Part shown: positions 1 through 64,000 of the stretch, one piece after another | Layout: each line of letters begins with the position of its first letter | How positions within the stretch are numbered: position 1 is the stretch's first letter | IMG/VR virus record: IMGVR_UViG_3300028832_000125 | Source of the DNA: an uncultured virus (IMG/VR IMGVR_UViG_3300028832_000125) | Taxonomy: Duplodnaviria; Heunggongvirae; Uroviricota; Caudoviricetes | DNA: 64,000 nucleotides | Strand: one strand, 5' to 3' | The notes under the pieces: generated by a model | Told to the model about the DNA's origin: nothing | Databases searched by the model: none | The model's input: the letters and a program-made list of their open reading frames with translations, nothing else | Program-made: the position numbers and the translations under genes

Positions 1-58
1 AAAGCAAACCGCTGAGTGCAATCAGAATAGTCAGTCTTTTCATAATCTTACTATATCC

Positions 59-121
59 TGCGGAGAGAACAGGATTCGAACCTGCGAGCCAGTTTTGCCG
101 GCTACACGCTTTCCAGACGCG
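59..121 (-). tRNA. 3' fragment of tRNA-Ser(GGA), probable prophage att site
   Basis: The minus strand reads ...CTGGAAA GCGTG TAGCCGGCAAAACTGGCT CGCAGGTTCGAATCCTG TTCTCTCCG: anticodon loop, long variable arm, T arm and acceptor 3' strand. No 5' acceptor strand or D arm is recognisable. Confidence 0.8.
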
Positions 122-254
122 CGTTATCTCCATTACAAACTGCTATGAGCCAATGAGTTAAGGAACCGTCACCGAGTCCGTTGCGGTGTATTTGCGGTTT
201 TTGCCCGATTACGGGCCACTCTCATCACAGAATTGCGTTCCATAAGCCTCAACT

Positions 255-365
255 GTTAAATTAAACTAATACTCAGAAATTTTCTGTATTTCTGTACAGA
301 TATTCCAGATTTTTTTACTACCTTTGCAGTAACATAATAAATATGTCAGTGCAAAGGTATATATT
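255..365. promoter_or_regulatory. Face-to-face promoter pair, second copy of the CI/Cro switch region
   Basis: TACCTTTG (+, 319) and CAAAGGTA (- strand -7 box, 352); TCTGTACAGA palindrome at 291; blocks shared with 4575-4690. Confidence 0.7.
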
Positions 366-451
366 TTATTCCAATGCGCAATGGGAAAAGGGCACAAAAG
401 ATGTGCTAAGAGCAATGATTTAACAATTTTAATTAGTTTAATTAGAAACGT

Positions 452-670
452 ATGAGAAAAGTAGCAAGAGAGTTGTGGCAACTCTGGAAAAGCCAGACTG
501 GTTGGAGCAACCAGACCACCTTACAGAAACTTATCTCCTGTTGGTGGAGTTTATCGTTTGCAGGATTGTGCCTCGGTGGCGGCATCATCGCCACCACAGC
601 CGTAGTTACTAACTTCGCGTGCGCCAGTTATTGCCTGGTGAAGTACGTGCCAGAACCAAAGGAGGATTGA
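452..670 (+). CDS. small membrane protein
   Basis: ORF with hydrophobic C-terminal half, first gene after the promoter. Confidence 0.6.
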   Translation: MRKVARELWQLWKSQTGWSNQTTLQKLISCWWSLSFAGLCLGGGIIATTAVVTNFACASYCLVKYVPEPKED

Positions 671-672
671 CT

Positions 673-1518
673 ATGAAGCCGAAAAACGTTAAGCTGTTCA
701 AGCAGTTCCTTGACTTCCGTGGCCTCGATAAGATGTTCAGAGGCTTGTATAAATCATACCGTTTCAACAACAACCCAGAGGATTTCGATGAGTATCTGGA
801 GCAGACCGATGCGTTCTACGTCATACCGCTTGCCTTCGATGCCAATAAGATTAAGGCAGAGAGCGACTTCAACGGTGATTTCTGGGCCTCTCTCAATAAG
901 AAGTGGTTGAAGTATATGAACGCACAGGCCAAGCACGGGTACTATAAGGATGAAATCATCGTCCCCAGAGTTCCCGTGAAGAATCCAGACGGCACCATCC
1001 ACAAGTCACCCGTTGCCGTCAACGAGCAGCCCGCGCCTCCCGTCATGCCAGAGCCGGAACCAGAGGAAACGGAAGAGGAAGTGACCGTCATAGACCATGA
1101 GTGGTCTGGCCTCGACCTCGCACCCGTCACCCTCGTAGGGAGAAAGAGCATGGAGACTCCCGGCCCTCTGGAGTTGAGGGTATGCACCACAAGCGGAAAC
1201 GTGGTCGTACTGAGCAACCACATCGCCCATCCCGTCATACAGTTCGGACTTGACACTATGGATATACAGGTTGACCGCAACACCAACCAACTTGTGCTGC
1301 TGTTCGGAAAGGGTCTTACCTACAACCTTCGCAAATACTCATCAGACCTGTATTCTGTCTCTCACAAGGCCATCATCGAGAACCTGTCTAAGTACGTAAA
1401 GACGAAGTTCAGCGAGAAAAAGGCATACTTCATCAAGGTCAAGGAAAAGGTGTGGAACAAAGACCATACCAAATGTGCGGTCATCGTCACCACTGACTAT
1501 ACCGAGAAAGAGAGGTAA
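673..1518 (+). CDS. hypothetical protein
   Basis: Long ORF in operon; ATG 673 preferred. Confidence 0.75.
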   Translation: MKPKNVKLFKQFLDFRGLDKMFRGLYKSYRFNNNPEDFDEYLEQTDAFYVIPLAFDANKIKAESDFNGDFWASLNKKWLKYMNAQAKHGYYKDEIIVPRVPVKNPDGTIHKSPVAVNEQPAPPVMPEPEPEETEEEVTVIDHEWSGLDLAPVTLVGRKSMETPGPLELRVCTTSGNVVVLSNHIAHPVIQFGLDTMDIQVDRNTNQLVLLFGKGLTYNLRKYSSDLYSVSHKAIIENLSKYVKTKFSEKKAYFIKVKEKVWNKDHTKCAVIVTTDYTEKER

Positions 1519-1520
1519 GC

Positions 1521-1748
1521 ATGGCAAATACGGTTATCCAGAAGAACGTGCTCGTTCTTGACATCATGCTCAACGGCTCATTCATCTGCCAGATGAAGAT
1601 GCCGCACTGCCCTCTGTTCCCCGTTGATGAGAGGGAGGTGAACAAATTCGTCACGGACAGGAAGCCAAGTCTCAAAGGCAAGGCTTTCAAGGTCGAGTTT
1701 TCCAATGCAGCCCCGTTGTTCAGGGGTGACGCTAACGTAATCCTCTGA
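1521..1748 (+). CDS. hypothetical protein
   Basis: Tightly packed ORF. Confidence 0.65.
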   Translation: MANTVIQKNVLVLDIMLNGSFICQMKMPHCPLFPVDEREVNKFVTDRKPSLKGKAFKVEFSNAAPLFRGDANVIL

Positions 1749-1751
1749 GTC

Positions 1752-2186
1752 ATGGCTATCACGGTGTTTGTTCTATTCGTGGCATACGCATTATGCTGTA
1801 TCGCTGACGGGCCGGACGTGAAGCCTGTCATCAAGAAACGTCTGGGAAAGTATCTGGAGGTGCAGGCAAACCGCCTGTACCCCATCCAGTACGTCCATCC
1901 CGTAATGCTCTCTGGGAATATCAAGAAAGTAAACAACGCCCTGCGTATCAATGAGCGTGAGGTCATGGAAGTCATGTTCCGCAGGGGCTGTACCTCTGAT
2001 GAGGCCAAGGCCGAGATTGTAAACATGGCTAAGAAGGAGTTGGCAGAGTCATACCCTGCCACACTCGTAAGGGAAGGGTTCATGACATTCGAGACGCATG
2101 AGAACTTCGATGGGGCCATATACGTGAAATCATGCCTGCATGTAGCAAATTTCAAGAGATATGAAGATACTGAGATTTTTCCGTAG
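1752..2186 (+). CDS. hypothetical protein with N-terminal hydrophobic segment
   Basis: ORF in operon. Confidence 0.6.
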   Translation: MAITVFVLFVAYALCCIADGPDVKPVIKKRLGKYLEVQANRLYPIQYVHPVMLSGNIKKVNNALRINEREVMEVMFRRGCTSDEAKAEIVNMAKKELAESYPATLVREGFMTFETHENFDGAIYVKSCLHVANFKRYEDTEIFP

Positions 2187-2616
2187 TACGTTCACAAGGA
2201 ACATTCTTGTCTGGAAGTTCTATACCTTCCGTGAGTTCTTTGAGAAAGGCGGCTATATCCATACGCTGATACCCGGCTCAGAGAATGACTATTACACGTA
2301 CCGCTCCTATGAGACGTTCGTCAATGACTACCCAGATAACATGTGGCGTGTGGGTGACAAGACCAGATATGTACTGGGCGAGTCGGAGGCCACACCAGAG
2401 AACGTCCCAGAACCTGGCTTCGTATGCCGTGTGCCGAAGCCAGTACCGAGGTATGAGAACGTGGCCATAGCCATCATCATCCTGGGACTGCTCATCGGAC
2501 TGGTTACGATGTTCTGCATCAGTAGCGTGGTCGGATTCCTCTATGTCGCTGCCGTCTCTACCGTCATCGGCATGCTCCTTTACCGCAACAGCATGAAAGT
2601 AATCATCAACAAATAA
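2161..2616 (+). CDS. membrane protein with two C-terminal TM segments
   Basis: Hydrophobic C-terminus. Confidence 0.65.
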   Translation: MKILRFFRSTFTRNILVWKFYTFREFFEKGGYIHTLIPGSENDYYTYRSYETFVNDYPDNMWRVGDKTRYVLGESEATPENVPEPGFVCRVPKPVPRYENVAIAIIILGLLIGLVTMFCISSVVGFLYVAAVSTVIGMLLYRNSMKVIINK

Positions 2617-2620
2617 AGTT

Positions 2621-2872
2621 ATGGCACAGCAACTTGACATGTTCGCCAATGACCCCACCCTTCGCGCAAGGGACAGCAAGGGAAGGTTTGCAACCCCAGA
2701 GAAGGCCATGTATGACAAGGCCATCGAGGAAAACAGGATGCTCCGTCTGCAGGTGGAGAAATTCAGACGCGCATGGTTGGCGGCAGGTGAAATGTCCTCA
2801 TTCTACCATCGTGCGCTCATCAAGGCAAAGGACGAACTAAAGGAGTTGCGCCAGAAAGCAGCATCACTATGA
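2621..2872 (+). CDS. hypothetical coiled-coil protein
   Basis: ATGA overlap with next gene; RDSKGRF motif. Confidence 0.65.
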   Translation: MAQQLDMFANDPTLRARDSKGRFATPEKAMYDKAIEENRMLRLQVEKFRRAWLAAGEMSSFYHRALIKAKDELKELRQKAASL

Positions 2873-3069
2873 TTACGTGTGACGAACCACAGGTTACGGC
2901 CAACAGCCGCTACAGCATAGGCCAGACGTGTTCCATCCTCTGCATCAGCAGGAAGACACTGGCCAAGTACACTAACGCCGGGCTGATCCAGTGCGGGTAC
3001 CGCAAGCCCACTCTGAGGAAGTTCTATACAGGCGTTGACATTCTGAGATTCTGGAGAGCAAAAGTATAA
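2869..3069 (+). CDS. excisionase-like helix-turn-helix protein
   Basis: 66 aa MerR/Xis-type HTH (YSIGQTCSILCISRKTL...FYTGVDI). Confidence 0.7.
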   Translation: MITCDEPQVTANSRYSIGQTCSILCISRKTLAKYTNAGLIQCGYRKPTLRKFYTGVDILRFWRAKV

Positions 3070-3095
3070 CCTTCGCTTCTTTGTGTTTTCTTGCC

Positions 3096-3132
3096 AACGT
3101 CCGCTGTCAGCAATGACGGTGGGCGTTTTTTT
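3096..3132 (+). terminator. intrinsic terminator
   Basis: AACGTCCGCTGTCA-GCAA-TGACGGTGGGCGTT hairpin followed by a T run. Confidence 0.8.
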
Positions 3133-3144
3133 ATTGAACAAATA

Positions 3145-3430
3145 CCAATCAACCAACAAACAACCAACGAAAAAGCCTTTATTTATCTGGTTTTTTCTCA
3201 TGTACGTGTGAAAAATCAACCAACAGAATAACCAACAAATAACCAACAAACAACCACATCTAAAGAAAGTAAAGAATATATATATTTGTATTTAGGTTTA
3301 ACAACCTAAATACCTCACTCTTATTATGTACGCGCGTTCGAAAAAGGTTATTTTGGTGGCCTATGAGGCATTCCGGCAGGCCAGACCATAAACCACCAAC
3401 CAACCAACAGAAAAAGGCAACCAACAGGCA
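3145..3430. repeat. AACCAAC iteron-like array with AT-rich tract and 11-bp inverted repeat; candidate replication origin
   Basis: About 8 AACCAAC copies; GTATTTAGGTT-taac-AACCTAAATAC at 3288-3313. Confidence 0.6.
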
Positions 3431-3447
3431 AACAGGCACGAAATAGG

Positions 3448-3837
3448 CTACCTCTGTCTTCGGTACTTCAATATATAGTTATCCTCACCGAAGCCATATT
3501 CCCTAAGATACATGATGTCCGTACCGTCAAACGAGAGATTATAGGTCTTGTAACCGTCAAGGGTGAGGTACAGGTCATCCACGGTGTAAGGGCCGGAGGT
3601 CGGTGTCTGGGGTGACTTCTGGGAAACCCTTGTATAGGTGTCCTGGGTGAAGGTGAGCGTTTCCGTTTCATCCACATCTATGAACTTGGTATAGTCCTTT
3701 GAGGTGGCATACTCATACAGAACCCATGTCCCGATGATGAGTTGTCTCTTCGTGGGTGCGGGTTCGGCGGGGTCATCATCACCGCCGCAGGAGAAAAACA
3801 GTGGCACTATGGCCAGAAAGAAAAACAGTCTCTTCAT
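3448..3837 (-). CDS. lipoprotein, lipocalin-like
   Basis: MKRLFFFLAIVPLFFS-C lipobox signal; IIGTW motif. Confidence 0.75.
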   Translation of the reverse strand: MKRLFFFLAIVPLFFSCGGDDDPAEPAPTKRQLIIGTWVLYEYATSKDYTKFIDVDETETLTFTQDTYTRVSQKSPQTPTSGPYTVDDLYLTLDGYKTYNLSFDGTDIMYLREYGFGEDNYILKYRRQR

Positions 3838-4109
3838 ATCGTTGTTGAATCTTTGAACATAGTACCCGTTCCGCAAAGGAGCCATTCAGCGGAAATGTTG
3901 TAGTCCCTTACGAGGAAGGCGAGGCATTCCGATTTGAGCACGCGTTTCTCCGGCTCCTGTCTTAGGGTGCTCATGTTCCAGTAGTTGAGGCCGTATCTCT
4001 CGGTGATGGTTCTGAGACCCCTAATCCTTCTTTGGGCCTGCAAGGTGTCGAGTGCCAGGAAAAAGCGCTTGGTGATATTCACACCCTCTGGAGAAATCTT
4101 TATAATCAT
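3834..4109 (-). CDS. XRE-like HTH protein
   Basis: YNISAEWLLCGTG C-terminal HTH signature. Confidence 0.7.
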   Translation of the reverse strand: MIIKISPEGVNITKRFFLALDTLQAQRRIRGLRTITERYGLNYWNMSTLRQEPEKRVLKSECLAFLVRDYNISAEWLLCGTGTMFKDSTTI

Positions 4110-4146
4110 AGGTGGTAGTATTTGCCGTTGATGTATATAAGGTAAA

Positions 4147-4572
4147 TTACATTGCATCTTTTTGAATAGAGCCAGAAGGAGTCCCGGCCCTGTCGGCCAG
4201 AACCTCGAAACAGCGTCTGAGGTGTGCAAGTTCCTCTCTGAGTGACCTCAGTTCCTCATCCTTGGCCGCATTCAACTCAATGAGACGGTTTATGATTGTT
4301 AGGCTGTCTGGAGTCATTACAGATTCTTTCTGTTCCGGCAGACCTATCTCTGTAGCAATCATCTGACCGTTCCCGGTCAGCAGCCAGTCATAGTCATACA
4401 GAGGCTTGGCATTCTTGATTCTGGTTGCCATCTTCTGCGTGATACTCTTCGCCTTACCATTCATTATATCATAAATGGCCTGCGGACGGTTCAAACCGAT
4501 GTCCTTTGCCAACTGAGCGGGTGTGATTCCCTCGTTTTTCAGTATGGCCGCGATGACTTCTGATGCACTCAT
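4147..4572 (-). CDS. CI-like XRE repressor
   Basis: N-terminal HTH (TPAQLAKDIGL...YDWLLTGNGQM), divergent from a Cro-like gene. Confidence 0.85.
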   Translation of the reverse strand: MSASEVIAAILKNEGITPAQLAKDIGLNRPQAIYDIMNGKAKSITQKMATRIKNAKPLYDYDWLLTGNGQMIATEIGLPEQKESVMTPDSLTIINRLIELNAAKDEELRSLREELAHLRRCFEVLADRAGTPSGSIQKDAM

Positions 4573-4574
4573 AC

Positions 4575-4690
4575 GTTAAATAATTTTAATATACAGAACT
4601 TTTCTTGTTTATCTGTACAGAAATACAGAAATTATTCTTACCTTTGCAGTGGAATATTAAATATGTCAGTGCAAAAGTAATTAAAATTAG
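4575..4690. promoter_or_regulatory. CI/Cro switch with opposed promoters and TACAGA-type operator repeats
   Basis: TACCTTTG (+, 4639), CAAAAGTA (- strand -7 box, 4672), TCTGTACAGA at 4612. Confidence 0.75.
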
Positions 4691-4694
4691 TCAA

Positions 4695-4934
4695 ATGGCA
4701 AATAAAAAATTGGAAAATCCGCAAAAAATGACCCTCAAGGGCTATTATCAGAATCTTCCAGATGCCACGCATCCGAAGACTGAGTTTGTGAATCGCATCA
4801 TGGTCGAGTGCGGAGTTTCGTTCACCACTGCCAGAAACTGGGTGGTAGGGATAACGAAGCCGTTCAAGCCTGAGCACGTCCAGAAGTTGTCGGAAATGAC
4901 AGGTATTCCCGCTGATGAGTTATGGAGCAATTAG
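4695..4934 (+). CDS. Cro-like HTH protein
   Basis: Short HTH (CGVSFTTARNW...LSEMTGIPADELW) divergent from the repressor. Confidence 0.8.
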   Translation: MANKKLENPQKMTLKGYYQNLPDATHPKTEFVNRIMVECGVSFTTARNWVVGITKPFKPEHVQKLSEMTGIPADELWSN

Positions 4935-5473
4935 AGTTCTACATCTACGAGCAGGAGTTATGGTGCAGGCGAGCCGATGGCCGTAACGAGGTGGTGACTG
5001 AACATGACACTGAGTTGGTTCAGCCCCTTCTGGAACGGATTAGGGAGCAGTACCCAGAGGCGTACAAGGCTCTTGAAAAGGAATACCAGAAGGTTTCCAT
5101 CTACGTTCCGCGCTACCAGTTCCTCATCGTTCGGAGGTTCTGCAAGTGCAACTTCGGCAGACTTGACACCACGAAGATGGACGTTGACGGGTCTGGAGCA
5201 TTCAACTTCGAGAAGGTTGAGTGTCCGCTTAGAGGTGAGTGCAGGTATGAGGGAAAAATCTGCTTCCCTAAGTTCAACACAAGGTTATCAGACGCGGAAC
5301 TGCGTGTGATGAGGCTTGTCTATGACGGAGTTAGCAAGGATGACATCGCCGAAAGGCTGTATCTCTCGCCTAACACCGTAAAGAACCACATCAAGTCGGT
5401 GTACTGCAAACTTGGCATCCATGAGAAATCCGAGTTTATCCAGTATGCCAACAGGAATCATCTTTTTAGTTAA
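4922..5473 (+). CDS. LuxR-family HTH regulator
   Basis: C-terminal LSDAELRVMRL...IAERLYLSPNTVKNHIKSVYCKLG. Confidence 0.85.
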   Translation: MEQLEFYIYEQELWCRRADGRNEVVTEHDTELVQPLLERIREQYPEAYKALEKEYQKVSIYVPRYQFLIVRRFCKCNFGRLDTTKMDVDGSGAFNFEKVECPLRGECRYEGKICFPKFNTRLSDAELRVMRLVYDGVSKDDIAERLYLSPNTVKNHIKSVYCKLGIHEKSEFIQYANRNHLFS

Positions 5474-5506
5474 ATTATATGTTTCACTTATTAAACACTA
5501 AGAGCA

Positions 5507-6457
5507 ATGGGATTGATTAAGAAAAGTAACGAAATCGCTATTCAGCGAAATGTGAAGATGATGGTTTACGGCCAGGCAGGTATGGGTAAGACTACCCTCG
5601 CCCTCTCTGCGCCCAACCCTCTGTTGCTTGACTTCGACAACGGAGTTAAGCGAGTGAACAACGCGCATCTGGGAGATAACGTTGGTATCGTCCAGATTTC
5701 CAACTGGCAGGAGGTCGTGACTCTGCTCACCACTGAGGCGGCAGAACTTGCGCCCTTCGGAACTATCGTTGTTGATACCATCGGTAAGATGATGGACTTC
5801 ATCATCACATACCGTTGCGGTGGTCGCAATCCTCGCATGCAGGACTGGGGAACCATCAACAGTGATTTCAAGTGGTTTGTGGGTGCTCTCTCCAATCTGG
5901 GAAAGCACATCATCTTCGTGGCACACAGGGACACCAGAAAGGAGGGTGATGATACCGTCTTCGTTCCGGCCCTGCGTGAGAAGTCGTACAACTCCATCGT
6001 GACGGAGTTAGACCTTCTGGGCTATCTGGAAATGAAGAATGAGAACGGACTGCAGAAGCGTTCCATCACATTCGACCCCACCTCCCGCAATGACGGTAAG
6101 AACACCTGTCAACTGCCTGGAGTGATGTTCATCCAGAACATTCTCGACCAGAACGGACAGCCTACTGGAGCCAATGACTTCATCGAGAAGCAAATCATCG
6201 CCAAGTACCAGGGTATGATAGCAGTCAAGGAAAAGGCTGCACAGGATTACCAGAAGGCACTTGAAGAGATTAAGATGGGAGTGGAGCAGATTACCGATGC
6301 ACAGGGAGCCAACCACTTCATCGCTCATATCAAGGATTATGCGAACCTCGGTAACAGCATCATCATCTTCGCAAGAGACCTGTTCAGTAAGAAGGCCAAG
6401 GCCCTCAACTTGAAGTATAACAAGGAGTCAAAGCAGTACGAGGATGCAGCAGCTTAA
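5507..6457 (+). CDS. AAA ATPase, Sak4-like recombination protein
   Basis: Walker A GQAGMGKT, Walker B IVVD; located in recombination module. Confidence 0.8.
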   Translation: MGLIKKSNEIAIQRNVKMMVYGQAGMGKTTLALSAPNPLLLDFDNGVKRVNNAHLGDNVGIVQISNWQEVVTLLTTEAAELAPFGTIVVDTIGKMMDFIITYRCGGRNPRMQDWGTINSDFKWFVGALSNLGKHIIFVAHRDTRKEGDDTVFVPALREKSYNSIVTELDLLGYLEMKNENGLQKRSITFDPTSRNDGKNTCQLPGVMFIQNILDQNGQPTGANDFIEKQIIAKYQGMIAVKEKAAQDYQKALEEIKMGVEQITDAQGANHFIAHIKDYANLGNSIIIFARDLFSKKAKALNLKYNKESKQYEDAAA

Positions 6458-7205
6458 CTTCAAGTTCTATGCTACACTGCTCGATTCGTATTCCACGTAT
6501 CTGAACAGTGATTCTATCTGGGAGAGGTATTGGGGCCATTCTGAGGAACCGCCCCACTCCCCAGAGGAATTTAAGCAAAAGCAGTTCCAGTCACTCATTG
6601 ACAGGATAAACCGTGTGCCTTTCGATAGTTACAGGGCAGACAGGGGTACGGCCTTCAATGAGGTTATCGACTGCATGATACTGCATAAGAACTCCAAAAA
6701 GGTTAAGGTGCAGAGAGTGCGCGATAATAGCGGAACCGTGACGGGGCTTAACGCCGCCTACAACGGCAAGACCTTCTATTTCCCTCTGGGAATGTGCAGG
6801 GATTTTGCCGACTACTATCAAGGGGCACTGCCTCAGCAGTATATCCAAGCGATACTGCCGACGATATTCGGTGACGTTCTGCTGTATGGGTACATGGACT
6901 ATGTGAAGCCCTTCTGTACCCATGACCTAAAGACCACTGAACAGTATGCCGTAGGAAACTATAGGAACCACTGGCAGCACATGGTCTATCCCTACGCGCT
7001 GATGAAGAATGGCTGCAACGTCTTCGACTTCGAGTATAACATCTGCGAAATCGGCAAGACGTTCTACCGTACCTACACAGAAAGTTATTCATTTGTGCCG
7101 GAGCGTGACATCCCACGGCTGACACAGCACTGTGAGGACTTCATCAGATTCCTACAGGAAAACCGTGAGTTAATCACAGACAGAAAGATTTTCAACTTTA
7201 AGTAA
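6444..7205 (+). CDS. PD-(D/E)XK exonuclease
   Basis: GTAFNE...GYMD...DLKTT...QHMVY motifs. Confidence 0.7.
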   Translation: MQQLNFKFYATLLDSYSTYLNSDSIWERYWGHSEEPPHSPEEFKQKQFQSLIDRINRVPFDSYRADRGTAFNEVIDCMILHKNSKKVKVQRVRDNSGTVTGLNAAYNGKTFYFPLGMCRDFADYYQGALPQQYIQAILPTIFGDVLLYGYMDYVKPFCTHDLKTTEQYAVGNYRNHWQHMVYPYALMKNGCNVFDFEYNICEIGKTFYRTYTESYSFVPERDIPRLTQHCEDFIRFLQENRELITDRKIFNFK

Positions 7206-7210
7206 TTATT

Positions 7211-8209
7211 ATGAATCCAGAAGAGAATAATATGCCAGTCCCAGTAGTGGAACTGGAGGCCAGTCAGTTAGAACTGGTCGTTAGTGAGAAGACCATCGGT
7301 AGCCTCACCACCAACGCCAAACAGATTCGTGAACTGGTGCAGCAGGCGTTACCGAAGTACGACATTTCCAACTACTCATCCGATGACATTGCCAAGGCCA
7401 AGGCTGACAAGGCCCTGCTTAACAAGGCATCGAAGACACTCAATGACAAGCGCATTGAGTTTGAACGTGAGTTCATGGCTCCGTTCGGGGAGTTCAAGAA
7501 TGTTGTTACTGAGACTGTCGGACTCATCAAGGAGGCCGTTTCAAAGATTGATGTTGTCATCAAGCAGGATGAGCAGCGTGCCAAGGATGAGAAGACCAAC
7601 AGTATCAAGGCTCTGGATGAGGTGGCACAACTGGAGGCCATCGGCATCAGCATCGAAAGGGTATGGAATGACAAGTGGCTCAACAAGTCAACGTCTTTGA
7701 AGGCCGTGGCCAAGGAGATTAGCGAGAAGATAGTCACTATCACGTCAGAAATGGAAACGTTGAAGTCATTCGCCGAGGATTACGATGTCCTGGTTGTCCG
7801 CTATAAGGAGAATCTGAACCTGCAAGATACCGTCCGCTACGCCAACCAACTGAAAGAACAGCGGGAGGCATCCAAGGCACAGGCCGAAGACAGGGAAGAG
7901 CAGAAGGCCGCGGCAGAAGCCTCAGCCGCTCCCCAGACTGAGCAGCAGGCAGAGGCCAAGCCCGCCGATGTCAAGACGCAGGAGCCGGAACCACAGGCCG
8001 AAGAGTCAAGTCACCATGACATAGACCAGTCCGAGGCTGATGCCGCAGATGCCTTTGCCGACATCATGGGCCAGTCTGCAGGAATGCCGAAGAGTGCAGC
8101 CGTCTGCACCAGACTCTATGAGATTAACGCCACCGATGATAAGTTCAAGGAGTTGGAGGCGTTTATGGATAATCTGGGTATCACCTATTCTAACCGTGAC
8201 AGAGTATGA
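7211..8209 (+). CDS. DUF1351-like protein
   Basis: KADKALLNK...FMAPF and WNDKWLNKS motifs. Confidence 0.7.
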   Translation: MNPEENNMPVPVVELEASQLELVVSEKTIGSLTTNAKQIRELVQQALPKYDISNYSSDDIAKAKADKALLNKASKTLNDKRIEFEREFMAPFGEFKNVVTETVGLIKEAVSKIDVVIKQDEQRAKDEKTNSIKALDEVAQLEAIGISIERVWNDKWLNKSTSLKAVAKEISEKIVTITSEMETLKSFAEDYDVLVVRYKENLNLQDTVRYANQLKEQREASKAQAEDREEQKAAAEASAAPQTEQQAEAKPADVKTQEPEPQAEESSHHDIDQSEADAADAFADIMGQSAGMPKSAAVCTRLYEINATDDKFKELEAFMDNLGITYSNRDRV

Positions 8210-8709
8210 AGAATCTGAAGAATCAGCAGACAGGCCGAATCCTCATAATCGGCCAGACGTATCAGGTTCCGAGCAACACGCCGGGGGCACAGCCTTTCTA
8301 TAAGAGGGAGTTGGTGTTGGATGCAAGCCGTTTCGACTCCATCACGGGCCAGAAGTTCGAGAACTATCCAAAGTTTGAGTTCATCAACCAGAAGTGCAGT
8401 CTTTTAGACCAGTTCCAAGTCGGCCAACTTGTAACAGTCTCTTTCGCCCTCTCTGGGAGAAAGTCGGAGAAAGACGGACAGGTAGGATATTTCACCAACG
8501 TCACGGGATATGAGATTGTACCCTATCAGAGACAGGGTACACAGCCTGCCGCTCAGACTCAACAGGTCATGCAGCCACAGGCACCCGTGCAGGCGGCTCC
8601 GTTCCCTGCTACCGCCCCCACTGGAGTACAGGCACAGCAGCCATTCCCTCCCGCAGTTGATGAGAACGGCAACCCCATCGGTGGTGGCCCGGATGACTTA
8701 CCATTCTAA
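8206..8709 (+). CDS. single-stranded DNA-binding protein (DUF3127-like)
   Basis: OB-like N-terminus, Q/P-rich linker, DDLPF tail. Confidence 0.8.
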   Translation: MKNLKNQQTGRILIIGQTYQVPSNTPGAQPFYKRELVLDASRFDSITGQKFENYPKFEFINQKCSLLDQFQVGQLVTVSFALSGRKSEKDGQVGYFTNVTGYEIVPYQRQGTQPAAQTQQVMQPQAPVQAAPFPATAPTGVQAQQPFPPAVDENGNPIGGGPDDLPF

Positions 8710-8721
8710 AGAGTACGGAAG

Positions 8722-9162
8722 ATGCCTTTATACAACTTGAAGAATCCGTATGACAGAAACAAGTTCAATGACAGGGTGAAGTCTCTGTTGCTGAAACAGG
8801 AGTATGTGGAACTGACTGTTAAGCACACAAAGCGCACCCTGGCACAGAACTCATACCTGCATCTGCTACTCGGTTTCTTCGCAAGCGAGTTCGGGTACAC
8901 TCTGGAAGAGGTGAAGTTTGACATCTTCAAAAAACACTGCAACCCCGACATCTTCATCCGCAAGCGCAGGAATAAGCGTGGCATGGAGGTTAGGTACGTG
9001 CGCAGCAGTACGGAGTTAGACACTGCGGAAATGACACGGGCAATCGAGCGTTTCCGAAACTACAGCAGCGCACAGTGCGGTCTCTACCTCCCAGAGCCGA
9101 ACGAGCATGAGGCCATCTTCTTTGCTCAACAGCAGATAGACCAATACAAGGATTTCGTATAA
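8722..9162 (+). CDS. NinB-like protein
   Basis: RTLAQNSYLH and SSTELDTAEM motifs. Confidence 0.65.
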   Translation: MPLYNLKNPYDRNKFNDRVKSLLLKQEYVELTVKHTKRTLAQNSYLHLLLGFFASEFGYTLEEVKFDIFKKHCNPDIFIRKRRNKRGMEVRYVRSSTELDTAEMTRAIERFRNYSSAQCGLYLPEPNEHEAIFFAQQQIDQYKDFV

Positions 9163-9177
9163 TTAAAACCAGTTATT

Positions 9178-9603
9178 ATGTCAAAAGTTACTATTGAATT
9201 GTCAGAGTACAATGACCTCAGAGACCGCTACAAAGAGAAGTGCGCCAGGGTCAAGGAACTCGAAGGTGAGATTGACAGCATGAAGCAGGCACAGGCTTCA
9301 CAGATTGAAGACCTCCAGAAAGAGGGTAAGGTCGCAGTCATGGTGAAGAAGTTCAACTTCTTTGACTTCGGAAGCAAGCCTGTTCTGGAGAGTGTTGCCA
9401 ACCTTGATGATGTCAAGGAAGAGGTAAAGGACTATTTCTTGAATGATGAGAAGGTCAAGTTGCTTGACAAGGAGTTTGAAAAACTCAAAGAGACCGTCCA
9501 GAAGCCTCTGGAAGACCTGTCACAGGAGAATGAGAAGTTGAAGGCCGCTCTTGAAGACATCAAATCCCTGCCGTGGTATAAGAGACTGTTTAACAAGTTC
9601 TAA
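9178..9603 (+). CDS. coiled-coil hypothetical protein
   Basis: ORF ending PWYKRLF. Confidence 0.7.
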   Translation: MSKVTIELSEYNDLRDRYKEKCARVKELEGEIDSMKQAQASQIEDLQKEGKVAVMVKKFNFFDFGSKPVLESVANLDDVKEEVKDYFLNDEKVKLLDKEFEKLKETVQKPLEDLSQENEKLKAALEDIKSLPWYKRLFNKF

Positions 9604-9619
9604 CCAAATATCAAAAGTT

Positions 9620-10312
9620 ATGTTAGCAAATATCGTAGATTATCGCCCCGAGACTATCGACTTCGTGTTGACCGAGGCACAGAAAGAAATGTTTAAGGAT
9701 GTTCTGGTCATCTGCAAGGGTGCCAAGTCCAGTAAGGAAGCCATTGCCGTTCTCAATGACAAGTTTAACTGCCTGTTCCCAGAGGGCGAAATGGCTACCC
9801 GTAAGTATGACGCTCACGAAATCCAAGAGATTCGTGAAGAGTACTGTCTGAAACAGGAGAATGAGGCCCCGAAGCGTAAGCAGTATCTGGAAGAGACCTT
9901 GGAGCGCATCAAGGCGATGAAGAAAAACGCCGAAGAGGCTTACAACTCCATCCTGCTCGAAATCTCAGACCTCGCGGCACGCGTGAAGAAGGGAACCACC
10001 GACTTCCAGTTACCTGCCACTGAGACCTGCCGCATCGCCCTCAATGGTCACTTCTGCTTCTTTTCATGGGTGGACGGCCAGATGCAGCTCGTGAAGGTCG
10101 AGCCAATCCCAGACTGGGACAAAAACTCGCTCTGGTCACAAGAGGACTGGAACCGCAAGGCCATGATGGAGGTCTTCGGAATCGAGTTCCCAGAGATTAA
10201 GAAGCCTGTTACTGTCACCGATGATGAGAATCCCGATGACCTGCCGTTTGAGGATGGTGATGATGACACCGACCCAGACGATGATGACAATGACCCCAAT
10301 GACGGGGACTAA
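9620..10312 (+). CDS. hypothetical protein with acidic DDLPF-containing tail
   Basis: ORF; ATG 9620. Confidence 0.75.
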   Translation: MLANIVDYRPETIDFVLTEAQKEMFKDVLVICKGAKSSKEAIAVLNDKFNCLFPEGEMATRKYDAHEIQEIREEYCLKQENEAPKRKQYLEETLERIKAMKKNAEEAYNSILLEISDLAARVKKGTTDFQLPATETCRIALNGHFCFFSWVDGQMQLVKVEPIPDWDKNSLWSQEDWNRKAMMEVFGIEFPEIKKPVTVTDDENPDDLPFEDGDDDTDPDDDDNDPNDGD

Positions 10313-10401
10313 ATGAGACAGGCCGTTGGTGGCACATTCATACGATTAATAAAAACTAAGGCTCACCAACGGCCATCTTTTTCAAGAAAGCACTAAGAGC
10401 A

Positions 10402-11580
10402 ATGAAATATCAATTAAGAGACTATCAGCAGAACGCCAGTAATGCAGCACTGAGGGCATTCAACGCTACGGGTGCAAGGAACGGCTTGCTCATCCTGCCT
10501 ACGGGTGCAGGAAAGAGCCTCGTTATTGCAGACATAGCATCCAAGTTGAACGGCCCGCTGTTGATCCTGCAACCGTCAAAGGAGATTCTGGAACAGAACT
10601 TCGCCAAGTTGCAGAGTTACGGCTGTTGGGACGCTTCCATCTATTCCGCTTCCGTTGGTCGCAAAGACATAAACAGAATCACCTTTGCAACCATCGGCAG
10701 CGTCATGAACCACATGGATGAGTTCATGCACTTCAAGAATGTCATGATAGATGAGTGTCACGGAGTCAACAGCAAGGCAGGGCAGTACAAGGAGTTTATC
10801 GAGGCTACTGAGCGCAGGGTGATAGGTCTTACCGCCACTCCCTACAGACTGGTATCATACAGGGGTGGCAGTATGTTGAAGTTCCTCACCAGAACGAAAC
10901 CGCGCATATTCTCAGATGTCCTGTACTACTGCCAGATTTCCGATTTACTCGGCAAGGGCTATCTGGCAAACCTCAGATACTTCGACTGTACCAAACTCGA
11001 CATGAGCAGGGTGAAGTCAAACTCCACTGGTGCGGACTTCGATGACAAGTCACTCAAAGAAGAGTACAAGCGTATCGGCTTCGGTGACCAGTTGTCATCT
11101 ACTACCATGAGGGTGTTGAAGCCGAAGAGCGGCATACCCAGAAAGGGCGTGTTGGTGTTCACCCGGTTCATCGAAGAGGCCGACACTCTGGCGATGAGGC
11201 TTAGGTCTGTAGGCATCAGAGCGGCCATCGTCACGGGTGATACTCCTAAGAGAGAGCGTGAGGATATTCTGGAAGACTTCAAGGCCGGACGTATAAAGGT
11301 TGTTGCCAATGTCGGGACGCTGACTACAGGCTTCGACTATCCAGAATTAGATACGGTGATACTCGGCAGGCCCACGAAGTCACTGGCCCTGTACTACCAG
11401 ATGGTAGGCCGTGCCATCCGTCCGTGCAAGGGCAAGGATGGTTGGGTAATAGACCTCGGAGGGACATACAAGGTCTTCGGTAACGTGGCCAACCTCAAAA
11501 TAGGTCTGGAACCACTCAGCACCGCAAAGTGGTGCATTTCATCAAACGGAAAGCAATTAACAAACGTAATGTTCAGATAA
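10402..11580 (+). CDS. superfamily 2 DEAD/DEAH helicase
   Basis: PTGAGKS, DECH, TAT and QMVGRAIR motifs. Confidence 0.92.
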   Translation: MKYQLRDYQQNASNAALRAFNATGARNGLLILPTGAGKSLVIADIASKLNGPLLILQPSKEILEQNFAKLQSYGCWDASIYSASVGRKDINRITFATIGSVMNHMDEFMHFKNVMIDECHGVNSKAGQYKEFIEATERRVIGLTATPYRLVSYRGGSMLKFLTRTKPRIFSDVLYYCQISDLLGKGYLANLRYFDCTKLDMSRVKSNSTGADFDDKSLKEEYKRIGFGDQLSSTTMRVLKPKSGIPRKGVLVFTRFIEEADTLAMRLRSVGIRAAIVTGDTPKREREDILEDFKAGRIKVVANVGTLTTGFDYPELDTVILGRPTKSLALYYQMVGRAIRPCKGKDGWVIDLGGTYKVFGNVANLKIGLEPLSTAKWCISSNGKQLTNVMFR

Positions 11581-11582
11581 GT

Positions 11583-12008
11583 ATGAAGAAATTGTATCGC
11601 AAAACCTTCATGTCATGGGACAATGAAGAGAATTACAGGACGGGCAAGACCGTCCGCGCCGTGGCACTCTGCGACAGGACAGACAGCCAGGGTTTTTTCT
11701 ATGCAGCCATCAACTGTATGCGTGACGGCAGCATGGGTGAGAAGGGAGAGGATGGAGTCTATAGCCGTATCTGGTGGGGTGACTACATCGAGAACGGTGA
11801 TGTCCAGAATCTGAGGTACGCCACCATCGAAGAGGTGGAGTTGTATCTGAAACACTGTCCTCTGGAGAATGAGGAAAAGGATTTGGGTGAGAAAATCGTC
11901 TGCATCATCTATGACAATGAGCGTACAGTGGCCATCGTCCAGAGAAAGGGCCGTTCGCTCTTCCAGAGAATCCGTGATTTCTTTGTCAAAGAAAAACTCC
12001 CGTTCTAA
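11583..12008 (+). CDS. hypothetical protein
   Basis: Packed ORF. Confidence 0.65.
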   Translation: MKKLYRKTFMSWDNEENYRTGKTVRAVALCDRTDSQGFFYAAINCMRDGSMGEKGEDGVYSRIWWGDYIENGDVQNLRYATIEEVELYLKHCPLENEEKDLGEKIVCIIYDNERTVAIVQRKGRSLFQRIRDFFVKEKLPF

Positions 12009-12012
12009 GCGT

Positions 12013-12384
12013 ATGAAGGTGTATATATCCGGCCCCATCAGTGGCCATGACTACGAAGAGAGAAAGAAGGAGTTCAAGAGAGTCCAGGAAATGCTCGAGG
12101 CCAACGGTTTCGAGACCTTCAATCCTATGGAAAACGGACTGCCGAAGGATGCCACCACTCAGCAGCACATGAAAGCAGACCTAAAGGCACTGCTCGACTG
12201 TGACGCTATCTACATGATGAGGAAGTGGAACCACACGGCAGGCTGTTGGACTGAGTTCAGCAACGCTACCGCCATCGGTCTGGAGTTCATGTTTGAGAAG
12301 TACGAGGCCGTGCCACTGGCATACTTCGTACCCGCCAATCCCAACTGTCCCGGCAAGGTCGCGGAAACAATCAAATTCGTGTAG
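12013..12384 (+). CDS. DUF4406 / nucleoside deoxyribosyltransferase-like protein
   Basis: KVYISGPISG...CDAIYM..W..TAGC..E. Confidence 0.8.
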   Translation: MKVYISGPISGHDYEERKKEFKRVQEMLEANGFETFNPMENGLPKDATTQQHMKADLKALLDCDAIYMMRKWNHTAGCWTEFSNATAIGLEFMFEKYEAVPLAYFVPANPNCPGKVAETIKFV

Positions 12385-12385
12385 T

Positions 12386-13201
12386 ATGCCGTCACAGGAG
12401 AGTATAGAGAAGTACGAGCGTCTTCTAAAGCGCCACCTCACTGAGAAAGAGTTGAAGAAACTCGATGAGGCAGAGCACTGGGGCGAAGAGGTGCGCATCC
12501 AGTTCATCCTCATACACAGGCTGAACCACTATATGTTTGATACCGTCCTCAGAGTCTTCGATGAAATGGATAAGCGGAAATTGTGCAAACACATGGCCAA
12601 ACGCTACTATGGTCTGTTGTCGAAGATATGGGATAGGTATCAAGACAGGATGAGGTCTGGAACCGATAAGGCGGTCTATTACATGATGATGGATAATTTC
12701 AGACTGGCCACCGATGCAGTGAGACCGTACATCGATGCCGTAGTCACCGCCACCAGAGACTACCTCATCAGTCTCGGCATCCGTGATTCCCTCTGGATTG
12801 CAGAGGCAGAAGTGGCAAGGCTTGTGATTTTCGTTGTCACCAACAGTTACGAAAAGTATTTCGAGGACTGGAAGAAAGAGTGTGGCATTGACTTTTCCTG
12901 TGATTTTGAATATGCCGACATGCACGAATACGCTGCCATCTACAGGCAGTACAGGGGGGGGCTGAAACTTGATGTCGATATAGACATCATGCGTAACAAC
13001 CGCTGCAGGTCTGCATGGAACCGTATGATGGATGCCTTCCGTGATGATGAGTTGATGGATAAGGTGGCAGAGCATGCCATACACCTAAACCCGGTCATTG
13101 AGGAAAGGTATCACGAAGAGTTGGAAAAAATCGAGCAGGAGAGAAAGGATGAAATGTTTGTCGGCCTGGCCGATAAGTTCAAGGTGTCAAAATTGAAATG
13201 A
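12386..13201 (+). CDS. hypothetical protein
   Basis: Packed ORF. Confidence 0.7.
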   Translation: MPSQESIEKYERLLKRHLTEKELKKLDEAEHWGEEVRIQFILIHRLNHYMFDTVLRVFDEMDKRKLCKHMAKRYYGLLSKIWDRYQDRMRSGTDKAVYYMMMDNFRLATDAVRPYIDAVVTATRDYLISLGIRDSLWIAEAEVARLVIFVVTNSYEKYFEDWKKECGIDFSCDFEYADMHEYAAIYRQYRGGLKLDVDIDIMRNNRCRSAWNRMMDAFRDDELMDKVAEHAIHLNPVIEERYHEELEKIEQERKDEMFVGLADKFKVSKLK

Positions 13202-13202
13202 T

Positions 13203-13685
13203 ATGTTACCATACTGGAAGAAATCAAAGAAAACGCCGAAGGATAAGGTGGCACTGCCCGCCTCATCCCCAAAGAAGCGCAAGCCGAATCTGGTCAAGAA
13301 ACTGGATAGGGTGTTTGCCCTGTATATCAGACTGAGGGACGCGATGCCGAGCGGGTATGTCCGCTGTATCGCCTGTGGAAGGATAAAGCCCTTTGAAGAG
13401 GTCGATTGCGGCCACTTCCACGGGCGTATGAACATGGCCACCAGATACGATGAGGATAACTGTCATGCAGAGTGCCACTACTGTAACCGCATGAGTGCCG
13501 ACCACCTCATAAAGTACCGCGAGAACCTAATCAAGAAGATTGGCCAGAAGAAAGTCGAATGGCTCAACGTCAAGGCTCATTCCACGAAACACTTTCTTGA
13601 CAGCGAACTGGAGTCCATGATTGAGCACTACACCAGAGAGGCAAAGAGGCTGAGTACGCTCAAAGGTATCAAGGTAAATCTATAA
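13203..13685 (+). CDS. ninG: NinG/Rap-like recombination endonuclease
   Basis: YIRLRD, CIACG, DCGHF, NCHAEC..CN motifs. Confidence 0.85.
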   Translation: MLPYWKKSKKTPKDKVALPASSPKKRKPNLVKKLDRVFALYIRLRDAMPSGYVRCIACGRIKPFEEVDCGHFHGRMNMATRYDEDNCHAECHYCNRMSADHLIKYRENLIKKIGQKKVEWLNVKAHSTKHFLDSELESMIEHYTREAKRLSTLKGIKVNL

Positions 13686-13710
13686 AGAGAGTTAATTATG
13701 GCAACTTTTT

Positions 13711-13752
13711 GGCTAAATATATTTGTTATTCAAATAATTTTAACTACTTTTG
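13711..13752 (+). promoter_or_regulatory. class B promoter with TATTTG-N5-CAAATA palindrome
   Basis: TATTTGTTATTCAAATA at 13720; -7 box TACTTTTG at 13745. Confidence 0.75.
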
Positions 13753-13875
13753 TAGCCAGAAAGCAATCTGAAACGTGGAACTTTCAGACAACAGAATACT
13801 GCCCTATTCAGTATCACTCCAGTTCCACCTGTGCAAACAGCGGAGTGAGAACGATAGGGCAACTTTTTAGAAGAT

Positions 13876-14577
13876 ATGTCAGACGGATGGGTTAAGATAC
13901 ATCGGAAATTCCTTGATTGGGAATGGTACGACAAATCGGAAATGGTGCACCTGTTTCTCCATTTGTTGCTGAACGCCTGCACCTCAGACAGGCGATGGCA
14001 AGGCATACCTATCAGAAGAGGTCAGGTAATCACTGGCCGCAGGAAAATCAGCGAGGCTACTGGCCTCAGCGAACAGAAGATAAGAACCTGCATGCAAAGG
14101 TTGATTGAATCTGGCGAAATTGAGGTGGAACCAACCAACAAGTTTTCTATAGTAACTATCTGTAAATACGAAAGTTACCAAGACTGCCAAAATGAAAGTA
14201 ACCAACAAACAACCAATGAGGAACCAACGGCAAGCCCTACGGAGCCCATAAAGCCTAAGAAGACCAAAGAGGAAATAAAGGCAGAGACTGACAGACGCAT
14301 GAAGGAGTTCTATAACTCCCTTATCCCATACGTTCAGACTTACGGCAAGGAAATGGTGAGGGAGTTCTATGACTACTGGAGTGAGGTGAATAAGTCCGGC
14401 AGTAAGATGAAGTGGGAGCAGGAGCCTACATGGGTACTGGATAAGAGACTGGCCAGATGGTCAAGACACGATAAAAAGTATAAGAGCAATGATACAGACG
14501 GTAGCAGAAATTCTACAGCAGAAACAAGAGCACAGGACGCAGCAAGCGTCATTGCCAGCCTTGCGGCAGAAGAGTAA
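13876..14577 (+). CDS. phage replication initiator (N-terminal wHTH)
   Basis: GWVKIHRKFLDWEWY...RGQVITGRRKIS; C-terminal FYDYWSE domain. Confidence 0.8.
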   Translation: MSDGWVKIHRKFLDWEWYDKSEMVHLFLHLLLNACTSDRRWQGIPIRRGQVITGRRKISEATGLSEQKIRTCMQRLIESGEIEVEPTNKFSIVTICKYESYQDCQNESNQQTTNEEPTASPTEPIKPKKTKEEIKAETDRRMKEFYNSLIPYVQTYGKEMVREFYDYWSEVNKSGSKMKWEQEPTWVLDKRLARWSRHDKKYKSNDTDGSRNSTAETRAQDAASVIASLAAEE

Positions 14578-15316
14578 GGAACTTGTTGCCACCTACGGCA
14601 ACAGAGAAAGTTTCCTCACCACGTTCAATCCAGACGTGCAGCGTGAGATATGCGGCAATACAGATGTCTGTTTCTTCGGTGGTGCTCCTACCCTCTCCCT
14701 TCTGAATAACACCTATGGCGAGAAGACTGCTGCCATGTGGCTCGTTCCTCAACTCTATAACCTCTCTGAATATTGCGGATGCCGTGACAAACTCAGTGCG
14801 AACCAGTTGAAGGAGTGTGCCAGTGTGATAGCCTCAGAGTTCCATTTCCTGTCGGTGACAGAGTTGATGCTTTTCTTCCATCGGTTCAAGGCAGCGAGGT
14901 ACGGACGTTTCTACGGAACCGTTGACCCGCTCATCATCACTGAGAGCCTGCGTAAGTTCCTAGGTGAGCGTATCGCTGAGTATGACAGACATGACAAAGA
15001 GGAAAAGGAGCGCAGGGAGGCAGAGGAAGCCAAGACCGCCATCAGTTGGGAAGAGTTCAGCATGAGGGAGTACGGCGAGGTACGGCCTCATCCTCTCAGC
15101 CGGAAGATAGAGAGACCAGATGACGGCATTTCTGAGGAACAGAGAAAGAAGTATGATGAGGAACGTCAGAAAATGATGATAAGAACTGCCAAGTTTGCAA
15201 AGTCCATCATTACGGACACACTGACAGATGATGACACAAAGGCCATCTTCGCCAGACAGTTCAAGCGGCACTGGGGAATGACACCACAGGAGTTTTTAGA
15301 CAAGTACGACAAATAA
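14489..15316 (+). CDS. replication-associated protein, putative helicase loader
   Basis: Follows the initiator; ELMLFFHRFKAARYGRFYG motif. Confidence 0.6.
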   Translation: MIQTVAEILQQKQEHRTQQASLPALRQKSKELVATYGNRESFLTTFNPDVQREICGNTDVCFFGGAPTLSLLNNTYGEKTAAMWLVPQLYNLSEYCGCRDKLSANQLKECASVIASEFHFLSVTELMLFFHRFKAARYGRFYGTVDPLIITESLRKFLGERIAEYDRHDKEEKERREAEEAKTAISWEEFSMREYGEVRPHPLSRKIERPDDGISEEQRKKYDEERQKMMIRTAKFAKSIITDTLTDDDTKAIFARQFKRHWGMTPQEFLDKYDK

Positions 15317-15326
15317 TATAAGAGCA

Positions 15327-15596
15327 ATGAAACCAGAGAAGAAACGATTACCGATGACCCTGCAAGACAAAGTTGAGTGGTACAAGGCCATCTACCAGAA
15401 ACAGGGCAGGAAGCCCGACACTGGCACGGTCTTCATGGATGCCTATATGCAGGCCATGGATGACGTACAGGCAGCGTTGAACTGGCGTGATGAGGGCAAG
15501 TCAGGCACATACTACTCAGACATCATCCAGAAAGTCCAGAGTCTCGTTGTCGAGCGGAACCGTCAGAATAAAGCATGGAGGGAGCAGCATGGATAG
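15327..15596 (+). CDS. hypothetical protein
   Basis: AAGAGCA-ATG start. Confidence 0.65.
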   Translation: MKPEKKRLPMTLQDKVEWYKAIYQKQGRKPDTGTVFMDAYMQAMDDVQAALNWRDEGKSGTYYSDIIQKVQSLVVERNRQNKAWREQHG

Positions 15597-16344
15597 GATA
15601 GAGTTGTTCAATGACCATTTCCAGAACTTCAAGCCGTACCAGATACCGAAGGCCCAGTTGATAATCGCCGACCCGCCGTATAATCTGGGAAAGAACGCCT
15701 ATGCGTCTAACCCGAGTTGGTATGTTGACGGTGACAATAAGAACGGTGAGAGCGAGTTGGCGGGCAAGCAGTTCTTTGATACTGATGCCAACTTCAAGCC
15801 TGCCGAGTTCATGCACTTCTGTTCCCAGATGCTTGTCAAGGAGCCGAAGGAAAACGGCAAGGCACCGTGCATGGTGCTCTTCTGCGGGTTCGAGCAGCAG
15901 TTCTATTACATTGACCTCGCAAAGCGGTACGGGCTGAATCACTACATCAACCTGGTATTCCGTAAGAACTACAGCGCACAGGTGCTGAAAGCGAACATGA
16001 GGGTAGTCGGCAACTGCGAATACGGGCTGATCCTGTACAGGGAGAAACTACCGAAGTTCAATAATGACGGTTCGATGGTGTTCAACTGCATGGAGTTCCC
16101 CAGAGAGACGCACTACCCGAAAATCCATCCGACACAGAAGCCAGTGGCCCTGTTGGAAAGACTGATAAGGCTGTTCACAGACAGGAACGAAGTTGTCATA
16201 GACCCGTGCGCGGGCAGCGGCTCTACGCTCCTGGCAGCGGCCAACCTCGACCGTAGGGCATACGGTTTCGAGATAAAGAAGGAGTTTTATAAGGAGGCAA
16301 AGGATTTCATCAAGAAATATGCGCATCCTAACCTGTTTACATAA
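15589..16344 (+). CDS. DNA N6-adenine/N4-cytosine methyltransferase (beta class)
   Basis: DPPY, HPTQKP, DPCAGSGST. Confidence 0.92.
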   Translation: MDRIELFNDHFQNFKPYQIPKAQLIIADPPYNLGKNAYASNPSWYVDGDNKNGESELAGKQFFDTDANFKPAEFMHFCSQMLVKEPKENGKAPCMVLFCGFEQQFYYIDLAKRYGLNHYINLVFRKNYSAQVLKANMRVVGNCEYGLILYREKLPKFNNDGSMVFNCMEFPRETHYPKIHPTQKPVALLERLIRLFTDRNEVVIDPCAGSGSTLLAAANLDRRAYGFEIKKEFYKEAKDFIKKYAHPNLFT

Positions 16345-16362
16345 CAATTAAATATTAAAATT

Positions 16363-16563
16363 ATGCAGCAAACTGAATTAACGAAAGAAGCAATCCACAA
16401 GATGGTGGAAATGCTCGAGGCTACTGCGAACATCGCACGTAGCAGTCATGAGGCCGCGAAGGCCAGTCTCTCACAGGAACAGATTGCCCGTTACGAGCAT
16501 CTTTCCCTCTCCGTCTGCTTCGCACTGTTGGAAGCATCCGAGTTAGACAGCATGGTTCCCTAA
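16363..16563 (+). CDS. hypothetical protein
   Basis: ORF after AT-rich leader. Confidence 0.55.
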   Translation: MQQTELTKEAIHKMVEMLEATANIARSSHEAAKASLSQEQIARYEHLSLSVCFALLEASELDSMVP

Positions 16564-16575
16564 AGTCACGCTACT

Positions 16576-16929
16576 ATGGCACTTGGTGACATGAGACACA
16601 GGGAACGGTATGACAGTTCATCGGATGGCGGTGGAATCCGCTTTCCCAGACTGAACATCAGAATCGGCAAGTATGGCAGGGTTCTGTTCATCCTACTGCT
16701 GATTGTACTGCTTTTCGTATTCTGGCCATTCGGCTCAAAGAAATCGTTCAAGACCGTCACCTGCATCAAGGATGACGGCCACGTTATCCTCTTAGAGGAA
16801 GTGAACGGTGTGGAAGGGATTATAGAAGACCCAGAGTGTCCGAAATGCAGGGAAATGAGGGAACAGGAGTTTTCCCGGCTACTCAAAGAGGCTTTAGACA
16901 CATTAACTTTCAAAATAGTAGATGAATAA
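16576..16929 (+). CDS. membrane-anchored hypothetical protein
   Basis: Single TM segment, CxxC. Confidence 0.6.
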   Translation: MALGDMRHRERYDSSSDGGGIRFPRLNIRIGKYGRVLFILLLIVLLFVFWPFGSKKSFKTVTCIKDDGHVILLEEVNGVEGIIEDPECPKCREMREQEFSRLLKEALDTLTFKIVDE

Positions 16930-17611
16930 TATGAATACGAATCAAGAGTTGAAGATGCAACTGCTCGATAAGTATGCAGATGCAAGTGACAAGCAGAGTA
17001 TCGACTTCATCCGTGAAGCGTACAAGTTCCTAACTGAGGGTGAGACTGAGATACCCAGAATACCGCTGAGTGGTGGTAAGAAGAAAGATGGTATCTACGT
17101 CATCCTAAAGAGCGGTGGCTATGAGTTGTGGGATAAGGAGGCAGAGTACAACCATGACAGCATAGCATACATCGGCCTCATCCATGAGGGCCACCCGTTC
17201 GCCGTTGCTCTGGAAGACCTCGGAAGTTACCAGTTATTGAGGGATGGCGTAAAGTGCCCGAAGGAAAGCGAGTTCTATCATCCCAGAGAGTGCGATGCAC
17301 TGTATGACTGGGAGTGTATCGAGAAGACAAAGCATATCCAGAGCCTCGGCACGGATATTCCTCTGAAAGATGGCGAGTGCATCCCGGCACTGCCTATGGT
17401 GGTTGCCATGTGCTATTGGGCTGACAAGGGCCTCAACGATGCTCTGGAATCCGTAGGCGGCAAGCCGTTTGATATGTCAGAATACTACTGGTCAGTTACT
17501 GAGGGCTTCAGCATCTACGCGTGGTACGTGGTCTTCAATGATGGTAACGTCTACAACTACGTCAAGTACAACAGTGTCGTTGTTCGGCCAGTGGCAGCAT
17601 TTAACCTCTAA
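16922..17611 (+). CDS. C-type-lectin-fold (DUF1566-like) protein, putative DGR target
   Basis: C-terminal YYWSVTE...AWYV.F..G......K......VRPVAAF; hairpin at 17624-17647. Confidence 0.75.
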   Translation: MNNMNTNQELKMQLLDKYADASDKQSIDFIREAYKFLTEGETEIPRIPLSGGKKKDGIYVILKSGGYELWDKEAEYNHDSIAYIGLIHEGHPFAVALEDLGSYQLLRDGVKCPKESEFYHPRECDALYDWECIEKTKHIQSLGTDIPLKDGECIPALPMVVAMCYWADKGLNDALESVGGKPFDMSEYYWSVTEGFSIYAWYVVFNDGNVYNYVKYNSVVVRPVAAFNL

Positions 17612-17662
17612 CCTCTTACCTCTGGTGGCCTGTTTCAACAGGTCACCATTCCCAACTGAGAC

Positions 17663-17863
17663 ATGAAGGAGTTAAGGAACCAGATAGAGAAAATGATTGG
17701 TCACGTCCAGACCGCCAAGAGCGAGTTGGAGCGTATGAATATTGGCAAGGCTCATGATGAGTTAGTTGCCGCTCTTGATGTAGAGTTTATGTTGGAGTCG
17801 GATGAAGACACTCCGCAGGCCAACGAAGAGGAAAGTACAGATAAAAGGTTTTCACCGTTTTAG
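17663..17863 (+). CDS. hypothetical protein
   Basis: ORF. Confidence 0.55.
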   Translation: MKELRNQIEKMIGHVQTAKSELERMNIGKAHDELVAALDVEFMLESDEDTPQANEEESTDKRFSPF

Positions 17864-17874
17864 TCATTATTGGT

Positions 17875-18444
17875 ATGGAACTGAATCAAGTAAAATTGCA
17901 GGATTGGGCCAGGCGCATTCACCAGAACGCCTGCGAACACGGGTGGCATGATGAAAAGAAGTCTCACGCCCATTGACTGTGTATGGTCATCACTGAGATT
18001 GCGGAGGCCGTTGAGGCTGACAGGAAAAACAGGCGTTTCACTGAGGAAAGCAAGAGTGAGTACGAACTTCGCCTTGATGCCTGTGACCGCAACAATCAGG
18101 CGCATGTAACAGCCTATGAGTTATGCGTCAAGGGTACTCTGGAAGAAGAGTTTGCCGACATCGTTATCCGTATTCTGGATTACGCCTATGAGGTATATGG
18201 TGACAGTATGGTATGGGCCAGTATGCCGACAAACAAGATAAAGTCGCTGACGTTTACCGAAAGCGCATTCTCACTGATACGCTTCGTGACGGATAAGGAC
18301 TATTCCGTAGTAGGCATAAGCCTGCTTGTCATCTTCATGTACGACTGGGCCGAGACTATGGGTATAGACCTTGATTATCACATCGAGGCAAAGATGAAAT
18401 ACAACGAGTGCAGGCAGTACAGGCACGGCGGTAAGAAGTATTGA
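17875..18444 (+). pseudogene. MazG-like NTP pyrophosphatase interrupted by an in-frame TGA (17974-17976)
   Basis: MELNQ...NACEHGWHDEKKSHAH*LCMVITEIAEAVEADRK...EEFADIVIRILD...KMKYNE.R.YRHGGKKY in a single frame. Confidence 0.75.
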
Positions 18445-18453
18445 AGCCCATTG

Positions 18454-18553
18454 GGTTAAAAAGAGTTGGTGAGGTGAAAAAAGAGTCCTTTTCGTTTTGT
18501 AATTTCAGTAATTTTTTGTAACTTTGCAGTATAGAATTTGAATAAGAGCAATG
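18454..18553 (+). promoter_or_regulatory. class A promoter cassette 1
   Basis: GTTAAA..GAGTT...TTTTG..TTCAG..TTTTTTGTAACTTTGCAGTA...AAGAGCAATG. Confidence 0.8.
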
Positions 18554-18934
18554 AAATCTGAAATTAGTATGATTAAGTCAAGGTACATCTCTATGCGCTC
18601 AGATTGTGGACGTTTCACAATTACGGCCAGACTGGTCTCTGAGCAGAACGGCCCTACCAATGATTACTATGGTAGCCGCAAGATTTATTCCGGCTCACAC
18701 TGGGATATTGTTATGACACAGGATGGTAAGAAAGTCAGTACCATCATGGGAATCCACTACGGCCAATACTGCAATGGCATTTGCCCCAAGGGCATGAAGA
18801 TGAGTAAGAACACTGTCCTTTATGGTGCAGTCCTCATGGGGTGCTTCACCAGAGAACTTAAAGACGTGGACGTTGATAAGGTCAAGAGACAGTGGCACAG
18901 GGAATATGCAATGGCCAGACAGCAGTATGGATGA
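18551..18934 (+). CDS. hypothetical protein
   Basis: First ORF of cassette. Confidence 0.7.
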   Translation: MKSEISMIKSRYISMRSDCGRFTITARLVSEQNGPTNDYYGSRKIYSGSHWDIVMTQDGKKVSTIMGIHYGQYCNGICPKGMKMSKNTVLYGAVLMGCFTRELKDVDVDKVKRQWHREYAMARQQYG

Positions 18935-19185
18935 TATGGGACAGACCAAGCGTAAGAACGTCACCAGAATCCGGCTCACGGGCATCTTCACCGACTGGCA
19001 GGGTAAGATGAGGGAGCGGTGGATGAATGAGACCCTGCTACTCAGAACTGCCAGGAAGGTAGGCGATGAGGAAAATGTCAATAACTACGTCCTGGGCCTG
19101 CTGAACAGAGCGCAAGACACAGGGCAAATCACCTTCGAGAAAGTCAAGTAAGTTACAGAGCAATGAAACCAAAAGAAATTAGAAT

Positions 19186-19620
19186 ATGTTTTCGAGTAAT
19201 CAAGTATTAAGGATTTCTGGCAGTTTTAGCCAGTTGGAGCACGCCCTTCAATTTGCTTTGGATTATTCCGGCAACACCAAGAATATGACAAAGGCAGAGC
19301 GAGACAGGGGGTGTAAACTTCTGTTCCAGATAACGGAAGACGGGAAGTATTGTATTGGTTGGGGGTTTGGTGGCGTTCCAGAAGGATGGAATGAGTACCA
19401 GTTTGACTTTGAGACCCCAATCGTGTCACAGATAATCGTTCAGCACATCAAGAAACAGCCAAGGCCAGAAAGTGAATATGACTGGTCTGACGGCGGCACC
19501 TCAGACGGATTCTTGATGAGTTCCATCCGTGACTGTTCTCTGGATGAAAGAAAAGGCATCAAATCGCCTTTCTTCTGTATTGTGGTATTTGAGCCGTTCT
19601 GTTGTTTTTATGCCAAATGA
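19186..19620 (+). CDS. hypothetical protein
   Basis: ORF. Confidence 0.7.
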   Translation: MFSSNQVLRISGSFSQLEHALQFALDYSGNTKNMTKAERDRGCKLLFQITEDGKYCIGWGFGGVPEGWNEYQFDFETPIVSQIIVQHIKKQPRPESEYDWSDGGTSDGFLMSSIRDCSLDERKGIKSPFFCIVVFEPFCCFYAK

Positions 19621-19785
19621 CTATGGAGATAGAAGCAAAGTCTGAGATTATCAGAGGCATGGCCGGAGAGGTGAAGTATTACACCTCTGCCTGTCCGTTC
19701 GGGAGTAAAGAGAAAGTCGGTTCAACAGGATGCAAACTGTGTAAGCATCATGGAGGAATGACTGACGAAGTGGTAACGTGTAATC

Positions 19786-20064
19786 ATGAGTGATATGAAG
19801 AAAGTATTCAAGTACCCAGTTGATATTGAAGATGAGGTGAGTGTGCTGATGCCTAAAGACGCAAAGATTCTCACCGTGCAAGTCCAGAATGACAAGCCGT
19901 GTATCTGGGCTGCTGTTGACCCCACTGAGACGTATAGCGAGTTTCGTAAGTTCCGTATTGCAGGAACTGGCCACAGTATTGAAGACGGTGCGGATGACAA
20001 CTACATCGGGACAATCCAGATGTACGGTGGAAAGTTGGTGTTACACGTATTCGAGATAAAGTAG
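19786..20064 (+). CDS. conserved phage hypothetical protein
   Basis: KVFKYP...ILTVQVQ..PCIWA..GTGH...YIGT pattern. Confidence 0.7.
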   Translation: MSDMKKVFKYPVDIEDEVSVLMPKDAKILTVQVQNDKPCIWAAVDPTETYSEFRKFRIAGTGHSIEDGADDNYIGTIQMYGGKLVLHVFEIK

Positions 20065-20065
20065 T

Positions 20066-20650
20066 ATGAGAAAGTGGATGTTTGATGAGAACTACGGTCT
20101 GGAAAGTGCGGTGCTTGACGGCACGAAGGGAATGACCAGACGTAACGGCAACAGGCCGAATAACGAGTATGACAACTATGTTGCAAACTGCAGGTCTGTC
20201 GGCAAGGAGCCTATGACTCTGAGGGAGTATGCCATCAGTACGAGTCCTGTTCTGGTCGGTGACATTGTAGCCATAGCCCAGAGTTACAGGCGTATGGGAT
20301 ATGACCCGATGTACTGTCCTATCGGCATAGAGGATGGTGTCGGCTCCGTTCCTGGGTGGTCTAATAAGATGTACGTCCGGGCTGACCTATGCAAGAGACA
20401 CGTAAAGGTTACTGGAGTCGATTATCAGTTGCTCTGGGACATTACTGACGATGACTGTCTGAAAGAGGGCATTATTCCTGTCGCTACACCTCATCTGAAA
20501 AAGAAACTGCACTACTCATTCCAGAACAGCGGCAAGGTCTTCGAGACACCCAAGAAAGCGTTTGAGTACCTTATCCGTAAGATGTGCGGTGACAGTTACT
20601 GGGAGTGTGACCCATACGTTTATGTCTTCACCTTTGAACTGATAGACTGA
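20066..20650 (+). CDS. ASCH/PUA-like domain protein
   Basis: AVLDGTKGMTRR...DITDDDCLKEGI...W..DPYVYVFTF. Confidence 0.7.
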   Translation: MRKWMFDENYGLESAVLDGTKGMTRRNGNRPNNEYDNYVANCRSVGKEPMTLREYAISTSPVLVGDIVAIAQSYRRMGYDPMYCPIGIEDGVGSVPGWSNKMYVRADLCKRHVKVTGVDYQLLWDITDDDCLKEGIIPVATPHLKKKLHYSFQNSGKVFETPKKAFEYLIRKMCGDSYWECDPYVYVFTFELID

Positions 20651-21084
20651 TGGCAAAGTTGGAGTACACGGTAAGAGCCCATATCGGGAAGGTGTATGCT
20701 GAGAATCATTTCGGCAGGGCGTTAATCGGTGAGGGTGTCGGTGCCATCGAGGCACTGGCAAGGGAACTGGTCGTAGAACCTGCCAGGGTCGATGCCTTCA
20801 TCGAAGAGTTCAACAAGCACTTTCCAGAACCAGACTGCCCTATAGACATCGTGGTAAGGGTGGATGACGGCTTTGACTTCGGTGACAGGGAGGTACAGGT
20901 CTATAACACGCACACCTTCCGCATCGATGATGTTAAGCTGCCGGAACTGATAGACTGTTCCGTAGTCATGGAGAGGCCGGAAGTACCGCCGCCACCGTAC
21001 AGGCCGAAACTCCTTGCCTATGACAAGCGCAGGAACTACTCAAAGAAAGGTGGTTGGAACCGTATTCGTTCACGTTTATTTTAA
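20650..21084 (+). CDS. hypothetical protein
   Basis: Packed ORF. Confidence 0.6.
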   Translation: MAKLEYTVRAHIGKVYAENHFGRALIGEGVGAIEALARELVVEPARVDAFIEEFNKHFPEPDCPIDIVVRVDDGFDFGDREVQVYNTHTFRIDDVKLPELIDCSVVMERPEVPPPPYRPKLLAYDKRRNYSKKGGWNRIRSRLF

Positions 21085-21095
21085 TCGATAAAGGT

Positions 21096-21710
21096 ATGTT
21101 TATATTAGGAAGAGGCAAAGCCAGAAACAGGAAGACGGGCGAAACCGTCTATGTTGTCAGCCACAACGGAGAGGGTGACAAACGGAGAAAGACGGATTGG
21201 GTCAGTTACATTGACGCTAATCTGGAAGAGCACGAAATGGTCAAAGGGCTTAACGTCTATTGGGATTTCGAGGAAGTCAGCAACTATGAGGAAAGAGAGA
21301 AGGTCAGGGCCTATGAGACGCACCTGTGCATATTCTCTGGAATGGCCATGCAGTCGCTCATGCGTACAAAGAGAATCGAGGATTTGAATGAGGAAGGTTG
21401 TGTTGATTTCCTTACCAATCTGTCTATCGACTACGCCAAGGAACTTTGTGCCAAACTGGATAAGGTTGATTTGGAAGAGTTGATGAATCCGAAGCAGGAG
21501 CCGGAACCAGAGGAAAAGTATGAAGTTGCCATTGGCGAGACGGTGGAGTTCCAAGGTGAGCGTTTCCATTCCACGGAAGTAGCGGATAATGAAGACTGTA
21601 CTGGCTGCGCGTTCAAAGAGATTGAAGACTGCAAATTCTGCGGCTATTGCTACAAAGACAATCGCAGTGACGGTAAGTGTGTCATCTTCGTGAAAGGAGG
21701 TAGCAAATGA
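21096..21710 (+). CDS. hypothetical protein with Cys-rich C-terminus
   Basis: ORF. Confidence 0.65.
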   Translation: MFILGRGKARNRKTGETVYVVSHNGEGDKRRKTDWVSYIDANLEEHEMVKGLNVYWDFEEVSNYEEREKVRAYETHLCIFSGMAMQSLMRTKRIEDLNEEGCVDFLTNLSIDYAKELCAKLDKVDLEELMNPKQEPEPEEKYEVAIGETVEFQGERFHSTEVADNEDCTGCAFKEIEDCKFCGYCYKDNRSDGKCVIFVKGGSK

Positions 21711-22084
21711 AGATTCTACCATACGAGACTATCAGCCTGTCAGCAAACAGGCCAGACAGGTGTATCACTCCATGCCCTTACGGTCAGAAGCATCCAAGCG
21801 GCAATCCTATCAAGGTGGGTTCTGGAGGCTGTCGTATATGTCCGCATTTCGGTGACCTCATAGACTATCCCAAACAGGTGAAGTGCAACCATCCAGACAC
21901 AGAGAAAGGAGGCGAGTGATGGAAGAGCAGGTAATTGAGTTGTTCGGCATGAAGTTGAAGATTGTCGAAGATGATGGTTCAAAGTGTGACGGTTGCGCAC
22001 TGGAATCTCTGGACGTTTGCCATCCGCAGGCGTGTGCGACAACCAAAGGTGAGTACAATAGACATTTCGTAAGAATTGAAGGAT

Positions 22085-22423
22085 ATGCCGATAAAGCCAG
22101 AAAATAAGAAGCGTTACCCTGCCAACTGGAAGCAGATACGTGCATCCATACTGGAGAGGGCACATAACCGTTGCGAGTTCTGCGGCAAGCAGAATCACAC
22201 CTACTTCTGGAATGAGAAAACGCACAAGATGGTTATGGTGGTGCTTACCATAGCCCACCTTGACCATACGCCAGAGAACTGTGACCCAGAGAATCTGCGT
22301 GCCCTCTGCCAAGCCTGCCACAACAGGTATGATGCAAAGCACAGGGCTGAAACGCGCTCGTTTGCGAGGGCTTACCAGAAGGATGCGGAAGAGGCAAGGC
22401 AGAAGGGAGGTGAACTATGGTAG
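22085..22423 (+). CDS. HNH endonuclease
   Basis: CEFCG...LTIAHLDH.PEN...NLRALCQACHNRYD. Confidence 0.85.
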   Translation: MPIKPENKKRYPANWKQIRASILERAHNRCEFCGKQNHTYFWNEKTHKMVMVVLTIAHLDHTPENCDPENLRALCQACHNRYDAKHRAETRSFARAYQKDAEEARQKGGELW

Positions 22424-22586
22424 TCCAGAGATTAACGCCCGCAGGCTATTGCCTCAATAATATGGATGAGGCCGAATTGCGCTCACTCCAAAGACTGATA
22501 AAGTCCGGCGGTCTCGTTGATGGCCGTGACTGGAACGGAATATCAAACCAGATAGATGAAATGTTAAACCCTAAAAAGCAAGAGAA

Positions 22587-23039
22587 ATGAAAAGTGGAGT
22601 AATGGTTGACGGCATCCATTTGCCGACTGAGGTAGAAGAGTTCTCGAATACCAACACTATTGAGGTAGAGGTGGGAACCAACGGCTACAAAGGTGGAGAG
22701 ACTGAGAAAGGCTGTCGCACGTATTTCCGTATCAAGGATTTGGGCGGTACTGATATGCGGTGCGACTTCGAGCCTCTGGATAAGGGTAACAATGTAGGTG
22801 AAGTCACTATCACGTTCGGAGGTGATGCAGAGTTGAAGACGTTCCTCAGCGGCTTGCGGTTTTCCGTCAACGTCCTGGAGGCGAGGACTGGCAGGCTATC
22901 GTCTATGGTCATCCTCACTGATGATGAGGTCGGTGTCCTGCTGCAACTGCTACAGTCGTGGATAAAGTGCGGTAAGAATATGTATAGTTCCATCTGCCAG
23001 GACATCAAGGATAAACTGGAAAGGAGGTATGATGTATGA
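22587..23039 (+). CDS. hypothetical protein
   Basis: ORF. Confidence 0.7.
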   Translation: MKSGVMVDGIHLPTEVEEFSNTNTIEVEVGTNGYKGGETEKGCRTYFRIKDLGGTDMRCDFEPLDKGNNVGEVTITFGGDAELKTFLSGLRFSVNVLEARTGRLSSMVILTDDEVGVLLQLLQSWIKCGKNMYSSICQDIKDKLERRYDV

Positions 23040-23369
23040 AGAAAGTAAACTGCTATCGTTGCGACTATGTTTGCCACTCATCCTACATATCCATGCAGGA
23101 GTGTGAAACAGAGGATTTGCTGTGTGCGCACCCCTCTTACGATGGTGCCGCTCCTATTGATTGTGTGACCGTATGCCCGAAATCAAAGAGAAAAAGAAGA
23201 TGAAATACCTTGTTATCTGTAAAGACCAGACGGCATTCTGGACTGACTGGTACACCTATGAAAACATGTGGAATGGTGAGACCATCCACTGTGTTATTGA
23301 TGTTGCTGCCGACAAAGTTACATTCAATGGTAAGGACTGGCAGGAAGTTGAATATGACCATCTGTAATC

Positions 23370-23759
23370 ATGGCGAAGTTTATCATAGAGAAGTTTGACC
23401 CCGTCATCTACCCTCGCAAGGTGTGGGTGGCCAAGGGTGGTGACAAGCACGACCTCGAAAGAGTGTTCAATGACATTGAAGGTGATTCGTATCAGGTGAG
23501 TAATATGATAGTAAACTCATCGTATGCCATTACTGATGATGTCAGCGAAAAGAAGTCCGGGGATTATGGTGTTATCGTCTGGCTCCACAAAATTGATGAC
23601 ATCACAGAGGGTATAGCGGCGCATGAGGCAGACCATGCGGCAAACCGCATATTCAAGGCCATAGGCGCAACAGTTGACTGTGACAATGATGAGACTCATT
23701 CCTATCTGGTCGGTTTCATCACCGATTGCATCTGGAAGGTAATAAAACGTAAAGCATAA
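23370..23759 (+). CDS. HExxH metallopeptidase-like protein
   Basis: IAAHEADH...E..SY. Confidence 0.55.
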   Translation: MAKFIIEKFDPVIYPRKVWVAKGGDKHDLERVFNDIEGDSYQVSNMIVNSSYAITDDVSEKKSGDYGVIVWLHKIDDITEGIAAHEADHAANRIFKAIGATVDCDNDETHSYLVGFITDCIWKVIKRKA

Positions 23760-24007
23760 TGACTATGGATAAGGAAAAGAAAAGTGAGTACAACAGACGG
23801 TACTACGAGTCCCACAAGGATGAAATTCTGACAGCCCGGAAGTTGTCTGATAAAAAGTCGGTGGCCGCAGATCCTGTTTCCCATCGCAAAGCCTCGCGCG
23901 AGTACTACCATCGTAAGAAAGCCACTGAGACACCAGAGGAACGTGAGGCCAGAAATGCCAGACGCAGGGAGCGGTACAAGTCCAATAAAGCAACCCCAGA
24001 GACACTT

Positions 24008-24125
24008 GGTTAAATAGGGTTAAGTGACTGAAAATAAAGGCTTTTCCGTTTTGATTATTCAGAAATTTTTTGTAACTTTGTAGTACAAAAGATGAAATAA
24101 TAACTTTCAAAATTTTAGAGCAATG
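24008..24125 (+). promoter_or_regulatory. class A promoter cassette 2
   Basis: Same repeated block, ending TAGAGCAATG. Confidence 0.8.
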
Positions 24126-24515
24126 ATACAGTCAGAATTTGAAACGAGAGTCGGAATGAGAGTCACACCAGAAGAGTATTCTCATATCGAGGTTGTTTAC
24201 ATGAACTCCGATGTTGACAAGGATGAATTTTGCAGAATGTGGGCCAGGATGAACCAGAGCCGCATCAAGGTTGCAAAGGAGAGAGCCAAGGCCGTTGAGG
24301 AATTGCAGCAGCTTCACAGTCAGATGTGGAGAATCATTGAGAAGTACGCCCCCAAGGACTGGTTCTGGAAGGAGCAGAACTACGCTGACATGGTGATGAC
24401 CATCACCGAGGTCAAAAGATGCAAGAAGGCCGGAATCGAGTTGTCGGAGAATGGCAGGGCCTCAAACCTCAGTACTGTCCTCTGGAAAATCCGCAAGTAT
24501 CTGAAAGCAGCATAA
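24123..24515 (+). CDS. hypothetical protein
   Basis: First ORF of cassette. Confidence 0.75.
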   Translation: MIQSEFETRVGMRVTPEEYSHIEVVYMNSDVDKDEFCRMWARMNQSRIKVAKERAKAVEELQQLHSQMWRIIEKYAPKDWFWKEQNYADMVMTITEVKRCKKAGIELSENGRASNLSTVLWKIRKYLKAA

Positions 24516-24562
24516 CAAGGTCACGGGGTGGCCAACCACCACCCCACCTAAATATAAGAGCA

Positions 24563-24919
24563 ATGAAAACGATTAAGGAAACGAAAGCCTACCAGATGGC
24601 AGTTGAGAATCTGGAAAACGAGAGTTACGACCTACAGGACAGTTTCAAGAATGAGGCCATAGCCCTTGCAGTTGCAGACCTTGAAGCGAAGTTGCACAGT
24701 AACGCTAACAATGCCACCGTGCAGATGGGTGACTTCATCATCAAGGCCAGAAGTACCCGCACCGCCTCCTTCGTGAGCGTGTCACATGAAGACTGCGGCA
24801 CAGGAGTTTCGCGCTCCCTCGCCTCTCTGGTTGACGGCAAGAGACCCGCCACCGATGATGAGATTAAGAACCTCGTTGAAATGGTCAATGAAGCCTGGTA
24901 TCACTGCGTAAACGATTAG
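24563..24919 (+). CDS. hypothetical protein
   Basis: AAGAGCA-ATG start. Confidence 0.7.
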   Translation: MKTIKETKAYQMAVENLENESYDLQDSFKNEAIALAVADLEAKLHSNANNATVQMGDFIIKARSTRTASFVSVSHEDCGTGVSRSLASLVDGKRPATDDEIKNLVEMVNEAWYHCVND

Positions 24920-24921
24920 CC

Positions 24922-25203
24922 ATGAGTCCAGAGGAAATCAAGGCATCTGCCTATAAGAGCATCAAGGAGCAGTTGGATAGCCTGTTTGCAAAGGGAGGCA
25001 TCCCTAACCTCAGAGCGTTCCAGAAGATTATCCGTGACCTCAGAAAGCGCATAAAGCTGTTGGATGGCGGCACCGCTTTCTTCGCAAGGAGTCTGGAAGA
25101 TGTCGAGAAAGCGCAGTTGCAGTCTGCGAGACTGAGCGGCCAACTCCAAGCATACAAAGAGCGGTACGACTGGATAAGGGCAAAGTTAAAGGAAACAGCA
25201 TAA
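24922..25203 (+). CDS. hypothetical protein
   Basis: Packed ORF. Confidence 0.6.
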   Translation: MSPEEIKASAYKSIKEQLDSLFAKGGIPNLRAFQKIIRDLRKRIKLLDGGTAFFARSLEDVEKAQLQSARLSGQLQAYKERYDWIRAKLKETA

Positions 25204-25215
25204 AAATCAAGAGCA

Positions 25216-25644
25216 ATGAAAATCGTCAATCAAGCATTATTAAAAGTCGCAGAAGAGGTAGCCAGACGTTTCGGCTACATCGAAGTCGAGCATTACACCC
25301 AGAATCTGATGAAGTCCGATTTTTGGGGTACATCGTTCTATGCCACAAAGCAGTATGTGGAATCTGAATATAAGGAGATACCCACCTTTGAGGTAGTGAA
25401 GTATATCCTGCCTGTCTTCGAGGATGAGAAGGATGAGAATAAGAGCCGTCCACGTATCGAGTTGAGGGTGCGCTTCCGTAACCCGCGCATCGGCATCTAT
25501 TTCCCAGAAGGTGGATATGTCGGTCTGGAATATTCACCAGAGGGCGAGTTCAAGGAGGCCCAGATATTCGATGAGAGAGGGTATGACTACCTGCCTGTCA
25601 TCAAAGAGAAGGTTGCTCACTGGATTAACAAGTTGAAGTCATGA
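25216..25644 (+). CDS. hypothetical protein
   Basis: AAGAGCA-ATG start. Confidence 0.7.
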   Translation: MKIVNQALLKVAEEVARRFGYIEVEHYTQNLMKSDFWGTSFYATKQYVESEYKEIPTFEVVKYILPVFEDEKDENKSRPRIELRVRFRNPRIGIYFPEGGYVGLEYSPEGEFKEAQIFDERGYDYLPVIKEKVAHWINKLKS

Positions 25645-25991
25645 AGGTTTTTGATATTCTTCCAAAGGTGGTGCAGTGGGAGTCCATAGAGTATGCTCCA
25701 GACTTCATCTGTCCCGAATGCGGAAAGAGTGCCATCAAGGGCAAGAACCTCTACATGCAGCCCGTATTAGAGAAACCCGACCTCGTAGGATGGTGCGAGA
25801 CAAATAATGGCTACATGGCCGTCTTCGAGTGCCCGTGCTGTCATTCAAAGTACCGTTTCCATCCTCACATGACACTGTTTGACGCTGACCAGTTTGACTT
25901 CTATCTGGGTGCCTATTATATAAACCAAGGCGAAACAGAGTGGATAGCAAACGCGAAAGAGTTGTACGAGAAACTTGAAAAGTCCAAGTGA
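25641..25991 (+). CDS. zinc-ribbon protein
   Basis: CPECG...ECPCCH. Confidence 0.65.
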   Translation: MKVFDILPKVVQWESIEYAPDFICPECGKSAIKGKNLYMQPVLEKPDLVGWCETNNGYMAVFECPCCHSKYRFHPHMTLFDADQFDFYLGAYYINQGETEWIANAKELYEKLEKSK

Positions 25992-25992
25992 T

Positions 25993-26430
25993 ATGAGTTC
26001 CAAAAAGTGCATAGTGAAGATAGCCGTTAGCGGTGAAACTGACTACTTCCATATCGATGATGTGGTCTATTACCGTTCCGGCATGTCCCCAGACTTCGTT
26101 ACCAGGTGGCTATGGTACTTCGATTATCTGGCTGCTCTGGTGAAAGTCCATAACCCCAGACGAAGGGTTGAGTTGGTGAAAGGCCCGACTGACATTCTGC
26201 TTGGCAAAGAGTGGCACGAATACCGTAGAGGTGTGTTGTTGAAGTCAAGAATGGCCAAGTTGAAGAAACTGGAAAAGGGAGTTGCTGATGATGACCTGTT
26301 CCACTTCAAGAGCCAGGACAATGAGGCTGAACGTGCCAAGGTGCAGAGTCAGATAGACGCTCTGGAAAAAGATGAGTTTCCCATTCCAGAGTTCCCAGAG
26401 TATATCAATAAAATCAAGCAGTATGTATAG
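25993..26430 (+). CDS. hypothetical protein
   Basis: ORF. Confidence 0.6.
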   Translation: MSSKKCIVKIAVSGETDYFHIDDVVYYRSGMSPDFVTRWLWYFDYLAALVKVHNPRRRVELVKGPTDILLGKEWHEYRRGVLLKSRMAKLKKLEKGVADDDLFHFKSQDNEAERAKVQSQIDALEKDEFPIPEFPEYINKIKQYV

Positions 26431-26848
26431 GCCACTGGAACCAGATGATTATGTGTCTTTCTTCGTGCTGAAAGGAGCCGGGCAGTCATACAGGAACATC
26501 GGCCTGCTGTTCGGCTGTTCTGCCACCACAGTAAGAAAGTACCTGGTAAACAACTACGAGTTTGCGAAATCTGAGGCCGAAAGAAAGTACGGCAGAAAGG
26601 AGAGGGTATGCAGTTCGGAATAAACTGGAATGACGGCTACGAAGTGACCGTGATAATGGTTGGGGAGCATGGTTACCCAAGGCATTATCCTCTGAGGAAC
26701 TTCGGCCACCATCAAGGTGATGCCCGGATTTTCAAAGAGGTTGACTGTCCGAAACTGACAGATGTTCAACTGCGTATGCTGATTAAGAACTATGACCCTA
26801 AAGTGAAGTACAAGCGTATCAATGGCAAACAATTCAAAAGAGAATAGT

Positions 26849-28501
26849 ATGGAAGATATTAAGTTGTTGTATATCGACCTGTTTTGCGGTGCGGGTGGCA
26901 CCTCTACAGGAGTTGAAAATGCTATGTTCCATGGCCGCAAGTGTGCCAAGGTCATAGCATGTGTGAATCACGATGCCAACGCAATAGCCTCGCATGCAGC
27001 CAATCATCCAGAGGCGGTGCATTTTACTGAGGACATAAGAACATTGGAGTTAACGCCCATGGTGGAGCACCTAAAGAAGATGAGACTCAAATACCCGCAG
27101 GCTTATGTTGTCCTCTGGGCCAGTCTGGAGTGTACAAATTTCAGCAAGGCCAAAGGTGGTATGCCGAGAGACGCAGACAGTCGCACACTGGCAGAACACC
27201 TCTTCCGATATATTGAAGCCCTTGACCCTCATTTCATACAAATTGAGAATGTCGAAGAGTTTATGAGTTGGGGTGACATGGATGAGCACGGCCATCCCAT
27301 CAGCAAGGATAAAGGCCGCTGTTACCTCAGATGGATTCAGAACGTGCAGGCTTACGGGTATGACTATCACTGGCGCATACTGAACGCTGCCGACTACGGA
27401 GCCTATACCAGTAGAAAGCGTTTCTTCGGCCAGTTTGCCAAATTCGGCCTGCCTATCACGTTCCCTGTTGCCACCCACTCCAAGGATGGTGATACGGGTG
27501 GAATGTTCGGGGACATGAAGAAATGGAAGCCCGTTAAAGACGTTCTGGACTTCAAGGATGAGGGTGAGAGTATATTTGGCCGTAAGAAGCCGCTCGTTGA
27601 AAAGACCCTCGAAAGGATATATGCAGGTCTGATAAAATTCGTGGCCGGAATGAACCAGAAAGACTTTGCGGCATTCATCGTGAAGTACAACTCCATGAAT
27701 CAGAGTGGACGCTATACGCCCCCGTCCATCGATGAGCCGTGTCCTACTGTTGCCTGCCAGAACCGTCTCGGTGTGGCACAGGTGCATTTCCTGTCGAAGC
27801 AGTTCTCTGGCAGTCCGTCAGACAAGAATATCAGCGTGGAAGGGCCTGCAGGTGCCTTGACGTGCAAAGACCATCACGCCCTCGTTGGGGCTGAGTTCCT
27901 GTCGGTACACTACGGCAATGGCTACAATGCCCCTCTGGATAGGCCGTCACCTACACTGACAACCAAAGACCGCTTCGAGAAGGTCAAGCCGTGCTTTCTG
28001 GATATGCAGTACGGCAACGGTACGCCGTCATCCATCGATGTGCCCGCTCCAACCGCCACCACCAACCCCAAGTATCAGTTGGTGACCGCAGAGCAGCATA
28101 CCGTGAAGACCCATTATCTGATGAATCCTCAGTTTGCCAGTAAAGGCGGCTCGGTGGATGACCCCTGCTTCACTCTGATAGCCCGCATGGATAAGATGCC
28201 TCCGTACCTCATCAGCACGGAGCAGGGACTGGGTATAGAGGTATATGAGACAGACAGCCCCATGACTAAGAAGATTAAGGAGTTCATGGCCATGTACGAC
28301 ATCATAGACATCAAAATGCGCATGTTGAAGATTAAGGAGTTGAAGCGTATCATGGGCTTCCCAGATGACTATGTTCTGAAAGGCAGTCAGTCCGAGCAGA
28401 AGAAATTCATAGGAAATGCCGTGGAGGTAGGCATGGCGAGAGTTCTCTGCGAGGCCCTGTGTGAGCGTCTGGATGAGAGGGAAAGGAGGGTGGCCGTATG
28501 A
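26849..28501 (+). CDS. C5-cytosine DNA methyltransferase
   Basis: DLFCGAGG, SLECTNFS (variant motif IV), ENV, YGAYTSRKR, IGNAV. Confidence 0.9.
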   Translation: MEDIKLLYIDLFCGAGGTSTGVENAMFHGRKCAKVIACVNHDANAIASHAANHPEAVHFTEDIRTLELTPMVEHLKKMRLKYPQAYVVLWASLECTNFSKAKGGMPRDADSRTLAEHLFRYIEALDPHFIQIENVEEFMSWGDMDEHGHPISKDKGRCYLRWIQNVQAYGYDYHWRILNAADYGAYTSRKRFFGQFAKFGLPITFPVATHSKDGDTGGMFGDMKKWKPVKDVLDFKDEGESIFGRKKPLVEKTLERIYAGLIKFVAGMNQKDFAAFIVKYNSMNQSGRYTPPSIDEPCPTVACQNRLGVAQVHFLSKQFSGSPSDKNISVEGPAGALTCKDHHALVGAEFLSVHYGNGYNAPLDRPSPTLTTKDRFEKVKPCFLDMQYGNGTPSSIDVPAPTATTNPKYQLVTAEQHTVKTHYLMNPQFASKGGSVDDPCFTLIARMDKMPPYLISTEQGLGIEVYETDSPMTKKIKEFMAMYDIIDIKMRMLKIKELKRIMGFPDDYVLKGSQSEQKKFIGNAVEVGMARVLCEALCERLDERERRVAV

Positions 28502-28709
28502 TTACCTACGTCCCCAATGCGTTCATACCGCAGGAACAGGTTAAGTGTCCCTTCGGTGAAAGAGACCTCCAGAATGATGTGTGCTATTCCGGCGGTGGCC
28601 ATAACCGCTGCCCGTACTTCATCCGCTACGAGTGGTGCAACGAGCACAACGGCTGCATAGCCTGTAGTCACCCGCCAATTCCAAAGGCAGTACAGTTGGA
28701 TTTATTTGA

Positions 28710-29186
28710 ATGAGTATGCTTACCGATAAGTTGAAGCGTCTGGATGCCAAGTACGCCAGACCCAGAGAAGAGAGAAGGTATCTGTCTGTCTATTACGGGT
28801 GGGCTAAGATAAACAAAATCCAGAAACGCGAGGCTCTGGTTGTCATATTCCTCAACGGAGAGCCGGGGCCGAGAATCGGTAAAGACGGACAGGATGGCGT
28901 GACCAAGTGGATGAATCCCGTGTACAGGCGGTGGCAGACGGCAGAGGAAGCCAGTGACGCAGATCACGTCAACCGTATGTACACGTCATACAGTCTCTTC
29001 ATGGATGATAAGAAATTCGGCGGTAGTCTCGAGGCCGTCCTGGAATACAACTCAGAGGCCGATAAAAACCATGTGTCGGAACCAGAGAGAAACAAGATTA
29101 AGGAGTTGCTGAGAACCAGTTACATTGCGTCCCATCCGACCTATAAAGAGCCGCAGGTGAGGCAATTATCGCTGTTTGGCATGTAA
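28710..29186 (+). CDS. hypothetical protein ending QLSLF
   Basis: ORF. Confidence 0.65.
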   Translation: MSMLTDKLKRLDAKYARPREERRYLSVYYGWAKINKIQKREALVVIFLNGEPGPRIGKDGQDGVTKWMNPVYRRWQTAEEASDADHVNRMYTSYSLFMDDKKFGGSLEAVLEYNSEADKNHVSEPERNKIKELLRTSYIASHPTYKEPQVRQLSLFGM

Positions 29187-29200
29187 ATTCAATGAAAATT

Positions 29201-29242
29201 CGCTAAAATTATTTGTTATTCAAATAGTTTTAACTATCTTTG
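29201..29242 (+). promoter_or_regulatory. class B promoter
   Basis: TATTTGTTATTCAAATA at 29210; TATCTTTG at 29235. Confidence 0.75.
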
Positions 29243-29267
29243 CACCAAATTACAAAATATATCAGAT

Positions 29268-29945
29268 ATGGAAGTAGAATTGAAAACCATCCCTTTGACG
29301 TTACTTGATGTGTCTAGCATCCAGTACAATACGGGCCAGATAAAAGGTCTGCCAAAGAACCCGCGCTTTTTCCGAGACAACCGCTATAGGCTGATGAAGA
29401 AGTCTATTGAGGAATCGCCGGAAATGCTGTATCTTCGTGAAATCATCGTCTATCCTGTTGATGATTCGTTTGTCGCTATCGGCGGTAACCTCAGACTGAG
29501 GGCCTGCAAGGAACTGGGGTTCAAGGAAGTCCCGTGTAAGATTCTGCCAGTAGAGACCCCAACTAAGAAACTGAGGGAGTACGCATCCAAGGATAACGTT
29601 TCCTTCGGTGAGAATGATGTGGAGTCCATGCGCCAGGAGTGGAACATCGAAGAGTTGATGGGTTGGGGTGTCGAACTTCCAGAGGAAAAGAAAAAGGATG
29701 CCTTTGAGCAGCGTTTCAACGGCATCAAAGATGAGGATGCAATATATCCCATGATTCCCAAGTATGATGAAAAGCATGAGTTATTCATCATTCATTCCTC
29801 TAACGAGGTCGATAGTAACTGGCTTCGTGAGAAACTCGGTATGCAGCGTATGAAGTCATACAAGAGTGGCAGATTATCCAAGAGTAATGTTATCAGTATA
29901 GAAGACGTGCGCCATGCCCTTGAAGATAGTAATTCCAAGTCATAA
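29268..29945 (+). CDS. ParB/Srx N-terminal domain protein
   Basis: KNPR...IGGNLRLRACKELG...DN. Confidence 0.8.
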   Translation: MEVELKTIPLTLLDVSSIQYNTGQIKGLPKNPRFFRDNRYRLMKKSIEESPEMLYLREIIVYPVDDSFVAIGGNLRLRACKELGFKEVPCKILPVETPTKKLREYASKDNVSFGENDVESMRQEWNIEELMGWGVELPEEKKKDAFEQRFNGIKDEDAIYPMIPKYDEKHELFIIHSSNEVDSNWLREKLGMQRMKSYKSGRLSKSNVISIEDVRHALEDSNSKS

Positions 29946-30666
29946 GCGTTGGGACAGGGTGATAGCAAAAAAACTGTTCCCCTCTCCTATTATCTGCGTG
30001 GCCGAGAGTCAGGCAGAGCAGTACAGGCGCTTCAATCCAGAGTGCGAGATTGTGACCCATCCAGATGATGTTGTCGGGCTGATACCCAAGCGGAACTGGA
30101 TGGCAAAGCATTTCGGTGATTTGTTCATGGTCGATGATGATGTGTTCCAGTTCAAGAAACTGTTTAATGAGAAAGGCGAGCCGTGTAACATCAAAGACCC
30201 AGAGAGGGTGCAGCGCATAGTGGAAGAGTTGCACGAACTGGCAGAAATGCTCGATATTCACGTCTGGGGCTACACCAACCGTAAGACCCCGGTACAGTAT
30301 GATGAGCAGTGCTACCTCTCGTTCACCAGACAGATAACAGGCTGTTCGTATGGTGTACGCTACAACGAAAACGTCTGGTGGAATGAAGAGTTGAAGTTAA
30401 AAGAGGACTTCTGGATAAGCTGTTACATGAAGTACAAGGAGCGGCGTATTCTGACTGATGAGCGTTACACGTTCGTCCAGAAAGATACGTTTGTCAATGC
30501 TGGCGGTCTCTCTGAGATTCGCAACCATGATGAAGAGTTGCGTTCCATCCTGTTCATGCGTAAGAACTTCGGCGAGTCCATCCAACTGAAAGGGCAAGGC
30601 TCGAATGGCCATGAAAAGGTCATATCGAAGATACAGTATAACATAGTCACAAATTTTAAGTTTTGA
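29914..30666 (+). CDS. GT-A glycosyltransferase (TET-associated/GREB1-like type)
   Basis: IVIPSHKR, MVDDD, KEDF, NAGG motifs. Confidence 0.7.
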   Translation: MPLKIVIPSHKRWDRVIAKKLFPSPIICVAESQAEQYRRFNPECEIVTHPDDVVGLIPKRNWMAKHFGDLFMVDDDVFQFKKLFNEKGEPCNIKDPERVQRIVEELHELAEMLDIHVWGYTNRKTPVQYDEQCYLSFTRQITGCSYGVRYNENVWWNEELKLKEDFWISCYMKYKERRILTDERYTFVQKDTFVNAGGLSEIRNHDEELRSILFMRKNFGESIQLKGQGSNGHEKVISKIQYNIVTNFKF

Positions 30667-30757
30667 CCGACCATTTTTAAGTTAAAATATTTGTGTAACT
30701 CGCTAAAAATGACTAACTTTACCGTTGTAAACAAATGAACTTTTAATACAAAGAGCA

Positions 30758-31297
30758 ATGGAATTAAGAACAGTCAAAGGTTACGATTTTTATGAAGTAT
30801 CATCGGCAATGCAGAAGGCGATTCGCAGGGCAGATGTGAAGACAGCGGGTTATTTTGCTTTGGAGTTGTGGCATTCCGGCTATCGTGATTACGTCTGGAA
30901 AAGACTCTTCACAATCAGCGCAGAAGACTGCTACGGCCTCATCACCAAAGAGATTGAGGCGTTGTGGCAGGGCCATGAGTTAGTTAATAAGAAGCAGCCT
31001 GTTCCCAAAGGGAGGGTGTTCGTCAGTAAGGCTGTCCTGCTTCTGTGCGAGTGTCGCAAGTGCCGTGACGCAGACCATTTGCAGAACTTCGTCTATGACA
31101 AGAGCAAGGTTGAAAACATTGACCAGTGGCTCGAAGATGCCAGGAACTATCCTATCCCCATCCCTCAGTACACGTATGACGTGCACACCAGAAAGGGCAA
31201 GATGATGGGTCGCACAAAAGACCAGTTCTTCAGAGAAGAGTTTGATTCGCTGAAACCACGGGAGCCGGGTTTGTTTGATGATTTCTTCAAAACATAA
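30758..31297 (+). CDS. stand-alone MgsA/RarA C-terminal-like helical protein
   Basis: SAMQKAIRRAD...WKRLFTISAED...YDVHT. Confidence 0.65.
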   Translation: MELRTVKGYDFYEVSSAMQKAIRRADVKTAGYFALELWHSGYRDYVWKRLFTISAEDCYGLITKEIEALWQGHELVNKKQPVPKGRVFVSKAVLLLCECRKCRDADHLQNFVYDKSKVENIDQWLEDARNYPIPIPQYTYDVHTRKGKMMGRTKDQFFREEFDSLKPREPGLFDDFFKT

Positions 31298-31300
31298 GAT

Positions 31301-32074
31301 ATGGATAAAGTTGTAGTTACAGGAAGTGAGGGCTTCATCGGAAAGGCCCTCTGCGAGAAACTGAGAGAAAAGAATGTCGAGGTGGTACGGGTTGACCGAC
31401 ACCTCGGCATTGAGACAATAGGCATAGGTGACTATCTGGATAATGATGTCATCGCAGTGTTCCACCTTGCAGCCCAGAACTGTGTCTTTAATGGCGATTT
31501 TGCTCAGATTGTCGATGACAACATCAAGACGTTCGTGGAGGTTGTCAGCCAGTGCAATAAGCATAACGTCAAGTTGGTGTATGCCTCATCGGCAAACGCC
31601 TGTGACCAGAACATGACATCGATGTACGGTCTGAGCAAGTGGTTTGATGAGCAGTTCGCCCAGATGTATGCAAGGAACGCCACTGGCGTAAGGCTTTATA
31701 ACGTGTACGGCCCGGAGGCAAGACCGGGCACCATCCTTCATACCCTCTCTACTGAGGATGAAGTGACGCTGTTCAATAACGGCGAGAATATACGGTGCTT
31801 CACCTATATAGACGATGCCGTTGCGGGCCTCATCGCCGCCTATGGCTACAACCACAAGTTAGTGAACGTTGTCAACAACGAGCCCACCAGAATAGCCGAC
31901 TTCGCTAACGAGGTGGCCAAGTACCGTGACGTGCGTATCGTTCTGAATCCTGCAAAGAGGGAACATGACTGCGTGCTGCAGGCCGTTGACAGGGACATCT
32001 TCACGGTTCCGCTCCTGTACCGCAATTATTGTGTTGGGCTTAAAGAAGTGTTCAAGTATGGCAGAGCAGAATAA
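31301..32074 (+). CDS. NAD-dependent sugar epimerase/dehydratase
   Basis: TGSEGFIG, YASS, YGLSK, RLYNVYGP. Confidence 0.9.
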   Translation: MDKVVVTGSEGFIGKALCEKLREKNVEVVRVDRHLGIETIGIGDYLDNDVIAVFHLAAQNCVFNGDFAQIVDDNIKTFVEVVSQCNKHNVKLVYASSANACDQNMTSMYGLSKWFDEQFAQMYARNATGVRLYNVYGPEARPGTILHTLSTEDEVTLFNNGENIRCFTYIDDAVAGLIAAYGYNHKLVNVVNNEPTRIADFANEVAKYRDVRIVLNPAKREHDCVLQAVDRDIFTVPLLYRNYCVGLKEVFKYGRAE

Positions 32075-32435
32075 AGAAGGGAGTCCGAATTTCAGCCGGA
32101 AGCAGAAGCAGTTCCTCAAAGCGTTGTCTGGCGTGGCCGGGAATGTCACTGCCGCCTGCAAGTCTGCCAACGTGTCGAGGCAGACGTACTACAACTGGCT
32201 AAAGGATGATGACTTCGCAACAGCCGTTGATGAGGTGAACGAGGCTAACCTTGACTATGCCGAAAGCAAGTTGCAGGCTCTGATAAGGCAGGAGAATCCG
32301 ACAGCCATCATCTTTTACTTGAAGACGAAGGGTAAGAAGCGTGGGTATGTGGAGCGCATCGAGAATGAAGTTGACCTCACGGCGTTTGAAAAGCTGTTGA
32401 TGGATGATGAAGACGATGACGAAGACGATGAATGA
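32058..32435 (+). CDS. terS: terminase small subunit
   Basis: HTH (GNVTAACKSANVSRQTYYNW), IIFYLKTKGKKRGY; directly upstream of TerL. Confidence 0.8.
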   Translation: MAEQNKEGSPNFSRKQKQFLKALSGVAGNVTAACKSANVSRQTYYNWLKDDDFATAVDEVNEANLDYAESKLQALIRQENPTAIIFYLKTKGKKRGYVERIENEVDLTAFEKLLMDDEDDDEDDE

Positions 32436-33940
32436 TTGACCGCAAGAAAGGACGTAAGAAACTGAAAAGGTGGCGTGCCGACTGGAATCTGTTTGCCAAG
32501 GAGGTGTTGGGTGCCAAACTCGATAAGGAGCAGCAGGCAATACTATCATCCATACAGAAGAATCCGATGACGGCAGTAGCCAGTGGGACGGCAAGGGGCA
32601 AGGATTTCGTTGCAGCCTGTGCCGCCATGTGTTTCATGTACCTTACGCCCAGATTCAAAGACGGCAACCTCATTTCCAATACTAAGATAGCGATGACGGC
32701 TCCAACTGGCCGACAGGTGAAGGATATTATGATTCCAGAGGTGGCCCGCCAGTTCCGTAACGCAAAGGTTCTGCCAGGACGCTTGCTGTCAAACGGCATC
32801 CGTACCCGCTATGACGAATGGTACTTGACGGGCTTCAAGTCTTCCAATGACAATACTGAGGCGTGGTCTGGATTCCATGCCGTCAACACTATGTTTATCG
32901 TTACTGAGGCTTCTGGTATCACTGAGAGTACGTTTAATGCGATTGAGGGTAACTTGCAGGGTAACTCTCGGCTGCTGATAGTGTTTAACCCAAACATCAC
33001 AACGGGGTACGCGGCCAAGGCCATGAAGTCACCGCGATTCAAGAAATTCAGACTGAACTCCCTTAATGCCGAGAACGTGGTCAGCAAGCGCAACGTAATC
33101 CCCGGACAGGTCGATTATGAGTGGGTGAAGGATAAGGTTGAGAACTGGGCGCATCCCATACCCATAGAAGAGTTTGACGAAGGTGAGGGTGATTTCCACT
33201 GGGAGGGAAAGACGTACAGGCCAAACGACCTGTTCCGTGTCAAGGTTCTGGGAATGTTCCCGAAAGCCTCAGAGGATATGCTTATCCCGTATGAGTGGAT
33301 AGAGTTGGCTAACCAGAGGTGGGAAGAGTTGCATGAGAATAACTTTGTCAGTAAGAAGACACCCAGAGTCGGTGTTGATGTCGCAGGCATGGGACGTGAT
33401 AACAGCGTACTGCTTCCGAGGTACGGCAACTGGGTTCCAGAGATAAAGGTACACCAGTCCGGCGGCAAGGCCGACCACATGCACGTAGTCGGCATGACCG
33501 TGCCGTATCTCGACAAGGGCGGCAAGGCGTTCATTGATACCATCGGAGAGGGTGCGGGTGTTTACTCGCGTCTCGAGGAACTGGAGTATGATAACGCTTT
33601 CTCCTGCAAGTACTCAGAGGGTGCAAAGAACCTGCATGACATCACGGAGCAGTATTCCTTCGCCAATATGAGGGCGTATCTGTTCTGGTGTGTCCGTGAC
33701 TGGCTCAATCCAAAGAACGGCTATAATGCTGCACTGCCTCCAGATGACGGACTCGCTGAGGAAGCCACTGAGATACACTGGAAGTTTCAGAGTGACGGCA
33801 GGATAATCATAGAGCCGAAGGAAGAGATTAAGAAGAGGCTGAAACGTTCGCCGGACAAATTCGACGCTCTGGCAAACACGTTCTACCCGCATGACTATAG
33901 TGAGTCTGATGATGAAGACCTCGAAAAAGATTTGGTTTAG
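32432..33940 (+). CDS. terL: terminase large subunit
   Basis: SGTARGKD Walker A variant, IVTEAS Walker B, GVDVAGMG nuclease, SPDKFDAL. Confidence 0.9.
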   Translation: MIDRKKGRKKLKRWRADWNLFAKEVLGAKLDKEQQAILSSIQKNPMTAVASGTARGKDFVAACAAMCFMYLTPRFKDGNLISNTKIAMTAPTGRQVKDIMIPEVARQFRNAKVLPGRLLSNGIRTRYDEWYLTGFKSSNDNTEAWSGFHAVNTMFIVTEASGITESTFNAIEGNLQGNSRLLIVFNPNITTGYAAKAMKSPRFKKFRLNSLNAENVVSKRNVIPGQVDYEWVKDKVENWAHPIPIEEFDEGEGDFHWEGKTYRPNDLFRVKVLGMFPKASEDMLIPYEWIELANQRWEELHENNFVSKKTPRVGVDVAGMGRDNSVLLPRYGNWVPEIKVHQSGGKADHMHVVGMTVPYLDKGGKAFIDTIGEGAGVYSRLEELEYDNAFSCKYSEGAKNLHDITEQYSFANMRAYLFWCVRDWLNPKNGYNAALPPDDGLAEEATEIHWKFQSDGRIIIEPKEEIKKRLKRSPDKFDALANTFYPHDYSESDDEDLEKDLV

Positions 33941-33995
33941 AGTGGAAAATCCGGCAATTTTTTGTATTATCAAAAATATTTTGTAATTTTGCACC

Positions 33996-34068
33996 GAAAT
34001 CGTTTCTAATTTTGACGATTTCATTGCTCTTAGTGCATCGGTTCGTGAAGAATAGATGCACCTTTTTT
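33996..34068 (+). ncRNA. candidate antisense small RNA carrying a CAUUGCUCUU seed
   Basis: TTTG-19nt-TAATTTTG promoter; hairpin GAAATCGT/ACGATTTC; seed at 34022-34031; terminator GTGCATC/GATGCAC plus T6. Confidence 0.7.
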
Positions 34069-34073
34069 GTATT

Positions 34074-34179
34074 CGTTAAATAGAGTTGGTCAGGGAAAAA
34101 TAAAGGGTTTTCCGTTTTGATAATTCAGAAAATTTTTGTATCTTTGCAGTACAGAAATCAATTAAATAGAAGAGCAATG
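34074..34179 (+). promoter_or_regulatory. class A promoter cassette 3
   Basis: Repeated block. Confidence 0.8.
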
Positions 34180-34437
34180 AAATCGAGCAAATCACAACTT
34201 CAAAAGAAGTACAATAAGATGGCTTACCAGTATGACCCTTGGAAGCAGCAGATAGTTGTCGAGACTACCAGTGGTGAAATGGTCATCGAGTTAATGACAT
34301 CAGACAGGCAGTTCCACCTTATCAAGGTTGAGCGGCATGACAGCCAGGACATCATCGGCCTGGATGCTATCAATGAGAAAGTCTCATCCATGATTGCCAG
34401 TGGAGAGGTTATCAACGTTTATATTGATTCACTCTAA
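34177..34437 (+). CDS. hypothetical protein
   Basis: AAGAGCA-ATG start. Confidence 0.7.
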   Translation: MKSSKSQLQKKYNKMAYQYDPWKQQIVVETTSGEMVIELMTSDRQFHLIKVERHDSQDIIGLDAINEKVSSMIASGEVINVYIDSL

Positions 34438-34449
34438 ACGCACGGAGCC

Positions 34450-34773
34450 ATGGAGAAAGATATGATTACCCTGCAGGAACTTTACAAGTTCATATGCCAG
34501 TCTGAGGGCATCACCCAGAAGTCACTCAGATTCAAGCGTGTCGGTAAGGGCGGTGCCTGCTGCACCTATTCTGGAAAACGTGTCTATTCCATCAGTATAG
34601 ACCTCGCAAGAATCTGTATCGGTGCTGCATACGCCCTCTGTCATGAGGTAGCCCACCAGATACTCATTGAGAGGGATGGCAACGCCACCCATAACAGGGC
34701 ATTCAAGAAAGAAGAGCAGAGACTGGTGAAAGCATACGCCACCTGCCCTATAGCAAACAAGTTGATATTCTAA
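34450..34773 (+). CDS. SprT-like HExxH metallopeptidase
   Basis: LCHEVAH...HNRAF. Confidence 0.65.
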   Translation: MEKDMITLQELYKFICQSEGITQKSLRFKRVGKGGACCTYSGKRVYSISIDLARICIGAAYALCHEVAHQILIERDGNATHNRAFKKEEQRLVKAYATCPIANKLIF

Positions 34774-34784
34774 ATTCAAGAGCA

Positions 34785-35306
34785 ATGGAAACGAAGGAAA
34801 CGAAAGTCGTAAAGACGAAAACGAAGATGTGGAACGGCAAAGCCTACACCATCAAACTGACTGAGGAAAACGTGGCAGATATGCGCAAGGATGCCGAGGT
34901 CTGTAAGTTGAATGGCCATGACTTCGAGTATTACCTAAACCAGATGTTGACGTTCTGGATGCGCGATGACTGGCCGGAGGTTGCGGCACAGGTGTTTGCC
35001 GAGGCTGATCCTGTTCTGGCAGTCGGCATGGGAGCCACCATGAATCTCTGGAGTGACCGCAGGGCCATGACCATCGTAGAGGTTGTTACACCCAGAAAGG
35101 TTATCGTGCAGGAAAATGAAACGAAGTGTCTGGACTACTACGGTGGCCGCTACGAAGTTCTGGATTCCCTGGCAGAGTACATGAGCAGGCACACGTTCAC
35201 CCTCAGAAAGAATGGAACATGGGTAGAGGAAGGCCAGCCTAAGAAGTTCGGCAGCGTCACTCTCACTGTTGGGTTCCGGCATCATTACATAGACCCGAGT
35301 TTCTGA
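34785..35306 (+). CDS. hypothetical protein
   Basis: AAGAGCA-ATG start; ends Y.DPSF. Confidence 0.75.
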   Translation: METKETKVVKTKTKMWNGKAYTIKLTEENVADMRKDAEVCKLNGHDFEYYLNQMLTFWMRDDWPEVAAQVFAEADPVLAVGMGATMNLWSDRRAMTIVEVVTPRKVIVQENETKCLDYYGGRYEVLDSLAEYMSRHTFTLRKNGTWVEEGQPKKFGSVTLTVGFRHHYIDPSF

Positions 35307-35307
35307 C

Positions 35308-35592
35308 ATGAAGACGTATATTGTTCACCCGGTTGTTGATAGCCATATATGGGTAACCACCAGATGCAAGTCTGGGCGTAAGGAGGTGGAAAGAATATCA
35401 TTCCAGATAGACTGTCCCGGCAAGTGGTTTGATGATGAGTATAATTGTCATGTGGATGGCTGTGACTATCCGTTTGGCACTGTTGATGAGGCTCTGGAAC
35501 ATGGGGCGAAGGTGTTGCAGTTCAATGGGGAGCCGTATAGGTTTGTTCACACAGAAGAGAAGTATAATCCTTATGAGCGTTATGAAGTATAA
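35308..35592 (+). CDS. hypothetical protein
   Basis: Packed ORF. Confidence 0.6.
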   Translation: MKTYIVHPVVDSHIWVTTRCKSGRKEVERISFQIDCPGKWFDDEYNCHVDGCDYPFGTVDEALEHGAKVLQFNGEPYRFVHTEEKYNPYERYEV

Positions 35593-35761
35593 AGTCAAAG
35601 TCATTGAGACCCTATCCAGAATCGTAGAGGTTGAGGCCAGTAATTCCGATGAGGCTTGGGATAAGGTCGAGGCACAGTGGAAGTCATCGGAGATAGTGTT
35701 GGACGGTGATGACTATGAGGGTCACGAAATATACGTTGTTCATGGAAACGAAGACAAGTAA
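35582..35761 (+). CDS. DpnD/PcfM-like small protein
   Basis: KYKVKVIETLSRIVEVEA....A...V...W...EIVL. Confidence 0.7.
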   Translation: MKYKVKVIETLSRIVEVEASNSDEAWDKVEAQWKSSEIVLDGDDYEGHEIYVVHGNEDK

Positions 35762-35972
35762 GGCCGTGGAGTTGCTGAGAGGTGGCCGGATTCGTGAGGC
35801 ACTGGCCATCTTCCGCACCTTCCGCATGGGGTTCACCTCAGATGAGCGCAGAACCATCCAGATAGCGAGTGAGAGCATGAGCGGCCATAGCCGTTTCTAT
35901 GAGAGTCTGGGAATCAGCGTTGTTGCAGAGCAGCAGAAAGCCGTTGAGATACTGACCAGAAAGTACCTGTAG
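35742..35972 (+). CDS. hypothetical protein
   Basis: Packed ORF. Confidence 0.65.
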   Translation: METKTSKAVELLRGGRIREALAIFRTFRMGFTSDERRTIQIASESMSGHSRFYESLGISVVAEQQKAVEILTRKYL

Positions 35973-35979
35973 CCTCAAA

Positions 35980-36094
35980 GGTTAAATAGAGTTGGCCAGT
36001 GGAAAATAGAGTCTTTTTCGTTTTGATATTTCAGAGAAAAACGCTATCTTTGTAGTACATTTCTGATAATAACAATTTAATGGTAAGAGCAATG
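35980..36094 (+). promoter_or_regulatory. class A promoter cassette 4
   Basis: Repeated block. Confidence 0.75.
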
Positions 36095-36439
36095 AAATTA
36101 GTCACGAAACAAGTAGAGAAGGAGTTAGCGAAATATCCGCTGTACTCACAGGATGGCAAAAGGCAGGATGCCGTTTGCGTAGTCAAGTTTTTCCTCACTG
36201 GAGGCGCACACACATGGTACATACTGGAGGCGAATCTGGAAGAGGATACGCTGTATGGAATAACCGTCAACGGGTACGGGGAGTGCGAGTACGGGTATAT
36301 CAGTCTGAAAGAACTGGAGAGCCTGCGTAACAGTTGGGGCCTGGGTGTCGAGAGAGACATCTGCCACAAGCCTACGCCCCTCTGTCAGATGAAGGATGAG
36401 TGCTATCTGAGCAAGTTTATCAATGAACTTTATTCGTAA
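36092..36439 (+). CDS. DUF2958-like protein
   Basis: VVKFF..G..TWYILE...E.GYISL.EL...VERD. Confidence 0.75.
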   Translation: MKLVTKQVEKELAKYPLYSQDGKRQDAVCVVKFFLTGGAHTWYILEANLEEDTLYGITVNGYGECEYGYISLKELESLRNSWGLGVERDICHKPTPLCQMKDECYLSKFINELYS

Positions 36440-36577
36440 GGGCTATGGCACGGGTTAAGGAGATATGCGAAAACTGCAGGTTCTGGAAGTGCATGGGCTA
36501 CCACTACTATGAGTGTACGAAATATAACGAGCAGATGAGCCGTGATGACAGTTGCACCCAGTTTGAAGAAGAGTAGC

Positions 36578-36922
36578 ATGGAAGAGTTGGAGTTATTCCC
36601 AGAGCATGGCAACGGTGAAGACATGTCACCGATACTGAGGCAGTATCGTGATTTCAAGGCACTATATCCAGACGCTATAGTGCTGTTTGAAGTCGGTGAC
36701 TCCTATGAGGCATACGAGCAGGACGCTGAGGCTGTTGATAAGATACTTCACGGCAACAGGTACTATTGCGGCATCTTCAACAAGCATACTGGCAAGGAGT
36801 GGATGCACGCAATATCGTTCCCTCATTACAATCTCGATGTCTTTCTGCCGAAACTGGTGAAGGCAGGAAAGAAGGTGGCAATATGTGAACCACTGGAAAA
36901 ACCGATGGTGAATCAGACATAA
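36578..36922 (+). CDS. stand-alone MutS domain I protein
   Basis: SPILRQY..FK..YPDAIVLFEVGDSYEAY..DA...LPKLVKAG.KVAICE. Confidence 0.8.
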   Translation: MEELELFPEHGNGEDMSPILRQYRDFKALYPDAIVLFEVGDSYEAYEQDAEAVDKILHGNRYYCGIFNKHTGKEWMHAISFPHYNLDVFLPKLVKAGKKVAICEPLEKPMVNQT

Positions 36923-36924
36923 GG

Positions 36925-37366
36925 CTGTGCGCCGGGGTTCGAGCCTCCGGCACCAACAACGCGTGAGAGTTATCCGCATTTTCGGTAACACCTTTGAAGT
37001 GGCACTCTCGAAACATCAGAAACGGACAAAAACAGGCACTTGAAAGCGATGTGCGACCAGACGGCCACTGCCTGGGGGCAAGGAAAAGTCAGTACAAACC
37101 AGTCGAAGCCATCGAGAGACTTACAAAGCGATGGAGGTTGTATGCAACCACCGAGAGCGTAACATTGGGCGATAAAGGAAAGCGCAGGGTGTGAAGTTCC
37201 ACCCACCGAAAGGACTGCACCTGTCGCATGGCGGCATTTGCTGACACCTCAACAAGGTAGCCGTTTGCGGACGTATGAACCTGCACGCAGAGAGCACGCG
37301 TAATCATCCTCTGGAGCATACCAGTAATCAAAGCATGGGACAGCGGTAAAAGTCGCTGTTTCCCCC
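36925..37366 (+). ncRNA. candidate large structured non-coding RNA
   Basis: About 440 nt without a convincing ORF; T-loop-like GGTTCGAG hairpin, several stems and a terminal hairpin. Confidence 0.4.
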
Positions 37367-37370
37367 ATTG

Positions 37371-37476
37371 GGTTAAAAAGAGTTGGTTGGCCAAAAATAG
37401 AGTTCAATCGGTTTTGATGATTCAGAAATTTTTTGTAACTTTGCAGTATAGAAATTTAATAAGAGTAAGAGCAATG
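37371..37476 (+). promoter_or_regulatory. class A promoter cassette 5
   Basis: Repeated block; shares CCCATTGGGTTAAAAAGAGTTGGT with cassette 1. Confidence 0.8.
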
Positions 37477-37776
37477 AAAACGATTAAAATTCAGTTCCAG
37501 AGCAACGGTGAGACCGTTAAGAGAACAGCGATTGTCAATGACTGTCTGAACGAGTTGAGCAACAGCCAGAGAAACCAAGCCTGTGACATCAACAATGAGT
37601 GTTGGAGTGACGGCTTTTGGTCTCTGTTCTTTGAGGGAGAGCCGGGCACCCAGTATGAAGTCGAGTTCGAGTTTGATACTGAGAACCATCGTGAGACATT
37701 GAAACCTGTCAAGGCCATAACATGGGTAGATGACATTATCGAGGATGTGCAACCAGTGAAAGTAACAGTTAAGTAG
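37474..37776 (+). CDS. hypothetical protein
   Basis: AAGAGCA-ATG start. Confidence 0.7.
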   Translation: MKTIKIQFQSNGETVKRTAIVNDCLNELSNSQRNQACDINNECWSDGFWSLFFEGEPGTQYEVEFEFDTENHRETLKPVKAITWVDDIIEDVQPVKVTVK

Positions 37777-37800
37777 TAACCCTATAAAAAGTTAAGAGCA

Positions 37801-38442
37801 ATGAACACGTATTCAAAATTCTGTCCTAACGTCTTCGTAGCAAAGTGCGAAGAGAGGCATGAGAAAGGTGAGATTATCACCGTAGAAACGAAGTATGGAA
37901 AAGAGAATGAGCACATCGTCCACAATCTGGTTAAGCAGGGTGGCGGTTTCTTCTACTACTCCATCACCAGAGTTGACGGCTACAACTGCCAGGAAAGGGC
38001 CAAGCGCAAGGTTGAGAGGTATGAGCAGGCTGCTGCCAATGCCGACAGACGCGCAGGCGAGTATTTCGACAAGTCCAATAAGGATGCGGGGTTCCTCTCT
38101 CTGGGAGAGCCTATCAAGGTCGGGCATCACAGTGAGCGCAGACACCGAAAGGCCATTGAGGATGCACAGCGCAACACTGGTAAGATGGTCGCTGAAATGG
38201 ATAAGGCTGAGTCATACCGCGAGAAGGCTGACGGATGGGCGCAGCATACTGAGGATATTAACCTGTCGATGCCGGAGAGTATTCAGTATTATGCTGAACT
38301 TCTGGAAAAGGCAAAGGCGTACCACCAAGCCATGAAGGATGGCAAGATAGAGCGTGAGCACGCCTACTCTCTGACCTATGCCAAAAAGGCTGTCAACGAA
38401 GCGCAGAAGAATTACGATATGGCAGTAAGGCTATGGGGTTGA
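37801..38442 (+). CDS. DUF3560-like protein
   Basis: GEPIKVGHHSERRHR motif. Confidence 0.8.
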   Translation: MNTYSKFCPNVFVAKCEERHEKGEIITVETKYGKENEHIVHNLVKQGGGFFYYSITRVDGYNCQERAKRKVERYEQAAANADRRAGEYFDKSNKDAGFLSLGEPIKVGHHSERRHRKAIEDAQRNTGKMVAEMDKAESYREKADGWAQHTEDINLSMPESIQYYAELLEKAKAYHQAMKDGKIEREHAYSLTYAKKAVNEAQKNYDMAVRLWG

Positions 38443-38514
38443 GGCGAAGAGGCGGTGATAACTTGATTCCCATGCGCTCATACTATGATGGCCGCATAAT
38501 AGGGTATCTGAGTC

Positions 38515-38736
38515 ATGAACCAGAGAGAACAGGAAGTTATGGTAGGAGCAAAGACGCAAACCGAAGCATGGCTGATACAGCAGATGTGGGACTGCCGCAG
38601 GGAAATCAACCTGTATAAGACGGAGCCGTATATGACCAATCCCACAAGGCATATCGCAACCTCATACATGAAGCGTTGCATGAACGGTTACCGCAGTCAG
38701 TTGGAACGGCACAGGCGATACCAGAAGAGTCACTAA
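38515..38736 (+). CDS. hypothetical protein
   Basis: ORF before terminator. Confidence 0.5.
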   Translation: MNQREQEVMVGAKTQTEAWLIQQMWDCRREINLYKTEPYMTNPTRHIATSYMKRCMNGYRSQLERHRRYQKSH

Positions 38737-38759
38737 ACAGTAGAAAAGCGGTGGTTTTC

Positions 38760-38801
38760 AATCAAAAGGCGTGCGAAAGTGCGCCTTTTATTGATTTTTT
38801 T
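38760..38801 (+). terminator. intrinsic terminator
   Basis: AAAAGGCGTGC-GAAA-GTGCGCCTTTT hairpin plus T run. Confidence 0.75.
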
Positions 38802-38802
38802 A

Positions 38803-38842
38803 GTTAAAGTTATTTGTTATTCAAATAATTTGTGTAACTTTG
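38803..38842 (+). promoter_or_regulatory. class B promoter (portal)
   Basis: TATTTGTTATTCAAATA at 38811; TAACTTTG at 38835. Confidence 0.75.
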
Positions 38843-38869
38843 CGCCTGTAATTACAAAAGTTTCCTATC

Positions 38870-40339
38870 ATGGGCGATATTGCTGCAATCATTGACGTTA
38901 AGAACCGCAAGGTCGGTGACATCATCACTGACCTCAGAGAGAAGTCTGTTAAGGTGCCTGACTGGCCGAAGTTGTTGGAAGACTATGACCCTACCAAGCA
39001 CAAGGTAGTCGGTGACACCACCACGCTGAAAGACAAGGTGCGCTCGGACGGTACGAGTGAGCCGTCTGCCAGAATACACATCGGTCTGGAAAAGCTGTTG
39101 TGTAAGCGTATGGCAGAGTTCACTTTCTCCATCCCGGTCAAGCGTATCTATAGTAACGTCAACGATAAGGATGGCAAGCCCAATGAGAAACGGCAGACCA
39201 TCGTTAGGGCACTGGAGGCCATCTATAGGAACGCCCGCATCAACTCTGAGAACTTGAAGCGCGGACTGTCCCTGTATGCCTCCTGTGAGGTGTTCACTAT
39301 ATGGTACGCAGTCAGAAAGCAGAATACGTTGTACGGCTTCGACTCCAAATGGAAGTTGAAGTGCAAGACGTACACGCCCATGATGGGATTCAAGTTGTAC
39401 CCGCTCATCGATGAACTGGATGATATGCTTGCCATGTCCTTTGAATACAAGAAAAAGGTCAAGGATAAGGAAGTCAACTATTTCGAGACGTACACCGCCG
39501 ACAGGCACTATATCTGGCGGCAGGAGTTGGAAGGTGGTGACTGGGAAGAAGTTCTTTCCACCCAGACGGATGAAGGTGAGCAAATCTGTGGCGAGGAAAT
39601 CCGCCTCGCAAAGATTCCCGGTGTGTACGGATGGCGTGACAAGCCCGTTTATCACGGCCTAACCAATCTCCGCAGTGAGATAGAATACACGCTTTCCAGA
39701 AACTCCAATGTGATAGCCTACAACTCCGCTCCTATTCTGAAAATCATCGGTGGCATGAAAGGCAAGGAGGACAAGGGCGAGAGCCGCAGAATCTTCCGTG
39801 TCGAGAATGGCGGTGATGTCGGCTACGTGGCATGGCAGCAGGCCATCGAGGCGTTGAAGTATCACGTTGACACCATGCTCAAACTCTACTGGATGCAGGC
39901 CCAGATGCCAGACATATCCTTTGAGAACATGAAGGATATGGGTAACATCGGCTATGATGCCCGCCAGACGCTGCTGACTGATGCTCACCTCCGTATCGGT
40001 GATGAGATTGGCATGTGGGTGGAGTTCCTGGAGCGTGAGTGTAACGTAGTCAAGGCATTCTTGAAACTCATGCTGCCTACTGAATACGAGTCAGAGGTGG
40101 ATAACATCGGTATCGAGCATGTCATCACTCCATTCATCCAGAATGATGAACTGGCAGAGATTAAGAAGCGTAAGGAGGCCAACGGCGGCAAGGCTATCGA
40201 GAGCCAGTTGGAATCCATCCAGAGGTACGGCGAGAGCGATGACGCTCAGTTTACCTTGGAGCAGATTCAGAAAGAAGAGTCCGCGAGTGCCAAGGCAAAG
40301 GCAGATGCTTTTGCCATAGACAATCAAGTTGTAATGTAA
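38870..40339 (+). CDS. portal protein (SPP1 gp6-like)
   Basis: 489 aa, position after TerL, QMPDISFENM motif. Confidence 0.8.
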   Translation: MGDIAAIIDVKNRKVGDIITDLREKSVKVPDWPKLLEDYDPTKHKVVGDTTTLKDKVRSDGTSEPSARIHIGLEKLLCKRMAEFTFSIPVKRIYSNVNDKDGKPNEKRQTIVRALEAIYRNARINSENLKRGLSLYASCEVFTIWYAVRKQNTLYGFDSKWKLKCKTYTPMMGFKLYPLIDELDDMLAMSFEYKKKVKDKEVNYFETYTADRHYIWRQELEGGDWEEVLSTQTDEGEQICGEEIRLAKIPGVYGWRDKPVYHGLTNLRSEIEYTLSRNSNVIAYNSAPILKIIGGMKGKEDKGESRRIFRVENGGDVGYVAWQQAIEALKYHVDTMLKLYWMQAQMPDISFENMKDMGNIGYDARQTLLTDAHLRIGDEIGMWVEFLERECNVVKAFLKLMLPTEYESEVDNIGIEHVITPFIQNDELAEIKKRKEANGGKAIESQLESIQRYGESDDAQFTLEQIQKEESASAKAKADAFAIDNQVVM

Positions 40340-40527
40340 ATGGAACTGAAAGAAGTAAGAAAGCACAAGGCCGAAATGGAACGCAAGGTTTCTGAGGCAT
40401 TGAAGGAGTTTGAGAAAGAGACGGGCTGCAAGGTAAAGAGCCTGTTCTATGTCCGCAGATCATGTCTCGCCGAGAAGGTGGAGCCGGAAAACCGATACAT
40501 CATCGATTCACAAATAGAAATTTAATT

Positions 40528-40911
40528 ATGAAGAAAAAGTTAGCAACCACACTGACGAAGTGGGCGTTGAAGTTGAATCCAGAGGCGGCTGTCGAGGCCG
40601 TTGTTCCCGTCTATGAGAACTACGAGGCTACCGCCATCGGCGTAGCGCAGGAAATCACGAAGAATGACCTGCGTAAGTACAAGCGTGAGAGTGGTGAGAA
40701 ATCATCCAGAAAGGCCATCAAGCAGGTTGTTGATGACACTATCCGCTCACAGGCTAACCGCATCCTCAATACCGCTCATGGCATCATTGAGGTCAGCGTG
40801 TATAAGAAGGGTGATTCTACCGTTGTTGAATCCAGACTGAACGTGTATGTCAAGAAAGGTGACTCCGAACCCGAAGGGGCAGAAGACGCAGGAGAAAGTC
40901 GGGACGCATAA
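40528..40911 (+). CDS. hypothetical protein
   Basis: ORF. Confidence 0.6.
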   Translation: MKKKLATTLTKWALKLNPEAAVEAVVPVYENYEATAIGVAQEITKNDLRKYKRESGEKSSRKAIKQVVDDTIRSQANRILNTAHGIIEVSVYKKGDSTVVESRLNVYVKKGDSEPEGAEDAGESRDA

Positions 40912-41082
40912 GTGCTGCGACTGTGCCAATGTGACGATTGTGACCAGACACAACACGTTAAGCGTCAAGGGTGAGCCTACACTGGGTGAGTGTCCCTTCT
41001 GGACCACGAGCCGTTGCGTCCTGCTGAGTCAGGCGAGTTGCGCCCACTTCAAGAGTATCATTCCCATCCAAACAGTATAGTC

Positions 41083-41370
41083 ATGCCAAGCAGGTCAGCA
41101 GAATACTACAGAACCCATCCAGAGGCCAGGGAGAGAAAGGCCGCTTACGATACCGAGTTTAATAAGAAGCCGTCTCAGCAGAAGAAACGTGCCGAGTTGA
41201 ATAAGGCCAACCGTGAGCATGATAAGAAGTACGGCAAAGCCTCCCGCAAGGGTAAGGATTTGAGCCACACTTCAAGCGGCCTTGTCTATAAGTCGAAGTC
41301 GGCAAACCGAGGCAGTAAGACAGACCGCCCCGGTGACCGCAGGGCCAGAGGTGGCCGTAAGCGTAGATAA
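41083..41370 (+). CDS. basic protein, degenerate HNH-like
   Basis: GKDLSH...SANRG. Confidence 0.5.
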   Translation: MPSRSAEYYRTHPEARERKAAYDTEFNKKPSQQKKRAELNKANREHDKKYGKASRKGKDLSHTSSGLVYKSKSANRGSKTDRPGDRRARGGRKRR

Positions 41371-41381
41371 CAGCATTCATC

Positions 41382-43100
41382 ATGGGGAAGTTGAGAACAC
41401 CAAACCAGAGGAAAGCCAACAGTGCGCTGAACCAACGTCTAAGTCGATATGTGGCGAGGGTTCAGCGCATTTATGATGACTTGAACCTGCAGGCCGCAAG
41501 GATTGTGGGCCAGACTGGCTATGACGGCAGCGTTCCGTTCCTCTTTGATGACTATCCAGAGACAAAGCGTCTGGTTGAGGATTTGAAGTTTGATTTTGTC
41601 GGCAATATGCGTTCCGTCATCTATTCCAGTACCTCTGAGGAATGGAAGCAGAGCAATATCATGCAAGACCTGTTGGCAAAGAAGGCCATCCGCTACTACT
41701 ACGGCGAGAAGCCCGATGGTACGCGTTACCGCAAATACTTCCAGACGAACAGTGATGCACTAAGAGCGTTCCAGAGCCGCAGGGAGCACGGAATGAACCT
41801 GTCGGCCAAGGTGTGGAATCAGTCTGATGGTTACGTCAAGGAACTGGAGTGTGCCATTTCTGCCGCTATTGAGAAAGGCATGAGTGCCGTCACCCTCAGT
41901 AAGCGGTTGAGTAAGTACCTCAATGACTTTCCATCACTAAAGGCAGACTATGGTGAGAGGTACGGCCATGCTGTCGATTGTACCGACTGCGAGTACCGTT
42001 CCGTCCGTCTCGCCCGTTCGGAGATAAACATGGCGTATAGGACGGCAGAGCAGCAGAGGTGGAGGCAGTTTGACTTCATCATCGGCTACGAAATAAAGAT
42101 GTCCGGCTCACACCCGAAGCGTGACATCTGTGATGAACTGGTAGGCAAGTACCCGAAGGATTTCGTCTTCACAGGATGGCACCCCAACTGTATGTGTTAT
42201 TGCGTACCAATCGTGATGAGTGAGGATGACTACTGGAAGATGCGCGAGAGCGGTATCAGTCCCGTCCAGCAGGTGTCAGACCTCCCAGAGACGTTCAAGG
42301 ATTACGTGCGCGACAACCAGGGCAGGATAGAGCGTGGCCGCAGCCGTGGCACCGTCCCCTATTGGGTGCGTGACAATGCCGCAAGGATAGACGGCGCACT
42401 AAAGCCCTCAGACTGGCGCATAACTGATGATGAGATAGGCAGGTTGGATAATTTCGGAAGTTTCACCGCCAAAGCCTATAATGGTTCCGCTATGAAGGGC
42501 TACAACCTGCCGAGGTTTGATGAGGGAATGACCGTCATCGGTGACAGTGCTGAAATCTACTGGAAGTCGAAGTCTGTCAGTTTCTTCAAGAATGGTAACG
42601 CCACTATGTCTTATAACGGAGTTACTGAGGATGGTGGGCGTGTGGAACTGGCGCGTGAGTTCAGACGCACGCCGCAGGGTGTCGAGGTGAACCATACCAG
42701 ATTTTTCCTGCCGGAGGGCATGCAGGGCAAGGGCATAGCAAAGGAGATGTTCAGAGAGATGTTCCGCGAGTACGGCGATATGCGCGTTAGCAGGGTGAAC
42801 GTCAAGGCCAATGCCGATGTCGGAGGCTACGCATGGGCGAAGTACGGCTTTTGTGCCACCCGCTCAGAGGTGGAGAGTCTTCTGCAAAGGGCGGCAGGCT
42901 CCAGAATAACCAGAGAGCAGTATGAAGAGGCCCTGTCTATCGTAAAGATGTATGGTAATGATGTATTCCCCATGAACCTGTTGGCAAACCTCCCGTATGG
43001 CGAGAAGATGCTGAAAGGCGAGTCATGGCAGGGATTCTTGGACTTCTCTGACAGGGAGCAGGTTAAATTTATGAAAGAATATGTCGGTTATCCGAAATAA
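41382..43100 (+). CDS. MuF/gp7 minor head protein fused to a C-terminal GNAT-like domain
   Basis: RLARSEINMAY, CDELVGKYP, WHPNCMC (MuF); MQGKGIAKEM and GGYAWAKYGF (GNAT). Confidence 0.8.
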   Translation: MGKLRTPNQRKANSALNQRLSRYVARVQRIYDDLNLQAARIVGQTGYDGSVPFLFDDYPETKRLVEDLKFDFVGNMRSVIYSSTSEEWKQSNIMQDLLAKKAIRYYYGEKPDGTRYRKYFQTNSDALRAFQSRREHGMNLSAKVWNQSDGYVKELECAISAAIEKGMSAVTLSKRLSKYLNDFPSLKADYGERYGHAVDCTDCEYRSVRLARSEINMAYRTAEQQRWRQFDFIIGYEIKMSGSHPKRDICDELVGKYPKDFVFTGWHPNCMCYCVPIVMSEDDYWKMRESGISPVQQVSDLPETFKDYVRDNQGRIERGRSRGTVPYWVRDNAARIDGALKPSDWRITDDEIGRLDNFGSFTAKAYNGSAMKGYNLPRFDEGMTVIGDSAEIYWKSKSVSFFKNGNATMSYNGVTEDGGRVELAREFRRTPQGVEVNHTRFFLPEGMQGKGIAKEMFREMFREYGDMRVSRVNVKANADVGGYAWAKYGFCATRSEVESLLQRAAGSRITREQYEEALSIVKMYGNDVFPMNLLANLPYGEKMLKGESWQGFLDFSDREQVKFMKEYVGYPK

Positions 43101-43117
43101 TTTTGTATCTTTGCAGC

Positions 43118-43345
43118 ATGGAACTGAAAGAAGAGTTGACGGCAAAAATGCACTCCGAGTTTACGGTTGATGCAGAGACCGACAGGAAGCACCGCGCAGG
43201 ATGCGTCTGGCGGCTTCTCGGCTTCGATGCCGCAAGGGAAGACATAGAACACTGGGCCAGTCGGTACGGTGTGACCTATGACACCTGCATGGAGTACAAG
43301 GGCTATTGGCAGAACCTCCGGCAGGGCATGAAAAGGCAGCGTTGA
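43118..43345 (+). CDS. small protein, putative immunity partner
   Basis: Directly after MuF-GNAT; own -7 box TATCTTTG at 43106; terminator-like hairpin 43331-43357. Confidence 0.6.
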   Translation: MELKEELTAKMHSEFTVDAETDRKHRAGCVWRLLGFDAAREDIEHWASRYGVTYDTCMEYKGYWQNLRQGMKRQR

Positions 43346-43364
43346 GGCTGTCTTTTTCCTTATA

Positions 43365-43494
43365 CGTTAAATAGAGTTGGTTAAGGCACTGTAGGCTGAA
43401 AATAATTGCTTTTCCGTTTTGATATTTCAGAAATTTTTTATTATCTTTGCAGTATAATAATAAAGATAATAACTTTCTAAATTCAAGAGCAATG
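43365..43494 (+). promoter_or_regulatory. class A promoter cassette 6
   Basis: Repeated block. Confidence 0.8.
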
Positions 43495-43800
43495 AAATAT
43501 CAGATTTTACAAGTTAGGGACGATGCAGAAAATTCGCGCTACATCATGTTTTCCAGTCTGGAAATGGTCGAGCACCTGGGCTTGAAGATTACCAGAGACC
43601 TGTACGAAAAGGTCTGGGAAGGTGAGATAGAAGCCTCTGGGAATGTCTATGAGACTCTGGAGCAAATCTTCTGCCAGTTCAACATCGGCAGGAAGCCGGA
43701 AGGGTATAAGGGCCATAGCCTCTCTGTATCTGACATCATCCAGTTGGATGACAAGTCATACTACTGTGACAGTTTCGGGTTTGAGGAAATAGAGTTGTAA
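43492..43800 (+). CDS. YodL-like domain protein
   Basis: LEQIFCQFN...P.GYKGHSLSVSDII...YYCDSFGF. Confidence 0.8.
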   Translation: MKYQILQVRDDAENSRYIMFSSLEMVEHLGLKITRDLYEKVWEGEIEASGNVYETLEQIFCQFNIGRKPEGYKGHSLSVSDIIQLDDKSYYCDSFGFEEIEL

Positions 43801-43820
43801 CCGTTAGACAGGCAGGAGCA

Positions 43821-44072
43821 ATGAAAAAGGGTATCAGCACCAGAATGAGGAACATCATGCATTCCTATATCGGAAAGAGTTACGATGTCTATTTCAGCGG
43901 TCATTACTACTGGACGTTGAAGATAACGGGGTTCCTGGGTGACACTGGCTATTTCACCACCGAGATAAACGATGGAACGAAGGTATGGGAGAGTAATGCG
44001 AGTTACGGCGAAATCAAGGCCGAGACAGGCAAGGGTACATACAGGGAGAGCCAAGAGGTTAAACAGAGTTAA
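43821..44072 (+). CDS. hypothetical protein
   Basis: GGAGCA-ATG start. Confidence 0.65.
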   Translation: MKKGISTRMRNIMHSYIGKSYDVYFSGHYYWTLKITGFLGDTGYFTTEINDGTKVWESNASYGEIKAETGKGTYRESQEVKQS

Positions 44073-44182
44073 GTCGCTGAAAATAAATGGTTTTCCGTTT
44101 TGATGATTCAGAAATTTTTTGTAACTTTGTAGTACAATATTAGAAACGATATTTATTCACAATTTAAAAGTTAAGAGCAATG
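44057..44182 (+). promoter_or_regulatory. class A promoter cassette 7
   Basis: Repeated block. Confidence 0.8.
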
Positions 44183-44911
44183 AAAACGACAAATGTAAAC
44201 GAGTTGAAGACTCAGATTAAGGTGAATTTCGAGAGCATGGCATTTGATGAGGCCATGAGTGCTAACGCAGAACTCTTCAAGGAGTATGAAGAGGCCAAGG
44301 GTAAGAGAAGCCTCACGGCACTTGTCTCTTACTACCGCACCAAGGCCAATGCCACGGTGGCCATCGAGCCGGAAGAGAATCTGGAACCAGTGAGCGAGTC
44401 CGAGGCCGCAGAGCCAGAGACACCCGCCGAGACCGTTGAGGCACCCACTGAGGAAAAGCCCGCCAACGAGCCGGAGCAGACAGGCGAACAGGCAGAAGAG
44501 CCGTACACCTTCGATGTTGCGGCAGAGAGCGGACATCTGAGCGAAGACCACATCAAGTCCCTCATTGACAGTGAGCACTCCATCGTTAATAAGTTCTGCG
44601 TGATTCGGGAGTACTTCAAGCAGGAGAGTGATACCCAGACCATCCGCAACACCAGAATGTTCGTCAAGAATGACGGTGACGGCTATGAGCGTTGGAATGA
44701 TGCCAGGGCCACAGCCAATGCCAACGGCATCAAGTCCTACCGCAAGCCCGGTAACTTTGACCTCTCCCGTGACGGCTTCCCTGTCGGTGAAGAGTATTGC
44801 TGTGTGAGCGTGATGAGAATCAAGGATGCCTTCGGGAAGTTCCTGTTTGGACGCGAGGGAGCCACCAGACTTGCACGGGTGGAGAGCATCGACATTGAGA
44901 TTATGGCATAA
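44180..44911 (+). CDS. hypothetical protein with acidic E/P linker
   Basis: AAGAGCA-ATG start. Confidence 0.75.
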   Translation: MKTTNVNELKTQIKVNFESMAFDEAMSANAELFKEYEEAKGKRSLTALVSYYRTKANATVAIEPEENLEPVSESEAAEPETPAETVEAPTEEKPANEPEQTGEQAEEPYTFDVAAESGHLSEDHIKSLIDSEHSIVNKFCVIREYFKQESDTQTIRNTRMFVKNDGDGYERWNDARATANANGIKSYRKPGNFDLSRDGFPVGEEYCCVSVMRIKDAFGKFLFGREGATRLARVESIDIEIMA

Positions 44912-44965
44912 GTGTTTCATCTGGAGGTGGGCCACAAGCCCGCCTCTATAATTATTAAAAAAGGT

Positions 44966-45460
44966 ATGGAAGTATATTTGGGTGATGACCTTGGCAATAT
45001 GACTGAGAGGGATTGCCAGACAGTGAAGAAACTGATGGATGGCAAGAGTTTCTATCGGTTTGACGTGAGTTGGTCTAACTATGCAGGAAACTGCCAGTTG
45101 ATAGTGAAGACGTGCTATAAGGGTGCAAACCCTCTGGAGGTAAAGAAGATGTTCCTGTCTGTCTATTTCACTGAGGCGGCGAATGTTCTGAGGCGGTTTG
45201 ATATTCTGAGGCGGTTCTGTGTGAGCAAGTTGGCGAACCCAGAAGCCGTGGCCGCTTTCGAGGCAGAGCATCGGTATATGTTCTATCAGCAGGACGCAGT
45301 GACAGTGAAGCAGCTTAATTTCCCTCCGCATATCATGTCCTACACCCAGACGGAGCAGGGCTATCTCCTGTCATCCATTGACAAGAGTTTCTTCAAGGAA
45401 CTTAAAAGGCAGTTGTATGCAAAGGGTATAGACGTATTGGTTTACAAGTTAAATGGTTGA
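44966..45460 (+). CDS. hypothetical protein
   Basis: ORF. Confidence 0.65.
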   Translation: MEVYLGDDLGNMTERDCQTVKKLMDGKSFYRFDVSWSNYAGNCQLIVKTCYKGANPLEVKKMFLSVYFTEAANVLRRFDILRRFCVSKLANPEAVAAFEAEHRYMFYQQDAVTVKQLNFPPHIMSYTQTEQGYLLSSIDKSFFKELKRQLYAKGIDVLVYKLNG

Positions 45461-45463
45461 GTT

Positions 45464-45718
45464 ATGAACGGGTTTACAAGCAAAGAAGACAAGGCCGTAT
45501 ATGAGTGGCTTAGTGAGAACGCAGGCGAGAAGGTGGCCGACACCCTCTACAACTATCTGAGCATCATGGCAAAGCAGGACATCTATTCCGGCCTGGTCGA
45601 TGACGGCCTCATCGATGATGAGGATGACAGTGATGATGAGGATGACGATGATGAAGAGTCGTATGCGCTGCAGCATGAGATTGCGGAGGCTCCGGCTGAC
45701 TGTAGAATCGGGTTCTGA
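45464..45718 (+). CDS. highly acidic small protein
   Basis: D/E run. Confidence 0.6.
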   Translation: MNGFTSKEDKAVYEWLSENAGEKVADTLYNYLSIMAKQDIYSGLVDDGLIDDEDDSDDEDDDDEESYALQHEIAEAPADCRIGF

Positions 45719-45721
45719 GGC

Positions 45722-45988
45722 ATGGTACAGGTAGCACAGTTTGACTATTACGGTCACAGGTACACGGTCTTTCAGCGTGACACCCATCCCAGATACAAGG
45801 TTGTCCGCGAGAGCATGAAGACTGGAAGGAGTGAAGAGCGTGACACCGATGATGAGTCAGCCGTTGACAACTGCGATAACAGCGAGATAGTCAAGGTGTT
45901 GGAAGACAAGAATGACATGCCTTTTCTGAGGTCTCTACTGGAGAAAAGGAGGTTGAGCCGGAAGTCCATCAGAAAGTTATTTGAATAG
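45722..45988 (+). CDS. hypothetical protein
   Basis: Packed ORF. Confidence 0.6.
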   Translation: MVQVAQFDYYGHRYTVFQRDTHPRYKVVRESMKTGRSEERDTDDESAVDNCDNSEIVKVLEDKNDMPFLRSLLEKRRLSRKSIRKLFE

Positions 45989-46068
45989 CAAATAAGTTCG
46001 TTTTTGTTGCCGTGAGAGGGAATTTGGCACTGAAAAGTGTCATTTTCCCTCAATTTTTGCAAAATTTT

Positions 46069-46110
46069 CGCTAAAATTATTTGTTATTCAAATAGTTTTA
46101 ACTAACTTTG
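46069..46110 (+). promoter_or_regulatory. class B promoter (head operon)
   Basis: TATTTGTTATTCAAATA at 46078; TAACTTTG at 46103. Confidence 0.75.
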
Positions 46111-46114
46111 TGCC

Positions 46115-46230
46115 CGAAAGCGTGTGAAGTTGCACGTTACAGAACTGTTCGGATTCAAACATCATTGCTCTTACGATGTGGTTCTGATGATGGATTGCTC
46201 TGTTTGCCACAAGCACGCAGAGCAATTTTT
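46115..46230 (+). ncRNA. structured leader/sRNA with the seed in a loop and a terminator-like hairpin
   Basis: ACATC-attgctcttac-GATGT stem-loop; ATTGCTCTG/CAGAGCAAT stem plus T run. Confidence 0.6.
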
Positions 46231-46255
46231 CAAAACCAAATTAAAAAGTAAAACA

Positions 46256-47008
46256 ATGAACAGACATTTTAGAAGAGTTCTGGAAGTGCTGAAAACGAGA
46301 AAGGAGATTAAGGCGCTCGGGTTCAGCCGTAAGGAGTTAAAGGGTATCGCCGCCAAAGTTGCCGATAAACTCGAACTCAAAGATGATGCCACTGATGAGG
46401 AAGTCACGGAAGCCATCGATGACGCTGTTGATTCCATCGTTCCGTTCCTCGGTTTCACCCAGACGGTGGCAGACCGCCGACTCCAAGAGTACAAGAATGC
46501 TCATCCTGTCGATGACGATGATGACGATGACGATGACCCCGATGACGAGCCAGACGGCAATGAGGGTGGTAAGAGTCCATCGAAGAAAGGCAAGGTGAAC
46601 AAGAAAGCCAACAAGGATGAAGACCCGATGGCCGCTGCCCTGGCCAAGGCTCTCACTCCGTTTACTGAGACCGTACAGGGTCTGCAGAGACAGATTGCAG
46701 AGTTGAAGGATGGCAAGACTGCTGACAGCAGACTCGCCCGCCTAAAGGAAAAGGTAAAGGACACTGGCAAGTTCGGTGAGCGCACGTTGAAGGCTTTCGC
46801 CCGTATGTCGTTCAAGTCCGATGAGGAATTTGAGGACTACCTTGATGAGGTTGATGAGGAACTGGAGGCAGAGAACCAGGAACGTAAAGACAAAGGTCTG
46901 GAAACTCTCGGAAAGCCTGCCGCCGCTGTCCCCGGCAAACCATCTGGGAATGACGAAGACGGTGAAGTGATGTCGGATGATGAGGTCAAGGCTCTGGCCC
47001 ATGGCTAA
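46256..47008 (+). CDS. capsid scaffolding protein
   Basis: Acidic/coiled protein upstream of the capsid genes. Confidence 0.65.
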   Translation: MNRHFRRVLEVLKTRKEIKALGFSRKELKGIAAKVADKLELKDDATDEEVTEAIDDAVDSIVPFLGFTQTVADRRLQEYKNAHPVDDDDDDDDDPDDEPDGNEGGKSPSKKGKVNKKANKDEDPMAAALAKALTPFTETVQGLQRQIAELKDGKTADSRLARLKEKVKDTGKFGERTLKAFARMSFKSDEEFEDYLDEVDEELEAENQERKDKGLETLGKPAAAVPGKPSGNDEDGEVMSDDEVKALAHG

Positions 47009-47045
47009 GTCACCCTAAGTTAAACCCCAAAAAATCCAAAGTAAA

Positions 47046-47456
47046 ATGGGAGCAAAAGCAAATCTCGTAAATGACCCCGAGACCATCCTGTCCGGCAATG
47101 ACTCTGTTGTCATCCGCCAGTACAACGGTGGTATCACTGGTGGCCGTACTCTCGATATGACTGGATTTGAAGGCCCCATCAAGAGCGGACACCTCGTTAT
47201 CCGTGTGCTTGATGAAGACAACGTGAACTACACGTACAAGCCCATGCCCGTCAGAGGAGAGAACTATGGAAGCCTGCCCGCAAACCACGAGTATGCAGGT
47301 GTGGTTGTTGCATCCAAGCCCAATGACTACCCCTTGGTAGGCATCATGGATGATGGCCGCGTGAACGATGAGGCTATGCCTTACCAGTTCGCAGACTCTA
47401 CTCAGCGTGCCGCTGTCAAGGCTGCACTGCCGAACCTCATTTTTGAACACGATTAA
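47046..47456 (+). CDS. head decoration-like protein
   Basis: 136 aa between scaffold and capsid. Confidence 0.55.
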   Translation: MGAKANLVNDPETILSGNDSVVIRQYNGGITGGRTLDMTGFEGPIKSGHLVIRVLDEDNVNYTYKPMPVRGENYGSLPANHEYAGVVVASKPNDYPLVGIMDDGRVNDEAMPYQFADSTQRAAVKAALPNLIFEHD

Positions 47457-47470
47457 AACCGTTGAAGATT

Positions 47471-49054
47471 ATGAAGAAATCGCTTTTTATTGAGTTTATC
47501 AGTGGCATCTGGCCCAAACTGGCCCTTTATGTGAAGGAAAAGGTTGACCCGAAGGAGCGCACCTACCTGCACAAGACCATGTTGCGTGAGGTCTATTCCG
47601 CTGACCAGAAGTGGGAGGGCACCAGTGCCAAGACCACGTATGTTGCAGCCGATATGGTTGCTATGGATTCTACCCTGCCTATTAAGAAGCGTGGTTCAAT
47701 CGCCACCTCGAACGGCAAACTGCCGAAGGTAGGTATGAAGAAGATTCTCCGTGAGACCGACATCAATACCATCAATATTATGAAGGCTCACTATACCACT
47801 GCCACCACCGATGAGGCTAAGAAGGCCGAGAAGGCCCGTATCATCCAGAACCTCACCAATGATGGCGTGGCCTGCTCTGTAGGTATTGACGAAAAGAATG
47901 AGGCTAATTTCCTCACGGGTCTCTGTGAGGGTGTTGTGCTTGTCGAGGATGAGGATAACGCTGGTACTGGCCTCCGTGTCAACTACGGCTATCTGGAAGA
48001 GAACACCTTCGGTACTATTAAGAAGGGCGAACTCTCAAAGGAGGACTTCGAGAACGTCAATGACAAGGCTAATACCGATGGCAATACCATCGTGAAGTGT
48101 CTGATGTCTAAGAAGAAGTTCGACCAGATGCGCCGTCTGCGTTGGGCACAGGAACTGGTTGCCGACTTCGAGGGTAAGATTTACGATGATGATGACAAGT
48201 TGAAGACACCGTCCAAGAAAGCCATGATGGAGGCATTCGAGGATGAGTTCGGATATGAGATTGAAATCATCAACCGTAGCGTTATCTTCGAGAAGAACGG
48301 CAAGCAGAAGTCCGTCAAGCCTTGGAACGATGCCCGTATTGTGTTCATCTGCAATACTATCGTCGGTTCGCTCGTCTGGGGTACTCTGGCTGAGGCTACC
48401 AACCCCGTTGAGGGTGTGAAGTACGCCGTGGTCGATAAGTACAAACTTATCTCCAAGTACTCTAAGAACGACCCGCTGCAGGAGTTCACTTCCGGCCAGG
48501 CACTCGTTCTGCCCGTCATCGAGGACGTTGACCAGATTTACGTTATCGACTGCGATGAGGAGAAATCCGCTGCCGTTGACACTGACGCTGAGACCGCCGA
48601 CACCTATGACACCTACGTTACCATCAACGGTAAGAAGTATGTCAAGTCTGACGTTATCAGCGGCTTGAAAGGCCTCGGTGTTGACATCAAGACTGGTGCC
48701 ACCGATGCACAGGTCATCGCTGCCGTGAACGCTCTGAGCGATAAGGATGAGAAGAAGCTGCTGAAAGGCTGCATCTACTTCCCTGTCGTAACGCCCGATG
48801 AACTGAACTTCGCTAAGACTGCTGATAGCACTGGTAAGACCGTCAAGGTTACTACCAATGATACGGCTAACCTCGCCACCGCTACGGCTACCACCACCGA
48901 TGCATGGATTACGCCTACCATCTCTGAGGGAGTTGTGACCGTCAAGGTTGCTGCCAACAGTGAGGACAGCGCACCTGCTCGTACTGGTACTGTGACCGTG
49001 ACTGTCGGTGAGAAGACCGCTACCATCACTGTCAAGCAGGCCGCTAACGCCTAA
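47471..49054 (+). CDS. major capsid protein with C-terminal BACON/Ig-like domain
   Basis: Position and size; C-terminal W.T...VTVKVAAN....RTGTVTV...ITVKQ. Confidence 0.75.
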   Translation: MKKSLFIEFISGIWPKLALYVKEKVDPKERTYLHKTMLREVYSADQKWEGTSAKTTYVAADMVAMDSTLPIKKRGSIATSNGKLPKVGMKKILRETDINTINIMKAHYTTATTDEAKKAEKARIIQNLTNDGVACSVGIDEKNEANFLTGLCEGVVLVEDEDNAGTGLRVNYGYLEENTFGTIKKGELSKEDFENVNDKANTDGNTIVKCLMSKKKFDQMRRLRWAQELVADFEGKIYDDDDKLKTPSKKAMMEAFEDEFGYEIEIINRSVIFEKNGKQKSVKPWNDARIVFICNTIVGSLVWGTLAEATNPVEGVKYAVVDKYKLISKYSKNDPLQEFTSGQALVLPVIEDVDQIYVIDCDEEKSAAVDTDAETADTYDTYVTINGKKYVKSDVISGLKGLGVDIKTGATDAQVIAAVNALSDKDEKKLLKGCIYFPVVTPDELNFAKTADSTGKTVKVTTNDTANLATATATTTDAWITPTISEGVVTVKVAANSEDSAPARTGTVTVTVGEKTATITVKQAANA

Positions 49055-49061
49055 ACTCTGA

Positions 49062-49397
49062 ATGGCAATGAAGACAATCAGACAAGCCCTCATTGATGAA
49101 GTCCACTACCCCATACCAGAGGGTTTCGTGGATAACAAACTCATCGAGCGTGAACTGGAAGGCTCCGACAATTACACCTTCGAGGTGTCGAAGTCAAGCC
49201 AGTGGAAAGGTGCTCTGGCTGATTGTCTCTACTCTCTGCTGCAGGCCGTGAGCGTGTCCGAGTCGGATAAGAGCGTAGGCACTCTGACTGACAAGGATAA
49301 GGAACGGCTGTTAGTCCGCATTAACTCTCTCTATAAGGCCATCGGTGAAGACCCCGTGAATCTCGGTCAGCCGATGGTCTATATCGAAAACTGTTGA
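49062..49397 (+). CDS. head-tail adaptor
   Basis: Position and size. Confidence 0.55.
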   Translation: MAMKTIRQALIDEVHYPIPEGFVDNKLIERELEGSDNYTFEVSKSSQWKGALADCLYSLLQAVSVSESDKSVGTLTDKDKERLLVRINSLYKAIGEDPVNLGQPMVYIENC

Positions 49398-49399
49398 GT

Positions 49400-49741
49400 A
49401 TGGCTGTATTGAGTTTCGCACCGCATACGCTCAGTTACCTACAGGTGACAGGCGGGCATGATGACCCAGAGACAGGCGATTACATCAAGGGTACGGAGGC
49501 GTGGATTGAAGACTACTGCAAGTGCGACATGGTGCCTGCAGGCAAAGCCAACGAAATCACGACTCCAGACGGTCAGGTGGAAACATACTCGTACACCATC
49601 TATAACATGCCAAAGAACAGCCGGGAGTTCAAGTACGGCGAGACAGTCCGTATCAAGATGTTCGGCAACTCTGAGGACGTGAGGGAGTTTACTGTCAAGG
49701 GCTTTCACAGATACCAGAAGCAGTGTAAGATGTGGGTGTGA
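49400..49741 (+). CDS. head closure protein
   Basis: Position and size. Confidence 0.55.
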   Translation: MAVLSFAPHTLSYLQVTGGHDDPETGDYIKGTEAWIEDYCKCDMVPAGKANEITTPDGQVETYSYTIYNMPKNSREFKYGETVRIKMFGNSEDVREFTVKGFHRYQKQCKMWV

Positions 49742-49742
49742 C

Positions 49743-50225
49743 ATGGCTATCAAGATGACTACACCAGAGAGCGTTTTCAGCGGTCTCGTTACGCAGTGCC
49801 TGGAGATTGTCAAGAATGAAATCCTCAACGCACTTGCCAAACTCGGTGAAGAGTCAGTAAGGAAAGTCCGTGACCGCTCATTTGAAGAGAGTTGGATAGA
49901 CCATACCGCCAACCTGCGTTCGTCAATCGGCTATTCCGTCTATGACTACGGTGTTTCCCAGATTCAGTCTGCCTTCGAGGTGGTGAAGACGGGTTCCCTC
50001 GGTTCAGCGACAGGAAAGAAGATGATAGAGGATTTGGCAAAGGAGTATTCCAACTGCTTCGCTCTGGTTGTAGTAGCAGCCATGGAGTATGCAGACAAGG
50101 TAGAGGCCATTGAGAGTAAGGATGTTCTCGAGTCCACAAGGCTGTGGGCGCAGGACGTAGTAAACGAAAGGCTTGAAAAGGCTAAGGAAGTTGCAATCAA
50201 GAAAATAAACGCACTCACTCTATGA
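49743..50225 (+). CDS. tail completion protein (HK97 gp10-like)
   Basis: DHTANLRSSIG and MEYA..VE motifs. Confidence 0.65.
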   Translation: MAIKMTTPESVFSGLVTQCLEIVKNEILNALAKLGEESVRKVRDRSFEESWIDHTANLRSSIGYSVYDYGVSQIQSAFEVVKTGSLGSATGKKMIEDLAKEYSNCFALVVVAAMEYADKVEAIESKDVLESTRLWAQDVVNERLEKAKEVAIKKINALTL

Positions 50226-50623
50226 AGACGGATGAAGCAATAAAGACCGACATTTACAAGGTCATCAACGGCTCTGCCCTCGCTAAGGCTATCACTGGGA
50301 AGTTGAGCAAGCGGAAACGCCCCCATGCTTCCAAGAATGAGGATATTGTCATATCCGTGCTTGCCAACAGCAACAGGCAGGTACAGGTGGCCACGGTCAA
50401 TGTCAACATCTACGTTGCTGACATCACCGTTGACAATCAGCCAGAAGAGGACACAGTGCGTATCGAGCAACTGAGCCAACTGGCCTACAATCTCTTTAAG
50501 GTGTTCTGGGGCCCGAATAGCGAGTACCGATGCTGTCTCACTGAGCAGCGCGTGTATGAGGCTGAGGGTTCAAACGAACACATCATAAACAATCGAATTG
50601 AGTACAAAACATTAAACGAATAA
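50222..50623 (+). CDS. tail terminator
   Basis: Position and size. Confidence 0.55.
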   Translation: MKTDEAIKTDIYKVINGSALAKAITGKLSKRKRPHASKNEDIVISVLANSNRQVQVATVNVNIYVADITVDNQPEEDTVRIEQLSQLAYNLFKVFWGPNSEYRCCLTEQRVYEAEGSNEHIINNRIEYKTLNE

Positions 50624-50627
50624 GACA

Positions 50628-51050
50628 ATGCCAGATCCAGTAAAAGTTATCGGTTGGGGTAAGTGCTCCGCTGACGGTTTCGATGACATCATCGAAGGCT
50701 CTACCTCGCTTTCCGTAGAGGAAGGCCAGGAGCAGGAGGCCCTCATTGAGGGTGGTTCTTCGGAAGCCCGCAAGAAAGCACCCGATAAGTATATTCTGAC
50801 CTTCCAGAGACGTGTCGCATCGGCAGCAGAGGCCGCAGTGGGCTACACTGAGAACTATTCCTCCGTTACCGTGACCCCAGAGCAGGTAGGCGCAATCTGC
50901 GCCACTCTCACGGGAGTCTCGAAGCATGTTGCCGTTAAGTTTGACTCTACCGATGGTCTGGTGGCCGTGTACACCTATAAGACCAAAGGAACCACTGGAG
51001 CAAACGGTGCGCTCACTGACATCAGCTTCGCCGCAAAGGCAAGCCAGTAG
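50628..51050 (+). CDS. major tail tube protein
   Basis: Position; followed by a hairpin. Confidence 0.6.
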   Translation: MPDPVKVIGWGKCSADGFDDIIEGSTSLSVEEGQEQEALIEGGSSEARKKAPDKYILTFQRRVASAAEAAVGYTENYSSVTVTPEQVGAICATLTGVSKHVAVKFDSTDGLVAVYTYKTKGTTGANGALTDISFAAKASQ

Positions 51051-51086
51051 GTCGGGAATCCCTCGGTGGAGGTTAGCGCCTCCACT

Positions 51087-51159
51087 TCTCGGTTAACTCA
51101 GTTGGCAGAGTGCCGCTTATCATAAGCGGAAGTCACGGGTTCGAGTCCCGTACCGAGAG
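51087..51159 (+). tRNA. tRNA-like gene with central UCA in a non-canonical anticodon loop
   Basis: TCTCGGT/ACCGAGA acceptor, ACTC/GAGT D arm, CCGCT-TATCATA-AGCGG, ACGGG-TTCGAGT-CCCGT. Confidence 0.75.
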
Positions 51160-51163
51160 CAAG

Positions 51164-51901
51164 ATGAAGATAGAAGCAAAGGATATTGAATACGACATCG
51201 CAGATGTTATCATTGGCAGGCCGCACGGTTTCACGGTAGGCCAGAGTCACTTTTACCTCTATCCCATCACACTCGCAAAGATGTTCCTGTTGAAAAGGCA
51301 GATGGACTCGCTCGACATCAACCAGAAGAAATTGAAGGCGAATCCGTTTCTTGAAGCCATGCACCTCGTTAAGGCCAACAGGGATATATGTTGCATGATT
51401 CTCGCCTATCACACTACGCCGAACACAAGGCAAGACCTCTATGACAATGAGGCGGTGGAGTCCAGAAAGAACATGTTCGCAAAGGAGATTGAGGATGAAG
51501 ACCTCGCATCGCTCATGATTAAGGTGATGACCTCAGACAAGACAGAGGAAATCATCAGCCACTACGGTCTGGATGAGGAACGCACGAAACTGGCGAAGGT
51601 GATAGCAATAAAGCGCAAACATGACAAGAATACGCTCTACTTCTGTGGAAAGACCATGTTCGGTACGTTCATCTGTCAACTCAAGGAAATGGGGTACACC
51701 GATGACGAAATCATCTTTGAGCGCGGCTTCTCGTACCTGCGGCTCATGCTTGCAGATAAGATGACATCAGTACACGCCACCGATGATGAACTGAACGAGA
51801 TACCGACAGAGGCAGGAGGCAGGTACGCCGATGCAAGCGACCCCGCCAACGCCCAGAAGATTCTACAGGCAATGAAGGAGCGAGGGGCCGGGGTGTCTTG
51901 A
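51164..51901 (+). CDS. tail assembly chaperone-like protein
   Basis: Between tail tube and tape measure. Confidence 0.55.
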   Translation: MKIEAKDIEYDIADVIIGRPHGFTVGQSHFYLYPITLAKMFLLKRQMDSLDINQKKLKANPFLEAMHLVKANRDICCMILAYHTTPNTRQDLYDNEAVESRKNMFAKEIEDEDLASLMIKVMTSDKTEEIISHYGLDEERTKLAKVIAIKRKHDKNTLYFCGKTMFGTFICQLKEMGYTDDEIIFERGFSYLRLMLADKMTSVHATDDELNEIPTEAGGRYADASDPANAQKILQAMKERGAGVS

Positions 51902-51971
51902 CGAAATTGACGCCCTATAAAAAAGAAGTCGGTTGTCAATCGGCAGAGTAGTAACCATCAACAGAAATTAT

Positions 51972-54900
51972 ATGGCAGCAATTAAGTTTGACATCACAGG
52001 TGACAACAAGAATTTCCTCGATTCCATGCGTGAGGTGCAGGATGACGTTCATAAGACCGCAAAGATTCTTGAAGAGGTCGGAAAGAATTTCAGCATCGCC
52101 TCCGTGGATGATAAGATAGTCGCGCTGAATAAGGTCATCCGCGACAATGAGGACGTTATTCTCAGACACCAGAAGACCATCAACAAGTGGAAGCAGGACG
52201 CAGAGGCCGCTTTCAATCGTGGTGACGTTGGCCTGTTCGACACCATCACCAAGGATATAGAGGCAGAAGTGGGTAAGATGCAGGAACTCATCAACGAGAC
52301 CAATGCGTACCGCGATGCCTTAGAGACGGTGAACATGATGGCGGGCAACGGTGGCACGGGCATTACCGCCCCCATGCTCTTCAATACCGAAGAGGAATAC
52401 CAGAACGTCCAGAGGCTACAATCCGGCATTGAAGAGTTGCGGAATGAGATAGCCAACTTCAACGGCTCAGAGACGGAGTTACAGGGCTTGCGCTCTCAGT
52501 TGTCTGGGATGCAGGATGAACTCCGCGAGGCCCAGATGAGTGCGGCACAGGCTGCTGCGGCTCTCGGTGAGGATGGCCAGAGGGCGGCAGAGGCTTCACA
52601 GAAATTCTTCCAGTTGAGTGCTGCCGTTGACAAGCAGACTGGAACCGTTGCGGAGTTGGCCAACAGACTCAATGACGCTGCATCCGCTCTGGAGTCAGCA
52701 AAGGCAAGCGGTGACATGCAGGCCATCGATGAGGCTACCATCAAATATGATGCTCTGGCAGACCAGTTGCAGAGTGCGAAGATGGAACTGATAAATCTTA
52801 GGTCGGCACAGGATGACGCAAAGGCATCGTTCCAGGGTGATGCCACCGTGAACCTCAGAACACAGTTGCGTAACCTCACCGTGGAGATAGCCACCATCAC
52901 GCTCACCTACCGCCAGATGACTGATGAGGAAAAACGCTCGGCACAGGGCCGGGAGTTGCAGTCCAAGTTGCAGGAACTGACAAACAAGGCGGGTGAACTC
53001 AGAGACGCTATGGCAGATGTCAACAGGGCCATATCATCAGTGGCCAGTGACACAAAGAACTTTGACGCTCTGGCCGGGGGTATCAATGTCGTAACGAGTA
53101 CGATGGGTGCGGCTACTGGAGTGGCCACCATGTTCGGAGCCAAGCAGGAAGACCTTTTGGAGATACAGGCGAAGTTGCAGGCATCACTCGCCATCAGTAA
53201 CGCCCTGTCCGTCATCCAGAATAACCTACAGAAGGAAAGTGCGCTGATGATAGGTATTACCAACCTACAGAGGAAAGCAGCCGTTGTAGGCGAGAACCTG
53301 GTCATTGCCGCCAAGGGTAAGAACATCATCGTCACCAAGGCTGCCACCATAGCGCAGGCCGCTTTCAATGCGGTGGCCAAGGCCAATCCCTATGTCCTGT
53401 TGGCTACCGCCGTGCTCTCCATAGTCGGTGCTTTTGCTCTTTTCTCCAGTGGTGCCAAGGAGGCCACGCAGGCAGAGAAAGACCATCAAGACGCTCTTGA
53501 AAAGGCGAAGGAGGCTACGGAGCAGTACAAGAATGCGCTTTCCAACAGTTACGCTACCATGATGTCGAAATACTCAGACCTCAGACGTGAATGGAACCGT
53601 CTTTCTTCTGACCATCAGCGCACGAAATGGATTAAGGAAAACAAGTCTGCCTTTGAGGATTTGGGCCTCAGCGTGAACGGTGTGAAGGATGCGGAAGATG
53701 TCTTCCGTAACAATACCCAGAACGTTGTCGATGGATTCAAGCGCAGGGCACAGGCAGCAGCTCTTGCAGCCCAGATGACGGAGTTGTACCGTCAGCAGAT
53801 GGATTTGGAGCAGAAGTATATGGATAGGTACAACCAGAGACGCGTCCATGAGGGTGATGCCGTGTCTGGGGAGTCCGGCATGTATGCTGACAGGAGCGGA
53901 GGCACGTACAACGGTGGCCGCTACACCTATAATGCAGGCTCCGGCAAGTTCGCCTACACCGCCAAGGGTGCAGAGGAATACAATAATCAGTTGCTCCAGT
54001 CCGATGAGTCGCTGAACCAGATAAACAATGACTGGAAGGCCGTAGGCACCCGTATCGATGAGGTGGACGGCAAACTGCAGCAACTCGCTTCCACTGGCAA
54101 GAAACTCGGTGGCAGTACGACCACCACCAGACCTACTGGCAACACCCTCGCTGACGGTGGCCGCAGGCTTCTGGAAGAGAGAACACGTCAGATATTGGAG
54201 CAGCAGCGCATGGAGCGTGATATGGAGTTGCAGACCAGACAGGCAGAGATAAGCATGATGCAGGAAGGTTCCGAGAAGGCCCTGGCACAGATAGAACTCG
54301 ACTTCAAGAAACGTGCAGTCGAGATTGAAAAGGGTTATGAAGACCTTCGCCAGAGAAAGATTGAGAACGCCCGCAAACTGTGGGAGGCTGATCCTGCCAA
54401 TAAGGATAAGCCGTTTGATGCTTCCTCTGTCGATACCACGCCAACGGCTGCTGAGAAAAAGAACTATGACATAAGAATCCAGTCCAATGCCGAAGAGTAC
54501 AGGCGCGAACTTGAAAATCTGTCAAGGCAGGAAATGCAGTACGTGTTGGATTTCCTGTCGGAGTACGGCACGATGGAGCAGAAGCGTTACGCCCTCATCA
54601 TGGATTATGAGGATAAAATCACCAAAGAGACCAGTGCCAACAAACGTAAGATTCTGGAGGCTGAGAGGGACAGCGCACTGGCACAGTTGAACGCTCAGTC
54701 ACTGGCACATGATATTGACTGGAACCAGACGTTTAGCGGTATCGGCACGGTGTTGCAGGATATTGCCAAAGAGACGCTGAGGAAGGTCAATGACTACATG
54801 GCCACCGATGAGTACAAGAAACTCGATGCCTCAGACAAGAAAGCGTATCAAGACCTCAGAGAGGAATTGGTGAGCGCAGGAGGCGTAGAGTCACGCAGTC

Positions 54901-56705
54901 CATTCAATCCCTCTACGTGGAATGAGATTTCACGTCTCACTGAGCAGTATAAGAAAGATGTCAGTGACTTCATTACTGCACAGGAAAACCACAAGGCCGC
55001 TGTTGACAACCTCATAAATGCACAGGAAGAGTTGAAGAAGGCCACCACTCCACTTGCCAAGAGCATTGCGCAGGCAAACGTGGATATAGCACAGAACGCA
55101 GTAAACTCAACCGCCTCAGATGTCGATAATGCCAAGGATAAGAAAGACCAGTCACAGCGTAACCTGCATGATGCTACGGAGTCAGCCACACAGGGCTTGC
55201 AGAACTTCAACACCATCCTGGGCCAGATAACGTCCGGCACACTGAGCGGATTCGCTACAGGTGTGGCAAACCTCATTAATCAGATAGCGGGTAAGTCAGA
55301 CAAGGCCGCTGCCTCTCTGGGAGAGTTGGGCGGTAAAGTCGGAGGTCTCATCGGTGCAATACTGCAAATCATCGATGCTCTTGGTGAAGACCCCACTGGA
55401 TTCATCCATGACCTGTTAGGCAAGATTGAGAGGGTTGTTGAGGCCATCCTGTCAGACCTGCCAAACCTCATCGTGAAAATCGTTGATGGTGTGCTTAACA
55501 TTGTCGGTGGTGTCATCAGAGGTGTAGCCAACCTTTTCTCCGGCGGTGCTGCCTTTGGTAGTAATAAGGAGGAAATGGAAGAGCGTATCTCAGAACTGAA
55601 AACCGCCAATGAGGCCCTGTCAAAGAGTATCGACAGCCTGGCAGAGGTCATCAGCCGCAGTGACAGCACCAATAAGGAATCCCTTGATGCGTACAAGCGT
55701 CAGTTGCAGGCTGAAAAGGAATGGGAGGCCAACCAGAGACAGGCGATAGACGCAAGGGCATCCGAGTGGTCTAACAGTGGTCACGGCTTCCTCGGCATGG
55801 GTGGTGAGCACTCGTTCAACTACTACATGCCCGAAAACTACTGGTATGGATGGCAGAGGTTCAGCGAGGTTCTGAAACAGAACGGCTACAATATCAACGT
55901 CAACAGGGATAACATCTGGCATCTCACACCAGAAGAAATGAAGGTCTTGCGTGAGTTTGCTCCTGCCGAGTGGGCTGCATTGATGAACGGCAGCGGTGAA
56001 AGCAATCCCTCAGACCTGTTGGATGAGTATATAGACCGTGCGGGCCAGATAGAAGAGTTGACGAACAAACTCAATGAGAAACTGACTGGCTACAGTTGGG
56101 AGGGTTTCTTGGATTCGTACAAGTCCATGCTGAAAGACCTCACCACTGACACAAAGGATTTCGCCGATAAGATGGAAGACATCATCAGCAACGCCCTGTT
56201 GGAGTCTCTGGTAAACGATGAGTTCAGAGAGAAGGTTAAGGCCCTGTACCAGTATATCGCAGACCATGCAGGTGACGGCCTTGATGAGTCGGAGTTGAAC
56301 TTCATCCGTTCGGAGAATGAGAAGATTGCCAATGACATGATAGCAAGGCGGCAGAGTTTGATAGATGCCGGACTGCTGAAACCCTCAGAGAATACCGAAG
56401 CATACGACCAGAAGGCATCACAGGGTGGTTGGGAGTCCATGGGTGAGGACACTGGCAAGGAACTCAACGGACGCTTCACAGCCTTGCAGGAGTCTGGCGA
56501 GAAGGTCAAGGAAGGTATCATAACTATGGTCACCACTATGGCCGCTCTGTATTCCAACGTAGAATCAGGCAATCTGACGCTCTTGGAGATACGCAACCTT
56601 ATGATTACCAACAACGCCTTCTTAGAGGACATTCTGGAGGCCACAAAGGGCATCTATAAGGACTTCGGAAAGAAACTGGATAAGATAAGCAATAACACAA
56701 AGTAA
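51972..56705 (+). CDS. tape measure protein
   Basis: About 1577 aa, helical, A/Q/E-rich with ANP and hydrophobic segments. Confidence 0.9.
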   Translation: MAAIKFDITGDNKNFLDSMREVQDDVHKTAKILEEVGKNFSIASVDDKIVALNKVIRDNEDVILRHQKTINKWKQDAEAAFNRGDVGLFDTITKDIEAEVGKMQELINETNAYRDALETVNMMAGNGGTGITAPMLFNTEEEYQNVQRLQSGIEELRNEIANFNGSETELQGLRSQLSGMQDELREAQMSAAQAAAALGEDGQRAAEASQKFFQLSAAVDKQTGTVAELANRLNDAASALESAKASGDMQAIDEATIKYDALADQLQSAKMELINLRSAQDDAKASFQGDATVNLRTQLRNLTVEIATITLTYRQMTDEEKRSAQGRELQSKLQELTNKAGELRDAMADVNRAISSVASDTKNFDALAGGINVVTSTMGAATGVATMFGAKQEDLLEIQAKLQASLAISNALSVIQNNLQKESALMIGITNLQRKAAVVGENLVIAAKGKNIIVTKAATIAQAAFNAVAKANPYVLLATAVLSIVGAFALFSSGAKEATQAEKDHQDALEKAKEATEQYKNALSNSYATMMSKYSDLRREWNRLSSDHQRTKWIKENKSAFEDLGLSVNGVKDAEDVFRNNTQNVVDGFKRRAQAAALAAQMTELYRQQMDLEQKYMDRYNQRRVHEGDAVSGESGMYADRSGGTYNGGRYTYNAGSGKFAYTAKGAEEYNNQLLQSDESLNQINNDWKAVGTRIDEVDGKLQQLASTGKKLGGSTTTTRPTGNTLADGGRRLLEERTRQILEQQRMERDMELQTRQAEISMMQEGSEKALAQIELDFKKRAVEIEKGYEDLRQRKIENARKLWEADPANKDKPFDASSVDTTPTAAEKKNYDIRIQSNAEEYRRELENLSRQEMQYVLDFLSEYGTMEQKRYALIMDYEDKITKETSANKRKILEAERDSALAQLNAQSLAHDIDWNQTFSGIGTVLQDIAKETLRKVNDYMATDEYKKLDASDKKAYQDLREELVSAGGVESRSPFNPSTWNEISRLTEQYKKDVSDFITAQENHKAAVDNLINAQEELKKATTPLAKSIAQANVDIAQNAVNSTASDVDNAKDKKDQSQRNLHDATESATQGLQNFNTILGQITSGTLSGFATGVANLINQIAGKSDKAAASLGELGGKVGGLIGAILQIIDALGEDPTGFIHDLLGKIERVVEAILSDLPNLIVKIVDGVLNIVGGVIRGVANLFSGGAAFGSNKEEMEERISELKTANEALSKSIDSLAEVISRSDSTNKESLDAYKRQLQAEKEWEANQRQAIDARASEWSNSGHGFLGMGGEHSFNYYMPENYWYGWQRFSEVLKQNGYNINVNRDNIWHLTPEEMKVLREFAPAEWAALMNGSGESNPSDLLDEYIDRAGQIEELTNKLNEKLTGYSWEGFLDSYKSMLKDLTTDTKDFADKMEDIISNALLESLVNDEFREKVKALYQYIADHAGDGLDESELNFIRSENEKIANDMIARRQSLIDAGLLKPSENTEAYDQKASQGGWESMGEDTGKELNGRFTALQESGEKVKEGIITMVTTMAALYSNVESGNLTLLEIRNLMITNNAFLEDILEATKGIYKDFGKKLDKISNNTK

Positions 56706-56707
56706 AT

Positions 56708-57106
56708 ATGAGCGCAGTAGCATTAACAATCAATGGCAAGACGCTGCAGGGAATCCACCTTGATACAAGTTCCCTCGGCCAGTTAATGACCCCGCCGCCG
56801 ATGAAGGACAGGGTGCAGAGTGAGAGCCGCATAGAGCACGGTGTCCGTGTCGTGACTGATGACACGCCGTACCTGGCATCGAGAGACTTCACACTGAACC
56901 TGTCGGTACACGGCAGCACAGAGAGCGAGTTTCTTACGAACTACTCTGCCCTGTGCTCCGAACTGAGAACGGGGCTTGTGAACATTACCGTACTCGGCAA
57001 TACATACCATTGCCTCTACCTGTCATGTCAGCAGTTCAGCCAGTTCATGAGGGGTGTCGGTAAATTCGTGTTGAGACTCAGAGAGTATAACCCAAGCAAC
57101 AGATAA
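56708..57106 (+). CDS. distal tail protein-like
   Basis: Position after tape measure; ends EYNP. Confidence 0.6.
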   Translation: MSAVALTINGKTLQGIHLDTSSLGQLMTPPPMKDRVQSESRIEHGVRVVTDDTPYLASRDFTLNLSVHGSTESEFLTNYSALCSELRTGLVNITVLGNTYHCLYLSCQQFSQFMRGVGKFVLRLREYNPSNR

Positions 57107-57108
57107 CT

Positions 57109-60100
57109 ATGACAGCAACAGTCAGCATATACGGAGCAAAAGGCGGTGTTTATGAGGTAGTGCCGGAATCAGAGTCTATCCGCAGGATGGAACTGATGAA
57201 AGAAGACTACGTGCGCCTGGTATTCTCCACAAAGTCAAAGATAAACATTCGCCTTGGTGATTATGTCACTCTAAGCGAATGGGGTACGTTCTATGTCACC
57301 AAGCCTCAGAAGGGCACTTATAACAAGAGCACTGGAGGCTATGACTATGACATACAGTTTGATGCGCCTCACTACAGATGGAACAACAAACTGTACAAGT
57401 TTGAGCCGTCAAACAACCGCAATGAGGCCAGTTGGTCACTCACTGACAACCTACAGAGCCACATGGCCGTGTTCCTGCGTAACCTTGAACACTACCAGTG
57501 GAACTACACCGTTGACCCGCTTTCGTACAGTGTCGATGGTGTGGATAAGGCGGTGTTCATCGATTTCGACAACAAGTATCTGTTGGACGCTCTGACTCAG
57601 ATTGCCGAGGCTTTCAACGTGGAGTGGTGGATAACTGGAAACATCATCCACTTCGGCAAGGCAGAGCACGGCACGGCGGTACAGTTTGAGGTAGGTGTCA
57701 ACGTTGAGGAAATGTCGGTTGAAAAGACGCAGGGACAGTATATCACTCGCCTGTATGCCTTCGGCTCGACACGTAACCTGCCGCTTGGCTACCGTCAGAG
57801 CGGAGAGCAGGTGCTTCTTAACGGTGTAGTCCAGAAGAGGCTCATGCTCCCGTCTTCCACTCCCTATGTTGACATCGAGCAGGGCCTTACCAGTGATGAG
57901 GTGGTAGAGGGTATTGTGCTCCTTGATGACGTGTACCCTCGTACCGAGTCCACCATCAGCACGGTCTCTGAGGTAGAGAAGCCAGTGGAAAAGAGCGATG
58001 CCACCACTGAGGCGGGTGATGATGAGTCCGAAGTCGTGGAGGGCGAGACTGAAATGGTCACGTTCTACAGGTTTAAGACCTCTGGGTTCACGTTCAGCAA
58101 GGATTACATTCTTGCAGGCGAGACGCTACAGGTGCAGTTTACCTCTGGAAGACTGAACGGCATGATATTCGATGTGGCCTTCAATCCAGAAGGTGAGTCG
58201 GAGAAAAAGGATGTTCCCGGTACTGAGGGTGAGCGTGTCGAGGTGCTGAATCCAGATGCGCAGGTCTTCGAGATTGTCCGCAGTGACACCTACGGTCTCA
58301 TGCTGCCTAATGACACCTTGAAACCTGCAGCAGGTGACAAGTTCATCCTTATAGGTTGGGACATCACGAAGATACAGAGCGGCCTCGGCCTTGTCACGGC
58401 TGCTGAGAATGAACTGTTGCAGAGGGCAACCGACTATGCAGCACGGTTGAAGAAAGACCCTCTCACCTACCCGTGTACCATGATGTCAGACTATATGTAT
58501 GGTCTCAACGGTACGGAGCAAGACCCGAACTATTCCAAGGTGGGAACGTTCGAGTTGGGCCAGAGAATCGAGTTGGTCAGTGACGCACACTTCGATGGTG
58601 GCCGCAGGGTGTCGAGGGTAGTAGGCTATGAGTACAAACTGGATAAGCCGTATGACGCTCCCATCATCTACGTAGGAGAGTCTGCCACCTATTCAAGCAA
58701 GAAAGATTCTGAGGCAAAGTTGAATGATGCCGTCAATACCATCAACTACAGGAATAGCGAGTACGGCCAGAGCGGACTCGGTGGAAGCGTCTATGTCATC
58801 GGAACCAATGACACCACCGCGCCCGGTGACAGTAACGTTTACTCTGCCCTCAGAAGCGACAGGCAATATCCGCGAAAGAACAGGAATGATGTTATCAGTT
58901 CCCTTTGGACGTTCAAGCACGGCAGAGGTCTTCGCAGGGGTATTCAGACAGAAGACTACAATGACGAAGGAGCCAATGAGGATAATCTGTTCGGCAAGGG
59001 CTTTGAACTCATATCGAAGACTGATGCCAACGGTAACATCGTAAGCCGTCTGGAGGTCGATGAGCTGTTGGTGCGCATCAAGGCTTTCTTCGCCCAACTG
59101 GAAATCAGAGAGATTTCGTATGTCGGCGGTAACTACTGCTTCTCGGCAGCGGGTAGCCGTATATATTATGTTGACTGGATAGATGCCAACGGTAACGTCA
59201 TCGATAAGAACGTAGGCAGCATAGCCAACTGTGCGAAGTTCCGCTGTTACCTTTATTCTGATGACGGTACGACTGCCACCATCAACAAGTGGGCCGTGGA
59301 TGACCAGGCGATGTGCCGGACGTTCAATATTGATTCTGGGGTTCACCAGAATGTTTCCAATAAATACTACTGGCGCAGGGTCGTAGGAGTAGGCAGGGGT
59401 GTAATTCCCTCTGAGGTGGTGACACCAGAGTTCACCGATGATGTAGTTCCCGCTCCCACCCAGTATCAGTATGTCGATATTTCGATGGCCGACTGTGCCA
59501 TCAATAGCGACTATCCAGAGCCGGATGACGCTATCGTTCAGATGGGTAACTGGAGTAACGAGAACAGACAAGGTATGATATATCTCATGGTGGAGGGTGA
59601 CAGTGCGCCTGCCATCATGGAGTACTCTGGTGTGGGTGCCAACGGTCAGCATTTCGTTCTGCCAGACCCCACGCTCATGTTGTCACCGAAAAAGAATATC
59701 ATCTATGGCGAGTTCCATTCTGTTGTTGACTCTGAGGGAGGCGGCTCTGGTGATTCCATCGATGACCAGTTGAATGCCCTGTTGGATGCGCTCAATGACA
59801 TCAAGAATCAAGCCGATAAGAAGTTTGAAATCTGGTTCGGCAACTATGAGCCGTTACCCTCTAAAACAAACCAGTCAGCAACGCCCAACTTTCCCGCGTC
59901 TGAGTGGATAACGGATGACTTGAAGGCCCTGCACGCGCAGGATTTGTTCTATGACACATACAAGGCTCCTGCCACTCAGAGAGGCCGGGCATGGAGGTGG
60001 ATAGCCGCAGAGGGGGCGAATAATACCGTTGTTTACTACTGGGAAGATGTCACCGACCAAGACACCATTGACGCTCTGGAGAAAATCGCAGACGTGGCCA

Positions 60101-63100
60101 GTGACGGCAAACTGACTGGCGGTGCCGAGAAGGTGCGCGTGTTCCTTGACTGGGAAAAGGCCGTAGAGGAATACCTAAAGTACACTGAGCGGGCCAGAGA
60201 CTACGAGATAACAACGGAGTTGACCAACTACCGCAACGCCTTCAAGGAGTTGGCGAAGATGCTCAACAACAACGTGGCACTGATTACCAGTGACACCATG
60301 ACTGAGATTCCCACTCCCGCATGGCTTGCAGACCTGCAGGCAGAGACTGTCATCCCCTCTCCTGTCACGTACCGCCAGAAATGGACTGACTATTACACTA
60401 CGCTTGCGGCCCTGTTGCAGGAAATCCAGAGGGTGGCAAAGGCTCTTGCCGATGCCGCACAGGCAGATGCCACCTCCGCATTGAATAAGATTGGTGATAT
60501 GGCCAATGATGGTAAACTTGACCCCACTGAGAAAGTGACGGTCAAAAGGGAGTTTATCGCCTGTTACCACGAAATGATGGACACTGATGAAGCAGGCTAC
60601 GCCTCCGGCATTCTGGATATGGCAAAGAACCAGAATAACCAGTGGATAATCAACTACAACACGTACATTCTTCCGTACATCACCGCTTTCCGTGCCCTTG
60701 GTACGTACCTCAATGGAGGCACTACATGGAATGAGCCTGCCCTTGCCACAACGATAGCAGACAGCGCATGGCCTTCATGGATTCAGTCTGCAAACATGGA
60801 AAATACCAATGATATTGCAGGCAGTACGTGGCGTGATAAATGGTCGGACTTCTACGCAAAGCGTACCGCAGTCCTCACCGCCCTCACTGACAACGCACAG
60901 ACTACAGCCGATGACGCTCATGACCGTATCGATGACATCGTTTCGGATGGTATCATAAGCGCAGGTTCTGAGAAGTCCCTGCTTTATATCGACTGGATGA
61001 AGACCGTTGCGGAGTACAAGAAATATATCGAGCAGGCAGGTGACTACTTCGGAGATACTAACACGCAGGATGATGCCCTTGTGACGGCATACACCAACCT
61101 TGCCAAGATGCTTAACAACGGAGCGAACCCGACAGCCAATATACTGAATGGTGTTGACCGTCCGGCATGGCTCACCGTAGCCAATATGAACGTTGACACG
61201 GTTCTGGCTGACACTCCCACGGCAACAGTGGCAAACTATCACTCCGTCTGGAACGCATACCATACGGCCCTCACCGCCTTGTTGGAAGTCATAACGAAGA
61301 AAGCCAAGGAACTTGCCGATGCCGCACAGGCTGACGCTACGAGTGCTCTGGAGAAAATTGGTGATATGGCCAACGATGGTAAACTTGACCCAAGCGAGAA
61401 ACTTACCGTTAAACGTGAGTTTAAGGCCGCATGGGATGAAAAGGATAAGTCTGGTGGTATCATCGATATGTGCTATGATGCTACAGACAGTGCCATTATT
61501 TCCACCACTACCATCAACGCCTATATCAACGCCTTTGTTGCTCTCGGTACGTACCTCAACAATGGTACTAACTGGAGTGCTGGCAGTTCGGTAAAGAATG
61601 ACACGTACAGGGCTAATGACAGCAATCTGCCATCGTGGATTCAGTCGGCCAATATGTCTGACACCAATACCATCACTGGAAGCACATGGCGCACGAAGTG
61701 GTCTGACTTCTATTCTGCCAGAACAGCAGTATTAACGGCCCTGTCAGAAAAGGCAAAGGAAGCCGCCGATAATGCACAGGAAACAGCCGATAATGCGAAT
61801 GACAGGATAGATGACATCGTGGCCGATGGCATCATCAGTGGCGGTGCAGAGAAAAGCGGTCTGTTCATTGACTGGATGAGGTGTGTACAGGAATACCTAA
61901 AGTACACCGAACAGGCAACGAACTACAGCGTCTCTTCCACTAACTATGTCACGGCATATACGGCTCTTGCAACCATGCTGAACGGCGGCACGGCGGCAAC
62001 CGCAAACATCCTCAATGGAACCACTCGCCCGGCATGGCTCACCACTACAAACATACTGCTCGACACAACGCTGTCCGACTACAGCCTAACGGCAGACCAG
62101 TACCGCACAAAGTGGAGCACATACTACACTCAGTTGACGCTTCTCATCGAGGCCATTGGTGACAAGGTGAAAGCCCTCGCCGATGAGGCTCTGGAAGAGT
62201 TGGATAACATGGCAGAGGATGATGTCTTGACTGAGTACGAGAAAATGGTTTGCCTCAGAGAGTGGGATGCGGCCAAGGCAGAGTACACATCGCTCGTTTC
62301 GCAGTTCGCTAATACGCCAGGAGTATCTACGACAGCCCTCGCCAATGCGTTCAATATACTGTCTAACTACCTCAATAACCTGTCAACGAATAATACGACA
62401 GCGTTCACGGGTACGGCTCCTGCATTGCTCACCGCCTCCGGCAACACGTCTATCAACGGCACAACCTTCAAGACGTACTGGCGCAACTATTACGATGAGC
62501 GTTCTAAGTTGCTTGCATCAGGCTCGAACTCGAAGATTTCCGTCTTCGCCCAGAGTTCGCGTCCGACACCTCCATATAAAGTCGGTGATATATGGGTACA
62601 GACCGATAACAATAACAATATGATGGTCTGTATCTATGGCCGCAGTGCAGGTGCTACAGGCGCAGACTCAGACTGGGCCGACATGTCGGACATCACAGAG
62701 AAGAGAGACCCAAGAGTTCTGCTTGCCGCATTGTGTAATATGGTTTACAGTTACGCAGGCGGGTATATAAGGAACAAAAGTTCCAACTCATACCTGGCCG
62801 TATATCTCGGTTCGAAGCCCTCTTCTGGTCATGCAGATGGTGACTTGTCTTATTATAGTAGCACGGTCTATCAGTATGTATCGAGTACATCTGGATGGAG
62901 TTCAGTGACTAACGATACACTGAAAACCTCGCTTAGTGCGCTGTATGGTGTCATCGGAACCTACACCGTCAGAATCTTCCGCACGAAGCCGTCATCACCG
63001 TCTGCTTTCGACATGGTGTGTACGCCTGTGAACTTCACTGACGCAAACGCTCCTTCTGGCTATCAGACCGTAGAGGGCGGTATCTGCATCCAGATGTATA

Positions 63101-63930
63101 ACGGCTCCAGTTGGGAGGTGTTGCAGGAATCCGCACACAGTATCATTGAGAATATCAAGGGCTATATCCGTGCCGTTGCTTATAAGCGTGCTGATGACTA
63201 CGCCACGGCAGCGGGGCTTATCACTACTTCCGATTGGGCTGACTTATTCGCAGAGGCCACCGATGCAGACGGCAATAAGATAGCAGAGGCCCACATGAGT
63301 GCGTTTATTACGAAGGTGAAGTCCGGCAATGACTATTATATCGAAAGTGGTATAAAGATGAGTGCCGACAAAATCGTATTCACTGGAAAGACCGTCATCA
63401 ACGGCAAATTCACCGTAGATAACAACGGAAACGTCACGATGGATGGCTTCACGGCCACGAACGCAACTATCACTGGAACGATTAACGCTTCAAGCGGAAA
63501 GATAACAGGCACGATGACCGTAGGCACGTATGCTTCCAATAAGAACAGCATCAAAATCATCCCAGATGATTCAAACCCGTCTATCGTAGGATATGTCGGA
63601 ACTACAGAGGTGTTCAGAATCGGTGCGCAGGTCAATTATGACGGAGGTACAAAAGCGACATTCAAGGTTGGAAGGTCGTATCTCCGCGAGGATGGACTTT
63701 ACATACTTGCCGCTGACGGAAGCAACTGCCGCGCCTACTCAACAAGATTCATCGTTGAAAGAGTCATCAACAGCCTGCACTATCCTTTCTGTATCGACAT
63801 CGATTCAAGCGGAAAAGTCATACTTGGTGCAAATGGTGCATCGATGTGGCCTACCTCGAAGAGTTATGTAGGATGGGGTGATATTTACGTTGACGGTGAT
63901 GTTCTGAAGGTCAATATGGATGGTGGATAA
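57109..63930 (+). CDS. large tail tip/hub and fibre protein with six internal ~140-aa repeats
   Basis: ITRLYAFGSTRNL hub-like N-terminus; repeats at about 60070-62520. Confidence 0.8.
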   Translation: MTATVSIYGAKGGVYEVVPESESIRRMELMKEDYVRLVFSTKSKINIRLGDYVTLSEWGTFYVTKPQKGTYNKSTGGYDYDIQFDAPHYRWNNKLYKFEPSNNRNEASWSLTDNLQSHMAVFLRNLEHYQWNYTVDPLSYSVDGVDKAVFIDFDNKYLLDALTQIAEAFNVEWWITGNIIHFGKAEHGTAVQFEVGVNVEEMSVEKTQGQYITRLYAFGSTRNLPLGYRQSGEQVLLNGVVQKRLMLPSSTPYVDIEQGLTSDEVVEGIVLLDDVYPRTESTISTVSEVEKPVEKSDATTEAGDDESEVVEGETEMVTFYRFKTSGFTFSKDYILAGETLQVQFTSGRLNGMIFDVAFNPEGESEKKDVPGTEGERVEVLNPDAQVFEIVRSDTYGLMLPNDTLKPAAGDKFILIGWDITKIQSGLGLVTAAENELLQRATDYAARLKKDPLTYPCTMMSDYMYGLNGTEQDPNYSKVGTFELGQRIELVSDAHFDGGRRVSRVVGYEYKLDKPYDAPIIYVGESATYSSKKDSEAKLNDAVNTINYRNSEYGQSGLGGSVYVIGTNDTTAPGDSNVYSALRSDRQYPRKNRNDVISSLWTFKHGRGLRRGIQTEDYNDEGANEDNLFGKGFELISKTDANGNIVSRLEVDELLVRIKAFFAQLEIREISYVGGNYCFSAAGSRIYYVDWIDANGNVIDKNVGSIANCAKFRCYLYSDDGTTATINKWAVDDQAMCRTFNIDSGVHQNVSNKYYWRRVVGVGRGVIPSEVVTPEFTDDVVPAPTQYQYVDISMADCAINSDYPEPDDAIVQMGNWSNENRQGMIYLMVEGDSAPAIMEYSGVGANGQHFVLPDPTLMLSPKKNIIYGEFHSVVDSEGGGSGDSIDDQLNALLDALNDIKNQADKKFEIWFGNYEPLPSKTNQSATPNFPASEWITDDLKALHAQDLFYDTYKAPATQRGRAWRWIAAEGANNTVVYYWEDVTDQDTIDALEKIADVASDGKLTGGAEKVRVFLDWEKAVEEYLKYTERARDYEITTELTNYRNAFKELAKMLNNNVALITSDTMTEIPTPAWLADLQAETVIPSPVTYRQKWTDYYTTLAALLQEIQRVAKALADAAQADATSALNKIGDMANDGKLDPTEKVTVKREFIACYHEMMDTDEAGYASGILDMAKNQNNQWIINYNTYILPYITAFRALGTYLNGGTTWNEPALATTIADSAWPSWIQSANMENTNDIAGSTWRDKWSDFYAKRTAVLTALTDNAQTTADDAHDRIDDIVSDGIISAGSEKSLLYIDWMKTVAEYKKYIEQAGDYFGDTNTQDDALVTAYTNLAKMLNNGANPTANILNGVDRPAWLTVANMNVDTVLADTPTATVANYHSVWNAYHTALTALLEVITKKAKELADAAQADATSALEKIGDMANDGKLDPSEKLTVKREFKAAWDEKDKSGGIIDMCYDATDSAIISTTTINAYINAFVALGTYLNNGTNWSAGSSVKNDTYRANDSNLPSWIQSANMSDTNTITGSTWRTKWSDFYSARTAVLTALSEKAKEAADNAQETADNANDRIDDIVADGIISGGAEKSGLFIDWMRCVQEYLKYTEQATNYSVSSTNYVTAYTALATMLNGGTAATANILNGTTRPAWLTTTNILLDTTLSDYSLTADQYRTKWSTYYTQLTLLIEAIGDKVKALADEALEELDNMAEDDVLTEYEKMVCLREWDAAKAEYTSLVSQFANTPGVSTTALANAFNILSNYLNNLSTNNTTAFTGTAPALLTASGNTSINGTTFKTYWRNYYDERSKLLASGSNSKISVFAQSSRPTPPYKVGDIWVQTDNNNNMMVCIYGRSAGATGADSDWADMSDITEKRDPRVLLAALCNMVYSYAGGYIRNKSSNSYLAVYLGSKPSSGHADGDLSYYSSTVYQYVSSTSGWSSVTNDTLKTSLSALYGVIGTYTVRIFRTKPSSPSAFDMVCTPVNFTDANAPSGYQTVEGGICIQMYNGSSWEVLQESAHSIIENIKGYIRAVAYKRADDYATAAGLITTSDWADLFAEATDADGNKIAEAHMSAFITKVKSGNDYYIESGIKMSADKIVFTGKTVINGKFTVDNNGNVTMDGFTATNATITGTINASSGKITGTMTVGTYASNKNSIKIIPDDSNPSIVGYVGTTEVFRIGAQVNYDGGTKATFKVGRSYLREDGLYILAADGSNCRAYSTRFIVERVINSLHYPFCIDIDSSGKVILGANGASMWPTSKSYVGWGDIYVDGDVLKVNMDGG

Positions 63931-64000
63931 TCAAAACTCTGAGAATATGAAGATAGTTAGAAGCAAATGGTTCCCTCCAAAGGGGTATGCGGCGATTATG

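Follow-up and report, generated by a model that had tools for sequence, protein, structure and literature searches.

A start-codon tag repeated across an uncultured tailed phage genome and two candidate small RNAs that carry its complement

We analyzed a 64,000-nt stretch of DNA, hereafter the window, from an uncultured Caudoviricetes virus (IMG/VR record IMGVR_UViG_3300028832_000125), a prophage of gut Bacteroidales. An exact search of both strands finds the 10-mer AAGAGCAATG, hereafter the tag, 18 times in the window, with 16 copies on the + strand and two on the - strand (34022-34031 and 46163-46172). In dinucleotide shuffles the count averaged 0.18 copies with a maximum of one, and none of 100 shuffles reached 18. 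The ATGs of the + strand copies are exactly the 16 positions named in a preliminary description of this DNA, from which both - strand copies were missing. The three variants it named (ATG 19163, 24123 and 43821) are real as well, and we add a fourth at a gene start (ATG 22587). Fifteen of the + strand tags open ORFs of 86-392 aa, and the remaining copy (ATG 415) does open a Met-Ile-stop mini-ORF, as had been claimed. The + strand sites are listed here, with the number of contiguous pairs formed with a candidate small RNA (sRNA1, below) given for three of them.

408-417, + strand: tag; its ATG (415) begins the Met-Ile-stop mini-ORF within the leftmost operon's leader; 19 contiguous pairs with sRNA1
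5500-5509, + strand: tag; start of Sak4-like/AAA_24 recombination gene (5507-6457); 20 contiguous pairs with sRNA1
10395-10404, + strand: tag; start of DNA helicase gene (10402-11580); 19 contiguous pairs with sRNA1
14482-14491, + strand: tag, exact match; start of DUF6633 gene (14489-15316)
15320-15329, + strand: tag, exact match; start of 89-aa ORF (15327-15596)
18544-18553, + strand: tag, exact match; start of 127-aa ORF, 17 nt 3' of a class A promoter
19156-19165, + strand: variant CAGAGCAATG; opens merely a 15-codon ORF (ATG 19163)
22580-22589, + strand: variant AAGAGAAATG; start of 150-aa ORF (ATG 22587); absent from the preliminary description
24116-24125, + strand: variant TAGAGCAATG; start of 130-aa ORF, downstream of a class A promoter
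24556-24565, + strand: tag, exact match; start of 118-aa ORF (24563-24919)
25209-25218, + strand: tag, exact match; start of 142-aa ORF
30751-30760, + strand: tag, exact match; start of 179-aa ORF (phrog_16866)
34170-34179, + strand: tag; start of 86-aa ORF, 23 nt 3' of a class A promoter; the next gene after sRNA1
34778-34787, + strand: tag, exact match; start of 173-aa ORF
36085-36094, + strand: tag; start of DUF2958 gene (115 aa), downstream of a class A promoter
37467-37476, + strand: tag; start of 100-aa ORF, downstream of a class A promoter
37794-37803, + strand: tag; start of DUF3560 gene (213 aa), a family tagged in 57 loci
43485-43494, + strand: tag; start of YodL-like gene (102 aa), downstream of a class A promoter
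43814-43823, + strand: variant AGGAGCAATG; start of 83-aa ORF
44173-44182, + strand: tag; start of 243-aa ORF, downstream of a class A promoter

Across the 16 + strand sites, conservation is 2.0 bits from -7 to +3 of the start codon, and identity is confined to the 10-mer. Conservation is partial at +4 to +6, where 13-14 of 16 sites have A, at -8, where 11 of 16 have T, and at -12 to -14, where A is favoured; other positions carry little information. The 15 tagged proteins of the window are mutually unrelated, with no blastp matches among them, and across all loci the tagged genes fall into 60 families. By the gene calls and PHROG names of the window, no small or large terminase, portal, head-morphogenesis, major-head, tape-measure or tail gene carries the tag at its start. 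The proposed restriction to early and accessory genes holds within the window.

A generic host initiation context can be rejected as the source of this pattern. We searched five host genomes that carry related prophages (G001-G005), and in four of them tag copies cluster inside the prophage: 19 of 25 lie within 42 kb of one contig in G003, 14 of 26 within 35 kb in G002, 11 of 26 within 38 kb in G001, and 5 of 12 within 16 kb in G005. The motif is present without enrichment over control (24 vs 32) in G004, a Parabacteroides. Among the 15 G001 copies outside the prophage, one starts a gene and one is an internal Met, so that few of the host copies checked (1-2 of 15) lie at the start of an ORF. 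Shine-Dalgarno or other 16S pairing is likewise rejected: the tag adjoins the AUG, and the full 16S rRNA sequences from two host genomes contain no complement to it of at least 6 nt. On both points the preliminary description is corroborated.

Read on the + strand, both - strand copies are anti-tags, CAUUGCUCUU, inside two predicted small RNA genes, one after the large terminase gene and one in the leader of the head operon.

33961-33991, + strand: predicted sRNA1 promoter, TTTG, 19 nt, TAATTTTG (fits the -33/-7 consensus of Bacteroides given in PMC7366714)
33997-34069, + strand: sRNA1, about 73 nt, ends inferred, directly 3' of the large terminase gene
34022-34031, + strand: sRNA1 seed CATTGCTCTT, exact complement of the tag
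46080-46110, + strand: predicted sRNA2 promoter, class B, TTTG, 19 nt, TAACTTTG
46116-46238, + strand: sRNA2, about 120 nt with predicted ends, forming the head-operon leader (first ATG 46256)
46163-46172, + strand: sRNA2 seed CATTGCTCTT
46194-46226, + strand: sRNA2 terminator, whose stem (ATTGCTCTG with CAGAGCAAT) repeats the seed-tag duplex inside the RNA, in this lineage only

Each predicted transcription unit has a Bacteroides-type promoter upstream and a hairpin followed by a U-run downstream; a simple terminator scan flagged neither hairpin. Full TTTG-N19-TAnnTTTG sites number 12 on the + strand of the window vs 0.31 per strand in shuffles. The predicted fold of sRNA1 (z = -3.4) comprises a 5' hairpin, a single-stranded linker, a GUGA-loop hairpin (34033-34061) and U6 (34063-34068), with the seed unpaired. 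That of sRNA2 (z = -3.0) comprises a 5' hairpin, the seed in a 22-nt loop, a terminator hairpin and U5, and its seed is at least 80% unpaired in just four of eight distinct minimum-energy folds. Rfam 15 at the gathering threshold finds just one tRNA in the whole window, and at E<=1 the two sRNA regions give no hits beyond six sub-threshold, chance-level ones, with no match to the C4 antisense RNA family.

Several features distinguish the strands. Among relatives, 62 distinct anti-tag sites are followed by a hairpin, and 59 of them have TAnnTTTG upstream, at a distance of 25-30 nt at 38 sites, 48-52 nt at 18 and other distances at three. The + strand folds better than its complement in all 31 distinct sRNA1 sequences (means -27.5 vs -17.4 kcal/mol; 92 G-U pairs) and in all seven distinct sRNA2 sequences (means -37.9 vs -26.9 kcal/mol; 42 G-U pairs). 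Moreover, an ORF of at least 40 codons follows 36 of 129 '-' copies vs 294 of 308 '+' copies. Judged by sequence, the + strand is the RNA strand of both candidates, which would thus carry the anti-tag rather than the tag.

The strand matters for an alternative in which the tag is read by a protein. T4 RegA is a protein that shuts off many early mRNAs through degenerate, AU-rich operators overlapping the AUG. The tag could be the operator of a comparable phage translational repressor, the complementary RNAs being incidental, or decoys if transcribed from the other strand. The tag is like RegA operators in overlapping the AUG and in labelling an entire class of early genes, and many proteins of the window have no family, which leaves room for a novel binder. 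We nevertheless consider such an operator distinctly unlikely: scans of 96 (PHROGs) and 84 (Pfam) proteins find neither an RNA-binding nor a RegA-like family; the + strand RNAs favoured by promoter, U-run and G-U pairs bear the anti-tag; and a protein leaves unexplained both why two RNAs of different fold share an unvarying seed complementary to the tag and why seed and tag co-vary, as described below. In contrast to RegA, whatever reads the tag is most likely an RNA, and what it reads is one exact 10-mer.

The seed is the fixed part of sRNA1. The 12-nt stretch TTCATTGCTCTT is unchanged in 25 of 25 aligned sequences, and both stems vary around it. A plain MAFFT alignment misplaced the stems, so that RNAalifold returned a poor structure from it, and we used single-sequence folds, in which the seed is unpaired, and model-based realignment instead. 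In an alignment of mutually related sequences fitted to the model itself (R1), two-sided changes occur at 15 of 20 pairs, and 87.4% of cells are paired vs 71.3% when shuffled and 39-49% when the structure is slid. R1 also matches, weakly, the reverse complement of the helicase tag site (10395-10404). Contiguous pairing with the window tag sites is 12-20 nt for sRNA1, over all 16, and 11-13 nt for sRNA2. Whole-RNA duplexfold energies separated tagged from untagged starts in part, with untagged starts among the top scores, and contiguous-pairing counts replaced them.

Relatives of the phage allow the seed and the tag to be compared across lineages. A megablast of 20 kb against the phage collection gave no match, and the best large-terminase (TerL) identity there, by protein search, is 32%, so there is no annotated relative to compare with; judged by these searches, no cultured relative is on record. 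A scan with TerL gave at least 562 matching stretches, and the sRNA1 signature is present in at least 110 contigs; model R1, run with strict filters and few candidates scored over 151 sampled host-family genomes, matched G001 alone. Tag and seed occur together: GAGCAATG averages 4.1-4.5 + strand copies in loci with a seed-bearing hairpin vs 0.65 in 54 genome loci without one. They also change together. Locus L098 has the seed CATTGCTTTT and the starts AAAAGCAATG (twice), TAAA and AGAA, with no AAGA; this variant is confined to a single lineage, as L306 and L307 represent the same phage. Locus L086 has tandem seeds CATTGCTTTT and CATTGCTCTT and one AAAAGCAATG start, and L123 has seeds CATTGCTCAA and CATTGCTCTA with the starts TTGAGCAATG, TAGAGCAATG and AAGAGCAATG, two of each. 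The correspondence is imperfect at the outer two positions: L123 keeps its two AAGA starts without a perfect seed, L096 has the seed CATTGCTCTG yet mainly AAGA starts, and L091 has the seed CATTGCTCAG yet TAGA starts. Other apparent barcodes in the distant relatives L144, L140, L094 and L122, over-represented 10-mers ending in ATG, were rejected as tandem coding repeats or a CRISPR-like array.

Pairing beyond the seed is partly lineage-specific. Targets in G007 and G008 pair over 17.6-17.7 nt with their own sRNA1 vs 13.6-13.7 nt with that of the window. For window sites 408, 5500 and 10395 the figures are 19-20 nt with the window's sRNA1 and 12-14 nt with the foreign one. Over all 16 window targets the own sRNA1 does no better than the foreign (15.4 vs 15.0 nt), and sites 24556, 37467 and 15320 pair over longer stretches with the foreign type, which suggests that cassettes move between phages.

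Such movement is also what one would expect if the tag were no more than a preferred start context, or a mobile junction between cassettes that recombination had carried along with accessory genes, and the 'sRNAs' were terminators derived from inverted gene-start copies, with no regulatory pairing. T4-type phages carry promoter-early-stem-loop (PeSL) cassettes, repeated promoter-plus-leader units before diverse small accessory ORFs in plastic regions, which are thought to act through DNA recombination and are not known to have a matching antisense RNA or a fixed start-codon box. As with PeSLs, a promoter and leader recur here ahead of diverse accessory ORFs: seven class A promoters of nearly the same sequence each have a tag or variant downstream, the tagged genes lie in accessory islands and span 60 families, and sRNA1, when reverse-complemented, looks like a gene start, for example the one at 25209. 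A junction of this kind is nonetheless improbable in our judgment. The identical stretch spans just 10-13 nt, which is not long enough for homologous exchange, and the leaders between class A promoter and tag are variable (17-43 nt), unlike a repeat block; nine tags lie inside operons without a class A promoter. A plain terminator, moreover, needs no invariant 12-nt single-stranded stretch beside drifting stems, and neither the joint change of seed and tag nor the lack of tag use by host genes fits this explanation.

We therefore favor, with a probability of roughly 70%, a reading in which translation of the tagged genes is repressed by phage sRNAs that base-pair over their start codons. The preliminary description had proposed that the tag is a common site of post-transcriptional control and that antisense RNAs, an RNA-binding protein or both read it, and the antisense-RNA part of that proposal is well supported by the seed, the covariation and the joint change of seed and tag. 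Two trans-acting small RNAs would be made from the prophage, sRNA1 after the large terminase gene and sRNA2 as the leader of the head operon. The seed CAUUGCUCUU displayed by each would pair with the tag AAGAGCAAUG, from -7 to +3 of the start codon, at 16 phage mRNA sites. A duplex over the AUG should bar the 30S subunit from the message, and the tagged early, replication and accessory genes would thus be shut down together. Because the promoter type of sRNA2 is common to the portal and packaging operons and all tagged accessory cassettes use another type, the likeliest role would be an early-to-late switch, possibly with silencing of cassettes in the lysogen. The expression of the sRNAs, their repressive effect and its timing are inferences from sequence.

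The sign of regulation could be the opposite, with the sRNAs opening inhibitory leaders, or the pairing could guide an RNase to short-leader mRNAs. Sequence does not tell the direction of regulation, and hairpin-forming sequence does lie directly 5' of the tag at 408, 5500 and 10395 and in the sRNA flanks. Most tags, however, sit in A/T-rich leaders with no evident hairpin, and a duplex over the AUG is the classical geometry of repression, as described in PMC7366714; activation or processing thus appears very unlikely.

Start-codon pairing by the phage sRNAs would have a close parallel in Bacteroides, where the sRNA GibS represses by annealing to an initiation region that lacks a Shine-Dalgarno sequence (PMC7366714). 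The phage RNAs resemble GibS and other trans-acting sRNAs of Bacteroides thetaiotaomicron, as presented there, in their sigma-ABfr-type promoter, conserved single-stranded seed, targets in initiation regions without a Shine-Dalgarno sequence, and a host without Hfq (PMC7366714). Unlike GibS, they are phage-encoded, unrelated in sequence, without an Rfam match and aimed at the phage's own genes, and their targets share an identical 10-nt box that includes the AUG in place of the imperfect individual sites reported for GibS. A second parallel is the c4 antisense RNA of P1 and P7, which uses short complementary stretches in loops to block a ribosome binding site and, like the RNAs here, is encoded on the strand of its targets (PMC12197685). 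Co-variation of c4 and its target defines the heteroimmunity of P1 vs P7 (PMC12197685), resembling the CATTGCTTTT/AAAAGCAATG and CATTGCTCTT/AAGAGCAATG lineages. As described in that source, c4 acts on one operon, ant, whereas the window has 16 sites at unrelated genes spread over 44 kb, and the phage sRNAs have no sequence or Rfam relation to c4. A full-text literature search for the 10-mer returned unrelated papers only, among the matches listed; our search of the literature on Bacteroides prophage sRNAs and phage-encoded sRNAs found no description of this tag/sRNA system, and a term search for 'Bacteroid' in a 2025 review of phage sRNAs found none. The system would be a new form of sRNA control, and it is absent from Rfam.

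More tentatively, tag and seed may form an RNA address system of a large family of gut Bacteroidales phages. A new accessory or anti-defence gene would join the regulon by gaining the 10-nt tag, and the tagged accessory genes are probably anti-defence genes. The sRNAs of a resident prophage might then silence the tagged early genes of incoming relatives, a form of RNA immunity, and lineages with changed seeds and tags (CATTGCTTTT/AAAAGCAATG; CATTGCTCAA and CATTGCTCTA with TTGA/TAGA tags) could be heteroimmune escape groups. This extension is a possibility we hold with considerable doubt; if true, it would be a multi-gene counterpart of the c4 specificity of P1 and P7.

Gut viromes count temperate phages of Bacteroidales and Prevotella among their commonest members, and to our knowledge almost nothing is known of how the genes of these phages are regulated. 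If the sRNAs act as proposed, they would constitute the first phage sRNA regulon in Bacteroidota, and the tag would provide a sequence rule that picks out, in hundreds of uncultured phages, early and accessory genes together with the codons at which they truly start. The system would also open a testable route to RNA-based immunity groups, and its compact, orthogonal tag/seed pairs could serve engineered gene control in Bacteroides.

The 10-mer AAGAGCAATG, here called the tag, spans positions -7 to +3 of start codons and occurs 18 times in the window by exact search, with 16 copies on the + strand and two on the - strand. Dinucleotide shuffles give an expectation of 0.18 copies, and none of 100 shuffles reached 18. 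The search recovered exactly all 16 + strand positions reported in a preliminary description of this DNA, and the 27 matches found at no more than one mismatch include the three variants reported there, together with a fourth:

22580: tag variant AAGAGAAATG, at a gene start

ORFs of 86–392 aa are opened by 15 of the 16 + strand tags; the remaining copy, with its ATG at 415, leads into a Met-Ile-stop mini-ORF. No similarity was detected among the 15 tagged-ORF proteins (blastp, E ≤ 1e-3), and sequence identity at the tagged starts is a sharp island, with 2 bits of information across -7 to +3, partial information at +4 to +6 (AAA), -8 (T) and -12 to -14 (A), and low information at all other positions. 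When the window is pooled with 160 further loci, 294 of 308 + strand tags lie directly before an ORF of 40 codons or more. This is true of just 36 of the 129 - strand copies, and the short ORFs on the - strand at those copies are not conserved in the same set.

The tag is a recurrent feature of related phages. Relatives of the large terminase were found in at least 562 matching IMG/VR stretches; among the best 80, which were kept, 61 loci have no coding-strand 10-mer with a terminal ATG that outnumbers the tag, and 75 have at least one copy of it and 57 at least three. Six of 80 bacterial-genome loci hold three or more copies, and these belong to Prevotella, Bacteroidaceae and a Paludibacteraceae-like MAG; distant prophages of Chryseobacterium, Emticicia, Chitinophaga and similar hosts carry none or one. 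One of these distantly related prophages, in an Emticicia genome, adjoins a CRISPR-like array of at least eight repeats spaced ~66 nt (L140, 20915–21450).

A generic start context of the host, which would make the tag equally common at host gene starts, is rejected by its distribution in host genomes with related prophages. The copies are concentrated within the prophage in four of these genomes (G003, 19 of 25; G002, 14 of 26; G001, 11 of 26; G005, 5 of 12), and of the 15 extra-prophage copies in G001 one lies at a gene start and one at an internal Met, the remainder falling within coding sequence. A Parabacteroides genome, G004, shows no excess of the tag (24 copies vs 32 in the reversed control). 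The sole clear host gene start in G001 is that of a GFO/IDH/MocA oxidoreductase gene (locus L174, 701–1688), which has a TAnnTTTG box and an exact tag at its start; it may be targeted by the phage sRNAs described below, or the match may be due to chance. Consistent with the earlier view that the tag is not a Shine-Dalgarno element, the 16S rRNA of two hosts contains no complement of the tag of 6 nt or longer.

Both - strand copies fall in non-coding DNA and, read as + strand, give CATTGCTCTT, which is exactly complementary to the tag. Each forms the seed of a predicted small RNA gene, sRNA1 (~33997–34069) and sRNA2 (~46116–46238).

Features of the two predicted small RNA genes
20 nt past the large terminase stop codon, +: start of the sRNA1 site
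33961–33964 and 33984–33991, +: predicted sRNA1 promoter, TTTG, 19 nt, TAATTTTG
Between promoter and seed, +: sRNA1 5' hairpin, AAAUCGU...ACGAUUU
34022–34031, +: sRNA1 seed, single-stranded
34033–34061, +: sRNA1 GUGA-loop hairpin, then a U6 run
46080–46083 and 46103–46110, +: predicted sRNA2 promoter, TTTG, 19 nt, TAACTTTG
After the sRNA2 promoter, +: 5' hairpin, seed (46163–46172) in a 22-nt loop, terminator hairpin, U5 run
46256: start of the first head-operon gene, 18 nt beyond the sRNA2 U5 run

Both promoters follow the -33/-7 consensus published for Bacteroides (PMC7366714), and the full pattern is found at 12 sites on the + strand of the window, the figure for shuffles being 0.31 per strand. 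Shuffled sequence folds less well than either RNA (z = -3.4 for sRNA1 and -3.0 for sRNA2). A simple terminator scan flagged neither hairpin, and neither RNA matched a family in Rfam 15. The sRNA2 seed is predicted to be open in just four of eight distinct folds. The terminator stem of sRNA2 in the window (46194–46226) pairs ATTGCTCTG with CAGAGCAAT, which mimics the seed-tag duplex within the RNA itself; the terminator stems of sRNA2 relatives are unrelated to it.

Counting the window, sRNA1-type sites in the loci number 82, with 31 distinct sequences, and sRNA2-type sites number 37, with 7. All 31 distinct sRNA1 sequences adopt a two-hairpin fold with the seed in between, and in an alignment of 25 diverse members neither TTCATTGCTCTT nor the GUGA loop varies, but both stems do. 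A covariance model built on the sRNA1 sequences matches the + strand directly after the terminase gene in 29 of 100 sources, four of them outside the training set; its only other matches, both weak, are at L087 12721–12790 and on the reverse complement of the helicase target site of the window. Two-sided changes occur in 15 of 20 pairs of the model-fitted alignment, 87.4% of alignment cells are paired (vs 71.3% when shuffled and 39–49% when slid), and the observed covariation was reached by no shuffle on four of five measures and by one on the fifth, figures that are supportive rather than probabilities because the alignment leans to the model and is made up of related sequences. Of 62 distinct sites, 59 have a TAnnTTTG box upstream, in most cases 25–30 nt or 48–52 nt away, and, with their G-U pairs, all 31 distinct sRNA1 and all 7 distinct sRNA2 sequences are more stable as + strand RNA. 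Three independent features of the sequence, namely promoter, U-run and G-U pairs, settle the strand of the predicted RNAs as +.

At the 16 target sites of the window, contiguous pairing extends over 12–20 nt with sRNA1 and 11–13 nt with sRNA2, and the longest sRNA1 duplexes (19–20 nt) form at three early-operon sites, 408, 5500 and 10395. Seeds and tags also occur together: coding-strand GAGCAATG averages 4.1–4.5 copies per locus where a seed-bearing hairpin is found, compared with 0.65 in 54 genome loci without one (kinship ignored), and complete relatives carry 1–3 anti-tags alongside 2–23 tags. Moreover, the two change together. In prophage L098, which represents a lineage with changed seed and tag, the seed is CATTGCTTTT and the tagged starts are AAAAGCAATG (twice), TAAAGCAATG and AGAAGCAATG, the AAGA type being absent; the AAAA-type lineage is one phage, seen three times. 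In L086 a AAAAGCAATG start comes after a tandem arrangement of CATTGCTTTT and CATTGCTCTT. L123 carries CATTGCTCAA in sRNA1 and CATTGCTCTA in sRNA2, and its starts comprise two copies each of TTGAGCAATG, TAGAGCAATG and AAGAGCAATG. In a second sample, 15 TAGA starts were counted in 23 loci with a TAGA-type seed, as against 11 in 46 loci with other seeds. Targets of G007 and G008 pair with their own sRNA1 into lineage-specific flanks, over up to 23 nt (mean 17.6–17.7), compared with only 13.6–13.7 nt with the sRNA1 of the window.

The match is not uniform. In L096 and L091 the outer two seed positions mismatch the commonest tag, and the 16 window targets taken together pair no better with their own sRNA1 (15.4 nt) than with a foreign one (15.0 nt). 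Three tagged accessory genes in the window (24556, 37467 and 15320) continue as ATGAAAAC... and pair longer with a foreign sRNA1 type, whose hairpin is GAAAACAC; because these targets fit the foreign RNA better, tagged cassettes may have been exchanged between phage lineages. The interpretation of the tag as a site read by antisense RNAs, proposed in the preliminary description, is supported by this sequence and comparative evidence.

The window represents a temperate prophage of siphovirus type from a Bacteroidales host, with 92 of 95 genes on the + strand (codon-usage gene calls).

Gene content (PHROGs and Pfam) and promoter classes of the window
Regulators: repressor and LuxR-type regulator
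Replication-recombination module: Sak4, SSB, NinB, helicase
DNA methyltransferases: several
Structural and packaging genes: small and large terminase, portal, head, tape-measure, tail
34100–38740 and 43400–46000: accessory islands within the structural module, tagged genes included
18496, 24050, 34116, 36022, 37413, 43418, 44099: class A promoters, seven, near-identical, tttgatgattcagaaattttttgtaactttg
13722, 29212, 38813, 46080: class B promoters, four, tttgttattcaaatagttttaactaactttg

The tag marks recombination, replication and helicase genes, numerous small genes of unknown function and the two accessory islands; as first noted, no terminase, portal, head or tail gene in the window starts with it. 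The promoters follow the same division. A tag or variant lies 17–43 nt past all seven class A promoters and directly after none of the four class B promoters, downstream of which are a DnaD-like gene, the packaging operon ending in the terminase genes, the portal gene, and sRNA2 with the head operon. Both classes match the full Bacteroides promoter consensus and have spacers that are almost identical; this conservation of the spacers, and that of an upstream AAAGAGTTGG-like box, suggests sites for regulators. Several island genes have class A promoters of their own (five such sites in the islands). The island families, which include DpnD/PcfM, DUF2958, MutS domain I, DUF3560, YodL and SprT-like proteins, are usual in conjugative elements, and we regard these genes as candidate anti-defence or establishment genes.

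Two tRNA features were also observed. A phage tRNA gene at 51087–51160 (+), flanked by tail-chaperone-like genes and the tape-measure gene, has the UGA-reading anticodon UCA; it is called tRNA-SeC by ARAGORN and tRNA by Rfam, and may be a UGA suppressor. Late ORFs appear intact under code 11. At 57–130 (-), where ARAGORN finds no complete tRNA, there is a tRNA gene fragment made up of the 3' portion and including the T-loop GGTTCGAATCC; it is probably the attachment site and left prophage end.

Regulation of this kind is already known, both from sRNAs that act in trans by covering start regions and from phage antisense RNAs such as c4, for which co-variation of RNA and target sets heteroimmunity in P1 and P7 (reviewed in PMC12197685). 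Unlike known examples, the present system belongs to Bacteroidota ('Bacteroid' appears nowhere in that review), puts one and the same 10-nt box, AUG included, on 15 or more unrelated genes of a single genome (60 gene families across relatives), shares one seed between two structurally different sRNAs, and is widespread in uncultured gut phages, with the sRNA1 signature in at least 110 IMG/VR contigs. Full-text literature searches found no published description of it.

An sRNA-tag duplex would cover the AUG, inside the region that the 30S subunit must occupy, and a block of initiation would therefore be the most likely effect, perhaps followed by mRNA decay; such an effect has been shown for GibS on Bacteroides mRNAs that lack a Shine-Dalgarno element (PMC7366714). 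Given the map of class A and class B promoters, sRNA2 would rise alongside the late genes and could thereby shut off the tagged set, while sRNA1, from its own promoter, could keep the accessory cassettes down in the lysogen.

What the first reader, a model, noticed from the sequence alone, without database searches (positions are those of the whole stretch)
33960..34070. Candidate phage small RNA antisense to a start-codon tag shared by at least 16 phage ORF starts
Seen: between terL and the next cassette lies a complete mini transcription unit. It has a Bacteroidota promoter (TTTG 33961, 19-nt spacer, TAATTTTG 33984), an 8-bp hairpin (GAAATCGT/ACGATTTC), an unpaired ATTGCTCTTA linker, and a terminator (GTGCATC/GATGCAC plus T6). 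Its core GATTTCATTGCTCTTAGTGC is the reverse complement of the AAGAGCAATG start tag. Pairing extends beyond the tag: 19 nt perfect with the helicase start (GCACTAAGAGCAATGAAAT, 10390-10408), 16 nt at the starts 18551 and 34177, 14 nt at 5507, and about 21 bp with one bulge at 25216. Its promoter resembles the class A promoters but has an altered putative operator. Inference: one ~73-nt trans-acting RNA covers the AUG of a whole regulon of recombination, replication and host-takeover genes. It could act as an RNA layer of lysogeny or immunity, or as an early-to-late switch. I do not know of a described phage system with this multi-target start-codon barcode design.
Basis: partly seen in the sequence, partly recalled or inferred. 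Interest (0 to 1): 0.92.

Follow-up and report, generated by a model that had tools for sequence, protein, structure and literature searches.

The report
Phage small RNA mirrors gene starts
Temperate phages of gut Bacteroidota carry a conserved RNA gene of about 70 bases whose exposed stretch mirrors a short tag on the start codon of many of the phage's own non-structural genes; RNA and tags change together across relatives, so the RNA probably controls their translation, though no transcript has been seen.

Summary
AAGAGCAATG occurs 18 times (0.18 expected). Sixteen copies are on the gene strand, 15 of them on the ATG of real ORFs. Two are inverted, and each inverted copy sits inside a promoter-to-terminator unit on the + strand: sRNA-1 (33996-34068, just after terL) and a second RNA, sRNA-2 (about 46116-46236), which leads the head operon.

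sRNA-1 follows terL in 74 of 79 assessable viral relatives and 12 of 80 Bacteroidota genome loci (Prevotella, Paraprevotella, Bacteroidaceae, Parabacteroides). Both hairpins keep pairing through compensatory changes, and the single-stranded core CAUUGCUC never varies.

Tags cluster in the prophages, not the hosts, and are kept at orthologous non-structural genes (34 of 45 against 5 of 295). No structural gene carries one.

Three flanking positions change in step between the RNA and its targets in trans. The clearest case is seed ...CUCAAU with TTGAGCAATG tags (3 of 8 against 1 of 164).

Best reading: trans-acting antisense RNAs that block translation of a tagged early and accessory gene set. 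No transcript data exist, so direction and timing are inferred.

The closest precedent is the unexplained start-associated sequences of Cluster K mycobacteriophages. It is not in Rfam.

The parts
33961..33991 (+). Promoter of sRNA-1 (TTTG-N19-TAATTTTG, Bacteroidota type)
   Evidence: It is one of 11 matches to TTTG-N19-TAnnTTTG in the window against 0.13 expected. The same layout precedes the RNA in relatives. The consensus itself is recalled knowledge.
33996..34068 (+). sRNA-1, predicted transcript of about 72 nt
   Evidence: Fold (z = -4.25). It is conserved after terL in 74 of 79 assessable viral loci and in 12 of 80 genome loci. No Rfam family matches.
33996..34022 (+). 5' hairpin of sRNA-1 (GAAAUCGUU/GACGAUUUC)
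   Evidence: Three of its 8 aligned pairs show changes on both sides. Stem variants are GAAATCGT/ACGATTTC, GAAAACAC/GTGTTTTC, GAAACGT/ACGTTTC and AAAATCTC/GAGATTTT.
34019..34032 (+). Seed UUUCAUUGCUCUUA; the exact anti-tag is 34022-34031
   Evidence: It is unvarying in 73 of 80 viral loci. Among 112 scaffold-matched copies, 109 are canonical and the 3 variants are all C to T. Mean unpaired probability is 0.75 over 24 versions.
34033..34068 (+). Terminator hairpin with a GUGA(A) loop, followed by a U-run
   Evidence: Five of its 12 aligned pairs show changes on both sides.
46080..46110 (+). Promoter of sRNA-2 (class B: TTTGTTATTCAAATAGTTTTAACTAACTTTG)
   Evidence: The same promoter class occurs at 13722 and 29212.
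46116..46236 (+). sRNA-2, a terminated leader of the scaffold and capsid operon; anti-tag at 46163-46172
   Evidence: -39.9 kcal/mol, z = -3.3, with the seed in a 22-nt loop. Homologs stand upstream of the scaffold-like gene in 11 genomes. The seed is intact in 8 of the 13 listed copies. The gene ATG at 46256 follows with no room for another promoter.
408..417 (+). Tag in a 5' leader; it opens only ATG-ATT-TAA, upstream of gene 452-670
   Evidence: 13 nt perfect with sRNA-1; longer if G-U pairs are read by eye.
5500..5509 (+). Tag on the ATG of the Sak4-like ssDNA-annealing protein (5507-6457)
   Evidence: 14 nt perfect. The tag is kept in 6 of 7 orthologs.
10395..10404 (+). Tag on the ATG of the DNA helicase (10402-11580)
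   Evidence: 19 nt perfect. The tag is kept in 5 of 8 orthologs.
14482..14491 (+). Tag on the ATG of a 275-aa DUF6633 protein
15320..15329 (+). Tag on the ATG of an 89-aa ORF
18544..18553 (+). Tag on the ATG of a 127-aa ORF, behind a class A promoter
   Evidence: 16 nt perfect.
24556..24565 (+). Tag on the ATG of a 118-aa ORF
25209..25218 (+). Tag on the ATG of a 142-aa ORF
30751..30760 (+). Tag on the ATG of a 179-aa protein (phrog_16866)
34170..34179 (+). Tag on the ATG of an 86-aa ORF, behind the class A promoter at 34116-34146
   Evidence: 16 nt perfect.
34778..34787 (+). Tag on the ATG of a 173-aa ORF
36085..36094 (+). Tag on the ATG of a 115-aa ORF, behind a class A promoter
37467..37476 (+). 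Tag on the ATG of a 100-aa ORF, behind a class A promoter
37794..37803 (+). Tag on the ATG of a 213-aa DUF3560 protein (phrog_17519)
   Evidence: The tag is kept in 7 of 7 orthologs.
43485..43494 (+). Tag on the ATG of a 102-aa ORF
44173..44182 (+). Tag on the ATG of a 243-aa ORF, behind a class A promoter

Best explanation
sRNA-1 is a trans-acting base-pairing RNA made by the phage. It starts about 5 nt after its own Bacteroidota-type promoter and carries a protective 5' hairpin. It exposes UUUCAUUGCUCUUA and ends at an intrinsic terminator, which is also the only terminator downstream of terL.

The exposed stretch pairs with the tag (U)AAGAGCAAUG(AAA), which covers positions -7 to +3 (often to +7) of the start codon of 15 phage genes here and 5-23 in relatives. 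The duplex hides the AUG from the 30S subunit, so translation of the tagged set (annealing protein, helicase and many small accessory proteins) is held down together. The longest duplexes (19-25 bp) may also be cut.

A second RNA, sRNA-2, carries the same seed in a loop and forms the terminated leader of the head operon. One anti-tag RNA is therefore tied to the 3' end of the packaging operon and one to the 5' end of the head operon. The most likely role is to shut off early and accessory genes once late transcription rises. A second, compatible role is a threshold that silences leaky early messages in the lysogen.

Shown in silico: the RNA gene, its structure, the exposed seed, the restriction of tags to non-structural phage genes, and RNA-target covariation. 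Inferred: transcription, repression rather than activation, and timing.
For: **RNA gene.**
- The promoter consensus is enriched: 11 matches against 0.13 expected.
- The fold has z = -4.25.
- sRNA-1 follows terL in 73 of 80 viral loci with an exact seed, plus 1 with a C to T variant. One locus ends inside terL.
- The covariance model finds it directly after terL in 12 of 80 genome loci from Prevotella, Paraprevotella, Bacteroidaceae, Parabacteroides and Gallipaludibacter.

**Structure.**
- 97.3% of cells are paired, against 41-50% when partners are slid.
- 8 of 20 pairs change on both sides.
- 0 of 500 shuffles reach the observed score.

**Seed.**
- 109 of 112 scaffold-matched copies are canonical, and the 3 variants are all C to U, which still pairs with G.
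- The 8-nt core is kept in the most distant versions.
- Mean unpaired probability is 0.75.

**Tags belong to the phage.**
- 20 of 25, 14 of 26, 11 of 20 and 11 of 26 genome-wide copies lie inside the prophage in four hosts.
- A relative without either RNA has 0 tags in 52 kb.
- A decayed RNA copy goes with 0 tags in 13.5 kb.

**Tag status is inherited.** Orthologs of tagged genes carry the exact tag in 34 of 45 cases; orthologs of untagged genes do so in 5 of 295. No structural gene is tagged.

**Covariation in trans.**
- The base 3' of the seed reads AGUG, AUGUG or GGUG, and the matching tags read CACU, CACAU or CACC. This gives a block-diagonal matrix.
- The base 5' of UUUC is A, U or G, and position +7 of tagged ORFs is T (22/44 against 3/21), A (6/10 against 14/55) or C (5/11 against 8/54). 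Chi-square p = 0.007.
- In the Parabacteroides faecalis prophage the seed reads ...CUCAAU, and 3 of 8 tags read TTGAGCAATG against 1 of 164 elsewhere. Fisher p = 2.6e-4.

**Energetics.** Cofold gain is -14.8 kcal/mol on average for 15 tagged starts and -4.3 for 84 untagged starts.
Against: - No transcript, 5' end or regulatory effect has been observed.
- The 8-10 nt core never varies, so all covariation comes from the flanks and from a subset of targets, mostly 2-3 sites per genome.
- The statistical tests are not corrected for relatedness of genomes or for orthologous sites.
- One counter-example: the window's annealing-protein site extends 4 nt with its own sRNA-1 but 7 nt with that of G015p.
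- The sRNA-2 seed is deleted, degraded or replaced in 4 of 11 genomes that keep tags (G008, G015p, G011p, G006), so that seed is dispensable there.
- G006 has three tagged starts but no seed-bearing RNA in its 66%-complete record.
- Six of 68 genome loci without sRNA-1 still hold one exact tag each.
- In the Parabacteroides faecalis prophage, 2 of 8 tags keep AAGAG although sRNA-1 no longer pairs there. Part of the tag's conservation may therefore serve translation itself.
- One untagged start scores as well as the tagged ones (19186, -18.9 kcal/mol), through a variant tag on a 15-codon upstream ORF.
Confidence: 0.72

Rival explanations
1. The RNAs pair with the tags as above, but the outcome is activation or stabilisation. 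For example, they might open or protect the message, or guide a processing cut. Alternatively their main targets are tagged messages of incoming related phages (cross-immunity by the prophage) rather than the phage's own genes.
For: All the pairing evidence applies equally. The tag is identical across diverged relatives, so a resident prophage's RNA would match an incoming relative. Several of these phages are integrated proviruses.
Against: A duplex that covers the AUG itself gives no obvious route to activation. If the RNAs only harmed invaders, invaders would be expected to lose the tag, yet it is kept at orthologous genes (34 of 45).
Confidence: 0.12
2. The tag is first of all a translation-initiation signal or the binding site of an RNA-binding protein (a RegA-like design). 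The two inverted copies are then by-products of cassette recombination that happen to lie in the terL terminator region and in the head-operon leader.
For: - The tag sits at a fixed distance from the ATG, with or without a promoter.
- Variants such as AGGAGCAATG exist.
- Part of the tag stays conserved where sRNA-1 no longer pairs.
- The sRNA-2 seed is lost in 4 of 11 genomes.
Against: This reading does not explain several results:
- The inverted copy is unvarying and unpaired between two covarying hairpins in more than 70 relatives.
- Its flanks change in step with the tag flanks.
- Tags vanish where the RNA is absent.
Confidence: 0.08
3. The 10-14 bp motif is a DNA site for a sequence-specific DNA-binding protein that is used in both orientations. 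Lineage-specific flank changes would then reflect changes in that protein's specificity.
For: On DNA, reverse-complement covariation cannot be told apart from one extended site read in two orientations.
Against: - Sites include the ATG and extend into codons 2-3.
- They occur inside operons directly behind stop codons.
- They are almost all in one orientation (16 against 2 here).
- The two inverted copies lie in units whose hairpins keep pairing by compensatory change. That is a constraint on RNA, not on DNA.
Confidence: 0.04
4. The inverted copy at 34022-34031 marks a small tagged gene on the minus strand, namely the 136-codon ORF 34024-33614 antisense to terL.
For: An ORF opens at that ATG.
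Against: - No Bacteroidota promoter consensus lies upstream of it on the minus strand.
- Loop length differs by 1-3 nt among relatives, so the minus-strand frame and peptide are not kept (MKSSKLETIS, MKTQTRSVFG, MKTQKKCFRL).
- The changes keep hairpin pairing rather than codons.
Confidence: 0.02

Closest known systems
Start-associated sequences (SAS/ESAS) of Cluster K mycobacteriophages
   Same: - Both are short asymmetric sequences repeated 11-19 times per genome, within a few nt of start codons and almost always in one orientation.
- Both are confined to non-structural genes and absent from the host.
- Both are often preceded by a repeated promoter-bearing cassette.
- K1 phages hold a single inverted copy that is not at a gene start.
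- The role is stated to be unknown (PMC3203893 passages; PMC11373665 and PMC12699233 passages).
   Different: - The sequence differs (GGGATAGGAGCCC, which contains a Shine-Dalgarno core 3-7 nt before the start). Here the tag includes the ATG and has no properly spaced SD.
- The host phylum differs.
- No antisense partner has been described for SAS. Here a conserved RNA gene and trans covariation supply one.
c4 antisense RNA of phages P1/P7
   Same: Both are small, phage-encoded, trans-acting RNAs that repress synthesis of phage proteins by pairing near the ribosome-binding region. [quoted passage not shown]
   Different: - c4 acts on one operon (icd-ant). Here 15 or more scattered genes share a dedicated tag.
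- There is no match to the Rfam c4 model at any threshold tried.
- That c4 is processed from a precursor is recalled knowledge and was not tested here.
RegA translational repressor of phage T4 (recalled knowledge)
   Same: Both use one phage factor that turns down translation of many early genes by occupying their start regions.
   Different: RegA is a protein with loose sequence preference. Here the factor is an RNA and the site is an exact tag.
3'UTR-derived sRNAs with their own promoter, and terminated leader RNAs such as lambda 6S (recalled knowledge)
   Same: sRNA-1 shares its terminator with the terL message, and its promoter lies at the end of terL. sRNA-2 is a short terminated transcript in front of the late head genes.
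   Different: Those enterobacterial RNAs depend on Hfq, which Bacteroidota lack (recalled). Lambda 6S has no known antisense seed.

Membership tests
Trans-encoded base-pairing sRNA (functional class) | Own promoter and intrinsic terminator that bound a short non-coding unit | tested here: met
   TTTG-N19-TAATTTTG at 33961-33991. Hairpin plus U6. The minus-strand ORF is not conserved. The evidence is sequence only.
Trans-encoded base-pairing sRNA (functional class) | Conserved secondary structure supported by compensatory changes | tested here: met
   8 of 20 pairs change on both sides, 97.3% of cells are paired against 41-50% when slid, and 0 of 500 shuffles reach the score.
Trans-encoded base-pairing sRNA (functional class) | Accessible seed complementary to target start regions, with covariation between seed and targets | tested here: met
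   Seed unpaired. 10-19 nt perfect matches. Three covarying flank positions.
Trans-encoded base-pairing sRNA (functional class) | A discrete transcript and a measurable effect on targets | not testable with these tools
c4 antisense RNA (Rfam C4 family) | Match to the family covariance model | tested here: not met
   No hit at gathering score over the whole window, nor at E up to 10 on 33900-34150 and 46050-46270.
Start-associated sequences (SAS) of Cluster K mycobacteriophages | Short asymmetric repeat next to start codons, in one orientation, on non-structural genes, and rare in the host | tested here: met
   This is an analogy of design only.
Start-associated sequences (SAS) of Cluster K mycobacteriophages | Consensus GGGATAGGAGCCC with an SD core 3-7 nt before the start | tested here: not met
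   The tag is AAGAGCAATG and includes the ATG. SD-like AAAGGAGG occurs only before untagged genes.
3'UTR-type sRNA that shares the terminator of the upstream mRNA | No terminator between the upstream stop codon and the sRNA; promoter at or inside the end of the upstream gene | tested here: met
   The terL stop is at 33940 and the promoter starts at 33961. The terminator scan finds none in between. In the L003-type relatives the -33 TTTG overlaps the last terL codons.

The most novel reading that the evidence does not exclude
A start-codon tag plus a mirror RNA may be a general addressing system for translation in temperate phages, one that arose independently in different groups. In this family, the two mirror RNAs are wired to the end of the packaging operon and to the leader of the head operon. 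Late transcription would then automatically switch off every tagged early or accessory gene, and a resident prophage would silence incoming relatives that share the tag.

The same logic would explain the start-associated sequences of Cluster K mycobacteriophages, unexplained since 2011. In phage Anaya the single inverted SAS lies in the 10-nt loop of a predicted hairpin, inside a 385-bp gene-free region that has matches in 182 Mycobacterium phage records.
Probability: 0.3. Interest if true: 0.92.

Novelty: new variant of a known kind. Interest (0 to 1): 0.82.

Why it matters
Antisense RNAs that block translation are known. What has not been described, in the searches I ran, is a phage that marks a whole class of its own genes with one exact start-codon tag and encodes conserved small RNAs to read that tag.

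- It would be a simple post-transcriptional way to switch a gene class as a block, in a phylum that lacks Hfq (recalled) and mostly does not use Shine-Dalgarno pairing (recalled).
- The family is common in gut and rumen Prevotella, Bacteroides and Parabacteroides prophages, and cultured lysogens exist, so it can be tested directly.
- It offers a concrete hypothesis for the mycobacteriophage SAS puzzle.
- It suggests a compact, portable tag-and-RNA pair for controlling many genes in Bacteroidota.

Tried and rejected
- **RNA evidence.** One search for sequencing runs with window:32400-36400. No RNA holder was listed; the three RNA runs offered held next to none of the words.
- **Own genome.** None is held for this window.
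- **GenBank phages.** blastn of 32400-35400 gave no match.
- **Rfam.** Only the tRNA at gathering score. Nothing near gathering at E up to 10.
- **Sigma-70 promoter scan**. It does not suit Bacteroidota promoters, and its terminator rule (loop 3-8) missed the branched sRNA-1 terminator. I used it only to show that no other terminator lies after terL.
- **RNA.duplexfold energies**. They ignore intramolecular structure and did not discriminate (untagged starts reached -35 kcal/mol). I replaced them with cofold differences.
- **L110/G006.** Its sRNA-2 homolog has another sequence in place of the seed, so I looked to it as a covariation test. It was inconclusive: the record is 66% complete, holds only three tagged starts, and no sRNA-1 was found.
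- **Minus-strand ORF reading.** Rejected.
- **Literature.** A search for the motif as letters and for phage sRNAs in Bacteroides gave listings with nothing relevant. One search failed on a term that was too short and was not repeated.
- **Earlier notes of this scan.** Look-ups by place and by sequence returned nothing.
Full report
**The observation**

After the terL stop (33940; terL = phrog_2, E 3e-27) comes TTTG (33961-33964), a 19-nt spacer and TAATTTTG (33984-33991). This is the Bacteroidota promoter layout, whose consensus I recall from the literature.

Folded as RNA, 33995-34070 gives four parts:
- a 9-bp hairpin at 33996-34022;
- ten free bases, AUUGCUCUUA, at 34023-34032;
- a terminator hairpin at 34033-34061, capped by GUGAA;
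- C followed by U6.

The energy is -24.0 kcal/mol, z = -4.25, and 0 of 200 shuffles fold as well.

AAGAGCAATG occurs 18 times against 0.18 expected: 16 on the + strand and 2 on the - strand. Fifteen of the 16 + copies lie on the ATG of ORFs of 86-392 aa. The copy at 408 opens only ATG-ATT-TAA. Some tags follow a repeated promoter cassette. Others follow the stop codon of the previous gene directly, so the tag does not depend on a promoter.

**A second unit**

The other inverted copy (46163-46172) also lies in a + strand unit. TTTG at 46080, a 19-nt spacer and TAACTTTG at 46103-46110 are followed by:
- a 5' hairpin (46119-46138);
- the anti-tag in a 22-nt loop;
- a terminator ending in T5 (46226-46230).

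This RNA folds at -39.9 kcal/mol with z = -3.3. The scaffold-like gene starts at 46256 with no room for another promoter. This RNA (sRNA-2) is therefore the terminated leader of the head operon, which runs from the scaffold-like gene to the major head protein at 47471 and on to the tail genes.

The promoter consensus TTTG-N19-TAnnTTTG occurs 11 times against 0.13 expected:
- six 'class A' copies precede tagged genes;
- three 'class B' copies are at 13722, 29212 and 46080;
- sRNA-1 has its own version;
- one copy is on the - strand at 4672-4702, beside a weak HTH protein.

**Relatives**

terL relatives in IMG/VR gave 80 loci at 70-85% amino-acid identity.
- Seventy-three carry the exact anti-tag 55-70 nt after terL.
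- L064 has a C to T variant.
- L053 ends inside terL.
- L047, L049, L050, L054 and L055 lack the RNA.

The 24 distinct versions align into two hairpins. On that structure 97.3% of cells are paired, against 41-50% when the partners are slid. Eight of 20 pairs change on both sides, and 0 of 500 shuffles reach the score. Stem 1 exists as GAAATCGT/ACGATTTC, GAAAACAC/GTGTTTTC, GAAACGT/ACGTTTC and AAAATCTC/GAGATTTT. Between the hairpins, UUUCAUUGCUCUUA does not change.

A scan that fixed the scaffold and left the seed free found 112 copies. Of these, 109 are canonical and the 3 variants are all C to T, which still pairs with G. In the most distant versions (Parabacteroides faecalis, Gallipaludibacter, an uncultured Bacteroidales) the 8-nt core CATTGCTC is kept. 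The seed's mean unpaired probability over the 24 versions is 0.75.

A covariance model built from the alignment finds the RNA directly after terL in 12 of 80 genome loci. These are named Prevotella, Paraprevotella, Bacteroidaceae, Parabacteroides, Gallipaludibacter and Bacteroides.

No Rfam family matches.

**Tags go with the RNA and with the phage**

In whole relatives the tag stands in gene sense 5-23 times, at ORF starts, and the anti-tag RNAs stand once or twice. A few further inverted copies lie in coding sequence without the RNA architecture (G004 18089, G005 5773, G012p 37455, G015p 9651).

In four host genomes, the share of all copies that fall inside the prophage is 20 of 25, 14 of 26, 11 of 20 and 11 of 26. 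The rest is near the control count.

- G009 (terL 71% identical) has neither RNA and 0 tags in 52 kb.
- L242 has a decayed copy (no promoter, no hairpin 1) and 0 tags in 13.5 kb.
- Among the 80 genome loci, 9 of the 12 with sRNA-1 hold at least one exact tag. The other three are two short contigs and L242.
- Six of the 68 loci without sRNA-1 hold one exact tag each.

Orthologs of the window's tagged genes carry the exact tag in 34 of 45 cases, plus 3 with only the core. Orthologs of untagged genes do so in 5 of 295. terL, portal, head and tail genes are never tagged. In that count I kept only same-strand tblastn hits that start within the first 12 residues.

**Covariation in trans**

The core never varies, so the test rests on its flanks.

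1. *Base 3' of the seed.*
   - sRNA-1 reads CUCUU-AGUG in the window, G001, G007/8/10 and G011/12/15. There, two tags per genome in the window, G001, G011p, G012p and G015p (one in G008, none in G007 and G010) read CACU-AAGAG; in the window and G001 these are the annealing protein and the helicase.
   - It reads CUCUU-AUGUG in G002-G005, where one to three tags read CACAU-AAGAG.
   - It reads CUCUU-GGUG in G014p, where three tags read CACC-AAGAG, one of them with 25 nt of perfect match.
   - The matrix of own against foreign RNA is block-diagonal.
2. *Base 5' of UUUC.* It is A, U or G in three lineages. Position +7 of tagged ORFs is enriched for the complement: T in 22/44 against 3/21, A in 6/10 against 14/55, and C in 5/11 against 8/54. 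Chi-square p = 0.007.
3. *The Parabacteroides faecalis prophage.* sRNA-1 reads ...GCUCAAU and sRNA-2 reads ...GCUCUAAGG. Of 8 tagged ORF starts, 3 read TTGAGCAATG, against 1 of 164 in the other genomes (Fisher p = 2.6e-4). Another 3 read TAGAGCAATG.

These tests ignore relatedness of the genomes. There is one counter-example: the window's annealing-protein site matches G015p's RNA flank better than its own.

The cofolding gain with sRNA-1 averages -14.8 kcal/mol for 15 tagged starts and -4.3 for 84 untagged ones. The one strong untagged case holds a variant tag on a 15-codon upstream ORF.

**What it most likely does**

The duplex covers the AUG, so the simplest outcome is a block of 30S binding. 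The longest duplexes may in addition be cleaved. Both points are inference.

The placement is telling:
- No terminator lies between terL and sRNA-1, so packaging-operon transcripts should also end at the sRNA-1 terminator and carry the anti-tag.
- sRNA-2 is the leader of the head operon.
- The anti-tag RNA should therefore rise with late transcription and turn down the tagged non-structural genes together.
- Each RNA also has its own consensus promoter, and these phages are temperate (proviruses; a divergent regulator region at 4150-5473). The RNAs may therefore also set a threshold against leaky early messages in the lysogen.

I cannot tell these roles apart from sequence.

The sRNA-2 seed is lost in 4 of 11 genomes (G008 has a 5-nt deletion, G015p and G011p are degraded, G006 is replaced). 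sRNA-1 is therefore the constant partner.

**Rivals**

- A DNA-binding site read in both orientations would also give reverse-complement covariation. It does not explain the covarying hairpins, the inclusion of the ATG, or sites inside operons.
- A pure translation signal or protein site does not explain the conserved, exposed mirror copy, or the loss of tags where the RNA is missing.
- A minus-strand ORF is excluded by frame-breaking loop indels.

**Known systems**

The nearest precedent in design is the start-associated sequences of Cluster K mycobacteriophages. These are 13 bp, present in 11-19 copies, placed 3-7 bp before start codons of non-structural genes, in one orientation, and absent from the host. 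About half are preceded by a repeated promoter-bearing element. K1 phages hold a single inverted copy that is not at a gene start. Their role is stated as unknown in 2011, 2024 and 2025 (passages read in PMC3203893, PMC11373665 and PMC12699233).

The nearest mechanism is the c4 antisense RNA of P1/P7 (passage in PMC8546580). It has one target operon and no model match here.

T4 RegA, 3'UTR-derived sRNAs and lambda 6S are comparisons from memory.

My literature searches found no description of this family or design. They cover open-access papers and bioRxiv only.

Earlier notes of this scan describe similar mirror RNAs with other tags in other Bacteroidota phages. I did not test them, and they are not independent evidence.

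**A side check on Cluster K**

In phage Anaya the inverted SAS (L333 39871-39883) lies in a 385-bp region without annotated genes, between gp96 and gp97. It is predicted to form the 10-nt loop CCUCCUAUCC of a hairpin (z = -4.3). The region has blastn matches in 182 Mycobacterium phage records. In 9 sampled phages the loop is:
- identical in 4;
- differs by one extra C at its 5' side in 1 (Biglebops);
- clearly altered in 3;
- deleted in 1.

I did not test whether the variants follow their own SAS. This is a lead only.

**Verdict**

The antisense-regulator reading has about as much support as sequence comparison alone can provide. Expression, the direction of control and its timing remain to be measured.

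Noticed in passing
window 51087-51160 (+): A phage tRNA with anticodon UCA, which reads UGA; ARAGORN labels it tRNA-SeC. It lies between tail-module genes. The ORFs I listed are open under code 11, so I saw no recoding.
   Followed up: no
window 13722-13872 (+): A class B promoter (TTTGTTATTCAAATAATTTTAACTACTTTTG) is followed by a structured leader of about 115 nt that ends in a T-run (fold -32.6 kcal/mol, z = -3.25). It has no anti-tag and may be a third leader or small RNA.
   Followed up: partly
window 46193-46226 (+): In this phage only, the arms of the sRNA-2 terminator are themselves anti-tag-like (GATTGCTCTG) and tag-like (CAGAGCAAT). Relatives have GGTCTGCC...GCAGACC there instead.
   Followed up: partly
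window 46119-46138; G002 65169; sRNA-1 terminator loop 34045-34049: A loop motif UGUGAAG(A/U)U recurs. It appears in the 5' hairpin of sRNA-2 in 11 genomes, in a third promoter-proximal hairpin RNA in G002, in a terminator upstream of sRNA-2 in L102-L109 and L111, and as GUGA(A) on the sRNA-1 terminator. It could be a protein-binding or antitermination site in the boxB style; that is speculation.
   Followed up: no
window 408-423 and 19156-19210: Tags or variant tags also open mini-ORFs: ATG-ATT-TAA before gene 452, and a 15-codon ORF from CAGAGCAATG that overlaps the ATG of gene 19186. Similar ORFs of 3-13 codons carry tags in relatives.
   Followed up: partly
window, for example 21693-21709, 21905-21921, 22403-22419, 659-675: Several untagged genes have Shine-Dalgarno-like AAAGGAGG or AAGGAGG 6-7 nt before the ATG. 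This is unusual for hosts said not to use SD pairing (recalled).
   Followed up: no
window 4150-4572 (-), 4672-4702 (-), 4922-5473 (+): This is the likely lysis-lysogeny switch region. It holds a weak HTH_3 protein on the minus strand with the window's only minus-strand consensus promoter. Facing it is a GerE/LuxR-type regulator with a weak sigma-70 region 4 match, just before the first tagged gene.
   Followed up: partly
L075 5542-5627: In one relative the inner part of the sRNA-1 terminator hairpin is inverted (GCGCCGACTTTCACAAGCCAGCGC against GCGCTGGCTTGTGAAAGTCGGCGC). The stem is kept but the loop is flipped.
   Followed up: no
L333 (Mycobacterium phage Anaya) 39683-40067: The single inverted start-associated sequence of this Cluster K phage lies in the predicted 10-nt loop of a hairpin, in a 385-bp region between gp96 and gp97 that has no annotated gene in Anaya. 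The region has matches in 182 Mycobacterium phage records. The loop is altered or deleted in 4 of 9 sampled relatives.
   Followed up: partly

Follow-up and report, generated by a model that had tools for sequence, protein, structure and literature searches.

A conserved, structured leader before the head genes of a Bacteroidales phage displays the complement of a phage start-site tag

Antisense RNAs of the C4/CI type act through the pairing of exposed loops with sites in ribosome-binding regions. At the lambda PR' promoter, a short terminated RNA (6S) is made and antitermination depends on Q. SreA/SreB of Listeria and rnTrpL of Sinorhizobium are trans-acting RNAs derived from riboswitches or attenuators, and among T4 proteins RegA is a translational repressor and RegB a nuclease. 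In gut and rumen Bacteroidales, translation is initiated without Shine-Dalgarno pairing; to our knowledge, the way in which the phages of these bacteria time the expression of their genes is largely unknown.

The region analysed here belongs to a 64,000 nt stretch of DNA (the window) from an uncultured Caudoviricetes virus (IMG/VR record IMGVR_UViG_3300028832_000125). Its best explanation is that of a non-coding leader at the 5' end of the head-morphogenesis operon in a temperate siphophage of Bacteroidales, a joint reading held at somewhat less than even confidence. No near DNA match to the window was found among deposited phages; the capsid protein search returned distant matches only, and a search of genome contigs with the scaffold protein found no relative. 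The preceding operon is closed by a compound hairpin followed by a T-run (46016..46058, + strand; GAGGGAA/TTCCCTC around TGGCACT/AGTGTCA, then AATTTTT; -24.1 kcal/mol, z -5.4), which comes shortly after the stop of ORF 45722-45988 and has equivalents in front of the leaders of relatives. Head transcripts should therefore start at the next promoter, a late one termed 'class B', and must then pass the terminator hairpin P3 described below. This promoter carries a palindromic operator, ATTTGTTATTCAAAT (46079..46093, + strand), overlapping the -33 TTTG, and a -7 box read directly as TAACTTTG (46103..46110, + strand), of the TAnnTTTG type that we take to match the Bacteroides promoter consensus. 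The box lies 145 nt before the scaffold ATG, in agreement with the distance of about 140 nt given in the initial annotation, with the ATG now corrected to 46256-46258. The exact operator 15-mer occurs four times in the window (13721, 29211, 38812 and 46079), each time followed by a TAnnTTTG box; the pattern ATTTG-N5-CAAAT is kept in related leaders and, in those that were read, the box lies 5-8 nt 5' of the first hairpin. Transcription of the leader would start at about 46113-46118. The first gene of the operon (46256..47008, + strand, 250 aa) codes for a scaffold-like protein (phrog_5824, 2e-30; phrog_29, 2e-29) whose start, MN..., aligns with those of relatives, and the major head protein gene (47462-49054) lies 3' of it.

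The analysis supports the view that the leader is a genuine RNA element, structured and non-coding, which has a promoter and a hairpin of the intrinsic-terminator type that is conserved. Its predicted fold (-39.9 kcal/mol, z -3.8) consists of a 5' hairpin (P1), a long-range stem (P2) and the terminator (P3), an arrangement conserved in phages of Prevotella, Bacteroidaceae and Parabacteroides; the family comprises about 50 viral contigs together with prophages of cultured Prevotella strains, related prophages being carried by Prevotella sp. KH2C16 and P. vespertina A2879. Metagenome scans gave 0 and 1 match. Among 25 distinct leaders, 98.7% of the cells are paired and 12 of the 21 pairs show compensatory changes, a result matched by none of 500 shuffles and to be compared with 24-54% paired in slid controls. 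The covariation across relatives that the initial annotation had named as a check thus came out in favour of a kept structure. In Rfam, a scan of the whole window at the gathering threshold found no family for the leader, the sole match being a tRNA at 51087-51159.

P1 (GCGUGU-GAAGUU-GCACGU, 46120..46137, + strand) has six pairs, with 100% of the cells paired in the 25 leaders and compensatory changes in two of the pairs; its loop consensus, on a conserved 6-bp hairpin, is GAAGNU. The pattern was found in more than 110 viral contigs, and copies with covarying lower stems are present in other late leaders. P1 is thus a module of broader use, found on leaders of late mRNAs whether or not these have a terminator. 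A tie of P1 to terminators was rejected on account of the terminator-less leaders, which make it uninformative as to attenuation. In the genome contigs there were 63 matches against about 69 expected by chance (our own arithmetic), and only the Bacteroidales ones with promoter context were used; other P1-bearing leader classes (G009, G010) showed no enriched start tag. P1 is probably a protein-recognition or stabilising element. P3 (46192..46230, + strand) pairs ATTGCTCTG (46194-46202) with CAGAGCAAT (46218-46226) and is followed by five T (46226-46230), as had been described. It has a stability of -22.6 kcal/mol (z -6.4) and eight consensus pairs, with 100% of the cells paired and compensatory changes in five of the pairs across the 25 leaders, 23 of which have at least five T in the eight bases that follow. 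A GC-rich hairpin with a U-run, i.e. an intrinsic terminator, consequently stands between the promoter and the first gene.

The interest of P2 is tied to a tag found at the start of many genes of the phage. The 8-mer AGAGCAAT occurs 23 times in the window for 2.78 expected, and none of 100 shuffles reaches that number. Twenty copies are on the + strand, 18 of them followed by G and forming the start codon in AGAGCAATG; 16 of the latter open ORFs of at least 86 codons and two open mini-ORFs (2 and 15 codons). The proposal that the targets are 'early genes' proved too narrow, since some small genes that lie between those of the terminase and the head bear tags too. In relatives, no 6-mer precedes ATG more often on the gene strand than AGAGCA (24, 10 and 15 copies; joint first with 7 in G003). 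In host genomes, the tag matches are concentrated in prophages (20/25, 14/26 and 12/26); a host-wide start context was rejected, the counts outside prophages being near control. Pairing of the tag with 16S rRNA was likewise rejected: TTGCTC, GAGCAA and ATTGCT are absent from rRNA contigs of two Prevotella hosts, which contain the 16S and its flanks and part of the 23S.

On the opposite strand the tag is present three times only, at 34023, 46164 and 46194. The first copy belongs to a companion sRNA at 34.0 kb (33994..34068, + strand), which displays a class A promoter, a 5' hairpin, a free seed UUUCAUUGCUCUUAG and a GC-rich terminator with U6. Its predicted fold (-24.0 kcal/mol, z -5.2) leaves the seed unpaired, and homologues exist in 7 of 8 related records, where the hairpins covary and the seed is unchanged; its contiguous complementarity to the helicase start (10393-10411) extends over 19 nt. 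The second copy is in P2, so that the leader does hold another copy of the seed of this well-supported sRNA, as the initial annotation had claimed. P2 (46140..46186, + strand) is a long-range stem, CAGAACUG/UGGUUCUG, around a variable apex, with seven consensus pairs, 96% of the cells paired and compensatory changes in five of the pairs. Of the two nested stems previously reported around the seed, both can be read in the letters, but only the outer one (CAGAAC 46140-46145 with GTTCTG 46181-46186) is kept in relatives; the inner one (ACATC 46159-46163 with GATGT 46175-46179) is unkept there and lies outside the minimum-energy fold of P2 (-5.8 versus -8.5 kcal/mol).

The apex contains an anti-start-site motif, with core UCAUUGCUC within CAUUGCUCUUAC (46162..46174, + strand), which is the exact complement of GTAAGAGCAATG; its mean unpaired probability in the window leader is 0.73. 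The leader 12-mer, CATTGCTCTTAC at 46163-46174, is the exact complement of two tags and has one mismatch to ten more. Duplexes between the seed and the 18 tag-bearing starts range from -15 to -22 kcal/mol, against a mean of -9.6 at 392 other ATG sites. A specialization of the leader copy for targets continuing ATGAT holds in terms of contiguous complementarity (13 nt at 409 and 14483 versus 12 nt for the 34-kb RNA) but not of energy, the 34-kb seed being predicted by RNAduplex to bind equally or better at all 20 + strand sites; for that reason the leader copy may be redundant with the 34-kb sRNA. Among the 25 leaders, 18 carry CAUUGCUC in the P2 apex, with flanks that vary, and 18 carry the core CATTGCTC, the next tetramer taking 11 forms; in 14 of these 18 a T stands before the core, complementary to the A that most tags have at +4. 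Four leaders (L284, L289, L212 and L159; unpaired probability 0.26-0.36) have the motif mostly paired, and inspection of the alignment by eye revealed no conserved partner for it. Losses also occur: L224/G005 have a deletion of CATTGC and L178/L213 lack CATT, the core carries mutations in L200/L279 and L249, and P2 of L038/G008 has no seed. G005 and G008 lack the leader seed yet keep the tags and the 34-kb sRNA; the leader seed is dispensable in some lineages. L038-type leaders have CATTGCT in the loop of P3; as a single substitution separates it from the loop of relatives, it was put down to chance. Seed and U-run are lost together in one lineage only (L178/L213), too weak an association to count.

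The most likely reading, at just under an even chance, is that of an attenuating late leader with a short product that bears a seed against start sites. Because its sequence mirrors the start-site tag, the leader may also serve as a late small RNA, and action of the short RNA in trans is plausible. The operator-controlled late promoter would start an RNA folding into three hairpins. In its P2 apex, UCAUUGCUC would be exposed, which mirrors the tag GAGCAAUGA at the starts of about 18 phage genes. Part of the polymerases would probably terminate at P3, yielding a transcript of about 115 nt; with the same seed as the 34.0-kb sRNA, this transcript could mask the start codons of tag-bearing mRNAs after the onset of late transcription. 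Polymerases reading through P3 would make the head mRNA. The leader seed is the sole anti-tag copy under an operator-bearing class B late promoter, that of the 34-kb sRNA being class A. More tentatively, and with rather more doubt than belief, the leader could be the late arm of a phage-wide RNA regulon, in which a 9-15 nt seed, carried by a dedicated sRNA (early-type promoter) and by the terminated head leader (operator-controlled late promoter), would cover the start-codon tag of about 18 genes. If so, the onset of capsid transcription would automatically silence, at the level of translation, the tag-bearing genes for replication, recombination and accessory functions, and the system would be an RNA counterpart of T4 RegA in phages of hosts without Shine-Dalgarno pairing.

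Several features of this proposed late arm have precedents. The likeness to P1/P7 C4 and P4 CI is that of a structured phage RNA whose short exposed sequences pair with repeated ribosome-binding-region sites of phage mRNAs, from a source transcript that can run on (for c4, see PMC12197685); the leader indeed exposes a sequence complementary to repeated start-region sites. It differs in its targets (about 18 starts over 44 kb versus two sites in one immunity operon) and in its 3' end (a predicted terminator versus processing); immunity is a role ascribed to C4 and CI, and cmscan of 45950-46300 and 33930-34130 gave no match to Rfam C4 at E up to 10. With SreA/SreB and rnTrpL it would share the property of a terminated operon 5' leader doubling as a base-pairing sRNA, but it is a phage element without evident ligand or leader peptide, and its targets would be set by a shared start-site tag. 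Closest in host order are GibS and FopS of B. thetaiotaomicron (PMC7366714 and PMC11697453), trans sRNAs that bind at translation initiation regions. RNAs of this kind have a promoter of their own, an intrinsic terminator and an exposed seed pairing across start codons where Shine-Dalgarno sequences are lacking; the TAnnTTTG box, P3 and the P2-apex seed are the putative counterparts in the leader. Unlike them, the leader is phage-encoded, lies inside an operon leader and would be aimed at the phage's own genes, tags being near background outside prophages. T4 RegA and RegB (PMC3014915) offer the parallel of one phage factor recognizing a short shared initiation-region sequence for a class-wide shut-off of phage mRNAs, except that the T4 factors are proteins whereas the recogniser here would be RNA. 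Searches of the literature and a term search of a 2025 review of phage sRNAs (PMC12197685; 0 mentions of Bacteroid-) brought up no description of the leader. The leader unites an operator-controlled late promoter, a 5' hairpin module of the late mRNAs of unrelated phages and an exposed mirror sequence of the start tag. Were the short RNA to act in trans, late transcription would be coupled in a simple way to a translational shut-off of the whole class; otherwise, the leader would still lend itself well to the study of how Bacteroidales achieve attenuation and leader recognition.

An unlikely reading, though the one that survives best beside the attenuating leader with a trans-acting product, is that the leader works purely in cis: P1, as the candidate counterpart of a boxB hairpin, and the P2 apex would bind an elongation factor of the phage or its host, much as at nut, put or the LoaP/UpxY leader hairpin, and let RNA polymerase pass P3 and the later head-tail terminators, the boxA likeness of UGCUCUUA being functional and the tag complementarity incidental. 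A conserved terminator between the sole visible promoter and the head genes speaks for it, as does the invariance of the upper part of P1 across unrelated head modules (in the terminase-portal gap in G009, 5' of the portal ATG in G006 and G004), and UGCUCUUA does resemble what we take to be the lambda and rrn boxA sequences. The locus also recalls lambda PR', where a late promoter and a short structured leader are followed by a terminator to be passed for head and tail genes. However, what is conserved in the apex is CAUUGCUC and not the U-rich half of boxA, which varies, and the variants CATTGCTCACTC, CATTGCTCAAAC and CATTGCTCAGAA lose the boxA likeness and retain the anti-tag core. The boxA reading is weakened further by the rrn leader of the host Prevotella sp. 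KH2C16, the likely boxA of which, GTTCTTTGAAA, is unlike the leader core. As for the factor, the proteins scanned in the window (59 with Pfam, 40 with PHROGs, the scanned set being the larger ORFs outside the tail region) gave no match to a NusG, KOW or Q-type family; the search for an NGN-KOW protein of the LoaP/UpxY type bears on phage-encoded candidates. P1 is moreover found 8-25 nt 5' of start codons with no terminator following. The leader also departs from lambda PR' in carrying an antisense seed and in the palindromic operator at its promoter, which suggests control at initiation.

The start of the scaffold gene is itself tag-like in many relatives (AAGCAATGAA; TAAGAGTAATGAA in L289), a feature compatible with action in cis as well as in trans. 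The P2 apex could accordingly pair, in the read-through mRNA, with the scaffold start 70-90 nt downstream and throttle scaffold synthesis, the partner having moved to the P3 3' arm in the window; we regard such translational control as improbable. By our reading of the alignment, 12 of the 25 leaders have the scaffold start (A)AGCAATGA(A), and the start of L289 could form 13 pairs with its own seed, one G-U being allowed; the pairing would be intramolecular, and 7-9 pairs could suffice. On the other side, the window and its three nearest relatives keep the motif despite their non-tag starts (AAAACAATGAAC, AGAACATGAAC, TAGTAATGAAA), we saw no covariation in the same alignment between the base 5' of the motif and +4/+5 of the scaffold start, and the terminator fold is favoured by 15.6 kcal/mol over pairing with the 3' arm of P3.

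That last figure also bears on the RNA switch proposed by the initial annotation, according to which either the P2 seed or the 34-kb sRNA captures the tag in the 3' arm of P3, so that the terminator opens and capsid expression becomes linked to the antisense system. The motifs described there are all present, by direct reading of the sequence, and that observation is confirmed; the interpretation of the leader is partly supported, and the switch is among the parts that are not supported, being a shade less probable still than the translational throttle. The 3' arm does contain an exact copy of AGAGCAAT (46219..46226, + strand), and hence the 5' arm a third anti-tag copy (46194-46201), which is unlikely by chance, and the sRNA/3'-arm duplex is predicted at -16.7 kcal/mol. 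But the tag is in P3 in the window alone among 26 distinct leaders, and in one of the four leaders of its own clade; relatives have GGTCTGC/GCAGACC arms, the ancestral GCAGACCAT is a few changes away from GCAGAGCAAT, and we regard the tag in the stem as a change peculiar to this lineage and any role of it as hypothetical. The 5' arm lies next to the 3' arm, is made first and forms 9-12 pairs (-22.6 kcal/mol) versus eight for either competitor, and the seed cannot sequester it, both having the same sequence. No conserved alternative pairing was seen in the search for an antiterminator; the one candidate, in which the seed pairs with the 3' arm, exists in the window alone and, when forced, folds at -24.3 instead of -39.9 kcal/mol, a cost that leaves a cis switch unsupported.

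The weakest alternative, translation of the scaffold protein from GTG 46124 with 44 extra residues, is almost certainly wrong: the frame is open to the ATG in the window, but a stop closes the frame ahead of the ATG in 20 of the 25 leaders, those of the nearest relatives among them (at -24 and -15), the lengths of the leaders are spread over all three phases, the GTG is within the P1 stem and the protein alignment begins at MN in 6/6 sequences, so that, the frame being unconserved, the check set for this reading comes out for a non-coding leader.

Transcripts of the region were looked for in four RNA runs, three bovine metatranscriptomes with small shares and a fourth from another study. These exist as contigs and so carry no information on ends or strand; compared with 45000-49500, they cover fragments within 46253-49424 and leave the leader as well as 46057-46207 uncovered. 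Pieces from one run (X1) are identical or nearly so to the window over 151-298 nt.

The tag AGAGCAAT, a short sequence found at gene starts, occurs 23 times in the window against 2.78 expected, a number reached in none of 100 shuffles. Of the twenty + strand copies, 18 read AGAGCAATG, where the ATG is a start codon; they open 16 ORFs of 86-392 codons and two mini-ORFs of 2 and 15 codons (409-420 and 19157-19207, the latter overlapping the start of ORF 19186), which might serve as upstream ORFs or as decoys. The reverse-strand copies (anti-tags) are at 34023, 46164 and 46194, and therefore two of the three anti-tags in 64 kb sit in the leader that precedes the scaffold ATG at 46256. The leader motifs described in the initial annotation were all found in place.

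The leader comprises the hairpins P1 (46120..46137), P2 (46140..46186), whose apex carries one anti-tag (the seed), and P3 (46192..46230), the terminator. The P1 pattern alone matched more than 110 viral contigs at the least (80 taken), and a class-specific leader pattern gave 106 further matches (80 taken), 52 of which were scaffold-type leaders by the author's count, the remainder being chance matches in coding sequence. The alignment contained 25 distinct scaffold-type leaders; left out were L167 (its record diverges inside P3), L220, L259, L291 and L292 (which vary solely in the length of the T-run or 3' of the leader) and L323 (found later). RNAalifold returned 6 pairs for P1, 7 for P2 and 8 for P3; 12 of these 21 are compensatory, which bears out the structural conservation in relatives that had been named beforehand as a check. 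Overall, 98.7% of 525 cells are paired, a value equalled by none of 500 shuffles and to be compared with 24-54% for slid controls, the structure being somewhat favoured since it derives from the same alignment. Translation of the leader from GTG 46124, a codon within the P1 stem, is excluded by the relatives: 20 of 25 leaders have an in-frame stop between P1 and the ATG (at -24 in L229 and -15 in L206, the nearest relatives), and leader lengths represent all three phases. Judged from its sequence and those of its relatives, the leader is a conserved RNA of three hairpins that codes for no protein, includes a terminator and exposes an anti-start-site motif.

No Rfam family matched the leader or the 34-kb sRNA, and neither the literature search listings nor a term search of the 2025 phage-sRNA review PMC12197685 gave a description of the leader element. 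Membership of the nut-type sites is not supported, because the half of the motif that is conserved across leaders is the anti-tag one, not the one resembling boxA (host rrn boxA, GTTCTTTGAAA).

Eighteen of the 25 leaders, or 19 of 26 once L323 is counted, carry the seed core CATTGCTC in the P2 apex. The four bases that follow it take 11 forms, a T precedes it in 14 of 18, and four other leaders (L215, L223, L229 and L206) share the window's entire 12-mer. Seven leaders have a missing or changed seed: L224 has a 6-base deletion, L178 and L213 lack CATT, L200 and L279 read CAGTGCTC, and L249 and L038 complete the set. Two altered-seed leaders belong to family records (G005 and G008) which nevertheless keep the tags and the 34-kb sRNA. 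For the motif, the probability of being unpaired averages 0.73 in the window; across the leaders keeping the core it varies between 0.26 and 0.99. Duplexes predicted between the window P2 apex and the 18 tag-bearing start sites lie between -15 and -22 kcal/mol, versus a mean of -9.6 for 392 other ATG sites; the 34-kb seed does equally well or better at every site. It is plausible, at a little under even chances, that the leader acts as an attenuator and also supplies a late antisense RNA besides the 34-kb one.

The further proposal that alternative pairing opens P3 fared poorly. The tag in the P3 3' arm, its supposed switch element, is confined to the window, the other 25 leaders (the three closest included) carrying GGTCTGC/GCAGACC-type stems. 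Being identical in sequence to the P3 5' arm, the P2 seed could compete only for the 3' arm; forcing this pairing gives a fold of -24.3 versus -39.9 kcal/mol. As for the 34-kb RNA, its 8 possible pairs (-16.7 kcal/mol) would have to outcompete a hairpin worth -22.6 kcal/mol, whose arms are adjacent. Such a terminator switch finds neither comparative nor energetic support in these predictions and appears highly improbable.

The 34-kb sRNA unit (33994-34068) consists of a class A promoter, a 5' hairpin, the free seed UUUCAUUGCUCUUAG and a terminator, with a fold of -24 kcal/mol (z -5.2). Its promoter, shared with most tag genes, is TTTTGTAAYTTTGCA (8 matches), unlike that of the leader. Homologues were found in seven of the eight fetched family records (G001, G002, G003, G005, G006, G007 and G008) and not among the sequence of G004, a record 66% complete. 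They keep the seed unaltered, and both hairpins show covariation: among 15 aligned sequences, 6 of the 10 predicted pairs are compensatory, in an alignment that handled the 5' hairpin poorly and for which 8 rows had been found with a seed-containing pattern. The longest complementarities to this RNA are at the starts of the helicase (10393-10411; -31 kcal/mol, 19 contiguous pairs) and Sak4-like genes (5498-5511; -30 kcal/mol, 14 contiguous nt), which are probably, on predicted pairing, its primary targets. On the gene strand, AGAGCA ranks first among the 6-mers preceding ATG in G001 (24), G002 (10) and G005 (15) and ties for first in G003 (7); GAGCA is the top 5-mer in G008 (10). In three of four host genomes the 10-mer AAGAGCAATG is concentrated in one region (20 of 25 matches in G013, 14 of 26 in G012, 12 of 26 in G011) and is near the control count elsewhere; the tag therefore belongs to the phage, and its reading as a host start context was rejected. 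The 16S rRNA of two hosts lacks its complement.

The operon upstream of the leader is closed by a strong hairpin and T-run, and head transcription should therefore start at the leader's promoter and cross P3. An exact palindrome, ATTTGTTATTCAAAT, overlaps the -33 region of this promoter (46079) and those of three other late operons, each copy ahead of a TAnnTTTG box: at 13721 (operon starting at 13876), 29211 (operon at 29268, extending to the terminase) and 38812 (portal operon). Retained in related leaders, it is likely, from its sequence, the operator for one regulator and points to initiation control by a dimeric DNA-binding protein, for which the GerE/sigma-region-4-like protein (4922-5470) is a candidate. 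The stretch 13721-13875 holds one of these operator-type promoters and, behind it, a roughly 125-nt leader that includes a terminator-like hairpin (GCCCTAT...ATAGGGC, then T5) upstream of ATG 13876, possibly another attenuator.

P1-like hairpins sharing the upper part GUGUGAAGNUGCAC, with covarying lower stems, were found at several other sites. Three, with compensatory lower stems, lie 8-25 nt upstream of a late start codon: that of the portal gene, 8-14 nt away, at L140:8019-8038 (G006) and L024:16602-16621 (G004), and that of another gene at L149:1325-1344 (G009). In an unrelated head module, that of G009, a further copy separates the terminase gene from the portal gene. The P1 hairpin is thus a general late-leader element, whether or not a terminator is present; candidate roles are protein binding, stability or elongation control. 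An AAAGGAC motif recurs shortly 3' of P1 in several unrelated leaders. Another P1-like hairpin, GGGTG-TGAAGTT-CCACCC (37187-37204), then GAAAGGAC, lies inside a GC-rich stretch of about 550 nt without long ORF (36923-37470), which a MutS-domain-I gene and a class A promoter flank; this stretch gave no Rfam match and may be a larger non-coding RNA.

Nearly all long ORFs of the window are on the + strand. PHROGs matches identify a Sak4-like annealing protein (5507), a helicase (10402), the terminase (32432), portal (38870), head-morphogenesis protein (41382), scaffold-like protein (46256-47005, phrog_5824), major head protein (47462-49051) and tape measure (51972). Direct reading shows TAnnTTTG-type promoters and no Shine-Dalgarno sequences ahead of start codons. 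No deposited phage matched the window at the DNA level; its relatives comprise uncultured viral contigs, of which one is marked as a provirus, together with prophages from genomes of Prevotella, Bacteroidaceae and Parabacteroides. A tRNA gene (51087-51159, 52.5 bits) lies within the tail-gene region. Contigs of a bovine metatranscriptome run (X1) match six head-gene pieces in 47047-49424 over 151-298 nt with 0-3 differences; these are no evidence of transcription and hint at a rumen habitat for the phage.
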